A stretch of DNA of 64,000 nucleotides, from IMG/VR virus record IMGVR_UViG_3300042196_000418; one strand, given 5' to 3'. Positions within the stretch are counted from its first letter, which is position 1. Each line of letters opens with the position of its first letter. The notes under the pieces are model-generated. The model made no database searches, was not told the DNA's origin, and was given only the letters and a program-made list of their open reading frames with translations. The DNA is from a virus (taxonomy: Duplodnaviria; Caudoviricetes). The translations under genes were made by a program, and so were the position numbers. Positions 1 through 64,000 of the stretch are shown here, one piece after another.

Positions 1-1
1 T

Positions 2-820
2 CAGTTCGGCACGCTATCGGTTCCCGTCGGCACATGGGACATGACGAGCACCGTATGGGAAGGCGTCGATAAGGGGCCGACGCTTGCGCTGGGCTCGACG
101 ACAGTCCTGTTCGACGATGGCGCGGTGATTACGCGGCTGCGTACGGTCCGAGGGCTACACCTCCAGTGTCTCGGAGCGACGGCCATCAACGATCTTGACG
201 ATGGGGACATCTTCATCCTCGACGACTACTCTGTCATCGGCGGTGACGACTTCCCCGTGATCAGCCTGGCCGGCATCGGGCTATTCAAGACCGCTACGAT
301 CTGCGTCCGTCACGGCTCCCAAGTGCTTCAGCAGGAGATAGCGATCACGGATCTCACGCAGACCTTGGTCATCGAAGTGGACAAGTTCTCGCTGCTCGAA
401 TCGAACACCATATCCAACGGCTTCTCAGGTACCGGCACCCTCGTCATTCACAGCCAAGGTTCGACGCTGAGCGCGCCCGCGCTGCAAAGTTTCTTTGCTG
501 GCATTGTGCAGCTACGCTACGACATCAGCGGCTTCAACCCGGTAGCGGACCAAACGCCACTGGCGCTTGATCCCGGCATGGTTGCCTACTACACGCTCGG
601 CGCGGCCAGCACGATCGTCAACCTGCCTGTGGCATCGTGGCACCCCGGCGCGATGATCATCGTGAAGAATTCGTCGTCGTCCCCAAATCCGATCGTGATC
701 ACGCCGACCGCGCCCGACACGATCGACGGTGCGGTGGACTACACCATCACGGTCGCGCAAGGTTCAGCGATCGTGGTCTCAGATGGCGTCTCGAATTGGA
801 TGATCGTGTCAAAGACCTAA
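2..820 (+). CDS. Putative virion structural / tail-fibre-like protein, 5'-partial
   Basis: Frame is open from base 2 (QFGTLSVPVGTWDM...). The beta-rich C-terminus TIDGAVDYTITVAQGSAIVVSDGVSNWMIV resembles C-terminal modules of phage tail/structural proteins. Confidence 0.55.
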   Translation, partial: QFGTLSVPVGTWDMTSTVWEGVDKGPTLALGSTTVLFDDGAVITRLRTVRGLHLQCLGATAINDLDDGDIFILDDYSVIGGDDFPVISLAGIGLFKTATICVRHGSQVLQQEIAITDLTQTLVIEVDKFSLLESNTISNGFSGTGTLVIHSQGSTLSAPALQSFFAGIVQLRYDISGFNPVADQTPLALDPGMVAYYTLGAASTIVNLPVASWHPGAMIIVKNSSSSPNPIVITPTAPDTIDGAVDYTITVAQGSAIVVSDGVSNWMIVSKT

Positions 821-846
821 CGTCACTCCACGGCGACGAAGAGAAC

Positions 847-1338
847 ATGATCAATAAGCCCCTCGAGTTCTGTACACACCTTGCCCGCGCGATCCGCGCA
901 AACGTGAAGACGACCACGTGGAAGCCACTGTCCCCCGCAGACCAGGAACGTCGTGCAGCGGGCTATACGAGTCCGAACGTGCCATTCCCTGCGGGATCGG
1001 TGTCACCGCTGATGGAGCCGTGGGGCTACGTGAATGGCAAGATCACGTTCGCCTCTTCATTCGCGCCGGACACTGCGACCGGACCCTCAACGCCACCACC
1101 TGGATGGCGTCCGATGCGGGGAACACGCTGGGAAAAGTCACTGCTCATCAGCTCATGTGACCTCGTCCAGCTCTCGACGATCACCGAGGAGAAGGCACGC
1201 CTCACAGGAACGAACCCTCCCGAAGGCTCGACGTACCTTGCCGAGTTCGAACGGCAGTGGCGTGCTGCCTACCGTGGAGCGCAGGCGTGGGACAGCGATC
1301 CGTACTGCTGGTTGATCGCGTTCACGCTCGCCGTATAG
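847..1338 (+). CDS. ASCH/PUA-like phage protein
   Basis: KPLEFCTHLARAIRANVKTTTWK...QLSTITEEKARLTG...AWDSDPYCWLIAF follows the phage ASCH-like pattern PILF..MVRAIL.G.KT.TRR...LQDI.EE.A..EG...SW.ANPWVW.IEF. ATG at 847. Confidence 0.6.
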   Translation: MINKPLEFCTHLARAIRANVKTTTWKPLSPADQERRAAGYTSPNVPFPAGSVSPLMEPWGYVNGKITFASSFAPDTATGPSTPPPGWRPMRGTRWEKSLLISSCDLVQLSTITEEKARLTGTNPPEGSTYLAEFERQWRAAYRGAQAWDSDPYCWLIAFTLAV

Positions 1339-2165
1339 CACTGCAAGAGCCCGCAATCCCTCCAACGTGGTGACTTAGCGGTCGGCCTCGTCTGTTCAAG
1401 GCAGCGAGGTGCGGAAACGGTCGGCGACGCTGCCCTCTATCTACCAGCGAATCTCCCAGCCACCTGGTGCCCAGCCCTGGCGCACGATCGCCGCGACGCA
1501 CTGATCCTTTGCATCTCGCAGCGACGAGCACTCACTGTTCTCACCGCCCGTGCCGCGGTCGTCCCACGTATGCCACGTAAACCGATCTTCACTGTTCTGC
1601 CAAATCGTGGCTCGTTCGCGACCGCGACCGTCGAGGAGATCCCACTGCCGTTGCAGTCCGAGATGCGGAGCGATGGATCGATCGACCCAGCGCCACGACT
1701 TGATCACGAACGCCCCTGATGCTTCTCGATCGCGCGTGCCAGCCCGCGGATACGCGAGAGCGTGAGCCGCAGTCGACCGCCCGGGCTCCACCTCGAGTGC
1801 GAGTCCCTCGGGCCACGCGCGATACCACTCATCACACCCTCACAGCGAGGGCTTCCTTTCGAGTTCGCCGTCCGCGTCGAGTTCGTTCACGAGCCGGAAC
1901 AGCTCGCGGTACGCAACCTCGCGACCCGTCGCGCTGCTCTGGACCTCAAGAGAGGTGTACTTCTTGACCTGGTCAGCGAGCATAACGAGCGCCTCAAGCA
2001 CGGTCGAGTACGCGGTCTTGTCGTGCGGGATGTCGTGCTGGAACCGGTCCGACTCGACGACCTGGCGCGCGGTCTTGATGATGTTATGCAAACGCTCGTT
2101 CATCGTATCTCCGTTGAAGTTAACCGAACAGCTCACGCATTCTTCTCACATGCATCGGCACTCAG

Positions 2166-2672
2166 TCACCAGCGCTCTCCAAACAGGTCGAGCTGCGTCG
2201 CTGCCGAGGAAGCACACTCTGGTTCTAAGCTGCCGTTACCCCGGACGTGGACCACCGCGGCACCAGAACGTGCGAGGACGGGCGCGATAAGAAGACGGCG
2301 ATGACAGCGTGACGGATCTTCCTCGGCGCAGAGAATCACGGTCTGCCGGCACCGCGCGATCGCAACAAGGTTTGCGATTCCCTCCGCGAAATCAGGAGCC
2401 AACGCACGGCGATCGTAATCGACGGTACCGTCCTGCCGATAGAACGTCCGATCGTCAGGACGACCGCCGAGCTGCCGGCCCAAGAAGACATAGGCGACTT
2501 GCTCGCCGAGCAAACGCGCCAACTCAGCTTTGTCGAAGTGCGGTGCCCACTTCGAGTGAGGCTGCGATCGAACATCAACGAGCTGCTCGATCGCGTGTGT
2601 ACGCAGGAGTGCTAGGAAATGCTCGGCCGTGTGCCTCGAATGCCCGATGGTAAAAATCGTGTTTTCGGGCAT
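2166..2672 (-). CDS. DUF488 family protein
   Basis: IFTIGHS...LVDVRSQP.S...F....L...YVFLGRQLGGR...LCAEEDPSRCHRRLLIA are hallmark DUF488 motifs. Confidence 0.9.
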   Translation of the reverse strand: MPENTIFTIGHSRHTAEHFLALLRTHAIEQLVDVRSQPHSKWAPHFDKAELARLLGEQVAYVFLGRQLGGRPDDRTFYRQDGTVDYDRRALAPDFAEGIANLVAIARCRQTVILCAEEDPSRCHRRLLIAPVLARSGAAVVHVRGNGSLEPECASSAATQLDLFGERW

Positions 2673-3254
2673 GGGCAACGATATCTTCCTTCAGAGTACA
2701 AGAGCGGCGATCTGAGCGCGAAGGTTCCGCAGCGCGGGCCCTGGCGGTCCATTAAACCACACGTCGTCCTTACCGCGCTCCATGCTCTTGTTGCTATCGA
2801 ACTGCGTAACCACGCCGAGCGACCGTGCACGATCGAGCAGGGCCGTCGCGCGCTCGATGTCGATATCACCACCGAACCGGTAGCCAACAACGCGTGACAG
2901 CGACGGCTTGTGGGACGGGCGACGCTTCATATCGATTCCTTGAGCTTGTAGAGCTTGGCGGCCAAGAAAGCTGGATTGGGCGAAACGCCGAGCTCGCAGT
3001 GGATGCAGCGGACGCGCTCCGGCGCAAACGGCGGCTTCTCACCGTTCAACACACGCGCGGTCCTCGGGCCCAGTGCTGGGATCGAGCGAAAGGCGAGATG
3101 TCCGCATTCGAGCGTCAGCATCCACGCCTCCCCACCATGTACTCCGGTCTGTGTCTCGATGAACCGGACCTCGCGCCACGGCGCGGTCGATGCAGTTCGA
3201 GACTTCGGCGGAAGGCCGACCGATCGCCGCTTCGTACCCATTACGTTAGCCTCT

Positions 3255-3893
3255 TCACGGTACCATCTCCGTCGCGAGCGCGTGTTGCGCCCAGAAGGTC
3301 TGGGCCTCCTCAAGCTGCTTCCACAACTGAGTCAACTTCGCGTCGGTAGCGTCCACTGTCCCAGCGATCGCGGTGATCTGCGCGGAAAGGTCGCCCGGCT
3401 CCTTCGGCGACGCAGGCGTGTCGAGCGCTGCAACACCATATGCGGTGTAGAGGATGCACGGATGCTTGATCGTCTTCGACCCCGCGCAATGCACGCAAGT
3501 CACATTTCCCTCCCCGTTGCAGGTGGAACACGCCTCTTGGTGCGGACCCGCAATCATGCGCACGAAACGCGTCGGCCTCTTCGGCCGTGTGACGAGTCGC
3601 GAGACCCATGCGCGATCACCGCGCTGCGCGTAGTAGACGTCGGCTTCGGGGACAGGCGGATCGCCCGCGCTTGGCCCGTAAAGCTCATTCGTTGCCGTCC
3701 CGAGATAGTCAGGAAGCTCGAACGTATGAACGAAGACCCGTGCGTTCCGCGGCAACGTTGCGCAACCTCGTTCGTTGAGGGTCTCGTAATTCCCCGTGCG
3801 CGCACGAAACACCGCACGCCCTTCAGCGAAGATGTGGTCCCATTGCTCGTCCGTGAACACGTGATCCACATGCGAAAACTTGTGTAGAAGCAT
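3255..3893 (-). CDS. Hypothetical protein with DnaJ-type zinc-finger repeats
   Basis: CSTCNGEG..TCVHCAGS (CxxCxGxG). C-terminal coiled coil. Confidence 0.6.
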   Translation of the reverse strand: MLLHKFSHVDHVFTDEQWDHIFAEGRAVFRARTGNYETLNERGCATLPRNARVFVHTFELPDYLGTATNELYGPSAGDPPVPEADVYYAQRGDRAWVSRLVTRPKRPTRFVRMIAGPHQEACSTCNGEGNVTCVHCAGSKTIKHPCILYTAYGVAALDTPASPKEPGDLSAQITAIAGTVDATDAKLTQLWKQLEEAQTFWAQHALATEMVP

Positions 3894-4865
3894 CCCTACG
3901 TTTGCCTCTTGGTCAGTCCATCATCGTTTGATGGCAGTGCTCCCCAGGTCTCGCCGTGCTGTACGTCGACGCACAACGGGATCTTTCCAAACTCGCAGGG
4001 CTCATCCAGCGTGGAAATCATCTCCCGTTCCATCGCGCGCAGCGCGCCCAGGTCGGAATCCGGCGCGTCTTCGATCCCGAGCTGGATCGTGAACGCGACA
4101 GCAGCGACCGTCAGATCCCTCGGAACGATCCTTTGCGCGACGCGTATCGCGGCGGACTCCGAGGCGACCAGCTGCGGAAGCGCGTAACGACGAGCCGCAC
4201 GCGCCAGGTCGCTGAGGACGCACGACATGTCATGGGTCATCACCAGCCGCAACGTCATGGCACCCCACTCGTCGTGCCACGTCCCCAGCTTGGAGATCAC
4301 GGCACGTTCCAGCTCGTGGGCCTCATCCGAGGAGCGGCCCGCCTCGATCGCGAGCTGGATCGTGAACGCAACTGCTGCTTCGATGAGGTGTTTGGGAACA
4401 CCCGTCTCGTTGGACGGCGTGTACCGGTAAGCGGCGCTCTTCAGCGCTTCGAGAGCCTCCCAGAGATCGTTGGTCATGAGGACGAGCTTCACGCTGGATC
4501 CCTCCTGTGTGGACGCATGTTGAAGTAGCGGTGCGCGAAATCGCGAAGAGCGAGCGGTTCGCTCCACGCTCCGGGAGCAGACATCGCGCACCGCTCACAC
4601 TCCCTCACGCACCATTTGTTCATGTGCTCCGCCGAGGTCGCACCAACCGGCTTTGCGTGCCCACCCTCGTACGTCCCAGGATCAACCGGAGCGTCGCCTA
4701 GCTCGTCATCGGAGAGCCATGCGAAGTCATCCGGATCGGAGCCGTCGCCGACCATGACGTGCGGCCTCGTGTTGGTGCCCCACGCCTTATCGCAGCGACC
4801 GTCACACGCGACCTTGGCGAGCTGGTCGCCAAAGTCGACGAAATTCTCGAACCTGCGTGGACCGC

Positions 4866-6074
4866 TCACTCGGGCCTTTTTCCGATCACCTCGACCTCGT
4901 CGAAGTCTAGTTCACGGTTGATGAGATACACGGGATCCTCGTAGTCACCCTTGTAGTCGAGGATCGAGACGATCGTGCACGCACGCACGCGGAGGAAGTC
5001 GTTGACCTCCTCCTGAGTGAAGCAGTCGCGTTGACCCTTGATCGCCTCCGCGAGCGTCTTGCGGCGCTTCTCGTAGGCCGCGTGATCGGCAACGTAGATG
5101 CCGCGAGCGTCCTTCGGCGTCACCTTGACGAGCTGGTTCTCGCACGATCCACGCGAGTGGCCTGGAACGCGCCAGCCCTCGGCGCCGATCACGCCACACC
5201 AGAGGAACCCGTCATAGGCCACCTCGGGAAGATCAGGTCCGCTCTTGATGTAGGTCGGCGCCAGCCGCTGACCCGAGCCGTCCATGCCGTAGCGATCGGC
5301 CAACTGCAACTCGTCCAGACACTTCTTCCCCAGCTCGATGCGCCGCGCGTCGCGTGGCTCGCCGTATGCGAAGAAAGGTCCGATCCCCGACGGAAACGGG
5401 ATCGGAGCCGGCTCTGCGCATACATCGGGAATTACTTCCACGAGAGGAAACTCTTCGATGTATGCGAGGACACCCTGAAGGTGCGTGCGTACTTCGTTCA
5501 TAACCTCCGCCGTGTCGTAGGACTTGGGTTCGTCGCCCTCAGGGCCGTACTCGCGTCCGTCCTGGTCCCACTCCAAACTGCTGGCCCGCTGCCCACGATA
5601 AGAACGCTGCCCCGAGTATTTGACGCACACGCGCGGTTCGTTGTTGAGCCGCGCGTTGGGACGCGTCCACCAGGTAGCGCGATCTCCTTCCCAGTTATCG
5701 CCGACGTAGACGTAGAAGGTGGGTCCCGAGTCGTCCTCGTACACGGTCAGCGATCGCGTACCGAAGCGAACGTCGTGGACCGCCGCCGTATCGTTCCACC
5801 GCCCTCCGGCTAGCTGACCTTGCGGACGTCCAAAGTGGATCATGATGTCGTGATGGCCAAGATCGATGGCGTTCTGGTCGCTCGTAACGCTCTCGACGTA
5901 TCGGAGCTTCTGGGCCCCGCTGCCGTAGTCGTAGAAGACGACGGACAAACCAGGGACCTTCCAGTCGCGTGCATGGAGGGCACGGACGATCTGCTCGGAC
6001 ACCTCGTCAAACGGGAACTGACGGCTCTTGGGGTAGAGAAACTGCATCGAGAGTAGGGCTCCTGGTTGATTCAC
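4866..6074 (-). CDS. Hypothetical protein (402 aa), first gene of a sigma54-type operon
   Basis: Long ORF with protein-like composition. GTG start 15 nt after the promoter -12 GC. Confidence 0.8.
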   Translation of the reverse strand: MNQPGALLSMQFLYPKSRQFPFDEVSEQIVRALHARDWKVPGLSVVFYDYGSGAQKLRYVESVTSDQNAIDLGHHDIMIHFGRPQGQLAGGRWNDTAAVHDVRFGTRSLTVYEDDSGPTFYVYVGDNWEGDRATWWTRPNARLNNEPRVCVKYSGQRSYRGQRASSLEWDQDGREYGPEGDEPKSYDTAEVMNEVRTHLQGVLAYIEEFPLVEVIPDVCAEPAPIPFPSGIGPFFAYGEPRDARRIELGKKCLDELQLADRYGMDGSGQRLAPTYIKSGPDLPEVAYDGFLWCGVIGAEGWRVPGHSRGSCENQLVKVTPKDARGIYVADHAAYEKRRKTLAEAIKGQRDCFTQEEVNDFLRVRACTIVSILDYKGDYEDPVYLINRELDFDEVEVIGKRPE

Positions 6075-6087
6075 GGTGGACTGCTAT

Positions 6088-6209
6088 TGCGCTCCGCGTG
6101 CCGAGACCGGCACGTGCAACACCGCGATCATAGTGCCTGGGTGTCGCAGTACCTGGCTCGGAACGAACACGCTGGCCGTGACGCTCGAGAGACGGGTATG
6201 CAGGTACCC
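6088..6209 (-). promoter_or_regulatory. Promoter cassette P1: paired palindromes plus sigma54-type -24/-12
   Basis: GGGTA-tgcagg-TACCC 6194-6209 (perfect), GGGTG-tcgcag-TACCT 6139-6154 (55 bp away). Minus-strand GG-cacgcggagc-GC at 6102-6089. Start codon 6074. Confidence 0.75.
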
Positions 6210-6497
6210 AGGACCATCAGCGCTTGAAGTCCGTGCGCGCCGCGAGTTGCGGAAGCTGGCTCCGACGAATCCGATAGACCTGGCAGCCGCTTGCATCGAC
6301 TGTCCATGCGTCGCCGGTGCCGAAGTAATCGTGGAAGAGCTTGGACGGCACGGTGCCCAGAACCGCCTGAATCAGCACGCAACCAACCTTGCGGTGTTTG
6401 ACGTCGTAGGCAATCCGATACTCTGGATCGTCCTCGGGATCGGCGAAGTCTTTCGGTGACGTCGGTGCAGAAGACACTTTGTTCTTGGTAGACATCC

Positions 6498-7055
6498 CTA
6501 TTCCTTTACGGCGGGCGGAGTGCCGGCTGCCGCGCGCGCTGCAACCTTCGGCAGCTTCGACACTGTAATTTCGGAGGCGCGTGTGAGCTGATCTTGAGTC
6601 ACGCCGACGGCGACGAGCGCTTGGAGGAATGTCTGCCGTCCCGCTTCGAAGTCGGCGAAGGCTTCCTCGCTCAATGCGTTGAACTCAGCCTTCAGCGTAT
6701 CGATATTGGCGTTGGTCTCCTTGGCCATCGCGTCGATAGCGTCGTTGGTCTCCTTGGCCATCGCGTCGATGTCGTCTTTGAGCATCATCTCGGCGATCGG
6801 CGCAAGCAAATCAACGCGGTGATCGTGTAACCAGAGCAGCAGATCCTTCAAGTCGACGAGCGTCGAGTTGTGGCCGCCTTCGTTTGTCGCTTCGAGCACG
6901 AAACGTCGTTCTCCGCCAACATCGACGATCTTGTCGTCGGCGATCTGCACCTCGTTGAGGTACACGAGGTAGCTCTCCGCGTACTCGCGCACACCGAGGG
7001 TCACGCCATCGCGAACAAATGTCATCGGGACACCTTCTCGCTGTCGCCGGTTCAT
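6498..7055 (-). CDS. Hypothetical protein with a tandem 11-aa repeat (IDAMAKETN..)
   Basis: ORF track plus a visible 33-bp-period duplication. Confidence 0.7.
   Translation of the reverse strand: MNRRQREGVPMTFVRDGVTLGVREYAESYLVYLNEVQIADDKIVDVGGERRFVLEATNEGGHNSTLVDLKDLLLWLHDHRVDLLAPIAEMMLKDDIDAMAKETNDAIDAMAKETNANIDTLKAEFNALSEEAFADFEAGRQTFLQALVAVGVTQDQLTRASEITVSKLPKVAARAAAGTPPAVKE
6711..6770. repeat. 27-bp direct repeat, 33-bp period
   Basis: gttggtctccttggccatcgcgtcgat at 6711-6737 and 6744-6770. Confidence 0.9.
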
Positions 7056-9688
7056 GCTGCCGCCTCCAGCAGCTCGACGTCACGAGGCCGCAGCTGCCGC
7101 AGCCATTCGAGGACCGCGGCCCAGCTGCGACGTGGCTCGAGCGCGCCATCCCCGAAGTCGACACACCACTGACCGTCCGTGGTGCGAAGCACCTCGTACG
7201 TGCGATTGGTCCACGTCATGCCAGGCCCCGTCTGGATCTGGCAGGTGATCAACGCACGACTTTGCGGTTCGCGAAGTGCCTCGATGGTCGCGTAGTCAGC
7301 TCTCTCGTACGTAGTCATTTGCGGTACCTCCCCTTCGCCTCTGGTAGCAGCTTCGTCGACCACTGCTCGATCGCGTGCGTGGCATCGTCGAACGTCGCAC
7401 GCGGATCTAGTACCCAACGCCAGTATGGGAGCTCGGTGGAATGCGGCGTCGCCTCGACATAGCTCTCGGCCCAGCGACCACCGACCCAGCGCCGGTAGAA
7501 CCGGAAGCGCCAGAGGCCCAGGACATCGAGCAGCCGCTGGAGGCGCGTCACGGTTTCCTCTTGGAAACGACGTCGTCCACAACACGACGAATCTCACGTC
7601 GCAAAAACGTCTCGACGCTCGCCGGTACGTGCTCGCCGGCCGCAACGCGGAAACGATTCGCATGGTACCCACGCGACAAGTGCCGGCCGCGCCGTGTACC
7701 GCTCCAGCAGCGCGTGCCGACCTCGGCGCCGCACTGGGGACAGGCGACGGAGAGGGCGTCGGTCTTCGCCGTCGCATCCATCACAGCTTGACCTCCGAGG
7801 CGATGATCACCTCACCATCCGCGAAATGGTACCAGCCGCGGCCGTGACGCCCGGCATGGTCCACGAGGGCGGACAGCGCGCAGCTGATCGCGTAGTAGTA
7901 GAGCTTCATCTCGGCCCGCGATATCTGCGTCATTCGTCGGGCTCCGCGAGCCAGCGCAGGTATGACCGGTAGATAGACCGACCGTCAGGGCACATCGCAG
8001 AGAGCACGCCATCCGGGACCGACAGTCGCAGCTCCTTGACCTGGGCGACGCGAACGTTCTCGGGATCGGTAGCTTTGCACTGCGAACAGTTCCCGAAGTG
8101 CCGAGAGACGTCATCGTGGATCCACGAGCCCTTCGTCACGAGCCGGCCTTCTTCCGAACGACAACCTCATCCGTGATGTCCTTGCCGCAGCTCTCGCAGA
8201 TCCACGCTTCTAGAGGTGCGCCATGCAGGCGGCCGTGCCCTAAGCGCGTAGGTCCGAGGTGCTTGCCATAGGAGCATGCTCGAATGGCCGGTGCGACGAC
8301 GGCGAACGTGAACTCCGGGTGCTGCCGCAAGCAGTCGGGTCCGATCGGCAAGAGCGTGGGAGCGCGAGAACCGTCGGGCCACGTCTGAAAGTCGCGCCAC
8401 TCATCGGCCAAAAGGTCAACGTCCGCAGCCACGAGCCACCACTCACCGTCGTTGGTGCGCGCCGTGCGCAGTCGAACCGCGTCCGGCCGCACGGGCCGCG
8501 CGCAGTACGCGCACAGCGCCTCGTCGTAGACGCCCATCCCGGCATCCATCCCGCCAAAGCGCTTGCACCAGCGATCGGACTGTACGAACACGAGCCGCTG
8601 CGTCACGGCAGATCGCTGTGTCACGGCAGGACCTTCGGCGCGTGTTTGCTCATGTATTCGAAGACCCTTCGTACTTCGGCTTTCGTCAGGCCATCCTCCA
8701 TCGCCACGGAGGACCAGTCCCCTGCGGTAGGGTCGTATCTCCATGCCGTGATGAAGAGACGCCACCGATCCGAGTCGCCGATGTCGCTGATCTGCGCAGT
8801 AATGGCGAGCGGAACGTGATCCTCGTAGGAATCGATACGAACGCCGGGTGGTGGTGGATGCACAGCGGTCATGGCAGTGCCTCCAGCGCCAGCTTCAACC
8901 GGTCACGAATCGTAGGCATTGGGCCCGCAGCGTCAGGCGCTGTCGTGTGCGCGGCCACCGTGGCTAGCTGTGCGGCGACAAGTCCGCAAAGTGCGTGAAC
9001 ATCATCCTCGTAGAGCTCGACGAGAACTTGCTTGCGATCGTTGCCTTCCTTGCGCCACGCGGCATCCATCGCGTCGGTCCAGGTGGCGACGAGCGTGATC
9101 TCGATCGTGGGCCGTGCCTCGCCGTCCACGATCGTCGCTCCGATCAAGGCCCTCGACCACGCCATGGCCGTGTGGTCGAACAGGTATACGAGGTCGACGC
9201 CGATCGCGATGCCGCGGGGCAATACGATCGTCACCGAGTTCCGATCGATCCGGATCTCGCTGGCCTGATACACGGCCCACGCACCGCTGTCGCGAACCTC
9301 GTAGCCAGGCTGCCCCCGCTTTTCCGGATGCTGGAGCAGAACGACTTCCAGCTCGGCAGCGTCACGCGCGCGGGACGCCACGTTGTGCGCCTCGAAGCGC
9401 GCACGGATCTCGGAACGAAAGCTCTCGGCAACGACTTCGTCGGACCATTGAAGTAGCGAGGCTTCGGTCATGACTGCCTCCACGCGTCAAAGCGCTTGAG
9501 CACGAGACGCGCGAGTGCCTGTCCTAGGATGATGACCATCACGAGGACACCGCCCTCCCATAGGCCGCGGTCGTAGTCCGCATGGTCCGCGAGCAACCAC
9601 TCGAGGCACCAATAGGTACAGGACGCGCTCAGGCTAATTGCGATGCCGAGCATGAACGGCAGGACGAAGCTTCGAAGTACACCACGCA

Positions 9689-10297
9689 TCAGGAGAGCCC
9701 CTTCCCATTAGAACCACCGTGAATCGCGCACCCTGCGTCACGACAGCCGCCTGCCTCGGACAGGATCGCGCTCGCGAGCTTACTGGCCAGTGCGGCGCTC
9801 TCGTCGGAGACGTAGGACAGCTCGTGGTAGCCGCTCACCGAGTAGCCGATGAGCTGCGCGAGCTGCTCCTCATCTTCCTGCGGGAAGTCTTGCGTACCGG
9901 TCCAGTTCAGACCGCCGTCGGAACGCGCTGGGAAGTCGGGATACACCCTGCCGCGTTCGGTATCACGATCGAGGAGTGCGTCCACGATCGTGTTCTTGCG
10001 GAAGCGGATGGTACCGCGTGCGTCCACGTGGACGGGCTGCATGGGATGCGGATCATAGCCCTTCAGTTTCTTCCCGCCGCCGAGCAGCGGAAGCGTGGGC
10101 CGCGTGACGCGGAGACCGAGAAGCTGTGCGAACTGCATGTGATCTTCGGGCGGAGCGTCGAACTTCACGATCTGACCAAGAGCGCCGCCATCGCGGTCGA
10201 ACAAGGCTCGAACGATCGCGTTCGCGCGGAAGCGAACCACGCCGTGCTCGTCTTGGATGACAGGCTGCATGGGATGGGATGGCAGCTCTTTCTTCAC
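9689..10297 (-). CDS. Hypothetical phage protein with two tandem PMQPV..D..G..RFR.N.IV domains
   Basis: HPMQPVIQDEHGVVRFRANAIV and HPMQPVHVDARGTIRFRKNTIV. Paralogs at 54433 and 56111. Confidence 0.8.
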   Translation of the reverse strand: MKKELPSHPMQPVIQDEHGVVRFRANAIVRALFDRDGGALGQIVKFDAPPEDHMQFAQLLGLRVTRPTLPLLGGGKKLKGYDPHPMQPVHVDARGTIRFRKNTIVDALLDRDTERGRVYPDFPARSDGGLNWTGTQDFPQEDEEQLAQLIGYSVSGYHELSYVSDESAALASKLASAILSEAGGCRDAGCAIHGGSNGKGLS

Positions 10298-10707
10298 GAG
10301 GATTTTCTCCCCCAGCGCTTGAGGCGCTTGGGGCGCGGCGCCATCTTGACGAGTCCGTGCCGCTGGAGCAGCCGACGAAAGTTCGAACGATCGACACCGG
10401 CCAAGAGCGCAGCATCCACCGCCGATCCCTTCGCGGACTCCATCGCGCGCACGAGATAGTTGCGCTCGAACGCGGTCGTTGCCAAGCGCTTCGCTTCGGT
10501 GAGCGGCATCAAGGTCCAGTCGACGATCAGTTCGAGCTGACGTGCATCAACCGCGATCGGCAGGCTCCAGTGCTGCTGTGCACCGCGCCAGCGGCAAATT
10601 CGAAGTTGCCCGGAGCTCTTGGAGGTGCCGACCACGATCGCAGCACCCTTGGAAGAGGTGCGCATACGATCGTAGACGATCTGGCCGATCAAAAGGCTGG
10701 TCTTCAC
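10294..10707 (-). CDS. Fis-type HTH (HTH_8) DNA-binding protein, EBP C-terminal domain without AAA+
   Basis: LTEAKRLATTAFERNYLVRAMESAKGSAVDAALLAGVDRSNFRRLLQRHGL matches the NtrC/Fis C-terminal HTH as found in myxobacterial sigma54 activators. The protein is only 137 aa, with no Walker A or GAFTGA motif. Confidence 0.8.
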   Translation of the reverse strand: MKTSLLIGQIVYDRMRTSSKGAAIVVGTSKSSGQLRICRWRGAQQHWSLPIAVDARQLELIVDWTLMPLTEAKRLATTAFERNYLVRAMESAKGSAVDAALLAGVDRSNFRRLLQRHGLVKMAPRPKRLKRWGRKSS

Positions 10708-11525
10708 GCTGCATCCTCCGTTGCTGGCAGCGCGAGCGGCAGGTCGGGCAAGACCTCAGGCGCATGCTCGGCCAGGAACACACGCCACGATCCTGGCTTC
10801 TTTTCTCCGCCACGCGTGCCCTTGACGCCACAGCCCCACAGTCCCTGGATCTTGGTCAGGCGTGGCCGGGCACGATCCTCCATCGCGACTGCACGGCGTG
10901 CGAGATCTGGGTGCTTCTTCGCGAGCTGGATGAGTTCAGCGGGCTTGAGCGACGGACAAAACCAGCAGCTCGACTTCGGTGGCACTGGCAGGCCCGCGGC
11001 GGCGATCTCCTTCATGCACCGATCACGATCCCAGCCCCACTCACGCAGGGGATAGATCCAGTTCCACGGCCCCTTGGTCTCGACGCCACCACGGCGCGAG
11101 TCGCATGGGCCCGCGTCGTAGCCGATCGCGCGACGGACCTTGCCGCCGGCCTTGATGTGCGCAGCGAAGTAGTCGGCGCAGGCGGCGTCGAGCGGCTCGC
11201 CCTTCCACTTGAGCGAGCACTTCTTGTAGCCGAACGCGAGCGACGGCAGCGTTTGGTTCACGAGGCAATTCTCCTCAAGCGTCGCGTAGTGCCCGTGCTT
11301 GGGCCGCTGCACGACGTACTGCACGTCGGTGATCGTCGGGAAGCCCACCTCGGCGAGCCACTTGTCGATGATCGGACGGTACGCGTAGGTCTCGGGCCAC
11401 TCGTTGCCGACCTGTGCGTGGCCGATCCAATGCGGTCGGATGCCGAGACGCCACCAGCCGACGAGCACTGCGGTCGAATCGACGCCCATGCCGTACGAGA
11501 GAGCCAGTAGATTGCCTGCGCTCAT
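10704..11525 (-). CDS. PAPS-reductase-like / PP-loop adenine nucleotide alpha-hydrolase
   Basis: LSYGMGVDSTA PP-loop, GNEWPETY, CSLKWK, IGYDAG, YPLREWGWDR..C, PPKSSCWFCP. Confidence 0.8.
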   Translation of the reverse strand: MSAGNLLALSYGMGVDSTAVLVGWWRLGIRPHWIGHAQVGNEWPETYAYRPIIDKWLAEVGFPTITDVQYVVQRPKHGHYATLEENCLVNQTLPSLAFGYKKCSLKWKGEPLDAACADYFAAHIKAGGKVRRAIGYDAGPCDSRRGGVETKGPWNWIYPLREWGWDRDRCMKEIAAAGLPVPPKSSCWFCPSLKPAELIQLAKKHPDLARRAVAMEDRARPRLTKIQGLWGCGVKGTRGGEKKPGSWRVFLAEHAPEVLPDLPLALPATEDAA

Positions 11526-14011
11526 CGCGAAACTCCTCTTTCGACGCCCTCGACACCGAGGGCCTTGCGTGCCAGGTCCGCGTCGAGTTGCTTCCCGAGC
11601 ACGATGTAAGGCGCGTGGTAGTAGCGAAGTACCTTGCGCACGAGCGTGTCGTCCCAGTTGTACTGAACTTCGCCTGTAAGCTCCAAGTGCTCGATGTCGA
11701 GCGGTGCGTCGTTCGCAAAGTCGGTCGTGAGCGTTATCCTCGGACCAGCCTGCCCGGCGAAGCAGAGCACAAAAGCTCTCCTATAGGAGAGCGGCTCGAT
11801 CGCCCAATCAAATGAGGGCAGCGTCAGGTCGAAGGTCGGATTTCCCGCCTCGTTGCGAAAGCCGTGTGCGCGATACTGCGCGCCCGTCTTGTCATCAGGG
11901 CCACGATCAGACAGGACCAGGGCGTTCGTATGGGTAAGAACCTTCCCGAAGCCCGTGTCGATAGCAACGTCGAGCAGGTTGGTGATCAAGACGATCCGTT
12001 CCATTACGTCTCCTCGGTGTTCACAGCAATGCAGATTTCGAGATCACCCTGAATGATCGCATCCCCGTGCGACACCGGACTGGACTGACAGCGCTTCGAC
12101 GTGATGGAGCCGTTCAGCGTCTTGAGGCGAAGGACGGTTCCACCCTGCGAACTGTGGATCCAGAGCGTGTTCCCGCCCTCACGAAACTCGATCGCGCCTA
12201 CCGGGATCATGACCGTGTCCCCTTTTCGAACACCGCGTAGCATTCGCTCACGCTTCTTCGTAGCAGCTCGCGTCACGAAGACCTCCCGAACACAGCGAGC
12301 CCGAGACGCGCGTCATTGCGCGAGCAGATGCGCACGTACGGCAGCTGCGGATCGTCCCCGTAGTGCGCGATGAACACCTCGTCGGGCATCGTGTCACCGC
12401 TGAGTCCAAGCACGATCGGCAAGTCGCCGTTGTCAGGGTCGCAACGCTTCAGCTCGTCGAGCTTCTTGATGAGATCGTTAACGGTCATCGTCATGACTTC
12501 TTCTCCACCTCGGGAAACTCGACACTGCTGCGCAGCTCGACACCAGGCTTGCAGTCCTTCGCGAAGCGGCCGAACAGCGTGCGGAACATCGAGAGCGCGA
12601 TCGTTTCCTCTGTAAGTGACAGCTCGCGATCGCCGAGCATGCGTCGCAGCTGGACGCGCGCTCCCTTCTTGGCCAAGCCCATGAACGTGAGCGTTGCGAC
12701 CGGCAGATAGGGCTCGGCGAACTCGACCATGTCCGCCCTCGCGCCAGTCTGGATGGGACGGATCCACAGCGTGTTCTCAATCGTCGACACGCCGAAGCCG
12801 CTATCGTAGGGATGCTGATCTTCCACCGCGATGAAGGTGTACTTCTCGTCGCCAGGAGAACGCCACTCGGGCTTCCACACGACGCGCATGCCGCGCTTAA
12901 TGACGACAGTCTTCACAAGAACCCCTCTCGCAGCGGTGGAAGACCGGCGGACTCGCGCTCGTCGGCGTTCTTGAACGCGTCTTCCCACGTCGGCCCTTCA
13001 CCGATCAATAGTGGACTGCACCGTCGACGATCGGCGTCGGTCCAGAGCATGTAGCCCACCATGCAGCGGTTGAGCACTTTTTTCGCGCGCAGACAGACCT
13101 GTGCCGTCGACCCAAACGCGCCGCGGGATCGCCACCGCTGATTGGCTTCATTCCATGCTTGGTGTTTGGTCACCAGTCACCTCCCGAGATACGCAGGCTG
13201 CCCGTGCTGTCGATAACGTTTTGCTGTTGTGGCCGTCCGTGGTCATCGTGCGACGGCCCGCGCATGAGGCAGAGCGTGTCGCTAGCGACGTACAACGACA
13301 GATCCGGATCGATGCTACGAAGCAGACCGATCGCCTGGCGGAACGCTCGAATCGAGGATGCGCGACTCACGACGTCGATCCCTTCCGTGCAAGAAGCTGT
13401 CGCCAGAACGCCACCCAGCCGCGGCAGCAGCATGCGAGCCGCACGCCGGGCACACCGCGCGCGTAGCCGCACACGGAGCACGTCGTGGTGTGCAAAATCG
13501 CATCGTACGTCACGGCATCACTGCCTTTCGCGAACGACCTGTTGCGTCTAGGCGTCGCCTTGAACTAGGTTTACGCTTCGCAATTGCAATTCGCGATTGT
13601 GTGGATTGTGTGGATTGAAATGTGTCCCACGGCTCGCCCTGGTGGCCCTTGGTCCACGTCTGTCCGCAGCGCCCTTCGAGGCACCGGTACTGCGGACGAC
13701 CGTCCGCGGCCTTGCCGTCGCGGACTGCTGTGCGCTGACCGCAGGCGCCGCAATGCCCTCGCTCTGACTTCACGGTTTGTCTCCCAGCGACGACACATGA
13801 AGTGGGCGTCGAATGAATTGGAGCCGCTCAAACTCGCGAAACGTCAGGGTCTCGCGGCGCATGACAGCGCGTACGAGACCGACCTTCGCCACGACGTTGA
13901 AAGCGATCTCGCCGTTGCCGCCTCCTGAGAACGGAACGATCGCAGTGACGACGAGCTGCCGACCACGTAGGTAATCCTCAAGCTCGTCACCGATCTGAAG
14001 ATCAGCGATCT

Positions 14012-14809
14012 TCACGGCAGCACGATCCCCGCCTCGCCGATCGCGAGCTTTTGCGCCTGAGTCAGATTGTCGACGAGGCCGCACTTGTTACACGCCATGC
14101 CCACGAGCGCGCGGGTGACCTGGTCGGCCGTCGAGTGGACGTCGCCGATCGGAAAGCAGTTGCTCGTCTCGCCGGCAACAATCGTCCCGTCGCACGAGAT
14201 ACTCGGCGAACAGTTGCCCGACATACCGAGCGCGGCCCGCGCGCGCAGCATCGTCAGCGCGGCGCGAACGTCGCCGAGCGAGCGCGTGAGCGAGCGCAGA
14301 TTGAACGACGTAGGTCCCTTGCGAACGGGCAGGCCGTCCTTGCCAGAGTGAGCGCGCGCAGGCTTCATGCGGCCGAGCGGAATCAGGATCGAGAGCGTCG
14401 GCACGAACACGACACGTGGATCGTCCGTCGGAACAGCCGTCGGCCGCCTTGGATAGAAGCGTGGATCGTTGGTGATCTGCACCATCAGGCGCGGCCATTC
14501 GGGCCGCAGGATCTTCGCCCGGAGCGTCGGATCGTCGAGCCACATCCCGTTGGTGATGAGGATGACGTCGTACCCTCCGTCAATCACCGTCGAAAGGAAC
14601 CACTCGACGTCGGGGTGCTCGGTAGCCTCGCCACCGCTGATCAGGATCCGGCGCGGAATGCCCGAACGCCACGCGTCGCCTTCGAGACGCTCGGTGAGCG
14701 CGAGCGCAGCAAGAAAAGTCTCGCGCGTCATGTGCTCGCCAGCTACCGTGGACCCCTCGGAGCAGTGGTTGCAGCCCATGGAGCAGTAGTTCGTGATCTT
14801 GATCAGCAC
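14012..14809 (-). CDS. Radical SAM protein
   Basis: ITNYCSMGCNHC (CxxxCxxC), ISGGEATEHP, ITNG, C-terminal Cys cluster (SPASM/twitch-like). GTG at 14809 overlaps the upstream TAG. Confidence 0.9.
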   Translation of the reverse strand: MLIKITNYCSMGCNHCSEGSTVAGEHMTRETFLAALALTERLEGDAWRSGIPRRILISGGEATEHPDVEWFLSTVIDGGYDVILITNGMWLDDPTLRAKILRPEWPRLMVQITNDPRFYPRRPTAVPTDDPRVVFVPTLSILIPLGRMKPARAHSGKDGLPVRKGPTSFNLRSLTRSLGDVRAALTMLRARAALGMSGNCSPSISCDGTIVAGETSNCFPIGDVHSTADQVTRALVGMACNKCGLVDNLTQAQKLAIGEAGIVLP

Positions 14810-15576
14810 TACTCGCCCCACCCACGCAAATCGTTGGCGACGTCGAGCCAATATTGCGACTTCGCCAGCATCTTCTCCGCAGCTTTCGCGCGCCCGGCCT
14901 CAAGCTCCTCGTTGTAGTTGCCGAGATAGCGTGCGGCCATCGCCTCGGCGTGCACGATGCGCTCCCCGACGGTGCGCTTGGTCATCGTCTTCGCGGTCAT
15001 CTACCGCTTCCTCCGCCGACGGCCGAACAGGCCCGCGACCAGATCGGCCGCCATGTAGCCCGCGATGCCGGCGCAGATGCCACGAGCTTCCGCTGCGACG
15101 TTGAACGACCGCAACCGCATCACGTGCAGGAAGAAGTACGCAACAAGGATCGCGATCATGACGATGCAGAGACGGCGGACGGTGTCGCTCATGGCTTGGC
15201 CTCCGACTTGGGAGAGAGCTTGACGAAAGCCGCGAACGCAGCGTCCTCGATCACGCGCGCGGGCACCATGCCGCTGCGCGGCTGCATGAACTTCTCGTCG
15301 TCGAGCACCAGCTCTATCGCCGTGCGGATCACGGCCCGCGGCTGCGCGCCGAGGAGCAGCCCGTGCGCCATGTCGACAGCGCGCTTGCGGACCTCGGATC
15401 GCGTCCAGATCTTGCCCTTGCGGCTCGTGATCGTGTAGCGCTCCTGCCACTCCTTATCGGTCATGGGCGCTTGCTCCCACAGCGGTTGCAGCGACCGTCC
15501 GATCCTTGCGTGCCGTTGCAGCGGCCCCAGATGCAGGACTTCGCGGCGAGAAAGCGGCGAACAGTGCTCGTGGTGC

Positions 15577-15999
15577 TCACGACGCGACCTCAGAGGTGAG
15601 CGGGATCTCCTTGGTGGGCCAGGCGCCCGGCTCCCACGCGCGACCGTTGTAGCTGATCTTGGCGATCACCTTGGCGCCCTGCTTGACCTCGCCGCCGAGC
15701 CAGTTGCCGCCGCCCAGCTCGTAGTGCTCGATGTACGCGCGGCATGCCTTGCTAGCGTCGGCAAGCGAGGCCACGCGGAGGGTCCGTCGCGGCACGCCAG
15801 GCATCGAGCGACGGCTGTCCTGCCCGAAGTCCGGGTTGCCGACGCTCGCGAGCAGGACCTTGTAGGCACCCTTGGGCGCGACCAGCGCGGCGATCGTGCG
15901 CGTATACGCAGCCTCGTGCTCGCACACCACGCAGGAGGTTGCACCGTACAGCGGAAGGCCGCAGGTGCCACAGGGCGTCTCGGTAGCGTCGAGGTTCAT
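15577..15999 (-). CDS. Hypothetical phage protein, first gene of operon P2
   Basis: ATG 15999 lies 14 nt from the -12 GC. N-terminal CxxC..CxxC, then SVGNPDFGQ...LGGGNWLGG...ISYNGRAW. Confidence 0.7.
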   Translation of the reverse strand: MNLDATETPCGTCGLPLYGATSCVVCEHEAAYTRTIAALVAPKGAYKVLLASVGNPDFGQDSRRSMPGVPRRTLRVASLADASKACRAYIEHYELGGGNWLGGEVKQGAKVIAKISYNGRAWEPGAWPTKEIPLTSEVAS

Positions 16000-16011
16000 A
16001 CGGACAGGTAG

Positions 16012-16135
16012 AGCAGATCGCGTGCCCAGTCCACGGTCATCGTAAGTGTGCGACCGCGAACGCTGGGTACTTTGTAACCCGGTTCCGCGCTGCGTCGCGA
16101 TCCGTAACGCTCGAGACACGGGTAATTTTCTACCC
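16012..16135 (-). promoter_or_regulatory. Promoter cassette P2
   Basis: GGGTA-attttc-TACCC 16120-16135 (perfect), GGGTA-ctttgt-AACCC 16065-16080 (55 bp apart). Minus-strand GG-cacgcgatct-GC 16026-16013. ATG 15999. Confidence 0.8.
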
Positions 16136-16189
16136 AGCTCCGCTCGACGGGATCTCGCGCCACTTCGATGCGTACAGCTTCGCGTCGTC

Positions 16190-19100
16190 TCATCGACGCA
16201 CCTTCGGGCCGTCGAAGCGGTGATGGCACTCCAGGCACCACCAGCGCGAGGTCCCTGGCTGGTCTCCGACGATCGGCTTGCCGTAGTTGCGGAGCGGCAC
16301 CGTGTCCGTGTGGCTGCACCGCGGGCACGCGAGATCGGGAAGCTGTTGTTTCTTCAGCATCAACGCGCGTTGCGCTCCGCAAAGGCCCGCAGCTCCGCGA
16401 GCTGTGCCTCGCGCTTCTCGAAGCGGTGATCCGCCGCGAGCTTCGTTCCGTGCCACCACTTCCGCGGCACGTCACCCTCTTGCCGGATCCGCTGATAGAG
16501 CGTGTCCATCAGTGTTTCGTTCGGGCCGCGTCCGAAGTCCGCGGTGACCGCGAGGTAGAGCTTGTCGCCCTCGCGAAGGAGTTGCGGATTCTTGAACGCA
16601 GCGACGCGCTGCTCTTTCGTCCACATCACGTCAGCTCCGTCAACTCGCCGATCGTCTCGGCTATCCGGCGAACGAACTCCTCGCGCGTCTCCCCTTCCTG
16701 CCAGGTAAGGCGCTTCTTGTACGTGTTCTTGTTCGTGTCGACCTCGACGGTCACGGCGATCTCGCGAATGTGCTCAGCCATGCGGCACCTCCACGTTCGG
16801 ATCGTACGGAATCCGCACCACCGCGCCCAGCCGGTAGAACCTGCCGGGTTCGAGCGGCTTCGCGTGCGGCACGCAGCGCCCACGCCCGCGATCGGCGAGC
16901 TGCTCGATCGTCGGCCGCGCGGCGCGGAGCGCCTCGGTCTCGTCGGCCGCGTCGACCACCGCGAGCGCGATGTCGGGCTCGCCGTAGAGCGTTTTGTCTT
17001 GAATCGTGACGATGAAGATCATCGGCGCCTCCCACGGCGATTCTTGTACGCGTCGAAGATAACGAAGCCGATGACGGCTCCGAGCGCCATGAACGCCACG
17101 AGCCAGGAGAACGCCGTAATGACGAACTCCCACGTGTGATCGCGCCAGGTCATCGAAGCGTCTCCACCGTGACCGGCACTACCCTCGCCGGATAGCTGTT
17201 GTTGAGCCGGTCTGCAATCCGACGCGCCGTCGGTCCGTCGAACACGCTTGCTTGATCGACGTGGCAGTCCCAACGATCCGTCCCGTCGTCGATCCATGAC
17301 GAGAGAAAGTACGGCATGAAGCCGGTACGCTGCACAACGATGTACTTCACGACGGGATCCCCGTCGGAGGCCGAACGAGCCGAAAAGCCCCGTCCTGCCA
17401 ATCATACAGCCAGAAGCGCGGGAACTTGTCCGGGTCACCAGCGTAGGCCGCGTCGACACGCGCGATCAGGTCCCAGTCCTTTGGGTCGCGATCCGTCGGA
17501 TCGATCGGCACCATCCCGTCGAACGCGGAGATGTCTTTCTGACGAAGTCCGTGCGCCTGCATCAACGTCGTCGACGCGCGCAGGATTTCGCGCCACCGCG
17601 GCATTGGCCACGGCACGCGCACGAACATGAGCGGACCCGGGCTGATGACGGTCATGTAGTGCCTCTGCGTCACCGCAGCTCCTCCAGCTGAGAGGGCTGC
17701 ACGCGTACGCTGCGCAGCCCGTCGTCGTCCTCGAATTCGATGACGACGTAGACTCCTTGCGCGTCGCGACCGCGGCGGATGACATGCGCCGCGTAACGAT
17801 CGCCGTCCGAATCGGTCCAGACAACGTCAGGGACGACGTAGCGGCCATCACAGATCACGCAGCCACCGCCGTCCCATCATCCAGATATCCGCATCCCGCC
17901 GCCTTTGTCGCGCGCTGCGCGGCGCCGCACACGGGGCACGGCATGATCTTTCGCTTGTACGGCCGACTCGCGAACACTGGCAACGGAGTACCGGTCTTGG
18001 TCTTCGAATCGAAGCCCATGATCGAGAGCTTGATCCCGTTCTTGGTAGTCGGTGCCTTGCGTGCCTCCAGCTCGACGATCTTGGCGAACACGCGCGGACG
18101 TTCAGCGGCGAGGACCTTCCAATCACCACGTGAACCGTAGGGACATTTCATACAGGCTGATTTCCGGGGCACCGGGTAGCCGCTCGCGCGGGCGAGCGCC
18201 TCGCAGCGACAACGGCAGAGTCCGCGCTCCATGAGCGGGAAGCGATTGACGCGCCCTGCATGAGTCATCGCGAACGCAAGCGCCTTCGTCCACCGCCACG
18301 CGATCGTCAGATCGCGCAGTGGAGCCGATTTGCCAGGCTCGCGACCGTAGCTCGGGCCGCGTGGCTTGCCCGCGTTCGGATCGTTCTCGACGCGGCTCGT
18401 CTCCGCACCATCGAAACCGATCCACACTTCGACTTCCTGGCCGTGGAAGCGATCGTCGAGCCAACGCTCGAAGCGCTCCACCTTGGCGATCCGCGTGCAG
18501 ATGCGGTTGGGCCCGGCGACAGGGATCTGACCCATGTTCCAGAGCCACTGGAACAGCGATCGTGCGGCCTGGTTGTCGGGACGGATCAAGTAGCCCGTGC
18601 GCGCAGAGATCTCGACGAACTCGATACCGCGGGCCGCACACCACGGCTGAACGATCTCCTCAACGTGGCGGTACGTGCCATCCCACTCGCCGGGATGCTC
18701 GTCACGATCGTCAGCATCCCCGACGTCGACGAACGCGACAATGTCGGGCAGTTCGCCGCGAATCTCGGCATCGAGCAGCATCGCCCACGAGTCGAGACCA
18801 CCACCGAGCGAGAGGACCTTGGGACGCTTCATCGTGAAGTCCCGCGGCGTCGAGCGACCTCGGCCAGCTCGGCCTCGATGTTCGCGCCCGTGATGATGGC
18901 GATCGGGCGTCCCGCGCGCTCTGTGTAGAGCCGCACGAGCCACGGGGACGTCCAGCAGCACTGGAGCTTCTTGCTCTCGTTGTTCGCCACGTCTACCACT
19001 CCCCTCGCTTGATCTCGCGGATGTGGAGGCCAAGCTGGTTGTTGTATGCGACTTCGAGGTTGAGCAGCTTGCAGATGTTCTGCGGTAGATCTTCGTTCTG

Positions 19101-19657
19101 AACATGGTCCTCGGGCCGATAGTACGGCGCGGTATCCGCCGAGGGCTTGGAGATGCTCCATCCCCACCCTGCGCCCGCGACGAAGCTGAAGCCATGCAGC
19201 TTGAAGTACGGCAAGATCTCGACGCGGGCCTGTTCGGCAAGCTTCTCGACCTCGGCGTGGAACGCAGCCTGCGCTGCCTCCAGCCCCTTGGAGAACTGGC
19301 CGAGGGTCCGCTTGGAAAGATCCTTCACGACACGAACCCACGGTTGAAGCGCGAAAACGTCTCTTCGTCGCGCGCTCGATCGATCTCATCCCAGAGCGCA
19401 CGTTCGTTCAACTCGCGAAGCGCTACGAGTTCACGGTAATCCTCGACCGCCTGCCATTCATGCGCGTCCGCCGCATGCTCGTCCGCCGCCATGCTGATCG
19501 TGTCGCGAATGACATTCCAGTCGCGCGCATCATCGAGTCCGCACGCGATTGCGTCACGCGTGTCGCGAAGCGCAAGAGCCTTCAACCTACGAGCCCGCTG
19601 TGCGCGTCCAGTGCGCATGATGGCGCGGAGTAGTTTCATGTGCCGCGTGATCCGCAT
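16190..19657 (-). other. Minus-strand operon of about 12 small genes including a second PAPS-reductase-like gene
   Basis: Overlap-coupled ORFs (19325-19657, 18993-19328, 18829-18990, 17855-18832, 17670-17858, 17347-17673 and others). Confidence 0.7.
17855..18832 (-). CDS. PAPS-reductase-like / PP-loop protein (second copy)
   Basis: MKRPKVLSLGGGLDSWAML, GEWDGTY, RICTRIAKV, WIGFDGAE..R, FPLME...R..C, PRKSACMKCP. True start is likely ATG 18832. Confidence 0.8.
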   Translation of the reverse strand: MKRPKVLSLGGGLDSWAMLLDAEIRGELPDIVAFVDVGDADDRDEHPGEWDGTYRHVEEIVQPWCAARGIEFVEISARTGYLIRPDNQAARSLFQWLWNMGQIPVAGPNRICTRIAKVERFERWLDDRFHGQEVEVWIGFDGAETSRVENDPNAGKPRGPSYGREPGKSAPLRDLTIAWRWTKALAFAMTHAGRVNRFPLMERGLCRCRCEALARASGYPVPRKSACMKCPYGSRGDWKVLAAERPRVFAKIVELEARKAPTTKNGIKLSIMGFDSKTKTGTPLPVFASRPYKRKIMPCPVCGAAQRATKAAGCGYLDDGTAVAA

Positions 19658-19669
19658 GTCCTATCCAGG

Positions 19670-19891
19670 AGCAACCGCCGCGCCATCCTGACAGCAATGT
19701 GGCTGCACGCCAAGTCCCTGGTCCAAGCCAGCGGGTACTTGTAGACCCAGGGTCTAATATTCACAGATCCCGAAGCGCTCGAGACACGGGTAGCCAGCCA
19801 CTCAGGCACGGGCAATCGCGAGCTTGACGTACCGGGCGAGACCTACGGCGTCTCTTCATAGGACGTGTCAGGTCGTGGAATGCAGGGTGCA
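19670..19891. promoter_or_regulatory. Divergent promoter hub P3 (two sigma54-type promoters sharing a palindrome pair)
   Basis: GGGTA-cttgta-GACCC 19733-19748 and GGGTA-gccagc-CACTC 19788-19803 (55 bp apart). Minus TGGCGCGgcggTTGCT (GG 19684-83, GC 19672-71, ATG 19657). Plus TGGAATGcaggGTGCA (GG 19877-78, GC 19889-90, ATG 19905). Confidence 0.75.
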
Positions 19892-19904
19892 ATTAACCTC
19901 GGGC

Positions 19905-20282
19905 ATGGCGAACATGGGAACGAAGAAGGCGGCGAACGGCACGATCCTCGGAACCTACCGCGTGTGCGGTCGCTGCAAGGGTACGGGGTGGTGGTCGGGT
20001 CAGGTTCTGCGCGGGTGCTTCGCGTGCGGCGGGCAAACCATGCGCATCGGCTCGGGCCGCGTGTTCGTCGAGAGCGCGGCCGGCAAAATTGCCCGCATGG
20101 AATCTCACGCCGCGCAGGTCCGCGCCGACATCGCGGAACACATGGCGCGCCTAGAGAAGCTCGGACCCAACGCCCCTCGCTGGAAGCGTATGTCACCCGA
20201 AGCGTGGCTGGCTCGCGACCGCGATAACCTCGCACGCATCGAAGGCGAAATCGCAAGCACTCGCAAGGAAGCGGGCCTGTGA
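19905..20282 (+). CDS. Zinc-finger/coiled-coil hypothetical protein
   Basis: CGRCKGTG...CFACGG then coiled coil. ATG 15 nt after the promoter GC. Confidence 0.7.
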   Translation: MANMGTKKAANGTILGTYRVCGRCKGTGWWSGQVLRGCFACGGQTMRIGSGRVFVESAAGKIARMESHAAQVRADIAEHMARLEKLGPNAPRWKRMSPEAWLARDRDNLARIEGEIASTRKEAGL

Positions 20283-20578
20283 TGCTCGGACGCGTGAAGA
20301 TGATCTCGAACACAGGCTGCCCGTTACCCAGCCTGGTGGAAGTCGAGTTCGACCAGGCCGACGTTGTCCAACTCGGCAAGCTCTACTGCTGGGGCAGCGC
20401 GGGATGCCAGTTCATCGTGCGGCTGCGTGACGGTCGTGAAGTGTTCGTGAATGCGAGCAAGCAGCGCAAGGACGATGAGCGCTTCCTGCGCCGCCTCGCC
20501 AAACCGATTCGCGGTTGGGCGCCAGGCCGCTCTGAAGGCTTCCGCACGGTGTGGAGCACGCTGATATACTCGTCGTGA
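20279..20578 (+). CDS. Hypothetical protein (paralog of 34574-34843)
   Basis: FDQADVVQLGKL...IVRLRDGREVFVNASKQRKDD. Confidence 0.7.
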   Translation: MMLGRVKMISNTGCPLPSLVEVEFDQADVVQLGKLYCWGSAGCQFIVRLRDGREVFVNASKQRKDDERFLRRLAKPIRGWAPGRSEGFRTVWSTLIYSS

Positions 20579-20585
20579 AGGACCC

Positions 20586-20969
20586 ATGGCGAAGAAAAAG
20601 TCGCTCGACAGCTACTTGCAGCTCGCGAATCATGCGGCCCGTTGGGCAGCTCCCAACAGTCCCTTCGCGGCGGCGAATCCAGCGCTGCGTCCGTACATGA
20701 CGCGTGTGCCTAGGGAGATCGGACCTCGCATCGATCGTCAGTTCTGGTTTGGTGAAGTGCTCGATGATCTCCGCCGCGCTGCCGAGCGCGACCTCAATTC
20801 AACCGAGCTGAAGCGCCTCGATAACGTCCTTCGACTCATGATCGCGACACCTCCTGCTGGCTATGGCTCGGACTCGAAACACATGACGACTCATCACGCG
20901 GCCCGCAAGAAGAGTCCAGCTCAGCTCGACCGCGAGATCGCGGAAGCGACCTCGCGGTCTCGACGCTGA
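20586..20969 (+). CDS. Hypothetical protein with C-terminal AQLDREI tag
   Basis: Ends RKKSPAQLDREIAEATSRSRR. SD aagga upstream. Confidence 0.75.
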   Translation: MAKKKSLDSYLQLANHAARWAAPNSPFAAANPALRPYMTRVPREIGPRIDRQFWFGEVLDDLRRAAERDLNSTELKRLDNVLRLMIATPPAGYGSDSKHMTTHHAARKKSPAQLDREIAEATSRSRR

Positions 20970-21191
20970 TCACGCTTCAACGCGTGCCGAACACACCGGG
21001 AAGTTGCGTCGAGACAACGCCGTCAGCACTGCGCAGCCGCGCCTCCCGCTGACGCCAGCTCGGCAGTTAGTGTACAGATCCCGGAGAGAACGAAACACGG
21101 GTGCTTTGCGCACCCACCCCACACTTCAACAGCTAGCGCGGGAGTGCCGCGGCCCGTGATACTTTCCGCTTCCAACCACAACGAGGTCTCC

Positions 21192-21938
21192 GTGAAGCAG
21201 CTCAGTGTTCTCTTTCTTCTGTTCGTGTTCGCAAACTGCACCATCGACGACGAGACCGTCTCGTCAGTCGAAGACGAAGTCGTCACGCCCGAGGCGATCT
21301 CGGCGGCACAGCTCAACAGTGCCAAGGCAGCTGCCAGCGCCATCGGCGGGGCAAGCCTGAACAGTAACAGCGCCGCCATCCAGAGCCTCGTATCGACGGC
21401 CAACGGCCAAGCCGTATTCGGAGCGATCGTGGCCTGCGCCGTCTCGAGCGGGCAGAGCGTCAGCGCCACAGGTCCCAGCGGCACGCTCACGTTCAACGGA
21501 GCGCTGGGTGTCGCGTCGGCCTGGCGCACGTCGGCTCCGACCAGCGCGAACAAGCGTTGGACGACTGCGTGCGTGCTGTCCAAGACCAGCGCCTTCGGCT
21601 TTACTTTGAACGTGTCGGTCCGTCACGATTCCTACCTGCCGTTGACATCCACCGCTGCGGAGCGCGCGACATACGCGGTCGCCGTCGGAGCGTTCTATGG
21701 CGACTTGTTCCAGGCTTCACCCAAGACGTTTGCCTGTGGCGCCATCAACTGGCCTGCGGGCTCAGATCCGCGCGTCGAATGCGCGCGCACGGTCAACGGC
21801 GTCACCACGACGTGTGGCTTCAGCTGGACGGGGCTGTGCACGAACACGCCTCCCTGTACGGACAAGACAGCGCCCTACGGAACGTGTACGGGCAGCGCTG
21901 TTCCGTACGCGGAAGTCGCAACGATCTTCATCCAGTGA
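21192..21938 (+). CDS. Cys-rich secreted lipoprotein, myxobacterial-type hypothetical family
   Basis: Signal peptide ending FANC. Motifs IVACAV..G, FNGALGVASAW, RWTTACVLSKT, VSVR, GAFYGDLF recalled from a family common in myxobacteria. Confidence 0.65.
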   Translation: MKQLSVLFLLFVFANCTIDDETVSSVEDEVVTPEAISAAQLNSAKAAASAIGGASLNSNSAAIQSLVSTANGQAVFGAIVACAVSSGQSVSATGPSGTLTFNGALGVASAWRTSAPTSANKRWTTACVLSKTSAFGFTLNVSVRHDSYLPLTSTAAERATYAVAVGAFYGDLFQASPKTFACGAINWPAGSDPRVECARTVNGVTTTCGFSWTGLCTNTPPCTDKTAPYGTCTGSAVPYAEVATIFIQ

Positions 21939-22230
21939 AGGACTGAGGTCTCGGCCGCCGCGCAGCTGATATACTCGCCGTAACGAGGCAGACGTCGACC
22001 AGGGCACTCGAACAAGCCCGAACGCAGGTGCGCCGCGGCTTTGACCAAGGCTACCCGGTCGACGCGGTGGCGGCCTTCATCGAAGATGTCGGACCCGACG
22101 TCGACGCACGTTTGTGGGCGTGGTGGATGACGCTCTCAAACCTGACGACCGGCCCAAAAACGAACGTGGTTTTCGGCGCTACTACGAGGGTGTGTACGAA
22201 GACCTCGAAAATCTATGGCCGCGACGCTGA

Positions 22231-22632
22231 TCAACGCGCCATGCCCGGAAGTTTGGAGGCGACGATACCCTCGTCGCTGCGCAGTCGCGCATGCCGCTGT
22301 CGCCAGCGCGGCATGTAGTGATCCATCAACGTGTAGAAGCGTGCGTCGTGCCCGGATCCCTTCTCGTCACCGATGAGGAGGTGCACGAGCTCGTGTACGA
22401 TCACGTACTCGAGGTCCGCTGGCTGCATCGTTGCGAGCGCCTGGCTGATCCACATGCGACGCGTGGCCAGGTTGAGCGATCCAAACCGCCGCATCTTCTT
22501 GACCCGAAAGTCGCTGAGAGCCACGCCGAGAATGGGTTGCCACTTGTCGAGGAGCGTCTGCACGCGAGCCACGAGCCGCGTGCGCTCCTGGTGGTTCGCG
22601 ATTTCGCGATCGAGCTGGCGTGCCGTCTTCAT
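22231..22632 (-). CDS. YgjP/DUF45 (M48-like) zinc metallopeptidase with N-terminal QLDREI tag
   Basis: KKMRRFGSL...LEYVIVHELVHL....HDARFYTLMDHYMPRW. Starts MKTARQLDREIANH. Confidence 0.85.
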   Translation of the reverse strand: MKTARQLDREIANHQERTRLVARVQTLLDKWQPILGVALSDFRVKKMRRFGSLNLATRRMWISQALATMQPADLEYVIVHELVHLLIGDEKGSGHDARFYTLMDHYMPRWRQRHARLRSDEGIVASKLPGMAR

Positions 22633-22648
22633 GTACCGAGTACCAAGG

Positions 22649-22997
22649 TCATTCTTTCCCTGGGCGATGAGCCAGCGCATCGGCGATCTCGCGATCTAAC
22701 TGTGCAGAAGACTTTTTCGTCGCCGTCGTCCCCTCGCGTGCATCGATAATCTCTTTTGCCTCTGCAATGATCGGCGCTCGGCGCCGCATTGGTCCACCCC
22801 CAACTGAAGCCAGAAATGGCAAGGAACGCAGGTGCGTCCTTGATGGTCTCGAAGCGCCAGCTCCCCGGCGTGCCGAGCAGCGCGACGACCCAGTGTCCAC
22901 CATCCATGCGCAGCTCGACGTCGTAGCTGCGCCCCGCCTGATCGAGCGCCTTGGTGGAAAGAGGGATGCGCTCGGTGAGCTTCCACTTGCTGGCCAT
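22649..22997 (-). pseudogene. AQLDREI-tag protein frameshifted by a 7-bp tandem duplication
   Basis: tcggcgc twice (22771-22777, 22778-22784). Deleting one copy joins MASKWKL...WTNAAP to IIAEAKEII...KKSSAQLDREIADALAHRPGKE. Confidence 0.7.
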
Positions 22998-23283
22998 GGC
23001 ATCTCGATTCTAGTTGTTATCGTCGTTGGACGCGACGATCACGACAGCTCCCGATCGTAGCTCAAGCACTCGCCGTCGGACGAATCTGCCGGGGCCACCC
23101 CCGGAGATCTTTGCTCATCGCCCACGCAGGACGGCGACTAAGGCACCACAAGAAGAAGCGCCCGTTCCAGTAGATCAAATCCGTCGACTCTGGTTGTAAA
23201 GGCGCTCCATGCATGTCCACGACGCTACAAGGCGCCTCTGACGTTCGTGGGCCGGCGCCAGGCACGGAGCCGCGGTCCCGTGG

Positions 23284-23838
23284 CTACGGTCGGAAATTAT
23301 CCCACGCTTCATGCACGCCATGGAGCTCGGGATGGAAATGATGGTCACGCATCTCTTGGTACGCACGATCCTTCGTCCAGTGGTCGTGCAACACGCGATA
23401 GCGGCCGATAACGTACCCAGTGCGATCTTGGCCGTGGGTGCAGTGGACGAGCCACAGCTCGTCGGCGGTCGCTCCAACGAGCAGTGTCTCTGCCTCGTCG
23501 ACGAGCAGGGGATCCGGCCCTTTGAACACACTCTTCAGATCGTCCCACGTGCTTTGATCTCCCTCGGGTTGAATCGCGAGAACATGCACTTCGATGCCCA
23601 TGCGCGCCGCGAGGTCATCGGATCCTTCCGTGTCAAAGTTCAACTTGATTACGTGCACGTGTCGACCGTTCGCGAGCGCGCGGATGTAGTTCCAACCCTC
23701 CTGCGTCGTGATCTGGCCAGAGCGCCAGACGTTGGTGTTGACCTGCGCGAGGTTAGGGATCCCGTGCGTGTAGTGCATGGGAGAGCAGGCGGTGAGCGTG
23801 GCGAAGACGAGGACGAGGGCGAAGGTACGAATCGACAT
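23284..23838 (-). CDS. Protein tyrosine / dual-specificity phosphatase lipoprotein
   Basis: Lipobox LTAC, NLAQV...VWRSGQ, catalytic HCTHGQDRTG (HCx5R). Confidence 0.88.
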   Translation of the reverse strand: MSIRTFALVLVFATLTACSPMHYTHGIPNLAQVNTNVWRSGQITTQEGWNYIRALANGRHVHVIKLNFDTEGSDDLAARMGIEVHVLAIQPEGDQSTWDDLKSVFKGPDPLLVDEAETLLVGATADELWLVHCTHGQDRTGYVIGRYRVLHDHWTKDRAYQEMRDHHFHPELHGVHEAWDNFRP

Positions 23839-23873
23839 GCCGCGAGGCTAGCGCGATAGTGTCTCGCGCAGAT

Positions 23874-24203
23874 CTAGAACGCCTTCAGCTTCCACTTCTT
23901 CGGCGAGACCTGCTTGAGCGCGTCCTCGACGCTCGAGTGCTGCGAATCTCGGACGGGCCCCAGCTCGTCGAAGAAGCTGACCTGCCACTTACCGATGGAC
24001 TTGGTCGAGGGGTGGACGATCGCCGACTCGTCGCGCCTCATTCTCGACGAAAATTCGGCGCCCCGCAGCGGACCCACGACCTTCCAGTCACAGCTCTTGA
24101 TCCCAAACGCGAGCGTGCGACAGACCACGCGCAGCGGAGACTTGTGCCGTGCCAGGGCCTCTGCGATCTCACGATCAAGCTGGGCGGACTTGTTCACCGA
24201 CAT
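23874..24203 (-). CDS. Hypothetical protein with N-terminal AQLDREI tag
   Basis: Starts MSVNKSAQLDREIAEALARHK at ATG 24203. Confidence 0.75.
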   Translation of the reverse strand: MSVNKSAQLDREIAEALARHKSPLRVVCRTLAFGIKSCDWKVVGPLRGAEFSSRMRRDESAIVHPSTKSIGKWQVSFFDELGPVRDSQHSSVEDALKQVSPKKWKLKAF

Positions 24204-24385
24204 GGGCCTCCGTGGTCTTGGGGTTCCGCGTTCCGCGCGTTCGAGTCTACTGCGTGGAACTGCAAAGCCCCAATTTCGAGCGAGCGATCGCCACAAGTGA
24301 GGCAGCCTTCGCGAAACAGCTCTCGTGCTACGATCAAAGGAGGCGTCGAAGCCGCGGCCTCCGCGCAACGCGCAACACCTAAAGT

Positions 24386-24898
24386 CTATTCCTCGATCGT
24401 CGCGCCAGCACGCTCGGCCGCCGCGCGGCCCGCCTTCGTGAAGGGGCCGACCACGACCAGCTCGGGCGAGACCTCGGACCGGTACGCGTCGAACAAGACC
24501 TGCGCGAGCCCGCGTCCGCGCGCATCGGAATCGACCCAGAAGTGATGCACGTAGGGCCGGTCGAGTTCGACGGAATACGCGAGACCGGCCAACGGATCCT
24601 CGACGCCGCCCTTGGGCAAAACGATCAAAATGCGGCCAGAGCGCCCGCCGCCATACATTTTACCGACGGTGAAGATCAGATCCCAAGCACTCGGAATGCC
24701 TGCGAGCGTGACCTCGATCGGCTCGCGCCGTGTGATGCGCTCGCCCATGAGCGCCTCATGCACGCGCTCGCGCGTGATCCGCTCCATGCCGCCGTTGCCG
24801 TCAGGCCGCTTCGCCAGCGTCTCCTCGATCTCGCGCTCGAGTTGCTTGGCGGGCGTCTTCTTCTTCGCGGGAGCCGCCTTCTTCGGCGTGCGCGGCAC
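24386..24898 (-). CDS. GNAT-family acetyltransferase with N-terminal QLEREI tag
   Basis: VHHFWVDSDARGRGLAQVL (GNAT motif A). N-terminus KKKTPAKQLEREIEETLAKR. GTG 24898. Confidence 0.7.
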   Translation of the reverse strand: MPRTPKKAAPAKKKTPAKQLEREIEETLAKRPDGNGGMERITRERVHEALMGERITRREPIEVTLAGIPSAWDLIFTVGKMYGGGRSGRILIVLPKGGVEDPLAGLAYSVELDRPYVHHFWVDSDARGRGLAQVLFDAYRSEVSPELVVVGPFTKAGRAAAERAGATIEE

Positions 24899-24900
24899 GG

Positions 24901-25410
24901 CTACTCCTCGCTCTGCGCGCTCGCAATTTCCGCCTGCAACGCACTCTCCAGTGCAGCCTTCTCGCTTGCGGAGAGCTTCTTCCACGCCGCACGCACCATG
25001 TCGTCGGGAGTCATCCACTCGAAGGCCCCAACCATCTGCGTGAGAGCCGCAGAGCGATTCATGCGCGGGTTCGCGAGCACCTGCTTGGCCATGAGCATCG
25101 AGCCGTAACCGTAGTTACCAGCGAGCAACCAGCCGACGCGCTCTGCCACCAAATTGGGGTCTTCGCTCATCGCCTTGTAGAACTCCGCCTGTGCCTCCTT
25201 CCGATCGGAGAGCGGTGCCCGACGAAGCCCGTCGAGATGCTTGCGCGCATCTGCAAGCTCGCGACGCTCGTACTCCGCCTGACTCGGAACGCCGGAGGCT
25301 TTGGCCTTCGCGCCCGTCGCCGCTCCCTGCTTCTTTTCGCGCATGCGCAGGACCTCGTCGATCTCACGATCGAGCTGCGCGCCACGCGTCTTCGTACCGT
25401 TGTTCGCCAT
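24901..25410 (-). CDS. Helical hypothetical protein with N-terminal AQLDREI tag
   Basis: MANNGTKTRGAQLDREIDEVLRMR. Confidence 0.75.
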   Translation of the reverse strand: MANNGTKTRGAQLDREIDEVLRMREKKQGAATGAKAKASGVPSQAEYERRELADARKHLDGLRRAPLSDRKEAQAEFYKAMSEDPNLVAERVGWLLAGNYGYGSMLMAKQVLANPRMNRSAALTQMVGAFEWMTPDDMVRAAWKKLSASEKAALESALQAEIASAQSEE

Positions 25411-25435
25411 CAGCCTATGCTCCCTTTCGTTCGAA

Positions 25436-25936
25436 TCAATCGTCGGTGTTCATGGCGTCATCGACAGACAAAAAGCCCCGACGAACGGATTCCGCGACGT
25501 CCTCGTCACGCCCTTTGGACATTCCGGTGCGGCGGACGTTGTCAGCAAACTTCCGCAGCTCTTCGTCGCGGAGCGACTCCCCGATCTCACGATCAAGCTC
25601 GGCAGCACTCTTCGCAGAGGGCTTGCAGGCGCCCGGCACATACTGCTGGCGTGAGCGACATCGCGAACGATGCCCGAGCTTGCCGGCATCAACTCCGTGC
25701 TTGGTCAGCTTACTGAGCCAGTTCGCTGCTCCACATTCTTTGCATTCGATCCAGGTGTCACCGTCTGGCGCAGGTTCGATCAACAGCTGATCGACCGGGT
25801 TCCCAGCCTCATGACCGACACACTCCGCATGTACTGCGGGCTTCCCTTTTTCATAGGCGATCGCTCTGCCAGGCTTGATCCTTTGGGAGCACGCTGGACA
25901 GGTCGACTCGAACTTTGCCGTGATGATTTTGGGCAT
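25436..25936 (-). CDS. Zinc-finger protein with internal AELDREI tag
   Basis: AKFESTCPAC...VHAEC, CKECGA...H..RC, then KSAAELDREIGESLR. Confidence 0.75.
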   Translation of the reverse strand: MPKIITAKFESTCPACSQRIKPGRAIAYEKGKPAVHAECVGHEAGNPVDQLLIEPAPDGDTWIECKECGAANWLSKLTKHGVDAGKLGHRSRCRSRQQYVPGACKPSAKSAAELDREIGESLRDEELRKFADNVRRTGMSKGRDEDVAESVRRGFLSVDDAMNTDD

Positions 25937-26215
25937 CTTTGCCGGTGTGCTCTCGTCCCCCGAGTCTCGCTCAAATCCCGCAGAGCTGGAAGATTTCGTC
26001 CTGCACCTTGCGCTGCTCGTCAGAGGTCCAGTCGCGCCAGTCCATCAGCTTGTGCCCGTAGCCCTGAGGGTAGCGACGTCGAAAACCGCTTTCCCAGCAC
26101 ACCTCATACTGCCGCGGTCCCTCGCGTGTCACGACACCGATCCGTAGGCGAATCATGCTAGCGCCCTCGTTGACCAGCTCCTGTACGTATTGCCCGCGCG
26201 TCCGCTTCGTATCCG

Positions 26216-26770
26216 TCATAGCAACGACAGTTGCTCCACGATCTCTGCGGCCCTCTCTGCCGGACGAAGCGCCATCCACAGCACGCCCAGCGTATTCGTA
26301 CCGTGCCACGTCCCATCCGCCTGCCGCGCAGCGCCCCAGAACAAACCAGATTCGTTCGCCCTCGCAGTACAGTCCTCCACGATACGGCGGTTTCCCGTCG
26401 CGCGCAGGGCCTCCAATAACAGCGGATGCTGTTCCAGCTTCAGGCCCAAGATCACGCGCATGTTGGAGATGTCCTGCTCGGAGCGCGGCTGCACGATCAT
26501 CTCGCGTGCATGCTCTTTCGCGATCCTCTTCACCATCATGGGACTCGTCGCAGCCATGATCAGCTTCCTGACCTCGGAGGTGTCAGGGAAACGCTGCGCT
26601 TGGAACGCATGTTCCGCGGTGCGCCAGAGCCCCACCGGATGCGGCGACATGTTGCCGAGCCATCCGTAGGGCTCACGTACCTTTCTGATCACGATGTCGT
26701 CGGTCACGAAACGGGCGCCAGCTCCGAAAGCGGAAAGATCCACGGGCCGCGCCCGATCCGTTTGGTACAT
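26216..26770 (-). CDS. NADAR (YbiA/DUF1768) family N-glycosidase / ADP-ribosylhydrolase
   Basis: YGWLGNM, WRTAEHAFQAQRF, SPMMVKR, KLEQHP.L...L.ATGNRRIVE, FWG, GTNTLGVLWMALR. Confidence 0.9.
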   Translation of the reverse strand: MYQTDRARPVDLSAFGAGARFVTDDIVIRKVREPYGWLGNMSPHPVGLWRTAEHAFQAQRFPDTSEVRKLIMAATSPMMVKRIAKEHAREMIVQPRSEQDISNMRVILGLKLEQHPLLLEALRATGNRRIVEDCTARANESGLFWGAARQADGTWHGTNTLGVLWMALRPAERAAEIVEQLSLL

Positions 26771-27507
26771 TCCATGCCTATCCAGTTAGCGCCCGCTGTG
26801 CGCCTTTTCAATGACTGCGTACCCAAGTGCCTGGAGCAGCCTAGGCATCTGCGTGCCAGTTGGCACTTCGATCGTCTTGTAAATGCTGTCAGTAGACGAC
26901 GGAAGCGCGATTCTTCGTCGTGCATCCTTAACGCAATCACCGTCCCATTCAAGCGTGACGCCGACTCGTCGTCCCGCTGCGGTAATCAATGTCGCCAGAG
27001 TGAAGGAACTTTGGTTACTCATTGTAGGCGTCCGTGCCGACGATCCGCTCGATCGCCGCCACCGCACCGTCCGGAAGCATCACGATGTCGCCCGGCCGTA
27101 ACGGATCGTGCTCCTCGCGCGGAGCGAACGTCCTTGGTGTCGCCGCCACGGGTTTCTTCTTCGAGCATGCTTTTCGGGTCACGAGCCCTCTCCACTGCCG
27201 GCCAGCTCCAGCTCCGCATGCACGTACCGCGTCAGCTCGCGCTCGATCGTACCATCCGAGAGGATGGTCGCCGCAAGATCGCCGGTCTTGACGGCGAGTC
27301 GCTCCTGGATCACCGCGCACGCGGCGTCGACGGCACGTTCGACCAGCGCCTCGATCGCGACCTTGCACGTCTGAATCGCGTGCTGTCCGACGTGCCCATG
27401 ATCGCCGCGGAACGAGCGGAGAGCGTTGGACCACGTCGCACTGTCGATGAGGCCGCGGGTATAGAGCACCTGGATCTGGGACTGAGTGAGCGGGGCAGCT
27501 TCCTTCG

Positions 27508-28851
27508 TCACGACACGACCTCCTTCGACAAGATCTTCGACGTCTTCATCTTCTGCGCCTTGCGCGCGGTCTTCTTCGCGAGCGCCTCAGCCTTCGCCGC
27601 ATTCATGGCCATCAGCTCCGCGTAACGGGCGATGATCGAGGCGGCATCGGTGTATTTCACTTCGAGCCCCAGCAACGCCGCGACTGCGAGACGAACCTTG
27701 GCCAACAGATCCGCCTCGTCCGCCGTGGGCATGACCGTCGGCCAGCCCTCGGTATAAAGCAAGTGCTTCGGGATGCGAGCCTCGATCTGCTCACGTGCAC
27801 GAGCACGCTGCTTAGCGGCGGCGATCGCAGCCGCCGTCTCCTCGTCGAGCAACTGCGGGGCAATGTCAGCGAGCCACGACGAGCCCTGGAACGCGAAGGT
27901 CGACGCGATCTCCAGCGCGACCATCGTGCGGAACACCGGTACGTTGTCCTCGCACGTCGTAGACGCGACCAGGTCCGAACGCTGCGCCATAATGCAGTAC
28001 CGACACGAGATCCGACTCATGCCGTAAACCGTGTAGCCCTCGTGGAGATCGAAGCCGCGCGCTGCGCAGAACGCATAGACATCGCGATCGGTCCACTCGG
28101 CGATCGGGTTCCAGTCGAGGCCCGTGGTGCAGGAGCCCTTGTGCTCAAGGCGCTTGTTGCGCTGCGCCGTCTTGGCGCCGCTACGCTGGCGACTCTCCGC
28201 GCGGCGGATGCCAGCGGCCGAAATGATCGTCTGACCAGGAAACCGCTTGACGAGCGCGGCGGCGATCGGCGCACTCTTGAGTTCTGACGTGCAGAACCGC
28301 ATCGAGGGCGTCGACCAGGGGAGGATGACCTTGACGCATTCGAGATTCGCGTAACGGCGACGGTTGTTCGACCAGCGGCCCTGCCAGCGCTTCATCATGC
28401 CGCCGGCTGCACGACGCACGACAATCAGCTCGACGCCGAGCCGGTCTGCGAGGCGCTGACACGTCGGCAGCGAGTCGGTCCATTCGACGCTCAGCTCCGG
28501 GCGCTCGTCGCCGAGGTCGGCGTGTACGAGGATGCGCGGACCGGTGTGGCCGATCGTGTCCAGGTACTCGATCGTCGCAAGGGCGGCGGCGCAGGAATCC
28601 TTGCCGCCGGACACACCGATCGCGACCGGAGCGTTCGCGGCCAGCGCCGCGGCCAAATCGGAGATCGCCGCGATCTCGACCTTGGCCTCCTTGCACTTGG
28701 CAGCTGACGTCGATCGCGCCGCGATCAATGCTTCGAGCTTCGCGATCCGCTCCGAGAGCGACTCGACACCGCGGTCGATGCGACCGGGGAGCCCGAGCGA
28801 AACAAGCTTCTGACCTGGGCTGCATGCCGACATTTGAACCTTCGACATCAT
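27508..28851 (-). CDS. Phosphoadenosine phosphosulfate reductase family protein (mobile-element type)
   Basis: VAIGVSGGKDS, VHADLG..EW, FCTSELK, GIRRAES..R, WNPIAEW, LH..Y..YGMSRISCRYCIM. ATG 28851 lies 14 nt from the promoter -12 position. Confidence 0.88.
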   Translation of the reverse strand: MMSKVQMSACSPGQKLVSLGLPGRIDRGVESLSERIAKLEALIAARSTSAAKCKEAKVEIAAISDLAAALAANAPVAIGVSGGKDSCAAALATIEYLDTIGHTGPRILVHADLGDERPELSVEWTDSLPTCQRLADRLGVELIVVRRAAGGMMKRWQGRWSNNRRRYANLECVKVILPWSTPSMRFCTSELKSAPIAAALVKRFPGQTIISAAGIRRAESRQRSGAKTAQRNKRLEHKGSCTTGLDWNPIAEWTDRDVYAFCAARGFDLHEGYTVYGMSRISCRYCIMAQRSDLVASTTCEDNVPVFRTMVALEIASTFAFQGSSWLADIAPQLLDEETAAAIAAAKQRARAREQIEARIPKHLLYTEGWPTVMPTADEADLLAKVRLAVAALLGLEVKYTDAASIIARYAELMAMNAAKAEALAKKTARKAQKMKTSKILSKEVVS

Positions 28852-28863
28852 GTCCCTCAACTA

Positions 28864-29058
28864 TCCACGCGCGGTGCCAGCGTGAGTACGAGCCTAAGCC
28901 ACTGATCTGACACCGAGGTAGCGCCGCACCCACCCGAGCTCGTGGCGAGCCGGATTCTGGGTAGCTCTCTACCCGTGTCTTGAGCACGCCAATCAGCACT
29001 GCGGCCAAACGGCTTGACGCGAGCTTAGCTTCGGATCACGTCCGGCACGCCGCGAGCA
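28864..29058. promoter_or_regulatory. Divergent promoter hub P4
   Basis: GGGTA-gctctc-TACCC 28959-28974 (perfect), AGGTA-gcgccg-CACCC 28916-28931. Plus GG-cacgccgcga-GC 29044-29057 with ATG 29071. Minus TGGCACcgcgcgTGGA (GG 28878-77, non-canonical -12 GG) with ATG 28851. Confidence 0.75.
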
Positions 29059-29601
29059 GGAGACGTTGGCATGCAGAACGTTGATCTCGCTGCCACGCTC
29101 GCTCGCCTCAAGGAAACCGCCACCGCGCAGGTCGCCCAGTATCCGCAGTACAGGAACCACTTCACACCCTACCGGCTCGTGCGCATCAAGGGCGACGTCA
29201 AAACGAAGGCGGGCCTGGCGTTCGCGCGCGGAGAATTCGCGATCGCAACCGAGAAGAAGGACGAGCTGCCCGGCCTTCCGTCCAGCGGCAAGTTCGTCAC
29301 CGTGTGGTCGCGTCGCAACAAGATCGACACCAGCGTCCGCGTGACGGACGTGGAGTGGCTGTAATGCTGATGCTCAGGCTCGCGACCAAGCCCGGCCAGC
29401 GCGTCAGCGGTGCAGCCGACGTGTACTACGTCAGCGAGCGCCGCGGCGAGTTCGTGCTCCAGAGTCACGACCTCGCACCGCGCAGCTACGCGTCCCTCGA
29501 CAAGCTCGCGCACACCCTCGGCGGGATCGTTCCCTGGGAGCAATGGTCGGACGAAGCGCAGACCCAGCTCGATCACCTCAAACTTCGCGGAGCCTTCTAG
29601 G

Positions 29602-29886
29602 ATGCTGATCCCGACCGTCCACTTGAACGGTACCGCGGGAGAGGTCCTGCGCGACCAGTACGCCGAGGCGGCCGAGGCCGTCCGCAAGGCGATCGACGCC
29701 GTGTGCGACGCCGGTCCCAACGCGCGCGACTACTACGTGCAGGGCCCGGACGCCGGGCTCACCGCGCAGCGCGAGCACGAGGCCCGCGTCAAGGCACTCA
29801 AGACCGTGCGCGATGAACTCGCCGCGATCACGGAAGGCATCCAGGATCAGATCGACACCAAGGAAGCTTCGCGGAGGAGCCGATGA
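29602..29886 (+). CDS. Conserved phage hypothetical protein
   Basis: MLIPTVHLNGT...PNARDYYVQG motif, recalled from phage early proteins. Confidence 0.65.
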   Translation: MLIPTVHLNGTAGEVLRDQYAEAAEAVRKAIDAVCDAGPNARDYYVQGPDAGLTAQREHEARVKALKTVRDELAAITEGIQDQIDTKEASRRSR

Positions 29887-30040
29887 AGGAGCCTGCGTGG
29901 GATGCCGGCCAGGTGAAGATGTTCGCCAAGCAGATCGCGACGTCCGACGAAGATCAGGCATGGTGGTCCTTCCACTCGAAGATTCGCAACGCGGCCGTGA
30001 CGCTGCAAGAGCTTCTTGCAACGCAGCGCGATCTCGTGCC

Positions 30041-30253
30041 ATGACCTTGCTCATGCCCAAGTCCCAGCGGAAGGCCAAGCGCGACGCCCGCGTCGTCACG
30101 TACGTGCGCGTGAAACCAGAAGAGCACGCGCTGATCGCCGAGATCGCCGGAAAGCGTGGCTGGCCGCACACGATCGCCAGCGTCACCGCCGAGATGATCA
30201 CGCGCGGCCTCAAGGCCGAAGCAGACACCAGCCCGGCCGAAGTTCGCTCATGA
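30041..30253 (+). CDS. Small DNA-binding protein, ribbon-helix-helix-like
   Basis: VVTYVRVKPEEHALIAEIAGKRG..TIASVTAEMITRGL (beta-alpha-alpha pattern). Confidence 0.5.
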   Translation: MTLLMPKSQRKAKRDARVVTYVRVKPEEHALIAEIAGKRGWPHTIASVTAEMITRGLKAEADTSPAEVRS

Positions 30254-30648
30254 GCAGCCGCAAGAACCCCAAGAAACTCGTCGTCTCGTACAACGTCACC
30301 GATCTCTCCAAGGACGAGATCGGTCAGCTCGCACAGGAAGCGCAAATGCAAAACGAAGCGTCCGATGGTATGGGCGGTAAACACTTCGATGGCAAGACGG
30401 GACACCCCGACGTGCCTGTACTCGACACGCGCGTCGTCAAGCGTGGCAAGAGCCAGTACCTCGTCGTCGAGTTCGACGTTACCGGCCTCACCAAGACCGC
30501 GATCGGTCACCTCGCGAGTGAAGCAGAAGTGCAGGCTGAAGCGTCCGACGCCGAGGAGTGGGTGAACGATCCATCGTTGAATACCCCGGGTCATCCCAAT
30601 GTCGCCGTCACGAGCAAGGTCGTCTCTCGCGCGAAAAGGTCCCGGTGA
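30250..30648 (+). CDS. Hypothetical protein with two tandem VT.L......LA....Q.EASD...HP.V domains
   Basis: LVVSYNVTDLSKDEIGQLAQEAQMQNEASD..GHPDV / LVVEFDVTGLTKTAIGHLASEAEVQAEASD..GHPNV. Confidence 0.8.
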   Translation: MSSRKNPKKLVVSYNVTDLSKDEIGQLAQEAQMQNEASDGMGGKHFDGKTGHPDVPVLDTRVVKRGKSQYLVVEFDVTGLTKTAIGHLASEAEVQAEASDAEEWVNDPSLNTPGHPNVAVTSKVVSRAKRSR

Positions 30649-32849
30649 CCAAGACCAAGACCAAACGATCCGAGCGTTGCTGCCGTATGCCGAACGGCAT
30701 GCACGCGAAGAGTTGCGCGACCTGGAAAGCAAAACAGGCGTTCGACACGCGACGTGCAGCCAATGAGGCGGTTGGCATGGAAGTCTGCATGGTCGTCGTC
30801 GGTTACGTATCTGGCCGCGATCCGTTCAGATTGATCGGGCGCGTCTCTGCCGATACCGGCAATGATGCGATGCCTGATCCTCCGCTCACGATGGAGGAAA
30901 TGCAGCCCGTCGCGTTCGCCGCAAAGATGGCGCTCGCGAAGGTACTCATCGCCCGTCGAAAGCGCGGCAATGGGTGACAACCGGCTTGAAGACATCCGTG
31001 GACAAGCGGGGATTCCGGTGGTCACCACCTCCGGGAACCACATGGTCTTCTCGTGCCCCAAAGCCACGACGAGACCTCTTCCCGTGATCACGGGTCCCGT
31101 GACCGTGACGTTCAAGTGCGCACACACCATGGCCGACCTGGCCATAGGCCCCGTCACGGTGATCGATCAACAGGGCTACGACGCCAGCGACGAAACGTCC
31201 GTAGGTCGTTACGGCCTCGGCTGGGTAACCCGGCACGTCGCTGGTGAGATCGCGAAACACTACGGCGTCGCACTGAAGGAGTTCTAGTCATGCCGAACAC
31301 GACCGTCGTCCTCAACGAGCAGCTCGCGACCGTCGAGAAGCGAGCCACGTCAGGCCCGCAACTCTCGGGCTCCGAGCGCGCGGAGTACAACCGCATCGAC
31401 AACCGGATCAGCCGCGCGACGGCTGACCTGCGGCGCGCAAAGAAGCGCGGCGACAAGAAGAAAGCGGCCAGCGCGGAGCGTGCACTCGCCAACGCCAACG
31501 CCATGCGCGACGAGTTCTTGGCACCCAAGGTCGGCCATTTGTGGGCACCGACGCGGATCATCGCCAAGTTCGAGGGTCACTGGCACGGGCAAACTGGTTC
31601 CGGCGTGCACCGTCACGAGTGCGAAATGGTCCTCGATCACAAGGATCTCTCTGGCCCGAACTACCGCACTGTGCGCGTGCTCAAAGACGAAGGCGGACCG
31701 CCCACCAACGCGCGTTCAGCGCCCGACGTGATGGGAGTGTCGTGGCTCTACCTCGGAGAACAGATCGAGCGCGGACAGATCATCGAGGTCGAAGGAGCAT
31801 CCTCGTGAAGAAGAAGTCCACGAAGTCTGCGAAGGCGCCACAGACGAAGATCGGCAACGCGCGCAGACGCGCGCTCGTCCGCGAAAAACCGAGCGAGACC
31901 GACGCCGCGGTGGCGGTCGCCCAGGCATGGCTCTCCAAGGCCGGCTTCCACGAAGACCCTGCCGGCGACGATCCCGCCCGCATCGAGATCCAAGGCCCCG
32001 GCTGGGAGGGCCGTAGCCACGAGCACTACGTCGACGTACGGATCTACGTGCCCGCGCTCGACATCGAGCACGTCGTCGACGGCACGCATCCCGACGGCAT
32101 CACGGTGGAGGCTGCGTGAGCACGCCACTCAAGGCCGGCACGATCGTCTACCGCGTGGTCGAAGTAGATCCACCTGACGATACGCCGCACACGTGGAAGG
32201 TCGCCTGCGTCACCGTGGAACGCGCGAGCGGAAGGCAGGTCAAACTCCAGAGGCGCTTTGTCGGCGTCTCGAACGTCCTGTTCGAGCCGAGCGCCCTCGG
32301 CCGCATCTTCTTCGAGACCCCGCTGCAAGCCATTCGGTTCTTCCTGACAGCGCGGCTTCTTGAGCTGGAGTCGCTCGCTCGCAAGAAGACGGAAGCCGCG
32401 CGTGCGATCGCGTGGGCCTCCTGCCAAGAGGGCATGCCGTGAAAGGACGGGCTAAAAACCGACGAACCCACCGCAGAGGAGAACATAAGTGAGCAGAGAC
32501 ACTATTCTCACCGACGAGGCCGATGTCCGGTACTCGTACGACAACATCAGAACGCAAGGCTGGCTCAGCGGTCATGCGAGCGGCCTCGACGCCGCCGCCG
32601 AGTATCTTCACGAGCGCGCTGTAAAGCTATTCCGCGATGGCAAGGACGAGGAAGCAACGCGCCTGCGACGTCTCGCAGAGGACATGGTCAAGGAACTTCG
32701 CCCGCAGATGGAAAAGCGTACGAAGGACCACGCGAAGGAACATCCCGCCGTCATCGAGGCTGAATAGTGGGCGACAAACGAACCCCCATAGAACCAACCG
32801 CGGATGAACTCGCTGCACGTGAAGCTGCTGCCGATCCGTTCATCGAGCG

Positions 32850-33617
32850 GTGTCGAAAGTGCACGCGCTGCCGCGGCTCCGGCGTCGTTACCAACCGACT
32901 GGGGATCATCGGCTACGCGCCGTGCCCCGAGTGCGTGACGCTGTGACGTTCGACGGCAACGACAACACGCGCCGTGAGGCTGCCGCGCTACGTCGCCAGG
33001 GAGCGTTGTCGCGCGCAACCTTTGGGAAGCCACGGGGGACGCGCACGGAAGCCGCGGCAGCCAGGACGCCGGTTCCTGGGCGCTACTATCCGAACACAGC
33101 TGCCGAGTTCGTCGTCCCAGCGAAGGACTTCCGTTTGGATACGTACCTCCACATCCTGTGGTTGGACATCGACGAAGAGACGCGTGTGCTGGCGACGTAC
33201 GTCATCGCGGAGTTCGGCGACGCCTCTTGCGTTCATGATCTTGCAGCGCTGCTGCATGCCGATCGTCTCGCAGACGGACGCACGTTTGGTGAAGAAGCGC
33301 GCCGTGGCGCAGCGTTCGCGCTGGCGAGCATCGGTGGTCCAGACGCTGAAGATAGTCTCTGGAGCGCGCTCGAACGGAAGGCGTGCCCTGTCCATGTGCG
33401 CGAGGCCGCCCTCGACGGTCTCTTGGATCTGATGACGCCCGACGGATGGGAAAACTACAACTTTCAGAGCACGACAAAGATTTCCTTGCCGACGAACGTC
33501 CGCGAGCGGCTACTGCGCGTGCAAGACGATCTCCCTTTTCTCGGCAGACTTCTCGAAACCTTCTTCGACCGCGACGCAGCTGTCCAAAGCTCCGACGCCA
33601 GCCAAGGGAGCATGTAA
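32850..33617 (+). CDS. HEAT-repeat protein
   Basis: RVLATYVIAEFGD, ARRGAAFALASIGGPDA, VREAALDGL. Start uncertain. Confidence 0.6.
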   Translation: MSKVHALPRLRRRYQPTGDHRLRAVPRVRDAVTFDGNDNTRREAAALRRQGALSRATFGKPRGTRTEAAAARTPVPGRYYPNTAAEFVVPAKDFRLDTYLHILWLDIDEETRVLATYVIAEFGDASCVHDLAALLHADRLADGRTFGEEARRGAAFALASIGGPDAEDSLWSALERKACPVHVREAALDGLLDLMTPDGWENYNFQSTTKISLPTNVRERLLRVQDDLPFLGRLLETFFDRDAAVQSSDASQGSM

Positions 33618-36600
33618 TGGGTCTCGCACTCCGCCTCCTTCCCGTCGATCGCTTCCACGACGGCTTCGGCCTCTCCCGTTCTGTCCTCGAACTCGGGGGT
33701 CTCAGCTGGGACCTCGGCAGCACGATCCGCGATCTCGCGCGGCGACTCCCTGATGGCCACGACATCTCGGCGTACGGCGGCAAGGAGATCCCGGACGGCC
33801 AGTGCAAGGGCGAGCGTTGCCACGGCAAGCTCGTGGATGATGTCTACGGCGATCCATATTGCTGGCTCACCGCGAAGGAGCTGCGTCCCGTGCTCGCCGA
33901 GCACTGGCCAAAGCATCCGGTCAGGGCTTACGTGCTCACGATGCCAGACGACCAACTTATCGTGCTGGATTGGCACTGATGCTTCGACGTCGACAACCAG
34001 GCCGACGGCTGAACCATCTCCCGGCTGGAAGGCCGCAGCCGACGCGCACCTCACCGTTCGCGCTCTGCGCCGCAGGCGAGAAGCTACTTATGGCGACAGC
34101 GCCCGAGTCTGAACCGAAGGAGGACTAGGTGGCATCACGATGGCTCTCCGAGCCGGCGATAATACGGGACCGACACGAACAGGGACTGCCATGTGAAATC
34201 TGCACGGCGCGCATTCCGGATATCACTGGAGCTCCAGACGAACAGCGCCACGCGATCGTCCACGACGTGGTTTTGTGTCGCGAGCGCTGTCTGCCGATCG
34301 TCGAGCGCATTTTGGCGCGCGCGCTCCTCGCCCGATCCAAAGGAGGCCGCTGACCATGGCGTACATCGCCGCTAGCACCGGCTGCTGCCTCTGCAAGGAG
34401 TGCTGGAACATCGCCGACGTTCCGCACGAGACGCGCGGCGTGATCTTCACGGTGCGCACGAGGTCAGACGACGGCTTCGAGTACCACGTGCTGCCCCAAG
34501 GCTTCGCCACCAAGATGGCCGCCGAAGCAGCCCTCAAGATGAAGCAGGACCAGGTCATCAAGGACGTGACGCCGTGATCGGAACTGTCGCCACTGACTCC
34601 GGTTGGGGTCAGTGGGCCGGGGGCACCGAGCGCTCCTTCGAGCGCGCCGACGTCATCGCGATCGGCAAACTGCGTCGCACCGGAGATAACCGCATCCACC
34701 TCGTCGTGCGTCTTGCCGACAACCACGAAGTCTTCATCAACGCGTCAACGCAGTCCGCGGACGACGGACGTTGGCTGTACAAGGCCGGTAAGGATCTCCA
34801 GCCCGGACACGACAGTGTCAACTGGAAGGCGGTGCAGCCGTGACCGCAACTGCAAAGCGTAAGACGACAACGAAGCGCTCAACGAAGCGCGCACCTGCGT
34901 GGACCAAGACGATCAATCCGAAGGCGTTCGCCAGCCTCGACGCGGCCGGGGGCAAGGAAACCATGATCGCCGTCTACTGGTCGGGGTACGGCGATGCCCG
35001 AGACGCTCGCGATGGCGGCATGGGGCACCGCATGCAGCGTGACAAGGTAATCGCGAGCCTTGGTCTCGACCGCTGTCCCGATCCCGGATTCACCCCCGAG
35101 GAGATGCAGTCAATCGCGTACGCCGCAAAGATGGCCGCGCTCAAGTGCCTTCGCCTGCGAGGGCGCCGTGGTTGATTGGGTTGGGTTCATACCAAGGCAC
35201 TTCCCGCGCACACGGCTCGCCAGTGGCCGCGGGCTTTCCGCGTCGCAGCAGTACCAATACGATGTTCTGCGCACCGTCGGAGGCAAGCTCGTGCGAGGCA
35301 AGGACGGCTGCTGGCGCAGAGCGGACACCACCGAGAAGATCTTCGGCCTCAACTTCACGGCCATGTTCAAGCTCGTCGAGTTCGGGCTCGTGGAATGTGT
35401 CGACAACCGCATCGACCGCGGCCTCTTGTTCGTGGTGTCCGCGCTGGCCAAAGACGAGCCGGGCACTCGCTATATCCAGGTGAACCAGATCATCAAGGAG
35501 CTGCCGTCGTGACGCGGAAGCTGAGTCGCCCGCAGTTCGATGCGCTCCGCTACGCGAAGGGGCGCCAGCTCTACGCCAAGGATCTCAACGAGGGCAACGG
35601 CAACCTGCGCCGCACGCTGTTGTGGCTCCTCAAGCACGAGCTGCTCGCGTGGGATCCGATCTACCGGGGCCGCATCGCGCTGACCGCGCTGGGAGCGCAA
35701 ACGCTCGACAAAGAGCGCTCCGCACGACGCGTGATCACGCCGACAGGTGTGCACGAGGAGAAGTCATGACCGCTTCCGAGACCAACGCAGCTTTCGTCAC
35801 GCTCGAAGAAGCGCGCATCAAAGAGAAGGACGCGCGGAAACTGCGCGTTGCCGGTCGCGAGAACGAAGCGCTCGAAGCGTACAGCCAGGCCCGCGAGCTG
35901 TACGCCGACTCCGGTCTGCAATACAGCGGCAACAGCACGATGGCCGACGACGTCATGAGCGCCATCAAGCGCTGCGACGCGATCGCCAACAACATCCGCC
36001 GCCCGAAGGCCAAGCGTCCCACCGCGACCACGCCACGCCCCAACTGCCTGGCGTGCAACAAGCCGCTCCGGCGCTACACGCGCGACGGCCAGACGTTCGA
36101 CGACGGCACGCCGCAAGAGTGGGGCGACTACGGGGATCAGCGCTTTTGCGGCCTGACGTGCGGCTGGAGATGGGCGTGCAGACACGCGCCGATGCCGAAG
36201 GGGAAGTGAAAATGTCGCTCTGCCCCAACTGCGAGACTGACAGGCACGCCCGCTGCTGCTCGTGGTGCGGCAAGATCCACAAGCCCGCGCGCTTGCACCA
36301 CGAGCACTGCTCTGCGAAGTGCGACCAAGCGGCAGCGGAGGCTGACCAACTGTCGGCCGCGACGGAGGAAGCGCTCGGCTGCTGCTTCGAGGTCGCAATC
36401 ACACCATGACGGAGAATGCGGCCCAGCGCATTCGCGGCAGCCGCTGTGTGGTCTGCAACGCTCGGACTACGGCGTGGTACTGCCTGGACTGTGGCGTCTC
36501 GACCACGTCTGGCGGGCGAAGCGATGCCGATCTGACGAAGTATCGAAATGCCTCGGCGGCCAGGTGGCAAACGATGCGCGACGAACGTACGACGGTAGCG

Positions 36601-37018
36601 AACACGATCGGATGGGAACTCCATGCGGACGGCATCATTCGATCGTCCGCGCCGACACCGGTGACTCCGAGCGATCCACGACGCTGGTGCGATGACTGCC
36701 TTTGTTATGGGGTCCACCGGCCTGGATGCGGCCTCATTGAAATGGATGGCCGCTTCGTCGGGGGCTACGAGAGGATGTCGCCAAAGCCAAAGTTCACTCG
36801 CGCTCGACCGCTCGCTACACCTGAACCTTGGTGGGACCCGAGAACTCGTCGGTTGCATGACAGGGCCGTGCGTCGCCGCTGGACATTGTTCACCGAGCAG
36901 TGGTCCGCCGTTGCCCTGCTCAACCTGACCGCTGCGCTGGAGCGTGGGCTCGCCGCCGACAAGGGCCGACCGGCGCTCAGCGCTCAGCACTCAGCTCTGG
37001 CGGATCCCTCGTGATCCC

Positions 37019-37140
37019 GGGTAGTCCAGTACCCGGCTCTCGAGCGCCACGCCGCCGTGAGCAGGGAGCTCTGGGTATCGAGCTACCCAGGTTTTACGTC
37101 CGCGGGCTTAGGCCGCTGGAATCACGGCACGCCGCAAGCA
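37019..37140 (+). promoter_or_regulatory. Promoter cassette P5
   Basis: Two perfect palindromes GGGTA-gtccag-TACCC 37019-37034 and GGGTA-tcgagc-TACCC 37073-37088 (54 bp apart). GG-cacgccgcaa-GC 37126-37139. ATG 37154. Confidence 0.85.
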
Positions 37141-37153
37141 AAGGAGGATCAGC

Positions 37154-37597
37154 ATGCCGCGCTACATGACGTTCCGATTCGACGTGACCGCACTCACCGA
37201 GCGCCAGCGCGAGATCCTCGCTGGCTCGGTGATCGCTCAGCATGAGGCGAGCGACTTCAACTACGAGACGACCCAGGAGTGGGCGGACGAGAACTACCCC
37301 ACCGTCAAGGTTGCTGAGGTCTGCCACTTTTGCGGGCAGGTGAACGAGAACGGTGAGTGCGGTGGCGAGGGCGAGGGCATCTGCACCGAGCTTATGTGCG
37401 TGTCCGACTTCGCGCTGCCCGGCAAGCTTTCACCCACGTACAGCGACGACGTCGAAGCGTACGTGCGCGACTACTGCGCCGAGCACGGCATCGAGGACTC
37501 GCTCGTGCCCTACCGCGCTGACGGACTGACGTACTACCAGCAGCTCGCGTACATGGTGCGCGAGTACCACGACCTTCCCCAGCCCAAAGGCGAATGA
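37154..37597 (+). CDS. Hypothetical protein, first gene of P5 operon, shares the FDVT..EASD domain with 30250
   Basis: FRFDVTALTERQREILAGSVIAQHEASD...YPTV, then a Cys-rich domain. Confidence 0.75.
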   Translation: MPRYMTFRFDVTALTERQREILAGSVIAQHEASDFNYETTQEWADENYPTVKVAEVCHFCGQVNENGECGGEGEGICTELMCVSDFALPGKLSPTYSDDVEAYVRDYCAEHGIEDSLVPYRADGLTYYQQLAYMVREYHDLPQPKGE

Positions 37598-38716
37598 TCA
37601 TGCTGACCACGACCGGGAGACCATGAAGATGAAACGTCCCTGGCTGAGACCGTCGATCCGTGTTGGATGCCAGGTGCGCATCCATAAGGCCGTTCCTGGC
37701 TTCGGCGAGGCGCTCGATCGCTACGCTGACGTGATTGCCGAGAATCCTGGACACTTGCTGTTCAAGGTGCGCGTTCATGGCGGACCTGCGAAGGGTCAGG
37801 AGCACTGGATGCGTCTCGAAGATCTTCAACTCGTCGGTGTTACCTGAACCCCGCGCCTCGCGCCCCGAAGGAGTCTTGACCATGGTTGCGCTCTTGACCA
37901 CCATCATCCAGTTTGCCCTGCACCTCAACGATCCGCAGTGGTCGTGCGAAGTCACGCACCGCGATCCCAGCATCGCCGGAACCTACTACCTGTACTGCTC
38001 ACAGATGACGCCCGACGGCGTGGAGCTTGTCACCGTCGGCCGTTTCATCTCTGACGCGAAGGCGTCGAAGGTCACGCCGTGAAGCTCTACGCGCGCACAC
38101 CAGCCGGCACGGGCCTCGGCCTTGATGTCCTGCTAACCGGTCAGCTGAACGAGTCGGACGGCAAGATCCGCAGTATCGAGGTCTCCCTGCCGAATGGCTG
38201 CGTGCAGGTCGTTGGCTGCCGCATCAAGACAATGCCCAAGATGCCGCGTGGTCGACAGCTTCTGTGGACAGACCCCGCTGACATCTACGCCGACGATGGG
38301 GACAGCCTCAGCCCTGAAGAGTTGCGCAACGAAGCTGCGCGCGTTCGCGAGAAGCGCCGCGCAGAAATGCTGCACGGACCGCTCGGGGAGAACTGGCCGT
38401 GAGCGCCAAAGCCGAATTCGAGTTCCACGACGTGATCCGCGTGCGGATCGAGCTGCGTGCGCCCAAGAAAGGCGCGCTAACCTGGGCTGTTCCCATCGAG
38501 GCGACGCCCGCGGAGGCACTCGATCACGTCACCTGCGGACGCGACGTCTGGTCGGCCGGCGAAGCGGGCTTCGGCTTCTACGCCACCTGTGATGACGGCG
38601 AGCTTGCCTACTTGGCCGAGGTGGGCATGCGCTACATCGTCGTGTACGTCGACCACGTGCGCACCGAGCCCCGCCTCAACAACGTCATCCCTCACGTCAA
38701 GCTGCTCTAGGAGCAC

Positions 38717-40237
38717 ATGAGCGTCACGCAAAAGAACTGGTTCGACGTCGATCGCAAGGGGCTCGCGAAGCTCATCGAGCGCCGCGGTGGCGGCTCGGGC
38801 TGGGGCAGCGAGGGCGGTGGCAAGATCGCCCTGCTCCTGGAGCTGATCGCGAACGCGCTCGACGCCGACGGCGTGACGCACGTCGAGGTCGTGCTGGAAC
38901 CCGAGCAGGGCGTGCCTCACGCGACGATCCTGGTAAGCGACGACGCCCCCGGCGGCTTCGAGGACATCACCCATGCCTGGACGCTGTTCGCCGAGTCGAG
39001 CCGCAAGGCGTACCCGACCAAGCGCGGGCGGTTCGATCTGGGCGAGAAGCTTGTGCTCGCACTCTGCGTCGAGGCGTCGATCATCTCCACCAAGAGCGCG
39101 GTGCAGTTCGACGCGCGCGGACGCGCGCCGATGAAGGCGCGGCGCGAACGCGGCACCGAGTTCCAGGGCATCGCGCGCATCACGCGTGCCGAGCTGGCCG
39201 AGATCAAGGCCGGCCTCAAGAAGATCATCGTGCCCGCGGGCGTCACGCTCCTCATCAACGGTGAGCAGCTGCCCGTGCGCGTGCTCCTCAAGACGGTCGA
39301 GGCAACCCTGGCGACCGAGATCTCGGATGACGAGGGTGTGCTGCGTAGGTCCATCCGCAAGACGACGGTGGACATCTACGAGCCACTGCCTGGCGAGACC
39401 CCGATGCTCTACGAACTGGGCATGCCCGTCGTCGAGACGGGTGACAAGTTCCACGTGTCCGTATCGCAAAAAGTGCCGCTCAATATGGACCGCGACAACG
39501 TGACACCCGCGTACCTGCGCGACGTGCGCACGGTCGTCGTCAACGCGATGCATGACAAGCTCACCGAGGACGACGGCAACGCAACGTTCGTGAACGAGGC
39601 CCTCGCCGATGATGATGTCGCGCCCGAGGCCGCGAACAAGGCGCTCGATCTCAAGTTCACCAAGAAGCGCGCGATCTGGGATCCGAACGATCTCGAAGCG
39701 AACATGAACCTGGAGAGCCAGGGCTACACGCTGATCAAGGGCGGGCAGCTCACCGGTGACCAGTGGGCGAACGCCAAGAAGCACGATCCGAAGCTCAAGC
39801 CCGCAGGTCAGATCGCGCCGACCAAGAAGGTCCTGTTCGCGCCCGACGGCAAGGACTGCTGGGTGCCGCGCGCGAAGTGGACGCCCGCGATGCGAGCCGT
39901 CGTCGCGTACGCAACCGAGGTCTGCCGCGCGCTGATCGGCTCGCGCGTCGAGGTGTCGGTCATGTCCGACATCACCGAGAGCGCGGGTGCCTGCTACGGC
40001 AGCCAGGGCCTCGTGTTCAACCTCGGGCGCCTGGGGCACGACTTCTTCAACGCGTGCAGCCACGGGCCGACCGATCAGCTGAACCAGCTGCTCCTCCACG
40101 AGCTGGGCCACGGCTTGCCCGGCGGAGACAACCACCTCGACGCCAAATACCACGAGGGTCTCTGCAAACTGGGAGCGAAGCTCACCAGGCTCGCGCTCGA
40201 CCTGCCCCATCTGTTCACCTGGAGCTTCTTGCCATGA
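38717..40237 (+). CDS. GHKL (HATPase_c) ATPase with C-terminal HExxH putative zinc-peptidase domain
   Basis: LLELIANALDA (N box), VSDDAPGG (G1), RGRFDLGEK (G2), RGTEF (G3). C-terminal LLLHELGH...H. SD aggag. Confidence 0.85.
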   Translation: MSVTQKNWFDVDRKGLAKLIERRGGGSGWGSEGGGKIALLLELIANALDADGVTHVEVVLEPEQGVPHATILVSDDAPGGFEDITHAWTLFAESSRKAYPTKRGRFDLGEKLVLALCVEASIISTKSAVQFDARGRAPMKARRERGTEFQGIARITRAELAEIKAGLKKIIVPAGVTLLINGEQLPVRVLLKTVEATLATEISDDEGVLRRSIRKTTVDIYEPLPGETPMLYELGMPVVETGDKFHVSVSQKVPLNMDRDNVTPAYLRDVRTVVVNAMHDKLTEDDGNATFVNEALADDDVAPEAANKALDLKFTKKRAIWDPNDLEANMNLESQGYTLIKGGQLTGDQWANAKKHDPKLKPAGQIAPTKKVLFAPDGKDCWVPRAKWTPAMRAVVAYATEVCRALIGSRVEVSVMSDITESAGACYGSQGLVFNLGRLGHDFFNACSHGPTDQLNQLLLHELGHGLPGGDNHLDAKYHEGLCKLGAKLTRLALDLPHLFTWSFLP

Positions 40238-43200
40238 TCGTCAAAACCGAGAAGGTCGACGGCAAACGGATCGAGATCCACGAGGATCGCTTCGGCACAC
40301 GTCGCTACTGGGCCAAGGTCGACGGCATCGGCCTGTTCCAGCGTGGCCGGATGCGCATGCGCACGTTCACCACCATCGACGCGGCGAAGAAGGCAGCTCT
40401 TCAGAACGTGCGCACGACGGAGGCACCGTGAACGACAGCGACCGCATTCCGATCACGTGTCCCGGCATCCTGTGGCTGCACAGCCTGGTGACGATCAACG
40501 CGGAGACGCACATCATCATCCGGCCGACAGCGGCGTTCCGCGTGCGATGCATCCTCATCCCGGACAAGGCGGCACGAGACATCGCGATCCGGAACATCCG
40601 CATCGGCGTCAACAGCCAGCTCGCACGCGACACGAGCATTGCCGCGTCGGAATTTACATGGAAACCGCGGATCGATCTCGAGCCGCTCCGAAAGGAATAC
40701 GGCCCGCACCCGATGAACGCGTCGCTGTTCGCGCAACTGATCCATCGACGCCCCGAGATACGCCTCGACACGATCACGTGTGCGAAAGACCTCGCGTTCA
40801 TCGTCGAGCCGTACGATCCGGCAGCACACACACCAGAAATCTTTGAGGCGTTCCTGCTCGGGACGATGATCGGGCCAGTGCCTTCGTGACCGGCACACCA
40901 AAGCTGTGGCTCGTGCGCCGCTCCGCGAATGCGCGTACGCATCGCGGGCCGCGGCTCTACTGGCTCGCGATCGCGTCCCACGGTCCCAAGCAAGTCACGC
41001 TGGCGAAGCCCTACTGCGGCCGGATCTCCTTCAAGCGGTCCGAACTCGACGCGTGGGGGCTATCCGAGACAGCCGAAGCTGCGATCGAGCTGTTCCGTGA
41101 TCGCGCACACCAGTGGCGTGAGAACGCGCTGGAGGACCTCGGGCGTGCGGATCGCGACCTCGCGTTTGCCGCGCATCGAACGATCGCGAACGCGCTCCGG
41201 TACGCGAAGGAGGAAGGTTCATCATGAAGCTCCGTGTGATCGATGCTCTCCAGATGCCCGAGGTACTGGCCGGGGCGAAATGGATCGCACTGCCGCTTCC
41301 CGGCGGGATGGTGCTGCCCACGCAGACCATCGGCGTCGACACGGACCGCAAGAAGATGCACTGGTGCGATCGCGTCTACGACCCGCGTGCGGTGCGGCCC
41401 TCCCACTTCGGGACGGAGGCCGCGCTCACGCTCGGGCAACTGCTTGGCGAGTGTGTGCTCGTCGACGCGGAAAGGACCCCACAATGAAGCTTCACGGCAT
41501 CAAAAAGTCCTTACCGCGCTGGATCGTCTTCGACGAAATCGGCGGCCCGATGACGTACCACCAGACACAAGATGAGGCCCACGCAGCAGCCAAGGAGCGC
41601 GGAGCCGGACGCACGATCGTCTACGTCGCGCAGATCCTGCTCACGAACGATTCCGCGCAATGGAAGAAAGACACGTGATGCTGGACCCCAAGGACATCAA
41701 GCACGGTTCGCTCATCGAGCTGCGAGACAGCGAAACCGGCCAGTGGTTGCCGCTGACGATCATCTCGATCGTACACGACCACGTCGAGTGCCGAACGCTC
41801 GCGAACGAACCGATCCTCACGACGACCTCGGCGCTGCTCAAAGACGCGCGGCTGCGCCCGCGTGACGGATCGTGTCGCGACTGCGGCGACGAAGCCCACG
41901 ATGGCCCGTGCATCGATCGTCAGTGCTCCGAGTGTGGTGCCTGCGTGTCCTCGCGCTGTTACCAGCACCCGCAGAGTGCGGTACACGTCTACCGCCGCCT
42001 GCGCTACCTCGCCGAGATCGTCGAGGACAAGCCGTATCCGACGCGTGAGACGAGCCGCGCGCTCCATCAAGACCTCGTCGAGCAGATGCGCACGCTCAGG
42101 AACACCGAGGAGGTCCGGCAGAACCGCTACATGATCAACGGGCTCATGCGCTCCGAGATCCTGTCGGCCCTCGAGAACGCGGCGAGTCTGATCGACTCTC
42201 TGCCAACCGAGAAGAAAAGGGGCTCGTGATGAGGATCGATTACGCCTGGCACTTCTCCGGTGAGCCTTCGATCCCGCCTACGTTTCGCGGCCCGGGCCCC
42301 CATGAGCTGACGCTGGAACAGCTCAAGGCTCTTACGAAGGACCACGCAGTGCTCCTCTACAAGAACGACGACGGCGAAACCGTGATCGCGTTCGACACTC
42401 ACCGCGGAAGGTTCAGGCAGCGCTGAGGCATTCCATGAAGACCATCAACCTCGATCCACTTTCGAACGACGAACTCGTCCTCGTCGTGAAGCTCGCCGGG
42501 AAACCAGGCGACGGCCCTGGCATCGCCGATCCAGAGCTTATCGCGCGCCTGGTGCGTGAGATTCACAAGGCGCGAAAGGTCGTCGAGCTGAAGCTCTGCG
42601 AAACCGAACGGCTGGTCCTTCGTCCCGACACCTTGTATCGCTTCGTCGTCGCACCTGACTGCGACCGCTGCACTGAGCTAGGCGCCGTCTACCTGCTGGA
42701 ACTCCAGCAACGGAAGAAGCAAGCGTGAAGATCACAAAGACCCACAAGTCCGACGACGAAGCAAAGACGATGGCCGGCTACGTCGCCTCATTTTTAGCCA
42801 TCGAGGATGCGCTCGCGTTCGAGAACGCAGCACTCGCCGCGCCCAATGTCCACCTGCCGCCCGTCGCGCGCAGCGTACGCGACGGCGGCCAGCACACCAC
42901 GCTGTACTGGCGCTGGCTCAACAGCTTGGCGGAGGTGTGGTCGTGAAATCAGCCGTGCCCAACAACAACAACGACGACGAGATCGAAGTCCTCGCCGAGC
43001 GGAGCGGACCATGGGGACGCATCCGGATCCGCGAGCGGCAAGGCGCCGGTCCACACGATGTCAGGAAGTGCTCCATCTTCCTGACGCCGGATCAGCTCGA
43101 AGAGCACGCACGTGAGTGTGTCGAGCTCGCGGCCAAGATCAGGGGTGGCCAGTGAGCGATCGCGAGATCCACATTCGCAAGCGTCCCGATGACGCCACCG

Positions 43201-44341
43201 CCAAGCCTGTGTGGTGCGGCGAGGTCGGCGTCGCATCGATCACCGAGGCATGGGGCTACTACGGTCCCGGCGGCAACGGTCACGACGCCGTCTGCCGCGG
43301 CTGCATCGACGCGCAGCGCCCAGCGCGGAGGGAGTCGTGAATATACGTATCTCCGAAGACGAGTACATCCAGCTCTGCGCGGAACTCCAGGCCCTCGTAA
43401 AAGCGTGGAAGGACCGTCTCGACATCCCCGAATACGCGGCATCCTGCGTCTTGCTCCAAGTCGGCGGGACCATGGCTGCCTGGAGTGGTGCACCTCTCGA
43501 GCACGCGCTGAGTTACGTCGAACACGCGTGGAAGACAGCTGGCGAGCTGCCTGAGGAAGAATCGTGAAGCGCGTCTTCAGGATCTGGCCCGCTGATCGCG
43601 AAGGCGTCCCCGCGAAAGACTCTGGCGCTTGGCACCGGGCGCGACACTGGCTCGTGGTCGACGTCACCGGAGGAGATCCCTGCATCGTCGAGGGTCCGGT
43701 CTCGCGCGAGACGGCCCTTCAACGCGAGCGCGAGCTGAGCGCCGCTCACGCCGCCAACAACTCCAGAAAGGACGTCCCGTGATCGAAGACAAGGTCTCCC
43801 TGACACGAACGCGTGTGGAGCTCGTCGAACTCCTCACTGCCCAGCTGTCGCCCGAAGAGCGCGTCCGCATCCAGGGTGAGCTGTCGATCGTCAACACCAA
43901 GATCAAGGCCCTGAACACGACCTCCGCCGCCCAGCTCAAGGCTGCGGCCGATCGCCGCAAAATCGCCGGCCTGACCGAGGCCCAGGCCAATGCCGCGAGA
44001 GCAAGGGCCAGAATCAACGGCTCACGCGCACCCGAGCACGACGAACCCGAAGACGACGACCCCGGCCAGACCGCGGCGATCGACGGCTGGATCGACGCGG
44101 TCCTCTTGCGGCACGACGTCGACTTCTCCCGAGGGGCAACGGGCGCGCTCATGCTCACGAGCGATCCGTCGCGCCCTCACGTCCCTCAGAAGCTAGCCGC
44201 CGCGATCGAGCTGCTCGCCACTGGGCTCTACGCGGCAGCGCGCGGGAAAGAGATGCCCGATTTGCCGAGCCCCGCGCCGAAGGCCCCGATGGCGGCGAAG
44301 GGGCCGAAAACAAAGCCGAAGAAACGCTGAGAAATCGGCCT

Positions 44342-44357
44342 GGGTATAAAACAACCC
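44342..44357. promoter_or_regulatory. Single imperfect palindrome copy
   Basis: ctGGGTA-taaaac-AACCC in the 44331-44401 gap. No GG-N10-GC at the usual spacing. Confidence 0.35.
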
Positions 44358-45652
44358 AATTCCACTCAGACGCGATCGCCGCTACAAGGAAAGAACCGCC
44401 CGTGACCAAGAAGGACATCACCATCGACTGCCCCGTGCCGTGCGGGACTGCCGCTCATCACCGATACCTCGCGGCTAGCGAGCACTGCAAAGCTCGCCGC
44501 CGCGGCGCTGCCCGGCGGCATGATCGCGCAGGAAGCCCGAAGGCAACGGTCATCATCAATCTGTTCGGCGAGAACTGGCGCGACGCGTTCAAGGACGACG
44601 AGGCGCCATGATTCGTAAGCTGCTTTGCAAGCTTGGACTTCACCGCGGGGGCGAGCTGAAGATCTCGTTTCACACGATCCCGTCGGAGGAGGATTGCGCG
44701 CGACTGATCGCTACACGCCAATGGCCCGCGGACGAGTGGCGTACGTGTGAAGTGTGCTCGACGCGCATGTTCATTCGGAAAGTGTATCTGCCGTCATGAA
44801 GGGAGCAGCGCGAATGCCTAAGAAGCCCGTCGACCCGCAGGCCGCGGAGTGCATGCCGACGCGCGGCAAGATCGACGACCCCCACGAACCGGCGCAGACG
44901 ATCGACAACGAGCGCGACGCCAAGGAGACGATCCGGCGCCTGAGGACCAAGCCGTGAAGAATCTCGAATACTGCAAGCGACAGATCCAGCTCGCCATGCT
45001 GCGAGCGCAATGGTGGCTTGCCTCCGCCTCGACCGGCCACTACAAGCAGCGGAAGATCTCACACGGCACGATCACCCGCGGTGGTCCCGAATTCACCGAC
45101 GATGAAAAGCTGGCGGCGGCGATGGCCACCGCGCAGCGCCACATCGAGATCGCCGCCGAGTTCTCGGAGAAGTTGGCAGAGGCCGAATCGCAAAACGAGA
45201 CGGGAAACGAAGGAAAGCTGCCGTGAGGGACGCAGACCGACGCAAACTGATCCTTCTCGCAGAAGCTCGCGCGACCGCGACGAGCGCGACGATCGTGATC
45301 CAGCGCCTCGTCGTCACCCTCGAACAAATCAAGAGCGAATTGTCCGCTGACGATCCGCTCTACGCTCCCACCCGCGTCGCGCAAGATCTCGTGGCCACCC
45401 TTATCGACATCCGCGATCGCATCAATCAGCAAATCAGCGAGGTACCGTCGTGACGCCAAGAGAGATCCTCGCCACCACACAAGGAGCGATGCTCCGCGCC
45501 GAGCACAGTGAGTCCGACCGTGCCCTGCTCGCGACGCACGACCTCATCGTCACCTTCCTCGACGCCACGGACGCCGGCTGTCCCGAGTCGATGAAGGCGC
45601 TGTCGATCGACCAGGTCAACCTGCTCAACAAACTGCACCTGGCGGTGGGCCT

Positions 45653-45856
45653 ATGAACGATCTCCTCGAAGCCTTCACGATCTTCGCGAAGTACACGCAC
45701 ACCGCGAATCCGACGTGCTGCGAGCACGACACCCTCTACGTGCTCGTCGATCCGGCACAGGTCTCCGCGGAAGATCGCGTACGCCTCGAAGCCCTCGGCT
45801 TCATGGCCAAGGAACGTGATCGCAATTTCTACTCATTTCGGTTCGGGAGCGCGTGA
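45653..45856 (+). CDS. Conserved phage hypothetical protein
   Basis: L.EAFTIF.KY...TCCEHDTLYV..DP..VS.ED..RL..LGF...FYSFRFGSA. Confidence 0.65.
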   Translation: MNDLLEAFTIFAKYTHTANPTCCEHDTLYVLVDPAQVSAEDRVRLEALGFMAKERDRNFYSFRFGSA

Positions 45857-48523
45857 TGAGCATCGACCTGAGAACCGAGAGGCCCGGCGGTACGTGGGTA
45901 AGACGCTTCGGCGACCACGAGGCAAAGGGCTTCGGCGTCTCCATAGGCAACAAATCGGCTCAAGTGACATTGACCGCACAAGGAGTCACGTTCGCGGTCG
46001 ATTCCCAGGATATCCCCACGGCATGGGACGAACCGATCGACGTCCTCAAGCTCCGCGAGGAACTGGTCGCCGCGATTATTCGCCACATGTCGCCGGATGT
46101 TCTCGAGGCACTGTTCGGCGAAATCTACTCGCAGCGCCAGCGTGCGTACTCGGAGGGAGAAAACGCCGCCAGGACCAAGATCAGGACGACGATCAGGGAG
46201 GCGCTCGGCCTATGAGGATCCTCGCCAAAGAATCCGTCATCCGGTACCACGTCGAGTTTGACGAGGAAGAGACCCTCCTGCTCAAGGGCATCGGCTTTCT
46301 GCCGCCGTACGCCGAGCCGTGCGCTCGGCTGTGGTCGACGAGTGCCGAGATCGATGAGACCCATACGATGCTGGCCCACGCGCGCGAAGAGCTAGAGGAG
46401 CGCAGCGAGGACTTCGACGCGCTCGCGCGGGCCGCGGCCAAAGCGAAGGACCAGAAGTGAACCCCATCGACGACAGCGCGCGACAGCTCGCCGAAGCCGC
46501 GATCCGAATAATCGAGATGGCCGAACACATCGGCCTGCCCGATTCGCTGGAGAAGCTCGGCGTCACCCCCATAGCACTGGGCCTGATCGCGCGTGCATAC
46601 ATCGAGCAGCGCAAACAGCTCCGCGCGCTCCACGACCTGATCGATCTCACCGATCCGAATGATCCGATCGGTGTCGCACTCACGAAAGTCGGCCTGGAGC
46701 ACAAGCTGCCCGAGCCCCAGGCGTGGACAAAGCCGCGCTTGATGCGATCGCCCGTGCAGGTAGAAATGTTGAGCAGCAAAGATCTGCTCACGCTCTACTG
46801 CCGCGTCATGCAGGTGCCGGCAGCCTCCTTCACGTACGAGACCTACGTCGTCCGGCTGTGGGACGGCATGGACGGTTGCTGGACCGACTGCACGACCGAA
46901 GTGTCCCGCGACAAAGCACTACAGCACTGGGCAGAGAAGGCCGGTGGCGGCACCCACCACGTCTCGTACAGCGAGATCGACTACTTCCTGATCTTCCCCG
47001 GCGGCACGCGCATGCAGTGGGACGGAACCGAGGGCCGGGAGATGCACCGGTGATGGACACGGTGACTAGGCCGGTGAAGCTCACCGCCAAGGAACGCCAC
47101 GCCCTCGCCGAGCTGGCCAAGCCACTCGACCAGCGCGACTACACACACGTGCATGGCCACACGATCCATGCACTCCAGCGCAAGAGGCTGTTTCGCACCA
47201 ACAGCAGGCCGGGTGGAAAAGTCACGCCGGCCGGACGAGCCGCGCTGGTAGTTCCCAACATTTTCGACGATCTGTTCCCCAAGGAGACCATCGTGCCGAA
47301 GCTCCAGAAAACGCGAGCCGCCGTGAGCGACGAGTTCCGCCCGATCGAGTTCGTCGAGACCTCGCTCCACGACCCCGTCCGCGAGCGCTGGGAGGCAGGA
47401 GCTGACACGGCCGGCGTGCGTCTTTACTGCACGTCCAGCCCACTGACGCACGGCGCAGAGAACGGCCGCTGGTCGCTCCAGATCTTCGCGCGCGTGAAGA
47501 CCAAGCGCGGAGGTGTTGGCAAGCACTTTGCCGGCAGCACCGCATCGATGGCGCGAGAAGATCTCCTCTGGCTGCGGGCGATGATCGACGGTGCGCTGCG
47601 CAAGGTCCGAAAGGTCCGCAGCCGATGAGCGTGCGCAAGACCGACGTCTTCTGGATGACGATCCTCTTCGCGATCATCATTGCAGTGGTGATCTTCGCGG
47701 CGCGCGCCACCCGCGACGAACAAGACGCCTGCGAAGAGCGTGGCGGGACCATCGTCCATGTACACAACTCGCAGCACGGTGAGTGGTTCTGTCAGGAGCC
47801 GCATCCATGATGCTTGTTTGGACACCCGAACAGCGTGCCGTGATCGCTGCGCTCGCGCGCGCGGCTAACACGGCCAGGCCACGGCCAGATCACTACCTCG
47901 CGTGTCATGTCGGAGTTCCCACCTCTACGCCGACCTACGCACCACGCGAGATCGAGCTTGCCCAAGAAGCCGCCGTGCGCGAACGCGTCCGTCGTCGGCA
48001 GCGCCTGACAAAGAAGCTCGTGCGTGCGATCGGCTGGTCGACCCGATGAAGACCCACGGTCCCCGCATGAACCGCGTGCGCACCCGCGAGGTCGTCAACA
48101 AGCTCGCGATCCCTGTCGTCACGTCCAACGGCCATGGCATCGAGATCCACCGCGTTGTGGGCCCGAAGGTCGGCGAGACGCGCACCGAGCGCTGGCGTGT
48201 CTACACGGGCGGTGGCATCGCGGGCAACTCCGACCAAGTGTGGATCTCACCCGTCACACGCGTCCATGGGCCGCCACGGGGCCCGTTCTGGAACAAGGGC
48301 CAGCTCGAGAGGGCCCTGCGCGTGTGGCGGAAAGGCAAATGACCGTGGGTGAACACCTCATGGAGGGTGCGAAGCTGCGTGCGCTGCGCAAGCGCGTTGA
48401 CGAGTGCGCGCGTCGATGCGCGGAGTGCGATCCCGACGGTACTGAGATCGAGCACGCCAATCACGAGGCACTCGTGGCGATGCTCGCGCTCGGCAAGGAA
48501 CTATGCGCCCAAGAGGATCAACC

Positions 48524-48769
48524 ATGAGCAACGGAACCAGCAAGGGCGTCACGCTTCGTACCTTCGTACTGGAGCGCGTCGAAGATGTCAGCGGCACGAG
48601 CGGAACCGGAATCGTTGCGGAAGGCGTCGAGTTCTCGAATGGACAAGTCGCGATCCACTGGATCAGTCAGCTCGAATCCGTGAACGTCTACGCGAATGTG
48701 AAGGTGCTCGATGCGCTGCACGGGCATGACGGTCGCACCACGGTGCGTTGGTTGGATGGTGCGAAGTGA
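48524..48769 (+). CDS. Conserved phage hypothetical protein
   Basis: F.L.R.EDVSGTSGTG.VAEGVEF.NG..A.HW...HGHDGRT.V.W. Confidence 0.7.
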   Translation: MSNGTSKGVTLRTFVLERVEDVSGTSGTGIVAEGVEFSNGQVAIHWISQLESVNVYANVKVLDALHGHDGRTTVRWLDGAK

Positions 48770-51700
48770 GCGATCGCCATGAGACGTGGGTCACCCGGCA
48801 TGACGTCGCCAGCTGCAACACGGCGCGACACGCCGAAAGTGGCGACTGCGGCACCCGGTACCTGACGCGCTGCTCGTGCGGCTTCGGACAGGGAGCGAGC
48901 TGCCGAGAACAGGCAGACGCGATTGCCCGAGGACATCAGGCGAAACCGACCGCGCCCTGTATCTCGTGGGAGCCTGGGCCGCCACTCACTGCCACTACGA
49001 TCACGGATCAAGAACTGCGCGACCTGTTCGCGCGGCACTGCGAATGTCGACCGCTCGATCTGGAGCGCTGCGATGGAGACCACGCTGCGATCCACGACTG
49101 CGACACGGGAATCCTCACCGACGTCCAGATCGCCCTCGGGATCGTGCGGTTCGACGACATCGGCCGCGTGCAGACGATCCGCGAGGCACGCGGTCGCTGT
49201 GCCGAGATCATCAACACTGCACGGGTGCGCAAGTGACATCCCGCCAGCGCGCTCAGGCCCACGCGAAACGTTCTCACTTCTGCTCGTGCGGCTACATCAT
49301 CCACGGCAACGGGGCGAAGTGGGCGCATTCAAACAAGCACCAGAACGCGCAGGACGGCCACGGCTGGTGGACAACGACGCAGTGGGAAGCACACGGCCGC
49401 CCATTCCTCAACCATCCCGATCCCGCACTGCAACGGCCGATCCTCGGAAAAGAGCCATGACCAAGACCACCACGAAAAGTTCAACGCCCCAGGATCGCCT
49501 CACGCGTATTTGTAACGCCATGATCGCCACGTTCAATCAGCACGGCGAGAAGCGTGACGTTGATCGTGCGATCGTGTTTCTCGTCGACGAAGTTAAGGGC
49601 GGCATCGGCATCGCTGGCTACGAAGATGACAACGACGCCCTCGCGGATCTGCTCGTCCACCTGCGTGCGATCTTCCACGCACGCGGCCAAGATCTTCACT
49701 TCGTGCCCGTCGGCACCACGCCGTCCAAGGACCGCGCGTGAACCAGGGTGGCCGCACATGGAAGCTATGGGCCCACCGCTACGAGAGCGGAAAGCTCCAT
49801 CGGGGCGGAGAGCCCTAATGCCGAGCTACAAGCTCAACAAGAACCAGCGTGCCGCGCTCGACCTCGCGGTGCTTGCTGCCATCGTCGGCGGGCATCAGAC
49901 CGTCGATAAGATCGCTGAGGCCGTCTTCGACAGGCTCACCAAAGCGTCTGAACGCGACCTACGCACCATCGTGCGCCACGGTGACTGGTTGTCGCACTTC
50001 TTGCCCACGTCACTTCAACGTCTCCGCCTCGCGAAGACGATCTGTTGGTCCAACAAAAGGTGGACACGCTCGCGGGATATTCTATGAAGCACCACAAACA
50101 CCAGACCCCCGCGCAACGCATCACCAACCCCGTGTGGCTCCGTGCGCAAATCAGCGAGCTCATCGAAGACTGCGACGAGAACATCGCGGAAGATGAAGAG
50201 CTGGCTGCCAAGGAACGTGATGACACCCGGCGTGCACGGTACGAGGCCGCAATCGACTGTAACCGGCACTGGAAGAAGCAGCTCACGCGGATCCTCGCCG
50301 GCAAAGACGGCGACGAAGATCTCGCCGACACCCTGCGTGCCATGGAGTCACAATCGTGAATGATCCCGTCGCCATGAACATCGAACGGCTTCCCATTGCC
50401 TATCAGCCCCCGTTCGACTGCGTGAACGACAACGCGACGTGTCCAGTCTGTACGCATCGCCGTGGCAACCACGGCGTATGCGGAAGCCGCGCGATCTACG
50501 CGGTGCGCGCCGAGCACGAAGGGCTCCGCTACGCGGTCACGCTAGAGATGCTCGGTGACGACTATCTGCCGATCACGCGGCAGTGGTGGCAGACGCGGGG
50601 CCTCGTTGTCGAACTGCAAGGTCATCGCCCCACCGCGCTCGTGATCCACCACGAGAGTCCGCACGGAATCATCGGCGAGTGCACGATCCTGGGTGAAGGA
50701 CGGCGCTGCCAGCCCGACACTGGCTTTCTCTCCGCGGACGTGCTGTTCAACGCGCACGGAAGCCGCGACGCCTCGATCGACGTGCGCGAACAGCCCAAGA
50801 CACTCTGGACCGCACTCGAGCGTTGCCTCGTCGATGCGATCTTCGGTTCCACAGGAGGAACCTCGTGAAGATCCTGCTCGTCATCACCCGATCCGATGGG
50901 ACCGAGTCCAGGGCCGAGGGCGTCGCGGCCCAGGGCGATCAGCTCACCGAGCCGATGGTTCACGCGGCAGAAGATCTGCTTCACACGCTCACGACCGGTG
51001 AGCGCCCGATCGTCAAGAACTTCTACGAGCTGTGCGCGAAGGCGTTCGGCACGACGCGCGACGACGCCAAGGAGCGCGTCATCGCCGCAGCATACGGCAT
51101 GTCCGCACCCCGGATCGAAGCTAGATCCGCGAGCCGCGGCAGCATGCTCGGCCGCCTCGCCGCCACTCGCCGCGAGCGCAACCTAGCGCATGCCGACGTT
51201 GCTTCCTGGGTAGCGGAACAAGCCCAGCTCGGAGAACGGCGCGAAAACTTCCAAGCCCCAGGCTGGGACCGCTTCACGCGTGCGGAGATCGCATACGGCT
51301 ACGCGATCAGAAGCTTGGAAGCCTGGCTCGACGCCCAAGAGGCTACTCCGTGAGCCTCACCGCCGCACACCGTGCACTGCTCTGCCTCTACCAGGACGGC
51401 AATCGCTCCGGTGTGTCTTGCTTCGAGGTCGGTCATGCCGCGTGGCCCGATCGCGTGCTCCGCAGCGGACAGGGCGTGTCGGTCAACGGCGGTGGCGACT
51501 ACGCCGCGCAGATGCTGCTGGGGCGCCTCAAGAAGGAAGGGCTCGTCGAGCACGCACCAAGCGAGGGCTCGTCCCGTTGGCGCCTGAGCACGAAGGGACT
51601 CCACAAGGCCCGACAGTTGCGTGAGGAGTCACCTGTGACAAACCCGTCGTCACGAACACCTGTGACGGGCCCGCTACCCTGCGTCTGTGGCTGCTCCATC

Positions 51701-51795
51701 GAGGAGCACGGCCATGACGACGAGCACCCAGGATCAACGAGCTGCACCGCGTGCGACGACTGCATCGCCTACGAGGCGGATCCGGGAGAATCCGC

Positions 51796-52563
51796 ATGAG
51801 CAAGCGTCCCGGCAAAAAGATCGGCACGCTCGAGGTCAAGCTCGATCGTCAGAAGACACGCTCCGAGTGGGCATCTGTCAAGGTCGAGCTGCGCTTCGAG
51901 ATCACCCACGGCACCTTCCACGCCCAATACGAAGGTGACTGGTACTCGGCCAAGACCAAGGACGCGCTCTCTGAGCAGATCAAGACCGCCGCGACCAAGG
52001 CGCTATCGATCGAGTGGAAGCGCTACATCCAGATCGACTACGAGGCGAGAGGCTGGCCGATCGAGGACGAGAAGAGCGGGAGGCCGGCGACGTCCGGCCA
52101 ATACCACACCTACGAGCTCGACGACGATCGTACGAAGTTCGACGCAACGACGGCTCGTGCGAATGACAAGCACGCGATCTGCGCGATCGAGCTGCACTGG
52201 GCGCTTTGCGAAATCTCCGAGCCCTATGCGCTGCCCGAAGCGCCCAGCAAGCGCGTACGCGCCCAGCGCAGAGTCAGCATCCATAAATGGGGACCCGACA
52301 TGGGTAAGGAACAGATCTGTGAGACCCAGGAGTGGGAGAACGACGTCCTGCCACGGGGGATTCTGCCCTGGACGCCCGAGCGCGAAGCGGTGCTCGCGGA
52401 CATCGTCGCCGCACTCGGCAAGCTCGATGCGCGTCTGCTCGAGCTGTTCACCGGTGACGTCGAGGTCCTCGCGGGCAAGATCGATGCTGCGGCCCAGACC
52501 GATCCAAGTCGCTTGCTCACTGCACCAGCTGAAACCGCGCCAACGAAACGGAAGCGCGCATGA
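51796..52563 (+). CDS. Hypothetical protein (255 aa)
   Basis: ATG overlaps the upstream stop. Protein-like composition. Confidence 0.75.
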   Translation: MSKRPGKKIGTLEVKLDRQKTRSEWASVKVELRFEITHGTFHAQYEGDWYSAKTKDALSEQIKTAATKALSIEWKRYIQIDYEARGWPIEDEKSGRPATSGQYHTYELDDDRTKFDATTARANDKHAICAIELHWALCEISEPYALPEAPSKRVRAQRRVSIHKWGPDMGKEQICETQEWENDVLPRGILPWTPEREAVLADIVAALGKLDARLLELFTGDVEVLAGKIDAAAQTDPSRLLTAPAETAPTKRKRA

Positions 52564-54432
52564 AGAAGATCAAAAAGCACGAAGTTACGCTGATCTTCCT
52601 GCTTGACGAAGAGGTCACTCCTCTACTGTTCGCGCAGAAGGTTGCTCGCGCTTGCAGCAGCGGCACATTACGCCCAGGAGAGGCGGTTATGACCAAAGGA
52701 GCGAAGAGCGCTTTCGTGATCGGCGAAAAGGTGCCGTTCGCTCCGTGGTTGGGTACGCCCAAGGAATTGAAGACGGCAAGATCCCCAAAGCGGAGGCGCG
52801 CGTGACAGACAAGCCCAACAAGCCAGATCCTCGCGAACGCTTTGCAGAGCTGCTCGGCACCAACTCGAAAAACTTTCTCGGCACGGGACTCACGATGAAT
52901 GAGTTCATGCAACTCCACCGCGCCGAGCAGCTAACCGCCTCCTGGGCTCTCCAGTCGCCCGAGGAGAAGAAACGCCGCCTCCATGCGGTCCTTCGGCTAT
53001 CGCAGGAACTAGGGCGTATCAAAGAAACCACGTTGTTCTCAACACGCCTGGCAGAGATGGCGATCGAAGCCGTGATCGAAGGCGACTGGAAGATGGTCGA
53101 AGGGTTGGCAGGTCACTTCACGTTCAGCACGGAGGGCGAAGAAACAATGCAGATCTATGCCCCCGTCTTCGCCGCCTTTCGTGAACTGCTGCTCCAGGTG
53201 CTGCGCATGGACAAGGAGCTGCCAGCATGAGGACCCTCGACGTTCACTGCAAACTTGACGACGGCTTTGCCCTGTGCGGCGGAAACTACGTGCCGCGCGT
53301 GGCGTATGACCACTTCATCAACCTGGGTGAGGTTCTCTCCAACGCGTCACCCCAACAACTCTCCTCACAACGCTGGCCCATCCAACGGTGCGCCGCGTGT
53401 GTCGCGATGATCGCCCCAACGTCCGACGAAAGGTCCACGTGACCGACGATCCGACCCAGCACAAAATCGACCTCAAGCTCGCATCCGGGGCACAGCTCAC
53501 GCTGCTGTACTTCTCGGATCGAGAGTTGCGCTGGATCTTCGCCTACGACTACATCGGCGAGAAGGATCCCGGCACCGCTCCAGAGGTCGTCAACAAGGTT
53601 CGTCTTGTCGCTGACTACGACGCGGGCTTCCTGACCTCCACGCTCGTGCTGTCAATGAACGTCATCATTCCAGCGCGCCTCGGTCAGCAGTTCTTCGCCG
53701 GCATGGACATCTCTCCGGGTGCCAAGACGTACTTGGAGTTCACCTACGAGCGACGTGTCGGCGAGCTGCTACGTGAGGAAGGGGCCAATCACGATCGCAG
53801 CGGCGACGAGTTTCGTCTGATCGAGATCTGCAAAGGCGCGCGGGATCGCGTGCGCCTGACCGGTCTTGAGCCCGCAATCGTGCGACCGATCGAGTTCCCC
53901 TTCCCCATCCCTGATCGCATCTCAGTCGACTTCGGGACGCTCCGTGTTCCCTTCCGCACGAACCAGGGCAACGTCGCCCACTTCGATCTGCCTACGAGGA
54001 CACTCCGATGACACTCAGCCCAGAGATGCGGCTGAAGCTCGCTAAGCGCCTTGCCGCACGCGGCGCACCTGTGCCAGTAAGCCTCGTAGGTCCCGACCTC
54101 CCCTGCGAAACCGTGGAGGACGCCGAGCGGCTCGTCGCCCGTTTCGGTTTCGAACTCTGGCTCCGCGCCTTCGCCGAACTGTCAGCTGACGCCAGCACGA
54201 ACGACAACTTCGCCGATCTGGCCGACGACGCGAACGAGGACGACCGCGCCTCGCTCATCAGGCTCTACAAAATCTTCGACAAATTCGTCGTCGATCTCAA
54301 GACGGCGATCCGCACCACGCGTGAAGACGGCGTGCCGTGGGGACAGACACGCGACATGGCCGCCGAGCACCGCGCGTGCATCACCGCGGCACGGATCATC
54401 ACCGAGGCCCACCACATGAAGAAAGACCCGCC

Positions 54433-54798
54433 GTGAAAGATCCGCAACCCATGCAGCCCGTCATCAAGGACGAGGAGGGCATCTTGCGGTTCCGCGGGAA
54501 CGCGATCGTCTGCTACCTGCGCGACCTCGCCAAGAAACACAAGCTCGCCGACCTGAACAGCCTCGCGGAGCTGCCCTTCTCGCAGGAAGATCGCGAGCAG
54601 TTCGCACAGCTCATCGGGTACTCGATCGGTGGCTACCACGAGCTGCCGTACGTGTCGGACGAAAGTGCAGCCCAGGCAAGCGCCCTCGCGCACGCTGTCG
54701 ATCCAAACGAGATCAAAGGCTGCCGCGATGCCGGATGCCCGGTGCACGGCAAGGCACAGCGCCCCCTTGCTCAACGCCGAGGAAGGAAGCCCCTGTGA
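54433..54798 (+). CDS. PMQPV-domain phage protein (paralog 2)
   Basis: PQPMQPVIKDEEGILRFRGNAIV...FSQEDREQFAQLIGYSIGGYHELPYVSDESA...GCRDAGCPVHG. Confidence 0.8.
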   Translation: MKDPQPMQPVIKDEEGILRFRGNAIVCYLRDLAKKHKLADLNSLAELPFSQEDREQFAQLIGYSIGGYHELPYVSDESAAQASALAHAVDPNEIKGCRDAGCPVHGKAQRPLAQRRGRKPL

Positions 54799-56110
54799 CC
54801 GAGGACCACGCTCGAGTCATCCACCGGATCATCGTTGGACTCGGCGGCGGAGGCTTCCAGGCGATCTGCGTCTGCGGCTGGAGTTCCGCAAGGAGCTGGG
54901 TTCGTGCCGAGGTCACCAAGGCCGGAAGTGTCCATAGACGGAAAGCACTACTGAGGAGTATCCCGTGAGGACCATCAAGAAGATCAAGGCCGGCGACATG
55001 CGCGTGTACCCGTTCAACCACGCCTTCAGCTACCAGGAAAAGAGAGTGTTTGCTCTCATCGAGAAGCTCAAGGCCACGATGGCCGAGCTGACAACCGAGC
55101 TGGCGAGAACGCGTGTGAACGCCTCCGCGCCACCCGAGAACTACGACCCGAAGTCGATTGAAGCGGTCGACGAGATCGATCGCCAGCTCGACAGCCTCGA
55201 TCTCCAACTGCGCTGGGTCCCCGGAGGCGCGTATAGGTATGAATAGCAAGGCGCGCGCGCTCACCAACACGGTAATGCTCGGTGCTGGCGGAGGCCCGTT
55301 GTTCAACGACGCTGGAGAACTCTCGTGAAGATCATCAAAGATCCGAAGAGTGCCTGGACGATCCAGATCTCGTGCCGCCAGTGCTCGGCCCTCCTGGAAA
55401 TTGTCGATACGGACGTCTACATGGCCGAGTTGGGCAGCGGCATGGACGATTTCAACAGCGCAAACTGCTACGTCGTCGACTGCGCTGTCTGCAAGCACTT
55501 CATCGAGCTGGATCCCGCGAAGCTGCCGGAATGGGTGAGACGCGAGCGCAAAGACGCAAGGAGATCCAGCCCATGACCACTACGCGCCACCACTGCCCCG
55601 CGTGCGGCGGTCTCATCTCCGAGCCGATCGACGCACCCTTGCATTGCAAACATTGCGACTGGCACCTCATCACGCTGAAGGAGTGGCGAGAGCTGACGCC
55701 GTTGCAACAGGGATATGCCCACTACATGCAGTCTAGCTGGCCAACGAGCGAGCTCGCGAAGGTCAAGAATCCGTACGCGAAGGGAACCCGCCAGTGGAAG
55801 GAATTCTGCGACGGGGAACAAAGAGCCACGCGCAGCGTGATGGACGGTGAAGAATGAAGAAGCACGCGCCACGCGGACGCTTCGCGAAGAAGCACCCGAC
55901 GCTGGAGAACAAGGGCGTTCAGCGGATGCACCCACGGATCATCAACGTCAGCTTCGATGTCACCCAAGAAGTCGCTGCGGCCCTGCGAACGCTCCGCGAC
56001 ACGGGGCTGTTCGGCAACGGAATTGACTGCGCGTCGGTCGCAGAGGAACTGCTGCGTCGCTCGCTGCTCGAACCACAGATCGTTCCCTACTGGAGACGAG
56101 GGACAAGACC

Positions 56111-56677
56111 ATGAAGACGACCAGCAAGGACACTCCGCTGAAAAATCCACAACCCATGCAGCCGGTGATCAAGGACGAGGGTGGCACGCTACGCTTCCGC
56201 GAGAACGCGGTTATCCGGTACATCGTCGACCATGCCGGCGACGTCGTTCACCCGGGGGCGCCCGCGATCGATCCCGGCACGGGACGACCCTACCACCAGG
56301 GCCGGCTCGACCTCGGCAAGCTCATGACGCTGGACTTTCCACAGGAAGACCGCGAGCAATTCGCCCAGCTCATGGGCTACGCGCTCACGGGCTATCACGA
56401 GCTGTCGTACGTGTCCGACGAGAGCGCGGCGCAGGCGAATGCACTGGCTCACGCGGTCGAGACGACGGCTGTCCAGTGCACGGCGGAAAGAAGCTTGCAT
56501 CCCTCAGACTTGAACCCGATCGAGCTTGCGGTGTGGGGAGCAGAATACGTTCGTGTGCGAGCGGACCGTAGTGCAGGTTCGTTCCCGGTACTACGCGCGG
56601 ACGACATTGCCGCGGCCGTCGAAGAAGCAAATCGCGCTGTCGGCGACATACGACGCCTGAGGTGGTCGTGCTCATGA
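56111..56677 (+). CDS. PMQPV-domain phage protein (paralog 3)
   Basis: PQPMQPVIKDEGGTLRFRENAVI...FPQEDREQFAQLMGY..GYHELSYVSDESA. Confidence 0.8.
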   Translation: MKTTSKDTPLKNPQPMQPVIKDEGGTLRFRENAVIRYIVDHAGDVVHPGAPAIDPGTGRPYHQGRLDLGKLMTLDFPQEDREQFAQLMGYALTGYHELSYVSDESAAQANALAHAVETTAVQCTAERSLHPSDLNPIELAVWGAEYVRVRADRSAGSFPVLRADDIAAAVEEANRAVGDIRRLRWSCS

Positions 56678-57136
56678 CGAAGCACAACCGGGTGAAGGCA
56701 CCCACGCCCTACGATCGTCAACAGCAGGCCCTGCACGCACTCAACTGCGCGATCGGCTGCATGGTCGCGTGGCCGCCGAGCGAGGAGCACCTGGGCGCCG
56801 CCGTCTTCTTCACGGCGCTGGCGCTTCACCGGATGGTCCAGGCGGATCCGAGTGGCTCCGCTACCGTGTTTGCCGAGAAACACCTGGAACAAGCACGCCT
56901 GACAAAGACGGGCGTGATCCACGTCCCTACGAAGGAGGTCCCATGATCTACGGAGAGCATCTGTGCGCAGACGAGCAAGCGATCAATTGCACGTGCGGCG
57001 TGACCGCCACCGTAGAGGTCATCGACCAAAGCGGCAGCTCGTGCGGTTGGTACTGCCGGCGCTGCGCGTTGGATAAACGCGACGAGCTGAAGAGTTACGA
57101 GAAGCTCGCCAAGGCGATCGTACGAAAGGACCGGCT

Positions 57137-58156
57137 GTGAGTCGCGATCTCAAGCGTGTTCCTTTAACGTTCGCCTGGCCGTTGCACGAAATCTGGGGAG
57201 GCTTCGTCAACCCGTACTACCAGCTGGCCGGCAGATGCCCTGACTGCAAGAACGGTTACGATCGCGCGAAGGGTCGCCCAGACGCCAACGCGGTCCTCTT
57301 CCACGATCAGTGGTACGGCAACGCGCCGTTCGATCCGGTCGCGTACGGTGCCGAGCCGCTATCGCCGTTCGCACCTGCGATCTGGCGCCTCGCCAGCAGG
57401 AACGTGGACGCCGCACCCGACTTCTACATGATGAACGCAGAGCGGATCGCTCGCGAGGAGTTCAAGCACAAAGCGTTGACGGGTACCTTCCATGACGACG
57501 ATCCGCTCCTCGTCCCGTTCCCGGCGTTCGACAAAGAGTATGCAATCAACAGCGAGGCACGGAGGCTCTACGAGCTCTGGCGTTTTCAGTGGAACCATCA
57601 CCTGATCCAGGCCGACGTCGATGCACTCGTCACGGCAGATCGACTGTGGGACCTGACCCGTCGTCCACGCAACGAAGAGCAGCTCGATCAGCTGAAAGCG
57701 CAGGCCGCTGCCGGCGGATCGAGCTGCTGGCTCGACGCGCCGAACGGTCATCACCCAACAGCCGCCGAGGTGAATGCGTGGTCGCTCGAGGGCTTCGGTC
57801 ACGACGGCCTCAACAATAGCGTCTGCGTCAGAGCACGCTGCACCCGTGAGGCTGTCCCGTACATGTGCTGCCGCTGCCAAGGATCCGGAAAAATCTGGCC
57901 AACGCCCGAGATCGAACGGCAGTACGAAGACTGGCAACCCACGCCTCCGCCAACCGGCGACGGGTATCAGCTCTGGGAGGACTGCTCCGAAGGTTCGCCG
58001 GTCTCTCCTGTATTCGCCTCGCTCGACGAGCTGTGCGAATGGTCCGCCGAGCACGCCACGACGTTCGGTCCTCACAAGGCGACAGCCGAGGAGTGGAAAG
58101 AGATGCTCGACGGCGGCGTCGTACACGCCAAGGTCGGGAACGATATCTTCCTATGA
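57137..58156 (+). CDS. Conserved phage protein with split CxxCxG zinc finger
   Basis: MSRDLKRVPLTFAWP...CPDCKNG...CCRCQGSG...PPTGDGYQLWE..SEGSP.SPVF. Confidence 0.75.
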   Translation: MSRDLKRVPLTFAWPLHEIWGGFVNPYYQLAGRCPDCKNGYDRAKGRPDANAVLFHDQWYGNAPFDPVAYGAEPLSPFAPAIWRLASRNVDAAPDFYMMNAERIAREEFKHKALTGTFHDDDPLLVPFPAFDKEYAINSEARRLYELWRFQWNHHLIQADVDALVTADRLWDLTRRPRNEEQLDQLKAQAAAGGSSCWLDAPNGHHPTAAEVNAWSLEGFGHDGLNNSVCVRARCTREAVPYMCCRCQGSGKIWPTPEIERQYEDWQPTPPPTGDGYQLWEDCSEGSPVSPVFASLDELCEWSAEHATTFGPHKATAEEWKEMLDGGVVHAKVGNDIFL

Positions 58157-60101
58157 ACGCACCCATCGACATCGAGTGCCCGGCCTGTGCGGCGACAGCC
58201 GGCAACTACTGCACCGCACCCTCCACCGATCCGAAGGTCCGTCAGCGGGTCACCTTCTATCACGCCGAGCGTGTCGACGCCGCGTTTCGCCGGATCGCGA
58301 GCCGTCGAGACGACCCGCGCGCACTACGCGTTGCGCTGCGTGAGGCCCTCGACCGCCTTGAGAAGCACGAACCAGCTGTTCAGGCCGCGCTCACCAATGA
58401 CCTGAGCTTCATCATCACGACCCGAGAGGTGTTCGGACTATGAGCAAGCGCCGCATCCGACTCATGTTCGATCATCCCACGCACACGTGCGACGTCGTAG
58501 TCGACATCCATTTACCGTTGCCAGAACCGATCGAGGAGAGCGTCGCTGCGATGGCCGATCGCGTCCGGCCCGCATGTCCGATCTGCAAACAACCCATGCC
58601 GTACACCGGATGGAGCTTCAGCGACCTCGACGACGATGACAACACCCTGGGGCCAACCCGATGAAGCCGCCGCTAAAGCTCATCCACGTCCACTGGCTGT
58701 TCAAGGAGGAGCCTACTTTCGCAGGACAGCCCCTCTGCGACGTTGCGCGAGCTGCGAGGGACACCGAGCACTCGATCGTGCTCCGGCCCGTCATCCGCCA
58801 GCGCTCGGGCGGGCGGCTACGCGAGTGCGCGCGCTGCGCGAGGATCGGCAGGGAGCTGGGAATCCCATGAGCCGCGACTACACGATGGAGGACTTCCACG
58901 CTGAGATGCGTCGCCGTGGCGTGCGTAAGGATGGCCCACAGATCACGGCTCCCGCAGCAACACAGGTCCCTGACGGCGCGGTCACCAGAATCGTCCGGTG
59001 CGGCGTCCACCCGATGCATTTTGTCAGGATCAGCGCGAGTGGCGCTCGCAGTGGCTGCCCCATGTGCGAAGCGGCCAGACGATGACGAACCAGAAAGATC
59101 TAACCGTGGTGAGTCCACATAACCCACTACCCTTTCGAACCGTGAACGGAGATCCACAGCATGCTCCGAGTGTCGCCCACGATCGTGCGCGGATCATCAC
59201 GCGGATCATCGGCTGCACCTGCGGCTGGCAAACGCCGTCCGGCACCACCGATTCCGATGAAGCTTTCACCATGCACTGTGCTGTCGTCAGTGTGCATCCT
59301 GGCATGGACGTCTATCTCGAGCTGCGAAACGAACGTGGCATTCCCGCCAAACCACACGCTGCACTTCTGGTCCAAGAGGAAACTACGTGAGCATCCGCCG
59401 TCCCAAGACGAAGACGAAACGCTGCGCGCACTGCAAACGCCGTCGACCCCGCCTCACGATCGAATGGCATCCGGGGATCGAGGAATGGCAATGCTCGAAT
59501 TTTAGCTCGTGCGACGAGGTGATCTTTCGCAACGAGGCTCGCAAACGCGAACGTGAGCGGCTGCTCCACGCGCGCCTGACCCAGGCTACCGACAAGGCAT
59601 TCTGGAAGAGCACTCGGTACAAGCCTGGTCAGAAACTCGACATGTCCAACCCACAGGATCGGAAAATGTCTCCGGTTTGGATGGGCATCTTCCAGCAAAA
59701 GCAACGTGAAGCGAAGGAGTCCACATGATTGGTCTCGATGATGACACCCTCAAGAAACGTCGTGTCCCAACGACACCAGAGGATCCTTCGCTAAGTCGCC
59801 TCGTGATGGCCCGATACGTCCTCCCGCCAGCGATCCGCTGCTTCTTCCATGTGTACGAGGAGCGCATCGGCACGTACGGCTTTCGCGTACTCAAGCACGT
59901 GCTGGTCTATCCAGGGAACGCCCGACCCGGGATGACGACGGGCTGCGAGTGCGACGTCCATCCCCATGAATACGTCATCGTCAGCAACAACATTGTTGTC
60001 GACCGGACTTGGTGCCGGGCTTGCGTCGCCGCCGTCGACAGGGAATCGAGACGTGGTCATTCACCAACGCGACGCACGCCAGCCAAAGAAGAGATCACCT
60101 G

Positions 60102-60828
60102 ATGCCACGCCACCAGCAAGTCACGACCTGTCGCAAAGGCGGTCCCGTCGAAAAGTTCTGCAACTGCGAAAACTGCTCGTTGTCGGTGTGCTCGGTCTGC
60201 GGTGCCTACGAAGACGGGCTCACGACCGATTGTCCAGGATTGAAGGTCGCCTTCAACCGTCAGAAGGAGGTCTACGAAACCAGCCTCGACTACACAGACG
60301 AACGTGGCTGGCACCTGGGAGCGCCGATGAAGCGCAGAACGCCGCGCTTCGAATCGACGAAGCTGCTGCCCGAGCTGCCACGCGTCGATCCGCGGACGGT
60401 CATCGCGCCGTCGATCTACTGGGCCGCAGTCGATCGTCATGTGAGTCTCCAGCACGAGCTCGCACAGAAGGCGATCGCATGGGCGCTTGCAGAAAGCACA
60501 GCCGAGGATCACTATCGCCGCGATCACCGGGAAGATCAACCTGCGCGAACCGAACGAGCATACGCAAGAGCTACTCGGCAAGCTCGAACACGCGAAGCTG
60601 GAATTCCGTCTCGCGAACCAGCGTGCAGAGACGTGTGACGACGAGTTCCGGCAAGCAGCAAGGACGCTCGTCACCGCGTTGAAGGAGGGCCAAGTCGCTG
60701 CCGTCGCCAACGATAAGACGCTGTTCACGCGTACGTGCGGCTGCACGGTCGTCGCAGGAGCGGCGTGCCCGCACTTCGTCGCCGCGAACAGCGGCATCGG
60801 GGAACCCCGGAAAACCACAGTTCGGTAA
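60102..60828 (+). pseudogene. Cys-rich/coiled-coil protein, probably split by a frameshift near 60510
   Basis: Frame 60102-60638 turns low-complexity after AESTAEDH, while the overlapping frame (to 60828) continues a plausible coiled coil AAITGKINLREPNEHTQELLGKLEHAK. Confidence 0.5.
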
Positions 60829-60966
60829 TCAGCCAAATCCCGCGGGACCCCAGGTGAGATCGGCCCTCAGGATCTGCTAACAGATCCGCTAACGATACGT
60901 TAGACTGTCCCCCAGCTGTGCTGCCATCGCCACGCCGCTCCCGCCGATCCGTGGACTCCTCGACAC

Positions 60967-61035
60967 GGGTACCTATCTACCCAGGTTTACTGATCCAAAC
61001 GTTACCTGCGGTCTCGAGCTGGCCCAGGAGTCGCA
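60967..61035 (+). promoter_or_regulatory. Promoter cassette P6
   Basis: GGGTA-cctatc-TACCC 60967-60982 (perfect). TGG-cccaggagtc-GC (GG 61021-22, GC 61033-34). ATG 61050. Confidence 0.75.
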
Positions 61036-61049
61036 CCTAGGTTCAAGGC

Positions 61050-61436
61050 ATGCACCCGCTTTCAATGCTATTCGGAGCAGCACTCTTCGCCCTCGGCGTT
61101 CTCGCCGTCGCGCTCGCAGATCGCATCCGCGGCCTGCGCGTCTCTCGCGATATGGCGCCGCCGCGTGAGCGGGCGCCCCGCGCGCCTTCGGTCTCCGCCC
61201 AGCCCGTCGAGACTGCCGAGCTGCTCCGGTCGACTCTCCCAAAGCCGCCCCGCGCGCCGCGCGCCGAACCGAAGGTCGCCAGCGCCGAGGACGACGTGAT
61301 CGCCGCACTCGTGACCGCGGGCTACAAGAAGTCGATCGCGACGGAAGCGGCGTGGGCGTGCAGCCCCGCCGAGCGCACGACGGTCGAGCGCTGGACGGCG
61401 GCAGCACTCCGCTGCGCGCACGGAGGGATGTCGTGA
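61050..61436 (+). CDS. Membrane-anchored RuvA C-terminal (domain III) protein
   Basis: N-terminal TM helix (LFGAALFALGVLAVALA), Pro/Arg-rich linker, EDDVIAALVTAGYKKSIATEAA...TTVERWTAAALR resembling RuvA domain III (EAV.ALVALGYK...SETLIREALR). No OB-fold or HhH domains. Confidence 0.7.
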   Translation: MHPLSMLFGAALFALGVLAVALADRIRGLRVSRDMAPPRERAPRAPSVSAQPVETAELLRSTLPKPPRAPRAEPKVASAEDDVIAALVTAGYKKSIATEAAWACSPAERTTVERWTAAALRCAHGGMS

Positions 61437-63028
61437 GCCGCGTCGGCGTCTACCAGGCCGCAGCCGCTCGCTGTGGCACCACGATCGAACGTGCCTCCAA
61501 CGGCATCCCGCCGCGTATCGGCGGAGGCATCACCAAACACCCTCTCGCGCGAGACGTCGCCGAAACACTCGTCCGTGATCTCAAGGCGCTCGGTGCAGAG
61601 GCGAAGGTTTGCTCCCACGGGCCGCAGGACGATCAGGCGTTCGTCTACCTGTCGGGCTGCTCGTTCCAAAAGGGCGACCTCTCGTGACCAAGTTCAACCT
61701 CTCGATCGACCTTCGCACGCACGGTGATAGCGCTAGCGCTACTGCGAGCATGTTCCCATGAAGGCGAAGCTGCTCGCCGCTGCCCCGGCAGCCGATCGTC
61801 GATACGATGTGCACGTCGTGCCCATTCAGACCGAACGCAGGCAAGCCAAAGATCAACGTGACGCCGGCAGAGCTGGAGAAGTTCAAGGACACTGCCCGGC
61901 GCAGCGAGTTCTACTGTCACGAGACCGTGCTCGAAGACCCGCGCACGACTGTCGGCGCCGATAGCGAGCCGTCGCCTCGCGTGCAGTCTCACTTCCGCGT
62001 CTGCCGTGGCGGGTGGGGGCTCAAGCTCAAGCACCTCGGAGCAGCGCGACGGAAAGAACAGTAGCCCATGGTCAAGCTCGAACGGATCACCGAGGAGACC
62101 CTGACGCCCGAGCACACCGAGCGCGTTCGGCGTGCGGTGCTCGGCATCCCCCGCAAGAACTCAGTCCACCGCGCGATCCTCGCCGACTGCGCGCGCGTGC
62201 TCACCGGTGACAAGGCCGCTCGCGCGACCATCGTGCGCACCTGGAACGCGATGGTCACGCCGATCGACGAGCTGATCGAAAACTCCTCGCTGGGCGCCGC
62301 CATGCGGGACATCAAGGAGCGCGGCCTGGATGCGCACCTCAAGACCCTGGACGAAGAGCTGCGCCCCAAGCGTCGCGTGCGGAGGAAGCCGTAGCGATGT
62401 CCAGGCACAACAAACCCTGCTTGCCCAGCTATCACCCAAGTGGAGCGAACGATGCGCGATGAAAGCCCGGGATGGTGCAAGCCGCGCAAACCGTGCGTCG
62501 GGTGCGACGAAATTGTAGCGACTGGAATCAGCTACCAACCGCACACGTGTCTAGCCTCAACGCCTGTCGGGGCGGCTATCGGCCTTGGCCCGTGTGCTGA
62601 GTGCGAGTCGCTGCGCGACGACCCGTGCCGTTCTCCGAGCAGGCGTACGCGACTGCCCCATGCGGGTCGTAGGAGGGTTGGATGACAAACGAACCGACCA
62701 AGGTGGCAGCGGAGAGCGAGGCTCCCGATCACCGCTTCCTCACGAACATCCACCAACGCAAACTCGAAACCGATCAGATGATCCAGCGACGGCGACGGTT
62801 CACAAACTACGCCACGCCCGCAGAGAACCTGCCGATGAAGCGATGGACCGCGGGAATCGCCGCGCTACGCCGGTTCGCTGCCGGCGAACGATGGAATCGC
62901 CGCACGAGGCGGCTCACCGTGCAGCGCCTCTACGTCGAGGGGCTGATCGATGATGTCGGCGATGACTACAACTGGAAAATAACCGAAGCCGGCAAGGAGT
63001 TCCTGTTCCGGCTCGACGGAGGCTGCTG

Positions 63029-63259
63029 ATGGGTCGTCACGACCACGTCCACGTCCACGCGTCCGAGACCCGCGTCGACGTCGTGTGCGAGTCCTGTCAG
63101 GCGCCGATCAACGTCGCGTGCTCATGTGCCGAAGGAACCCTGACGTCGGACCGAGCAACGTCTGACCGTGCGTCCGAGACCCGCGTCGACGTCGTGTGCG
63201 AGTCCTGTCAGGCTCCGGTCGGAGTCGCGTGCACGTGCGCCGACGGAGTTTTCACGTGA
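63029..63259 (+). CDS. Small His/Cys-rich metallothionein-like protein built from a tandem duplication
   Basis: MGRHDHVHVH plus 2x ASETRVDVVCESCQAP..VAC.CA.G. Confidence 0.65.
   Translation: MGRHDHVHVHASETRVDVVCESCQAPINVACSCAEGTLTSDRATSDRASETRVDVVCESCQAPVGVACTCADGVFT
63059..63213. repeat. 44-bp exact direct repeat, 111-bp period
   Basis: gcgtccgagacccgcgtcgacgtcgtgtgcgagtcctgtcaggc at 63059-63102 and 63170-63213. Confidence 0.9.
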
Positions 63260-63262
63260 CCG

Positions 63263-63385
63263 GGGTACTTCGATACCCGGCTCAGCACCGCCACGCGATG
63301 TGTGAACCGCGAGCTCTGGGTAGCTACCTACCCACGGTCACCTCTCGCGAACTTACGTGCAGATCGGACCGGCACGCGGGTCGCA
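63263..63385 (+). promoter_or_regulatory. Promoter cassette P7 (upstream of ruvB)
   Basis: Perfect GGGTA-cttcga-TACCC 63263-63278 and GGGTA-gctacc-TACCC 63318-63333 (55 bp apart). GG-cacgcgggtc-GC 63371-63384. ATG 63399. Confidence 0.85.
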
Positions 63386-63398
63386 TTGAAGGATTGCC

Positions 63399-64000
63399 AT
63401 GAACGCTCCTGCACTCCGCCTCGTTCCCGACGCGTCTCCGCACTCGACCCGCTCGACGGCGACGGCAGAGGATCCGGCCCTCCGCCCGACCTCGTTCGAC
63501 GACTACATCGGCCAGGCAGACGTGATCGCGAACCTGCGCCAATCGGTTCGCGCCGCCAAGCGCGGCGGCTGGCAGCTCGACCACATGCTGTTCGGTGGTC
63601 CTGCGGGCCTCGGCAAAACCTCGCTCGCGGCAGTCGTCGCGGCCGAGCTGGGCGGAAAGTTCCGAGCGACCTCAGCCCCCGCGATCGAGCACAAGGGTGC
63701 CCTCGCGTCGCTGCTCACCACGCTGGAGGACGGCGACGTCCTCTTCATCGACGAGATCCACGCGCTCGATCGCGCCGTCGCCGAGTGCCTGTATTCGGCC
63801 ATGGAGGATCGCGTGATCGATCTGCCGGCTGGCAAGCGGGTCATCCGCGTGCCACTGCCAAAGTTCACGCTGCTCGGAGCCACGACCCACGCAGGCAAGC
63901 TCTCCAAGCCGCTGCTCGATCGCTTCGGCTTCATCTGGCAGCTCAAGCCCTACACGCTGCCCGAGCTGGCAACGATCCTCGCCCGATCGGCGAGAAAGCT
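63399..64000 (+). CDS. ruvB: Holliday junction branch-migration AAA+ ATPase RuvB, 3'-partial
   Basis: Manual translation: ALRPTSFDDYIGQ...LDHMLFGGPAGLGKTSLA...TSAPAIEH.G.L..LL..LEDGDVLFIDEIH...LYSAMED...LPKFTLLGATTHAG.LSKPLLDRFG. Open to the window end. Confidence 0.95.
   Translation, partial: MNAPALRLVPDASPHSTRSTATAEDPALRPTSFDDYIGQADVIANLRQSVRAAKRGGWQLDHMLFGGPAGLGKTSLAAVVAAELGGKFRATSAPAIEHKGALASLLTTLEDGDVLFIDEIHALDRAVAECLYSAMEDRVIDLPAGKRVIRVPLPKFTLLGATTHAGKLSKPLLDRFGFIWQLKPYTLPELATILARSARK

Follow-up and report, generated by a model that had tools for sequence, protein, structure and literature searches.

The window, a 64,000-nucleotide stretch of DNA from a huge soil phage, carries nine promoters, at the head of early-type gene trains, built on a compact, modular and conserved cassette of ~140 bp, and we consider it probable (about 0.7) that these cassettes are activator-dependent sigma-54 (RpoN) promoters giving near-leaderless mRNAs. 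An earlier note had proposed enhancers coupled to sigma-54 promoters in this DNA, and everything that can be tested on the letters came out in favour of that reading: the core, the helical phasing, the divergent hubs, an element with the spacing of an IHF site, and recovery of the window's cassettes by a model (R1) built from relatives.

Palindromic boxes are the most conspicuous part of the cassette. Perfect copies of GGGTA-N6-TACCC start exactly where they had been reported, at 6194, 16120, 28959, 37019, 37073, 60967, 63263 and 63318, and this count is far above chance, with 8 observed against zero matches in 100 dinucleotide-preserving shuffles of the window. With up to two mismatches allowed there are 21 sites (6.9 ± 2.7 expected), including the degenerate partners described at 6139, 16065, 19733, 19788 and 28916. 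The reported pair spacings of 55, 55, 55, 54 and 55 bp, and of 43 bp at the 28.9-kb hub, hold, and every site does lie in a gap between genes, as called with a self-trained codon model. Spacings between good boxes fall into classes of 43, 51–56, 63–65 and 76 bp, corresponding to 4, 5, 6 and 7 turns of the helix. Box spacing is in whole helical turns, and GGGT-N8-ACCC boxes occur in each cassette, giving the dyad-symmetric, helix-phased upstream sites of a sigma-54 promoter; we count this for the enhancer and sigma-54 reading. The boxes can also form short hairpins with stems of 4–8 bp, a few of them followed by a short T run, and a terminator scan flagged the box hairpin at 37070–37091.

The sigma-54 consensus is TGGCACG-N4-TTGCW. 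Eight of the nine window promoters show its GG and GC doublets at the exact 10-nt distance, with A or T next, and six of the nine read GGCAC(G); the TT of the consensus at −12 is not kept. The GG-N10-GC core thus stands for eight of the nine promoters for which it had been described, but P4-minus, at the 28.9-kb hub, reads GG-N10-GG. GGCACG-N6-GCW is found eight times in the window, and five of the eight lie 52–54 bp past a box start and 13–14 nt before the start codon of a first gene. All nine promoters survive inspection, and each start codon shares the reading frame of the gene downstream. The GG lies 52–54 bp from the box start in six promoters and 64, 85 and 89 bp from it in the other three, equivalent to the 37–39, 49, 70 and 74 bp given before from the box end. 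At the standard distance of 52–54 bp the boxes end 36–38 bp before the core; 64 bp (P3-minus) and 85 bp (P4-plus) add one and three helical turns.

On the minus strand, P1 has a perfect distal box (6194–6209), followed on its promoter side by GTCTCTCGAGCG, and 55 bp from it a proximal box with two mismatches (6139–6154). Its core, GGCACG-N6-GCA (6088–6102), is followed by a GTG at 6074, 14 nt after the GC; an alternative start is the ATG at 6047, 27 nt further down, which has AGGAG upstream and is preferred by gene callers. P2, also on the minus strand, combines a perfect distal box (16120–16135), a proximal box with one mismatch (16065–16080) and the core GGCACG-N6-GCT (16012–16026), with an ATG at 15999, 13 nt after the GC. 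At each of two divergent hubs (19.7 and 28.9 kb) one box pair is common to two outward promoters, which we count for the sigma-54 reading because enhancers can serve both directions. The 19.7-kb hub (19733–19803) consists of boxes at 19733–19748 and 19788–19803. Its minus-strand promoter, P3-minus, has the core TGGCGC-N5-TTGCT (19670–19685), 64 bp from the start of the box that begins at 19748 on that strand, and an ATG at 19657 after 13 nt; P3-plus has GGAATG-N6-GCA (19877–19891, plus strand), 89 bp from the 19788 box, and an ATG at 19905. The 28.9-kb hub (28916–28974) pairs a box with two mismatches (28916–28931) with a perfect one (28959–28974), 43 bp apart. P4-minus (GGCACC-N6-GGA, 28864–28878, minus strand, with GG replacing the −12 GC) has its ATG at 28851 and heads a PAPS-reductase-like gene, and P4-plus (GGCACG-N6-GCA, 29044–29058, plus strand) lies 85 bp from the 28959 box, with its ATG at 29071.

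The remaining promoters are on the plus strand. The P5 enhancer consists of two perfect boxes 54 bp apart (37019–37088), and its core GGCACG-N6-GCA (37126–37140) precedes an ATG at 37154, 14 nt after the GC with AAGGAGG between. P6 has a lone perfect box (60967–60982) of the inverted type, with CTCGACAC on its left; its core GGCCCA-N6-GCA (61021–61035) starts 54 bp from the box start, and the first gene (ATG 61050) has a weak match to the RuvA C-terminal domain. At P7, two perfect boxes 55 bp apart (63263–63333) lie upstream of the core GGCACG-N6-GCA (63371–63385), and the ATG at 63399 starts ruvB. The claim that this class drives nearly all operons was too strong: ~24 kb of plus-strand genes (37–61 kb) have no cassette.

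Between box and core, at a fixed offset from the box, lies a nearly invariant TC-N6-TTR, a predicted bending site, which is present in P1, P2, P4-minus, P5 (TC-N6-TTA at 37098–37110, plus strand), P6 and P7. Its spacing is exactly that of the IHF consensus WATCAANNNNTTR, which may not be the consensus of this host. An IHF site between enhancer and core is common, not obligatory, at sigma-54 promoters. Downstream, all 21 cassettes compared place the start codon 13–15 nt past the GC, and 19 of them have C as the base just before it (−1), compared with 55% for other genes. In 4/8 window cassettes the stretch from the −12 GC to the start codon contains GGAG, GAGG or AGGA, close to the 59% for all genes. 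Such ribosome-binding-like sequences count against the sigma-54 reading, because an mRNA begun at a canonical sigma-54 start site would lack them; either they are used by read-through transcripts or the start site is further upstream. Purine-rich stretches of this kind occur in about half of the cassettes, a point absent from the earlier note.

Relatives were fetched via a 506-aa protein and via a helix-turn-helix (HTH) protein, independently of the motif. Huge-phage contigs from other metagenomes, whose proteins are 63–76% identical, share this cassette, with a pair of GGGT-N8-ACCC boxes 4–7 helical turns apart, TC-N6-TTR, and a GG...GCA core followed after 13–14 nt by ATG or GTG. The conservation footprint is drawn from 14 diverged cassettes of relatives only, the window being excluded. 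In the box, the arms G.GT and ACCC and the C that precedes the box never vary, and the two remaining G of GGGT are retained in at least 90%. In the TC-N6-TTR element one T of the TT is invariant, whereas its second T and the C of TC are retained in at least 90%. In the core, the −24 GG, the GGCA A and the −12 G are invariant; the GGCA C, the −12 C and the A that follows are at the 90% level or above, as is the C just before the start codon (−1). The columns between conserved positions vary freely. Built from this alignment alone, R1 recovers seven window promoters, all in the correct orientation, with E values from 1e-13 to 4e-5 (P5, 1e-13; P1, 5e-12; P7, 6e-11; P2, 4e-9; P6, 1e-6; P4-minus, 2e-6; P4-plus, 4e-5), and no further window match reaches E 0.001. 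Judged from these comparisons, the cassette is conserved across a clade of 90–530 kb phage contigs. The complete relative G001 (66% identical) lacks the boxes, shows no excess of cores and uses a different intergenic motif, which indicates that the cassette system is specific to a lineage. As pointers to a host, perfect box pairs in 185,579 species genomes amount only to unrelated REP-like repeats and scattered sites, and a scan of 401 Myxococcota genomes added nothing.

The protein machinery was sought in the same sequences. No Sigma54_activat or sigma-54 domain was found in window proteins of at least 140 aa, no GAFTGA-type loop in six-frame open reading frames of the window, its flanks and the relatives' loci, and neither an activator ATPase nor rpoN in the window or the readable flanks and relatives; these negative results weigh against the sigma-54 reading. 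The ATPase would be supplied by the host or by a gene outside the sequence read. G001 encodes no sigma-70-family factor and no RNA polymerase beta subunit, which suggests that the lineage probably relies on the host polymerase.

A candidate box reader is encoded at 10294–10707 on the minus strand, within the cassette-driven P2 operon. This 137-aa protein has an N-terminal five-strand beta domain, for which weak fold matches only were obtained (PWWP, KOW; E ≥ 0.02), and a C-terminal HTH of the Fis/NtrC type. It aligns with the DNA-binding domain of a bacterial NtrC-type activator at 51% identity over 53 residues (pairwise E 4e-15), and its C-terminal 50 residues align with Fis at E 0.07. The Pfam HTH_8 score of the window's copy, 18.4 bits, is below the 22-bit cut-off, but several homologues carry PF02954, and we place the C-terminus in HTH_8. 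The structural model predicts a long helix followed by the HTH, a three-helix unit (mean pLDDT 84), and the recognition helix is invariant in 34 homologues. The likeness to Fis and to the C-terminal domains of NtrC-family activators is in these last 50 residues; unlike those activators, the phage protein has no AAA+ ATPase (Sigma54_activat) and no receiver domain, and carries the beta domain instead. We rejected it as a full bacterial enhancer-binding protein because the central AAA+ domain is missing. The HTH protein co-occurs with the boxes: it is present in all three of the contigs that were fetched through it and proved to carry cassettes (3/3), and no copy was found in G001, where boxes are likewise missing.

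What the sequences show is the motifs, with their placement, orientation, conservation and phasing across relatives, and a phage protein that amounts to an activator's DNA-binding domain without its ATPase; sigma-54 dependence, IHF binding, the start sites and the identity of the box reader we infer. Host RNA polymerase with sigma-54 would sit on the GG-N10-GC core as a closed complex, and a dimeric HTH protein would occupy one or two 16-bp GGGT-N8-ACCC boxes centred ~45 and ~100 (or 110) bp before the GG, on one helix face. An IHF-type protein could bend the DNA at TC-N6-TTR and fold the bound activator onto sigma-54, and ATP hydrolysis by an AAA+ activator would then open the promoter. The transcript would begin a few nucleotides at most from the start codon, and the first gene of each train would have a leaderless or near-leaderless mRNA. 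As a guess, the phage protein, which lacks the ATPase, is a competitor for the boxes or a tether that holds an ATPase there.

The same protein invites a different account, which we think unlikely: the boxes would be operators for phage Fis-type HTH proteins, GG...GCA would be read by a phage-specified factor or another form of the host polymerase, and the likeness to sigma-54 promoters would be convergent. A conserved candidate for the box reader is indeed encoded and no ATPase was found, ribosome-binding-like sequences stand where a sigma-54 start site would exclude them, and private promoter motifs are frequent in huge phages, G001 having a different one. The proximal box is, in addition, centred near −70, a position used by Fis and by class I activators at sigma-70 promoters. 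Yet the columns kept across relatives are exactly the sigma-54 contacts, at exact spacing, and there is no −10-like hexamer; a search for sigma-70-type promoters in 28–48 kb found 0 against 2.0 expected, and neither the window nor G001 showed a sigma or polymerase gene. Phage repressor operators acting on sigma-70 promoters were rejected on that search result and on the distance of the boxes from the core.

Somewhat less probable still is that the cores are true sigma-54 cores and the boxes mainly repressor sites, the ATPase-less phage domain occupying the enhancers of a host activator and turning early trains off later. In favour are the position of the HTH gene within the P2 operon, which fits negative feedback, and its activator-type DNA-binding domain that lacks the motor; conservation of the boxes, however, fits activation equally well, binding of the protein to the boxes is hypothetical, and the idea refines the sigma-54 reading rather than replacing it. 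That the cassettes are not promoters at all, but selfish repeats, recombination or packaging sites, or terminator hairpins between genes, strikes us as very improbable. It could draw on the hairpins, including the flagged one and the few with a T run, and on one cassette that lies within a gene module differing between two 99.9%-identical strains. Repeats copied whole would not show scattered conserved positions with variable sequence between them, however, and every cassette points at an adjacent gene whose start codon lies 13–15 nt past the core. Intrinsic terminators in particular were rejected: the stems are short, a T run follows only some, and boxes occupy divergent hubs, where no transcript ends.

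Under the sigma-54 reading, the closest counterparts are classical promoters such as glnAp2 with its NtrC sites and nifH with its NifA sites and IHF. Shared with these are the GG-N10-GC core, paired dyad sites on one helix face, the IHF-consensus-spaced element between sites and core, and enhancers acting in both directions. Unlike them, the cassettes are virus-borne, occur in at least nine copies in 64 kb as the sole recognisable promoter class, have a start codon fixed 13–15 nt after the GC and come with no cognate activator found in the sequence read. The cassette also departs from the classical promoter in ways that count against the sigma-54 reading: the −12 TT is missing, one promoter has GG for GC, and the proximal box, its centre ~45 bp before the GG, lies nearer the core than classical activator sites do.

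Among the known ways in which phages commandeer transcription are polymerases of their own, sigma-70-family factors and modifiers of the host polymerase; to our knowledge, a genome-wide phage programme on the enhancer-dependent sigma-54 route is almost undocumented. A broader scheme, which we put forward tentatively and regard as doubtful as a whole, is that huge soil phages of one clade drive their early and accessory gene programme with the host sigma-54 polymerase, through a private enhancer code. The readers of the code would be phage-encoded activator DNA-binding domains separated from the ATPase, tethering a separate motor (host or phage) or switching enhancers off in time, and the mRNAs would be leaderless. 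If true, huge phages would use a host channel that is silent without an ATPase, tying expression to the activator, and activators would be usable as separate parts, a DNA-binding domain without its motor. Sigma-54 promoters would also be coupled directly to leaderless translation. For the phage, the scheme would amount to an orthogonal, ATP-gated channel of expression that continues when sigma-70 transcription is shut off. The compact, modular cassette makes this directly testable in reporter and in vitro systems, and a requirement for rpoN would reduce the range of candidate hosts for these soil phages.

The earlier note knew of no described phage programme of this kind. A precedent exists in Pseudomonas phage YuA, where P015 is associated with a sigma-54-like region, alongside one sigma-70-like promoter and nine with a phage-specific motif (Ceyssens 2008, cited in PMC10914365). 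There too a phage promoter is attributed to host sigma-54, but the YuA case is a single promoter, whereas here many operons across a clade are headed by one cassette that combines enhancer boxes with an IHF-like site. For the boxes, Myxococcus xanthus offers a parallel in format: its sigma-54 activator PexR, a stress regulator with a Fis-type HTH, recognises interrupted palindromes (5-N6-5) in tandem, ahead of a sigma-54 promoter that has been validated (PMC12754779). The half-sites differ, CACCG/CGGTG for PexR as opposed to GGGTA/TACCC in the phage, and the likeness is of format only.

Gene calling with a self-trained codon-usage caller gives ~150 genes in the window, mostly small and tightly packed, arranged as long trains of genes on one strand; two hubs, at 19.7 and 28.9 kb, are divergent. 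The earlier note had counted eight perfect copies of the 16-bp palindrome GGGTA-N6-TACCC (hereafter the box), and exactly eight are present (6194, 16120, 28959, 37019, 37073, 60967, 63263 and 63318), with none in 100 dinucleotide-preserving shuffles. Its five degenerate partner boxes (6139, 16065, 19733, 19788 and 28916) are all among 21 sites with two or fewer mismatches, where 6.9 are expected, and the codon-usage gene calls place every box in one of the rare intergenic gaps, as claimed. The sigma-54-like core, GG-N10-GC (-24/-12), is often GGCACG-N6-GCW, which has eight copies in the window. Five of these sit 52-54 bp past a box start and are followed 13-14 nt downstream by the start codon that opens a gene train; looser cores supply the remaining promoters of the window set. 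The ninth promoter lies on the minus strand of the 19.7-kb hub (TGGCGC-N5-TTGCT, 64 bp from the box, with ATG 13 nt on). With this promoter located and the counts reproduced, the numbers first proposed are correct. At both divergent hubs, a single box pair is common to the two outward promoters. A lone near-perfect box (GGGTATAAAACAACCC, one mismatch) also occurs at 44342-44357; its gap is 71 bp long, no core can be recognised downstream of it, and it scores only E 1.7 with the cassette model.

The standard promoter cassette combines one or two boxes, a TC-N6-TTR element and the core, ahead of the start codon. The enhancer is a large palindrome with outer half-sites CCTGGGTA and inner half-sites GAGACGGGTA, the latter often within TCTCGAG. 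Good boxes are spaced 43, 51-56, 63-65 or 76 bp apart, corresponding to 4, 5, 6 or 7 helical turns, with no intermediate values between these classes. The standard box-to-core distance is 52-54 bp; variants of 64 or 85 bp add one or three turns, a further variant, at 89 bp, falls out of phase. The stretch from box to core contains TC-N6-TT followed by A or G, always equally far from the box; this element occurs in 6/6 standard window cassettes and is nearly invariant in relatives. The E. coli IHF consensus is WATCAANNNNTTR, and the putative IHF site of the cassettes has exactly its spacing. Textbook sigma-54 promoters are made of three modules, namely sites upstream, a site for bending and a core at -24/-12, and all three appear to be represented in the window cassettes.

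Relatives were retrieved not via the motif but via a 506-aa protein that weakly matches GHKL ATPase (window 38717-40237, plus strand). Those with 63-76% protein identity, from many different metagenomes and on contigs of which some are 180-460 kb long, share this arrangement ahead of the orthologous gene train, with a pair of GGGT-N8-ACCC boxes, GGCACG-N6-GCA at 53-54 bp past the proximal box, and ATG or GTG another 13-14 nt on. Three more contigs (94, 189 and 532 kb), retrieved via a different protein (the 137-aa HTH protein discussed below), also have the cassette layout. Across an alignment of 14 cassettes, taken from relatives only, several positions never change: both box arms (G.GT and ACCC) together with the C that precedes the box, one T in the TT pair, GG plus the A in GGCA, and the G at -12. 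Conservation is at least 90% at the remaining two G in GGGT, the C in the TC pair, the other T in TT, the C in GGCA, the C at -12 with the A that follows it, and the C at -1 relative to the start codon; positions between the conserved columns are all variable. A sequence model built from this alignment and searched across the whole window without filters recovers cassettes P5, P1, P7 (heading ruvB), P2, P6 and the P4-minus and P4-plus pair of the 28.9-kb hub, at E 1e-13 to 4e-5, every one oriented toward its gene; nothing else in the window reaches E 0.001. This recovery rules out chance, and argues against the cassettes being simple repeat copies. At 63059-63247, cross-matches with L004 show a segment of ~78 bp repeated ~111 bp apart at 88% identity, within the small gene that immediately precedes the P7 enhancer. 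Neither Rfam families nor tRNAs were found in the window.

So, are the cassettes sigma-54 promoters? The earlier reading of an enhancer with a sigma-54 promoter is supported as far as sequence analysis reaches, and we put the probability that the cassettes are enhancer-dependent sigma-54 promoters at about 0.7. The core agrees with the sigma-54 consensus at the positions contacted by sigma-54. No -10-like hexamer is found at the cassettes, and a consensus scan returned no sigma-70-type promoters in 20 kb, against 2.0 expected. G001, a complete 66%-identical relative, has no gene for a sigma-70-family factor or for RNA polymerase beta, so the host polymerase is probably used. The dedicated activator or rpoN gene that the reading raised did not come to light: no ATPase activator and no sigma-54 gene was found in the sequence read, which covers the smaller part of the genome. 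PF00158 matches in G001 and in two further IMG/VR records (G003 and G004) are partial, covering part of the profile only.

The start codon lies at a fixed 13-15 nt past the GC in 21/21 cassettes and is preceded by C at -1 in 19 of the 21, versus 55% elsewhere. Both features fit initiation at or beside the start codon, whose first base would be predicted at about +2 to +4 by usual numbering. Such a position would fall within the limit for leaderless transcripts of 5 nt or fewer (a criterion cited in PMC12754779). Against leaderless initiation, however, GGAG-like sequences occur in the core-to-start spacer of 4/8 window cassettes, a frequency similar to the 59% before other genes. Because convincing terminators are lacking, these sequences may serve read-through transcripts; alternatively, the transcription start site may be non-canonical. 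Ribosome-binding-site statistics do not separate the leaderless and leadered models.

Which protein reads the boxes? The P2 operon contains a gene for a 137-aa HTH protein (10294-10707, minus strand), whose C-terminal domain shares 51% identity, across 53 residues, with the domain by which an NtrC-type activator from bacteria binds DNA (pairwise E 4e-15); it also resembles Fis. The predicted structure (mean pLDDT 84) has a five-strand beta domain, a long helix and the HTH, with no ATPase; matches in a fold search were weak and limited to PWWP, KOW and Fis, none of them below E 0.02. About 90 homologues were found at E <=0.001, ~80 of them full-length and 58-87% identical, on contigs of up to 532 kb. 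In the recognition helix (DRSNFRRLLQRH), 10 of 12 residues are identical in 34/34 sequences and the other two are kept in at least 90%, a near-invariance that parallels the invariance of the box arms. All three contigs reached via this protein have cassettes, and in G001 the protein was not found and there are no boxes and no core excess. This co-occurrence, in few cases, is suggestive only. The protein, a candidate box reader, cannot open a sigma-54 promoter alone; possible roles are competition with a full activator or the tethering of a separate motor. A search for a long protein with a closely similar HTH found none, which is weak evidence.

Some relatives lack the system. No megablast match to a phage collection was obtained with 12 kb of the window. 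In LR745208 (485 kb), neither boxes nor a Sigma54_activat match were found. Five IMG/VR records (G001-G005) contain one box in all, in G002, and their cores show no excess over a control pattern. Pattern scans of IMG/VR gave no matches for the box with CTCGAG, and 17 single matches for the box with the core, about the estimated chance number, which we set aside. G001 itself, the complete 221-kb, 66%-identical relative (IMGVR_UViG_3300024054_000362), lacks boxes and any surplus of sigma-54-like cores and repeats a different intergenic motif (CTCTCGCTTTGT, e.g. at 1370-1660 and 9948-10010), which suggests replacement of a promoter class within the clade.

Precedents are few. One sigma-54-like promoter is described for Pseudomonas phage YuA (PMC10914365, citing Ceyssens 2008), and a weak sigma-54-like protein prediction for Pectobacterium phage Q19 (PMC7693777). 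Full-text literature searches turned up no account of an enhancer and sigma-54 programme that spans a phage genome, and none for huge phages. The machinery itself is of the classical kind; what is new is its carrier and scale, the compactness and phasing of the cassette, the start-codon coupling and a binding domain that lacks the ATPase.

A myxobacterial host is a guess drawn solely from site format and weak HTH matches. The boxes share a 5-N6-5 format with the PexR sites of M. xanthus (PMC12754779). Among the bacterial genomes tested, the HTH domain has activator matches in Myxococcota and deltaproteobacterial genomes only (33-41% identity), which is little informative because those genomes hold many activators. 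RuvB, 48-53% identical to that of bacteria from several phyla and equidistant from them, singles out no host, and 401 Myxococcota genomes added nothing new. Across 185,579 species genomes, the perfect box pairs proved to be REP-like repeats (from MAGs of Lysobacterales and other Gammaproteobacteria), tandem repeats or isolated operator-like pairs, none with the phage cassette architecture. One highly repeated REP-like element, GGGTAACTTGTTACCC flanked by CGTAGGGT/ACCCTACG (L010, L012, L019, L038 and others), occurs in a Lysobacterales MAG and an uncultured gammaproteobacterial MAG and is unrelated to the phage boxes.

From sequence comparison, the window's element is a huge phage. An uncultured phage of 485 kb encodes a protein with 43% identity to the 506-aa GHKL-like protein. 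The latter is conserved in at least 80 huge-phage contigs (39-76% identity), which makes it a useful marker gene for the clade. The recognisable window genes are of accessory or early type (ruvB, PAPS-reductase-like, radical-SAM, DUF488, NADAR, YgjP-like metallopeptidase, phosphatase, GNAT and GHKL-like ATPase). The window is identical to a Logan contig and, at 99.9% identity, matches part of a 172-kb JGI contig (Ga0395805_0000100, L001), from which it differs in one gene module. Left of 55762, these otherwise 99.9% identical strains diverge completely (compare L001:1-3075), and the JGI strain has a different module with its own cassette at the head (L001:2173), so cassettes may mark the borders of exchangeable modules. 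About 6 kb past the window end, L001:17519-19024 encodes a 501-aa Ser/Thr protein kinase that, speculatively, could modulate a host regulator. Cassette-driven operons also encode the 447-aa PAPS-reductase-like protein (27508-28851, minus strand) and the radical-SAM protein (14012-14809, minus strand), which may act in a nucleotide or DNA modification pathway.

Follow-up and report, generated by a model that had tools for sequence, protein, structure and literature searches.

Introduction

Cargo proteins of encapsulins and microcompartments carry short peptides or amphipathic helices which are borne on flexible linkers, can stand at either end of the cargo and are read by the shell. In polymorphic toxins, the VENN (CdiA) and DPxGL (Rhs) motifs mark the point where modules are exchanged, and the Rhs motif is also a cleavage site. 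The capsid-targeting sequence (CTS) of T4 ends in an I-A-E-like sequence and is cut there, I-A-E being residues P3-P1 of the gp21 site. This CTS is the sole element common to the diverse and fast-evolving accessory and anti-defence proteins IPI-III and Alt, and it suffices for the loading of foreign proteins (PMC3012670). For the polyvalent proteins of phages and conjugative elements, the prediction is that they are packaged or transferred together with the DNA, and that peptidases embedded in them carry out their processing (Iyer et al. 2017, PMC5512222).

Here we describe a short peptide tag, with the consensus KK-S/T-P-A-QLDREIAEAL (15 residues, predicted to be helical), found in a stretch of 64,000 nucleotides of viral DNA (IMG/VR record IMGVR_UViG_3300042196_000418, Caudoviricetes; hereafter the window). 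Like the T4 CTS, it is a short peptide shared by diverse accessory proteins and contains I-A-E. About 76% of the tags have I-A-E or I-x-E, position 6 being E in 88/116. The CTS, however, is strictly N-terminal and removed by the prohead protease, whereas about half of the tags described here are C-terminal or internal; moreover, the window shows no HK97-type head genes. As in polyvalent proteins, the tagged set includes ART-PolyVal, zincin/SprT-like metallopeptidase, ParB-like and GNAT domains in a beads-on-a-string layout. Polyvalent proteins, in contrast, are single giant polypeptides with 2-15 effector-type domains each, whereas the tagged proteins mostly have one, or strings of 2-4, and the beads are linked logically by the shared helix and an H-[AS]-T mark. 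Polymorphic toxins also show a conserved short peptide where variable modules swap, but they join a constant delivery region to a variable toxin and have immunity genes, whereas the tag has variable sequence on either side and its carriers are for the most part single, small proteins of the cytoplasm. The encapsulin and microcompartment peptides are similar in being short, linker-borne and located at either end of unrelated cargo, but their consensus sequences are different, and in the encapsulation peptides it is the pattern that is conserved rather than the sequence; we recognised no shell gene in the window. We found no description of a shared peptide of this kind in the searchable literature.

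Results

Seven copies of the tag in the window

A preliminary description of the window had reported the peptide in seven proteins. A seed profile built from the seven copies scored 30.7-38.3 bits at the places given there, and the best non-tag match in the six-frame translation reached 4.2 bits. A six-frame search for [QE]L[DE]REI returned the same seven matches and none besides, in agreement with the earlier remark that the motif had not been seen in the other ORFs. The L codon of the tag core is at 20925 on the plus strand and at 22614, 22699, 24179, 24841, 25374 and 25597 on the minus strand. The degenerate DNA pattern for QLDREI gave 5 matches vs 0.00 expected from 100 dinucleotide shuffles, and the codons did vary between copies as stated (CTC/CTT/TTA, GAC/GAT, CGC/CGT). 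The DNA of the window is present in three sediment-metagenome runs, and no RNA run appears among the sequencing runs listed for it.

Five of the seven carriers are backed by gene calls, which were taken from a public collection. The 127-aa gene (20586..20969, plus strand) has its tag KKSPAQLDREIAEAT at the C-terminus (20907-20951), directly preceded by HHAAR. The other carriers are on the minus strand. The 109-aa gene (23874..24203, ATG at 24203) carries an N-terminal tag at 24153-24197. In the 170-aa GNAT-like gene (24386..24898, GTG start at 24898), which is missing as a whole-gene cassette from the relative L051, the variant KTPAKQLEREIEETL (24815-24859) follows a basic KKAAPAKKK stretch. 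The 169-aa gene (24901..25410), for which no function was assigned, has the N-terminal tag KTRGAQLDREIDEVL at 25348-25392, and the 166-aa Zn-ribbon-like protein (25436..25936) has an internal one, AKSAAELDREIGESL (25571-25615), followed by a conserved C-terminal segment of 40 aa that recurs on a 461-kb contig (L043). The GNAT and Zn-finger names given previously correspond to existing matches, but these fall below the Pfam thresholds.

The protease proposed as M48 does contain a metallopeptidase domain (22231..22680), but its assignment to M48 is not clear, the Pfam match being YgjP-like (E 6e-23). It is tagged, but by a half-tag without the AEAL half, MKTARQLDREIANHQ (22588-22632), which overlaps the start of the Pfam match; the gene would begin at ATG 22632 or at ATG 22680, the latter being the called start. 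The copy at 22649, counted before among the seven carriers, lies outside any called gene. Its tag KKSSAQLDREIADAL (22673-22717), with TAT before it, is in a 46-aa ORF (22649..22789) whose ATG stands behind GGGGGTGG, in the +1 frame relative to a called 122-aa gene (22629-22997); the ORF is either a tag-only mini-protein or a frameshifted C-terminus. Four other assemblies (L073-L076) have this DNA with 99.97-100% identity, and the copy is therefore no one-off assembly error. Two genes of the cluster encode lipoprotein-type signal peptides (21144-21938 and 23284-23838) and both are without tag, in keeping with a cytoplasmic reading of the label.

Conservation and predicted structure of the peptide

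The logo counts obtained from 116 unique tags were K71 K93 S55/T40 P47/A36 A85 Q113 L115 D101 R113 E114 I115 A96 E88 A91 L108, in a sample that had been selected by a perfect QLDREIAEAL. The tag also has dialects, QLDREIAEAL being one and QLQREIDE[AV]L another. The tag was kept in 37/37 orthologues of the 109-aa protein, with L0 and I4 invariant and D1, E6 and L8 at least 90% conserved; since R2 and E3 were variable among these orthologues, part of the apparent invariance of the logo comes from the selection of the sample. Pairwise identity at the three codon positions of 115 distinct tag-coding 45-mers was 0.78/0.84/0.49, with serine encoded by six codons (TCN and AGY families) and leucine by both codon families. 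As the codon families are mixed and the third positions nearly free, selection acts on the peptide.

In the AF2 model of the 109-aa protein, the tag forms a helix (residues 5-18, pLDDT about 62), followed by a 5-residue linker and a beta-rich body (pLDDT 88-96) for which Foldseek gave no PDB fold match at E<=0.001. The tag is again a helix, within a low-confidence linker, in the model of a 3-module protein, and the linkers that follow the tag abound in R, S, G, K and H. As modelled, the tag is a short helix held by flexible linkers. A profile search of PDB sequences retrieved designed coiled coils only and no natural peptide-protein complex resembling the tag. Complex prediction for a four-copy assembly of the tagged 109-aa protein scored 0.00, which weighs neither way.

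Position of the tag and nature of the cargo

Of the 116 unique tags, 52 were clearly N-terminal (up to about 65 when ambiguous near-start cases are included), 12-15 were C-terminal and at least 15 were internal, flanked at either side by coding sequence. The family of the 127-aa protein had exactly one tag in 13/13 orthologues, located N-terminally in 7, C-terminally in 2 and internally in 4, the internal ones standing ahead of three different extra domains. The N-terminus of the family member in the window retains only MAKKK, which looks like the vestige of an N-terminal tag. Domain partners were also swapped around the tag, in the combinations X1-tag-Y1, X1-tag-Y2, X2-tag-Y1 and M-tag-Y1, and partner swapping was seen in five further families. 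The majority of carriers have a single domain and measure about 100-250 aa; strings of 2-4 modules also exist, some proteins have two tags, and tagged and untagged members coexist in the Fis-HTH family. The notion of a modular address label, put forward in the preliminary description, is thus well supported by the unrelated bodies, the conservation at peptide level and the shift of site within one orthologous family. Tags as recombination breakpoints were rejected for the comparison of the window with L051, where the indels are whole-gene cassettes ending at gene starts.

Recognisable domains on tagged proteins were ART-PolyVal/PARP, YgjP/SprT metallopeptidase, ParB_N, GNAT, HTH_8, Sigma70_r4 and aspartyl protease, a set which is reminiscent of polyvalent or injected proteins. 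More than 90% of the cargo bodies had no known domain, and for this reason the name effector leans on few proteins. The Fis-type HTH and sigma region 4 cargo agrees equally well with packaging and with recruitment to DNA or transcription. The one hint that cargo may enter the virion comes from the stretch L001, where a strand block that includes pectate-lyase-like and collagen-repeat genes also contains a tagged gene.

A boundary mark near the tags

We found that H-[AS]-[TS] was enriched at positions -12 to -9 (23/116) and +13 to +25 (22/116) relative to the tag, vs an expectation of about 0.1 per position. Many between-domain tags have H-[AS]-T on both flanks. Of the N-terminal tags, no more than about a third have a HAT downstream. 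Module boundaries are marked by H-[AS]-T with K, R or M behind it, and HAT with one of these residues is seen at other module boundaries too, frequently in the form HAT-M, which looks as if the following module had retained a start of its own. In addition, the M of N-terminal tags stands in register with the H of internal tags. At HAT sites, the exact CACGCGACG was found in 42% of cases vs 20% predicted from codon usage. The H-[AS]-T sites may be processing sites that free the modules or remove the label.

Distribution of the tag

The tag was found in 66 metagenome stretches, some of them on contigs 111-461 kb in length; the densest packing was 10 tags in 5.9 kb. Among the contigs in this size range are Ga0265316_10000001, Ga0214473_10000008, Ga0207710_10000039 and Ga0163162_10000022. 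At E<=0.001, at least 830 protein clusters (50% identity) carried it among 1.84 billion representatives. Rather than recurring at a background frequency in unrelated proteomes, the full tag was absent from cellular genomes: with its KK prefix it was missing from all 185,579 species genomes. Five matches of 14-17.5 bits in the species genomes were rejected as true tags, since they lacked the KK prefix and looked like ordinary helices. The 22-aa tag had no match in 50,697 phage and 72,556 plasmid records (tblastn, with sensitivity limited by the short query), and a 7-kb region had none in the phage records (blastn). In IMG/VR, the QLDREIAEAL pattern was found in one 10.8-kb contig only and the KK..AQLDREI pattern in no contig. 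As judged from these searches, the tag is restricted to this lineage and lineage-wide within it.

Discussion

We see about an even chance that the tag is a position-independent docking label for one common partner, perhaps for co-delivery. The label would be a self-contained amphipathic alpha-helix of 12-13 residues, with an S/T-P-A-Q N-cap and carried on flexible R/S/G/K-rich linkers, presenting a hydrophobic face (L0, I4 and A7/L8), the conserved D1/E3/E6 and, five to six residues upstream, a KK anchor. The helix would be bound by a single common reader of the element or of its host, whose existence and site of action we infer, and small accessory or effector proteins would in this way be gathered by the dozen at one place. 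That place would most likely be the assembling particle, from which the tagged proteins would accompany the DNA as the separately labelled fragments of what amounts to a polyvalent protein; a compartment for replication or assembly is about equally possible. It speaks against this reading that no capsid, scaffold, portal or prohead-protease gene is recognisable in the window. A ParA/MinD-type reader, by analogy with the MinE and ParB N-terminal peptides, was considered and rejected for the window, which has no deviant Walker-A ATPase and only a RuvB-like P-loop at its end. A HEAT-like repeat protein (32943-33617, sub-threshold) is a candidate peptide reader; it had no homologue among the tag loci examined.

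The boundary mark bears on a different reading, in which the tag and H-[AS]-T mark, within small polyproteins and pro-proteins, the cleavage sites of a protease of the element and the helix is a recognition element to be discarded. The enrichment of the mark on both sides of the tag, its use at other module boundaries, the register between the M of N-terminal tags and the H of internal ones, the I-A-E within the tag, which corresponds to P3-P1 of the T4 gp21 site, and the presence of YgjP/SprT-like and aspartyl proteases among the tagged cargo are all consistent with processing. Furthermore, a tag lying between two cleaved H-[AS]-T sites would be freed as a peptide, which fits poorly with a label. 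Cleavage would, however, be useless to single-domain proteins with a terminal tag, and yet the members of the 127-aa family keep one tag each; the downstream HAT accompanies only about one third of N-terminal tags, and the scan of the window proteins revealed no prohead protease. We regard processing as the role of the tag as unlikely.

The structural and evolutionary data also bear on two readings that dispense with a dedicated reader. The helices and their R/S/G-rich linkers might co-assemble or form a condensate, as could be suggested by the composition of the post-tag linkers, by the proteins with two tags and by the PDB matches of REIAEAL, which are only to designed type-2 coiled-coil heptads (CC-Hept, EIAKALR). 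Self-association is nevertheless quite improbable, because a stable coiled coil needs more than one heptad, the L0-I4 spacing is i+4 whereas the designed heptads have i+3, and the KK anchor and the polar residues, which are conserved, point to a specific partner. The combinatorial X-tag-Y architectures and the exact CACGCGACG, twice as frequent at HAT sites as codon usage predicts, could instead come from a neutral linker whose coding sequence spreads by allowing the in-frame fusion of unrelated genes. This we hold to be very improbable: the peptide is kept while third codon positions are nearly free, the tag persists on single-domain proteins, one per orthologue, and the indels between the window and L051 break at gene starts, outside the tags.

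Docking and processing might also be combined in a two-part sorting code, a universal docking helix loading dozens of effectors, each encoded separately, onto one reader for delivery with the genome and the H-[AS]-T sites being cut by a protease of the element to set modules free or take off the label, in huge, apparently tailless virus-like elements of soil and sediment. Such a distributed polyvalent protein system is a tentative proposal, which we think rather unlikely as a whole.

The presence of one tag per orthologue, at any position, constitutes unusually clean natural evidence for a modular label. The tag suggests a compact means to load foreign cargo, and the H-[AS]-T mark may reveal a new processing site. 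The 15-residue peptide would also be a simple bait for fishing out the putative reader. If one reader does bind the helix, then the tag lists at least 830 protein clusters, nearly all of them function-less by annotation, that a large and little-known set of giant environmental viruses or elements would handle as one group.

Tag copies in the window and their gene models

The preliminary description had reported seven shared peptides with variable codons and none elsewhere in the window, and this was borne out for the 15-residue tag KK-S/T-P-A-QLDREIAEAL. A six-frame regular expression search of the 64-kb window for [QE]L[DE]REI returned exactly 7 matches, all between 20.9 and 25.6 kb, and a profile of the seven copies scored its own members at 30.7 to 38.3 bits, the next best match in the six-frame window reaching 4.2 bits. 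The degenerate DNA pattern for QLDREI matched 5 times versus 0.00 expected (100 dinucleotide-preserving shuffles), and codon choice differed among the seven copies. These statistics and the differing codons indicated that the tag is real, clustered and far above chance, and that it is no DNA repeat.

Gene models were those of a public collection that contains identical DNA, and they backed five of the seven carriers originally proposed: a 127-aa gene with a C-terminal tag (20586-20969), a 109-aa gene with an N-terminal tag (ATG at 24203), a 170-aa GNAT-like gene whose N-terminal tag lies behind a KKAAPAKKK stretch (GTG at 24898), a 169-aa gene with an N-terminal tag (24901-25410) and a 166-aa Zn-ribbon-like gene (25436-25936) whose internal tag precedes a conserved tail of 40 aa. 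The other two needed correction. The tagged protease, taken for an M48 enzyme, matched the Pfam YgjP-like family (E 6e-23); its copy, MKTARQLDREIANHQ, is without the AEAL half and overlaps the beginning of the domain match. The copy in the 22649 frame lies outside any called gene, in a 46-aa ORF (22649-22789, minus strand) with an ATG behind GGGGGTGG, which occupies the +1 frame of a called 122-aa gene (22629-22997, minus strand) and overlaps its 3' half. Coding-type GC3 is lost in the 122-aa gene after about 70 codons, and this tag is either a tag-only mini-protein or the frameshifted, displaced C-terminus of that gene. As four other assemblies (L073-L076) match the sequence at 99.97-100% identity, the +1-frame copy is no one-off assembly error.

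Distribution of the tag

Exact scanning for QLDREIAEAL-encoding DNA identified 66 stretches in JGI metagenomes, several of them on contigs of 461, 333, 231, 202 and 111 kb, and a single 10.8-kb contig in IMG/VR. The KK..AQLDREI pattern gave zero matches in IMG/VR, and so did tblastn of the tag against phage and plasmid records. A background frequency in unrelated high-GC proteomes had been put forward as an outcome that would refute the tag; 185,579 species genomes yielded five single QLDREIAEAL matches, all without the KK prefix and at just 14-17.5 bits. Tags can be dense, with 10 in 5.9 kb and 9 in 9.5 kb at two metagenome loci (L007 and L037), and a 32-column tag profile retrieved 830 clusters at E<=0.001 from 1.84 billion cluster representatives. 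Its carriers are hundreds of unrelated small proteins within one lineage, and outside these the tag is essentially absent. The window DNA is present in sediment metagenome runs. The tag motif was absent from the searchable literature, where we found neither the peptide nor the accompanying H-[AS]-T punctuation described.

Anatomy of the tag

A logo of 116 unique copies gave K (71), K (93), S/T (95), P/A (83), A (85), Q (113), L (115), D (101), R (113), E (114), I (115), A (96), E (88), A (91) and L (108), counts that overstate invariance because the sample was picked via a perfect second half of the tag; a stretch rich in R, S, G, K and P follows downstream. L0 and I4 (numbered from the L of QL) were invariant among the 37 orthologues examined for the 109-aa protein; conservation reached at least 90% for D1, E6 and L8, and R2 and E3 were variable. 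Pairwise identity of 115 distinct tag-coding 45-mers was 0.78, 0.84 and 0.49 at codon positions 1, 2 and 3, with six codons used for Ser and both codon families for Leu; the low third-position identity and the mixed Ser and Leu codons indicate that selection acts on the peptide.

Modelling depicts the tag as a short helix, autonomous and flexibly tethered, for which S/T-P-A-Q would provide a textbook N-cap. AF2 predicted residues 5-18 of the 109-aa protein (37-sequence alignment) as a helix (pLDDT ~62), joined by a five-residue linker to a confident beta-rich body (pLDDT 88-96). In a model of a three-module protein, weak owing to a shallow alignment (mean pLDDT 56), the tag was again a helix, within a long low-confidence linker.

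Tag position and module shuffling

Position INDEPENDENCE of the tag was assessed in the tag loci by start, stop and coding-type GC1/2/3. Fifty-two tags had an M at -9 to -7 and were clearly N-terminal, 12 lay at most 20 residues from a stop codon and 15 were internal, flanked on either side by sequence with coding-type GC1/2/3; the remainder were ambiguous. The sharpest evidence for position independence comes from the orthologues of the 127-aa window protein, all 13 of which carry exactly one tag, N-terminal in 7, C-terminal in 2 (the window gene included, whose N-terminus retains just MAKKK) and internal in 4, where three different extra domains are linked through it to the body.

Modules also exchange partners around the tag. 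The same upstream module (X1, 73% identical) precedes it in L070 and L057, followed by Y1 and Y2, respectively, and Y1 (55-73% identical) follows it in L011 behind another module, X2, and in L056 in the order M-tag-Y1; five further families behave alike. Small Fis-type HTH-only proteins (HTH_8, resembling the end of sigma54 activators that binds DNA) occur in tagged and untagged forms (L021, L068, L069), an untagged example being window gene 10294-10755 (minus strand). Between the window and its relative L051 (84-87% identical), indels are whole-gene cassettes that end at gene starts and never inside tags. A 3.3-kb block missing from L051 (window 20555-23868) holds three tag copies, in the 127-aa gene, the 46-aa +1-frame ORF and the YgjP-like gene, besides two lipoprotein genes and the called 122-aa gene; a GNAT-gene cassette (24206-24897) is also missing, cleanly, with its ends at gene starts.

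Variant tags were noticed as well. A QLQREIDE[AV]L dialect occurs beside QLDREIAEAL in the same loci (L009, L025, L060, L039, L023, and protein P0051); in the first three, HAT-prefixed internal tags are QLDREIAEAL and N-terminal tags QLQREIDE[AV]L. A shorter form, KK[IL]DREI[HK](E)AL followed by RKSHGVRG, stands twice in tandem at the N-terminus of proteins that also carry the canonical tag (L042:3196-3987, minus strand; P0055).

The H-[AS]-T boundary motif

Internal tags show H where N-terminal tags show M, in the same register. H-[AS]-[TS] preceded non-N-terminal tags at -12 to -9 in 23 of the 116 copies and recurred 13-25 residues past the tag in 22, versus ~0.1 expected per position in each case. 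Among the top 150 cluster representatives it prefixed 83 of 117 non-N-terminal tags, a ranking that favours prefixed copies since the search profile includes the prefix. Followed by K, R or M (often as HAT-M), H-[AS]-T also marks other module boundaries, independently of the helix tag (L012, L017, L024, L030, L049, L070; P0056, P0059, P0104, P0194), and DUF6496-led strings align as DUF6496, HAT, module 2, HARKK, tag, H[AS]T and a variable module 3. Ser replaces Ala via several codons, and the exact CACGCGACG appears at 42% versus 20% predicted from codon usage (~2x), which suggests that the signal operates chiefly at the protein level, perhaps with some common ancestry at the DNA level. This boundary mark could represent a site of processing or the scar of a fusion.

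Cargo and neighbouring genes

Of 115 tagged ORFs in the tag loci, just six matched Pfam at E<=0.001, with hits to DUF6496 (two members), YgjP-like, SprT-like, PARP, ART-PolyVal, HTH_8 and ParB_N families. The 150 cluster representatives matched DUF6496 (four members), Sigma70_r4, aspartyl protease, GNAT, SPOR and EFP_N. This recognisable cargo shares part of its domain repertoire with polyvalent proteins, for which packaging or transfer alongside DNA and processing by embedded peptidases have been predicted (PMC5512222), and the tagged carriers resemble a polyvalent protein split into separately tagged pieces. Two cluster genes with lipoprotein-type signal peptides, 21144-21938 (plus strand) and 23284-23838 (minus strand, tyrosine/dual-specificity phosphatase-like), carry no tag, which seems to be reserved for cytoplasmic proteins.

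The cluster is flanked, all on the minus strand, by two PAPS-reductase-like genes (phrog_424; 17855-19240 and 27508-28860), a radical SAM gene (14012-14851) and a NADAR gene (26216-26770), together reminiscent of a nucleic-acid modification or ADP-ribose toolkit. In L001, the only tagged IMG/VR contig, a tagged gene shares the minus strand (570-8399) with two ~750-aa pectate-lyase-like proteins and with collagen-repeat proteins; the tagged block adjoins a conserved multi-pass membrane protein present in nine loci. Elsewhere in the window, a 506-aa gene (38717-40237, plus strand) with a weak GHKL/HSP90-like ATPase match has the top GC3 (0.90) and may be highly expressed, and a 224-aa protein (32943-33617, plus strand) with sub-threshold HEAT-repeat matches (E 6e-5) has the only peptide-reader-type fold noticed.

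Possible roles of the tag

A neutral shuffling linker would account for module exchange, but the freedom of third codon positions and the rule of one tag per orthologue both speak against it. The tag could instead be a processing junction recognised by a protease of the element; its own I-A-E and the punctuation by H-[AS]-T speak for this, terminal tags that have no sequence beyond them against it. Tag-tag association or partitioning into condensates would agree with the PDB look-alikes of the tag, which are designed coiled-coil heptads only.

Conservation at the peptide level, one tag per protein at any position and spread within one lineage form the pattern predicted by a docking label with a common reader, and the modular address label envisaged earlier is supported to that extent. 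We give an even chance to the tag being a docking or address label bound by one common reader. Internal proteins of phage T4 are diverse, with the capsid targeting sequence as their only conserved part (PMC3012670); the tag would work alike, yet it departs from the N-terminal placement of that sequence. It would likewise resemble encapsulin and microcompartment cargo peptides in operation, with no consensus in common. As to where the candidate reader would act, which we infer, one option is loading into the particle for co-delivery, which would suit cargo of effector type and follow the precedent of T4; for the tagged DNA-binding proteins, recruitment to a replication or transcription site would be an equally good fit.

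Follow-up and report, generated by a model that had tools for sequence, protein, structure and literature searches.

The last 3 kb of the window, i.e., of the whole stretch of 64,000 nt that was analysed, contains the genes for a small adaptor protein and for a RuvB ATPase, which we consider, on balance, to form a private, membrane-tethered adaptor-motor pair, with a RuvA derivative reduced to domain III (D3) recruiting the element's own RuvB. The identity of the adaptor domain, the lineage-wide pairing of the two genes and their co-regulation are documented below, and the contact surface between both proteins is predicted. We infer a membrane location, the tethering and activation of RuvB and, instead of junction migration, DNA pumping or segregation; the pair is thus suggestive of a membrane-tethered DNA pump, in contrast to the recombination machinery usually formed with RuvB.

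A small adaptor with a putative membrane anchor and a RuvA domain III

The adaptor gene and its parts, together with the gene that follows, are situated as follows:

61050–61436, + strand: adaptor gene (128 aa; transmembrane helix, linker and RuvA domain III-like domain)
61059–61121, + strand: predicted transmembrane helix (residues 4–24, from hydropathy), followed by the basic juxtamembrane stretch DRIRGLRVSR
61155–61283, + strand: disordered Pro/Ala/Arg-rich linker (residues 36–78, from AlphaFold2 pLDDT and composition)
61284–61418, + strand: RuvA domain III-like three-helix domain (residues 79–123; Pfam RuvA_C over residues 79–121)
61433–61687, + strand: 84-aa gene, translationally coupled to the adaptor gene by a GTGA overlap

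The adaptor ORF has a coding signal like that of the neighbouring genes (in-frame GC3 of 0.82), and its JGI gene call starts at Met6. Residues 4–22 have a mean Kyte-Doolittle hydropathy of 2.43, within an uncharged stretch of ca. 20 residues that lacks a basic n-region and is directly followed by four Arg in residues 25–33, as would be expected of a signal anchor whose C-terminus is cytoplasmic. The adaptor thus has the hydrophobic stretch of at least 19 uncharged residues and the flanking charge bias of a single-pass signal anchor, with a predicted N-out/C-in topology, and would be inserted in the membrane. The helix is the best-conserved segment of the protein (81 % pairwise identity), more so than the binding domain, and its residues G9, G16 and A21 are invariant in A1. 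The AlphaFold2 model consists of a helix (residues 3–35), a disordered region (36–78, with pLDDT < 50 for residues 46–66) and a three-helix bundle (79–123). Across the family, the linker varies from 37 to 60 aa and is composed of 19 % Pro, 18 % Ala and 13 % Arg, with 50 % identity. Hydropathy, the model and the family match to RuvA_C therefore agree with the preliminary description, which placed a transmembrane helix, a flexible linker and a domain like the RuvA C-terminal one at 61050–61436.

Residues 21–23 read A-L-A just ahead of D24 and could be taken for a signal-peptidase site. This motif would favour the very improbable view that the adaptor is a secreted, or a generic UBA-like, small protein with a cleaved signal peptide, an inherited gene order and no link to RuvB; its ca. 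20 hydrophobic residues, with no basic n-region and with four Arg within the next 10 residues, argue against cleavage.

The 84-aa gene is also found after the adaptor gene in loci L044, L047, L058 and L069, and showed no family match in Pfam or PHROGs. Since it is kept at that place in only some of the relatives, it is probably not an obligate part of the adaptor-RuvB pair.

On its own, the window adaptor matched Pfam RuvA_C (PF07499) over profile positions 2–44 of 47 with an E-value of 0.048 and 14.6 bits, below the cut-off of 24 bits. The family, in contrast, gave a clear signal, with matches for 28 of 39 members and for 40 of the 50 in a diverse set (best E-value, 7.9e-8); the assignment to RuvA_C made in the preliminary description thus holds at the family level, but not for the window sequence alone. 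A search of the PDB with the profile of these 50 members retrieved RuvA D3 chains in ranks 1–9 (E-values 0.0014–0.074), before any UBA domain. RuvA_C is itself one of the UBA-like folds, which leaves some room for a generic UBA-like protein, as do the few members that touch UBA models and the USP5 UBA domain in the same PDB ranking (E-value 0.083). Nevertheless, RuvA_C prevails over UBA in this ranking and in 40 members versus 4, those matching UBA_7, plus 2. Structural searches were less informative: the top Foldseek match of the adaptor model in the PDB was the RuvA D3 of 7x7p, with an E-value of ca. 1 that is not significant alone, and VIA-align against 48,161 chains returned generic helical matches only (Z ≤ 4.8), which say little about a bundle of 45 residues. 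Likewise, hhalign of the family profile with one canonical RuvA (L078) aligned the correct 17 residues with a negligible probability, the single-sequence template being thin. Judged from these profile comparisons, the C-terminal domain of the adaptor is a RuvA D3, which is clear at the family level.

The adaptor showed no match at E ≤ 1 to RuvA_N (PF01330; domain I, with an OB fold), residues 1–78 being occupied by the transmembrane helix and linker, or to the HhH families (domain II, with two helix-hairpin-helix motifs), for which 128 aa leave no room. Therefore, as previously noted, it lacks the junction-binding domains. It differs in this from bacterial RuvA, having the transmembrane helix and the 37–60-aa linker in place of domains I and II, so that it would not form a junction-binding tetramer. 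On the other hand, it shares with bacterial RuvA the D3 motifs AALVxxGYK and AALR, and its residues Leu87, Tyr92 and Leu120 correspond to Leu167, Tyr172 and Leu199 of Escherichia coli RuvA, the first equivalence coming from an alignment to the S. typhimurium/E. coli D3. In E. coli, Leu167 and Leu170 from helix α7 are needed for RuvB activity, and mutation L170A abolishes this activity in vivo (PMC2628435). Leu87 does not vary in A1 and is conserved to 90 % or more in A3, whereas the equivalent of Leu170, unlike in bacterial RuvA, is Ala90 in the window adaptor and one of Ala, Ser and Thr in the family as a whole. The closest solved counterpart is the isolated RuvA D3 bound to RuvB-dsDNA in 7x7p, which shows that D3 needs no other part of RuvA for RuvB binding (PMC10071043) and which is the best match both of the family profile, by sequence, and of the adaptor model, by Foldseek. 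However, the D3 in 7x7p is a laboratory truncation of a full RuvA, whereas the adaptor is truncated by nature and fused to a membrane anchor. We found at least 190 homologues of the adaptor; clustering at 50 % identity gave 282 clusters, and this small architecture is conserved in all of them.

The RuvB of the element and its predicted complex with the adaptor

The window ends within ruvB, which contains these features:

63399–64000, + strand: ruvB, first 200 of 345 codons; the gene continues for ca. 436 nt beyond the end of the window
63687–63722, + strand: RuvB helix EHKGALASLLTT (residues 97–108), predicted other half of the docking site
63762–63764, + strand: Ala122, at the position of Thermus thermophilus RuvB Arg101 by alignment to 8efv_D
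63810–63854, + strand: presensor-1 β-hairpin RVIDLPAGKRVIRVP (residues 138–152), shortened as seen from an alignment gap
63879–63890, + strand: ATTH (residues 161–164), with His164 at the position of T. thermophilus Arg147

The ruvB start is 1,963 nt past the adaptor stop codon, in agreement with the ca. 2 kb previously estimated. The window part of the gene matched RuvB_N with an E-value of 2.7e-55, and the complete product, taken from a near-identical contig (L042:12340-13377, 345 aa), has the three domains of bacterial RuvB (RuvB_N, E-value 9.9e-55; AAA_lid_4, 4.4e-20; RuvB_C, 6.2e-19), its best PDB matches being RuvB chains (E-values from 1e-79 to 1e-69). As in bacterial RuvB, the ATPase motifs are intact: K73 (Walker A), D118-E119 (Walker B), T162 (sensor-1), R175 (arginine finger) and R222 (sensor-2 Arg) were invariant in 35 RuvB sequences. 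The RuvB of one relative contains an intein with a LAGLIDADG endonuclease inside the Walker A loop; inteins at such sites are typical of genes that an element cannot lose. In the wing of the head domain, RGGKGR is aligned to RTPRGR, with the three basic positions kept as R, K and R; a role has been described for wing residues R314, R317 and R319 of Pseudomonas aeruginosa RuvB (PMC10071043).

The element RuvB differs from its bacterial counterparts in a lineage-specific insert before the head domain and in two features already recognized in the preliminary description. Between MED and LPKFTL, the hairpin contains 15 residues versus 19 in canonical RuvBs, a four-residue gap against the solved chains from E. 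coli, Campylobacter jejuni, P. aeruginosa and T. thermophilus. The short hairpin is kept in all RuvBs of the lineage and, beyond it, occurs in two unrelated phage RuvBs (L018 and L021) without a D3 partner. Similarly, ATTH replaces ATTR, position 164 being His in most sequences of the lineage and Arg in a few. Arg101 and Arg147 of T. thermophilus RuvB, described in PMC10272136 as contacting dsDNA, are thus replaced by Ala and His, respectively, and the grip of the element RuvB on DNA may therefore differ from the canonical one.

Modelling of the adaptor with the element RuvB yielded an ipSAE of 0.65 in three runs, a mark attained with 58 of 80 solved complexes and with 2 of 110 mismatched pairs. 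The best control gave 0.00, although the score of the pair may partly reflect likeness to the solved RuvA-D3/RuvB structures (7x7p, 7pbl and 1ixr). The complex suggested in the preliminary description, between the adaptor C-terminal domain and the element RuvB, thus passed the controls. The runs shared at least 92 % of the contacts, with partner pLDDT ≥ 80, and the predicted interface comprises residues 97–108 and 142–152 of RuvB, and 82–92 and 112–125 of the adaptor. Since RuvA D3 docks on helix α3 and the presensor-1 hairpin of RuvB (PMC9477746), the adaptor domain is predicted to dock on the canonical site, a likeness to the RuvA-RuvB systems of E. coli, S. typhimurium/S. thermophilus (7pbl-7pbt), P. 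aeruginosa (7x7p/7x7q) and T. thermophilus (1ixr/8efv). Both interface surfaces were near-invariant in 16 adaptor/RuvB pairs, down to 50 % RuvB identity, and no compensatory changes were visible among these pairs because both surfaces are too conserved.

Solitary RuvBs from other phages (IMG/VR, L002–L041) are likewise phage-borne and without RuvA_N, as found in 9 of 10 records that include two complete 124-kb genomes, but there was no D3-like ORF in their loci and they are only 33–55 % identical to the element RuvB. It may therefore be that phage RuvBs simply make use of the RuvA of their host. By extension, the element RuvB might still drive Holliday junctions with the host RuvA tetramer, the membrane D3 acting only as a regulator; this is possible but rather unlikely, as is either mode in which such a regulator could work: it might keep RuvB in store or in place at the membrane, or it might compete with the host RuvA and so time branch migration. 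The frequency of solitary phage RuvBs, the established cross-species complementation between RuvA and RuvB (PMC9477746), and the retention in the element RuvB of every ATPase motif and of the basic R-x-x-K-x-R wing are consistent with this alternative. Conversely, the hairpin that is four residues shorter and the Ala, Ser or Thr at the position of the essential E. coli RuvA Leu170 (PMC2628435) point to a remodelled private interface, not one shared with the host RuvA, and a transmembrane helix more conserved than the binding domain is unexpected for a mere regulator.

Distribution, pairing and co-regulation of the two genes

The adaptor family was found in metagenomes only, in contigs of up to 531 kb, and its carriers are a large group of huge, uncultured phage-like elements from soil and sediment. 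Pattern scans of IMG/VR and of 185,579 species genomes found no relative, and the lineage is therefore known from metagenome assemblies only; megablast comparisons to phage and plasmid collections returned nothing useful.

Of 30 metagenome loci, 19 had a RuvB downstream of the adaptor; where the downstream flank was 3 kb or longer, RuvB was situated at a distance of 0–2.6 kb in 12 of 13 loci. Starting from RuvB, the adaptor was found 0.8–1.1 kb upstream in the three large contigs available (3/3), so that the co-occurrence proposed earlier is apparent from either gene. Both genes abut or overlap in L046, L048, L064, L066, L071 and L073, and their order is ruvA-ruvB, as with the bacterial genes. 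The gap between them holds varying genes, and the surrounding genes also change, while the pair persists down to 44–50 % identity; this argues against a gene order that was merely inherited. No DNA-binding domain of RuvA and no RuvC was seen in the neighbourhood of the pair; the remainder of the element, of more than 200 kb, may encode a canonical RuvA or RuvC. Neither the seven genes after ruvB nor those between the pair revealed a resolvase or any informative family in Pfam and PHROGs searches. A phmmer search with a canonical RuvA (L078) against the six-frame ORFs of the window and 35 related loci found no match, a test of low sensitivity because it missed even the D3 domain.

Both genes are preceded by the same putative promoter arrangement:

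60967–60982, no strand: GGGTA-N6-TACCC palindrome, enhancer-like, upstream of the adaptor gene and 54 bp before the GG of the -24 box
61020–61035, + strand: sigma54-like -24/-12 box TGGCCCAGGAGTCGCA (GG-N10-GC), 15 nt before the adaptor ATG
63263–63333, no strand: two GGGTA-N6-TACCC palindromes, 55 bp apart, upstream of ruvB
63370–63385, + strand: sigma54-like box CGGCACGCGGGTCGCA, 14–15 nt before the ruvB ATG

The window contains eight GGGTA-N6-TACCC palindromes, versus none in 100 shuffles. At both genes, the spacing is 53–54 bp from palindrome to GG-N10-GC box and 14–15 nt from box to ATG, and the boxes have the sequence hallmarks of sigma54-type promoters, with GG and GC 12 bp apart and upstream inverted repeats. 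These are the palindrome/sigma54 cassettes that the preliminary description had placed ahead of each gene. Boxes of the form TGGCCC-N7-GCA occur at the equivalent site upstream of the adaptor in many related loci. In relatives where ruvB is separated from the adaptor, a palindrome pair also precedes ruvB, as a second copy of the promoter, whereas adjacent pairs lack it and use in common the palindrome/GG-N10-GC promoter of the adaptor. Taken as putative promoters, these motifs show that the adaptor and ruvB are co-regulated.

The linkage of the adaptor gene to the element's own ruvB across rearrangements, often in one operon, also bears on whether the adaptor is a decoy that sequesters the host RuvB at the membrane, crippling host recombination or repair. 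D3 is a generic RuvB-binding module, and it could serve such a purpose; but this linkage, the joint conservation of the near-invariant interface surfaces within the lineage, and the small residue equivalent to Leu170, given the loss of in vivo RuvB activity with RuvA L170A in E. coli (PMC2628435), disfavour the decoy, which we regard as improbable. Between the two interpretations offered in the preliminary description, the private adaptor-motor pair is hence well supported by synteny, co-regulation, the family-level RuvA_C signal and the predicted complex, and the decoy is disfavoured.

A proposed mechanism for the adaptor-RuvB pair

The D3 of canonical RuvAB not only tethers the RuvB hexamer but also promotes its nucleotide exchange and stimulates its ATPase; recruiter, activator and stator is therefore the most likely working model for the adaptor. 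According to this model, the adaptor would be a RuvA derivative that lost the junction-binding domains I and II, these being replaced by one membrane anchor at the N-terminus and by a linker that is long and flexible. The remaining D3 would dock on a composite site of the element's RuvB, formed by helix α3 and the presensor-1 hairpin, and the adaptor would recruit RuvB hexamers to the cytoplasmic side of the membrane, activate them there and serve as their stator. In this scheme RuvB would not drive a Holliday junction but draw the double-stranded DNA of the element past a site fixed at the membrane, possibly for genome internalisation or for anchoring and moving replicating DNA. More speculatively, and with a low probability in our view, the pair could be a new kind of viral DNA pump with a D3-only stator, reeling a 200–500-kb genome through or along the membrane; its conceivable tasks, equally tentative, include pulling in the remainder of the genome after a stalled ejection or loading DNA into a membrane-lined particle.

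As an analogy only, FtsK and SpoIIIE are also membrane-anchored dsDNA translocases, hexameric ring motors held at the membrane via a long flexible linker. However, their RecA-like motor is fused to its own transmembrane domain, whereas here a single-pass adaptor, itself a separate polypeptide, would hold an AAA+ motor by non-covalent contacts. Phage membrane proteins that organise DNA transactions include p16.7 of phi29 and the packaging-vertex proteins P20/P22 of PRD1, with ATPase P9. They are analogous in that a small single-pass phage protein places DNA handling at the membrane, but they are unrelated in sequence and none has a RuvA/RuvB module.

In the literature covered by full-text searches, we found neither a membrane-anchored RuvA nor one reduced to D3. 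RuvA D3 is the nucleotide-exchange factor and stator of the RuvB motor (PMC9477746), and it is precisely this module that a clade of very large uncultured elements appears to have kept, dropping the junction-binding part and adding a membrane anchor. If the proposed mechanism is true, RuvB would be redeployable as a general membrane-tethered dsDNA translocase, adding one more motor class to the few known for DNA movement at membranes, and the RuvB cycle driven by D3 could be studied, in the absence of a RuvA tetramer, with a minimal system of two proteins that occurs in nature. The pair could also help to explain how phages whose genomes reach hundreds of kilobases bring their DNA into or around the cell.

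A putative membrane-anchored RuvA domain and its gene neighborhood

The region of the adaptor gene and ruvB has 63 % GC and is made of small, tightly packed genes in the same orientation, among them:

Window 60487–60828: 113-aa helical protein of unknown family, the conserved upstream neighbor of the adaptor gene in ca. 20 related loci
Window 61050–61436 (+): adaptor, 128 aa
Window 61758–62064: small intervening gene
Window 63029–63259: 76-aa protein with two near-identical Cys-rich repeats (SETRVDVVCESCQAP...C.C) and weak zinc-ribbon matches, the last gene ahead of the ruvB promoter
Window 63399 (+) onward: ruvB, running past the window end

Sequence beyond the window was read from L042, a JGI contig (171,808 bp) that is nearly identical and, over the region compared, differs only by an indel of 5 nt within one of the intervening genes. 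The gene at 61758–62064 lacks in the window five nucleotides (CGCAC, near 61775) that are present in L042; with them, a 103-aa reading frame starts at ATG 61758, in the same form that is conserved in the twin contigs L050 and L051, and the window version is frameshifted, with an 85-aa ORF from 61807, being either an assembly variant or a true frameshift. The ORF at 61050–61436 has a GC3 of 0.82, and its GC distribution over the codon positions is that of a genuine gene; after it come a gene of 84 codons that is translationally coupled to it, four further small genes, a gap of 139 bp and ruvB. The gene at 60487–60828 belongs to the preceding transcription unit, because it is situated upstream of the promoter cassette.

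The preliminary description read the adaptor as a TM helix, a linker and a domain resembling RuvA's C-terminal domain, and hydropathy, structure prediction and profile matches all agree with this architecture. Residues 4–22 are hydrophobic throughout (Kyte-Doolittle mean 2.43) and are followed by DRIRGLRVSR, and AlphaFold2, with a 39-sequence alignment, predicts a helix (residues 3–35), disorder (36–78) and a three-helix bundle (79–123). Taken alone, the C-terminus matched Pfam RuvA_C with an E value of only 0.048, spanning profile positions 2–44 of 47; at the family level, RuvA_C was matched by 28 of 39 close homologs and by 40 of 50 representatives of the clusters at 50 % identity (best E value 7.9e-8), and UBA models were touched by only four and two members. 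When a profile from the 50 representatives was compared with the PDB, nine RuvA entries led (E values 0.0014–0.074), with the first UBA domain ranking below them; fold searches with the domain neither added to nor contradicted an identity as RuvA domain III (D3). A Pfam-type domain search of the protein did not find RuvA domains I and II, and since these are missing the adaptor is not a RuvA. Judged from sequence, it is a D3-only RuvA derivative on a predicted membrane anchor, an identity that is settled at the family level. Full-text literature searches found no description of a membrane-anchored or D3-only RuvA.

An exhaustive profile search (E value ≤ 0.001) identified 282 clusters at 50 % identity, with members on metagenome contigs that reach 531 kb; scans of IMG/VR and of 185,579 species genomes turned up no relatives. 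Among the matches listed, family members have 62–182 aa and all align from the TM helix through the C-terminus. Mean pairwise identity is highest in the TM helix (81 %), followed by the D3-like domain (76 %) and the linker (50 %), and G9, G16 and A21, which share one face of the helix, are invariant. This suggests that the helix is conserved beyond the needs of a passive anchor, and might pack against itself or another membrane protein.

RuvB of the lineage and its predicted contact with the adaptor

The 345-aa RuvB contains all three RuvB domains, matches solved RuvBs at E values of ca. 1e-79, and has invariant Walker A, Walker B, sensor 1, arginine finger and sensor 2 motifs. Alignment to solved RuvBs bore out both peculiarities noted previously, a presensor-1 hairpin of 15 residues, versus 19 in the proteins from E. 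coli, C. jejuni, P. aeruginosa and T. thermophilus, and ATTH in place of ATTR. Arg101 and Arg147 of T. thermophilus RuvB (8efv), which contact dsDNA according to a figure legend (PMC10272136), correspond here to Ala122 and His164; the wing of the head domain is still basic (R-x-x-K-x-R). The short hairpin occurs in all RuvBs of the lineage, even those at 50–62 % identity, and also in two unrelated phage RuvBs, whereas RuvBs of the canonical type from phages and prophages retain the long one. Two insertions were also observed in RuvBs of the lineage:

L042:13045–13125: past the window end, lineage-specific insert of 15–25 aa at the lid/head boundary (NAADDGALV...LTCANGT; residues ca. 236–262), present in most members and absent or shorter in some (P0178, P0233, L057, L073)
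L044:8653–10899 (also in L045): in-frame insert of ca. 330 aa splitting the Walker A loop of a relative's RuvB (GLGK/C...HN/TSLA), bearing the splice-junction residues of an intein and LAGLLDTDG, an endonuclease motif of the LAGLIDADG type

A complex of the adaptor C-terminal domain with the RuvB of the element, as proposed in the preliminary description, was modeled from RuvB 24–240 and adaptor 72–128, each with its own alignment. It was predicted with an ipSAE of 0.65 in three runs, against 0.00 for the best of three controls, a score that shows likeness and not proof of binding because similar complexes are already solved. This ipSAE mark was attained by 58 of 80 solved complexes versus 2 of 110 mismatched pairs. 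Contact agreement among runs was at least 92 %, and partner pLDDT at least 80. The predicted interface joins RuvB 97–108 (a helix) and 142–152 (the short hairpin) with adaptor 82–92 and 112–125; the known docking site of D3 is formed by helix alpha3 and the presensor-1 hairpin, and D3 acts as a nucleotide-exchange factor, a stimulator of hydrolysis and the anchor against which RuvB pulls DNA (Wald et al., PMC9477746). Adaptor residues Leu87, Tyr92 and Leu120 align with Leu167, Tyr172 and Leu199 of E. coli RuvA, and the position of Leu170, whose change to Ala abolishes RuvB activity in vivo (PMC2628435), is occupied by Ala, Ser or Thr in the adaptor family. Both surfaces are nearly invariant over 16 cognate adaptor/RuvB pairs.

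Linkage of the adaptor gene and ruvB

Co-occurrence in related loci, suggested earlier as a check, held in both directions. The adaptor family served to retrieve 30 metagenome loci. RuvB follows downstream of the adaptor gene in 19 of these, and most of the others stop within ca. 1 kb of this gene; where the downstream flank extends for 3 kb or more, RuvB was present in 12 of 13 loci. Starting from RuvB, the adaptor was found upstream in all three contigs of 121–443 kb. The single exception is L050 (L050:9620–11508, compared with its twin L051). The two contigs, otherwise 99.97 % identical, diverge completely ca. 90 nt ahead of ruvB, which does not appear in the final 1.9 kb of L050, at the contig start; the divergence is possibly an assembly join.

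The spacing of the pair ranges from overlapping or abutting genes (L046, L048, L064, L066, L071, L073) to 2.6 kb, and the intervening genes vary by locus. Adjacent pairs have the cassette, a palindrome plus a GG-N10-GC box, before the adaptor gene only; in separated pairs ruvB has its own, and in the window each gene is preceded by one, in agreement with the preliminary description. The spacing, the changing intervening genes and the cassette pattern thus indicate that the two genes have stayed linked, under common regulation, while their surroundings were rearranged many times. Its gene order is that of the bacterial ruvAB operon. Other genes were observed around the pair in related contigs:

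L042:19141–20372, L076:14911–16413 and L077:11241–13022: Ser/Thr protein kinase gene (500–593 aa), 2–6 kb downstream of ruvB
L077:4270–5062: nucleotidyltransferase/HepT-like toxin-antitoxin pair, ca. 1.8 kb upstream of the adaptor gene
L077:7241–7795: AbiEii-like gene between the adaptor gene and ruvB

RuvA not found nearby, and proposed role of the pair

Precomputed Pfam calls on four contigs showed no junction-binding platform (RuvA domains I/II) within 8–10 kb, and a weak single-sequence search gave no match to a RuvA-type junction-binding protein. RuvA_N was unmatched in nine of ten other IMG/VR phage or provirus records encoding RuvB (L001, L002, L003, L004, L006, L007, L013, L014 and L015), two of them complete 124-kb genomes with terminal repeats; a canonical ruvA-ruvB pair appeared only in L005/L078. 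Solitary phage RuvBs thus seem, from these records, to be common. Surveys of jumbo phages mention RuvC to which no RuvB is coupled (PMC7824862). The lack of a RuvA beside most other phage RuvBs is the basis of the main alternative, in which the RuvB of the element still partners host RuvA and the adaptor merely localizes it or times its action.

The preliminary description had left two roles for the adaptor, a private partner of the RuvB motor or a decoy sequestering host RuvB. The decoy fits the data poorly, and a private adaptor-motor pair is the most economical reading. The D3 derived from RuvA would be tethered to the membrane by its long linker, recruit the element's own RuvB and probably activate it. 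Because the adaptor is devoid of domains I and II, and hence of a junction-binding platform, the motor would work on ordinary double-stranded DNA, with the membrane as its reference point. Such a private pair may serve in genome internalization, in anchoring or moving replicating DNA, or in packaging into a membrane-lined particle.
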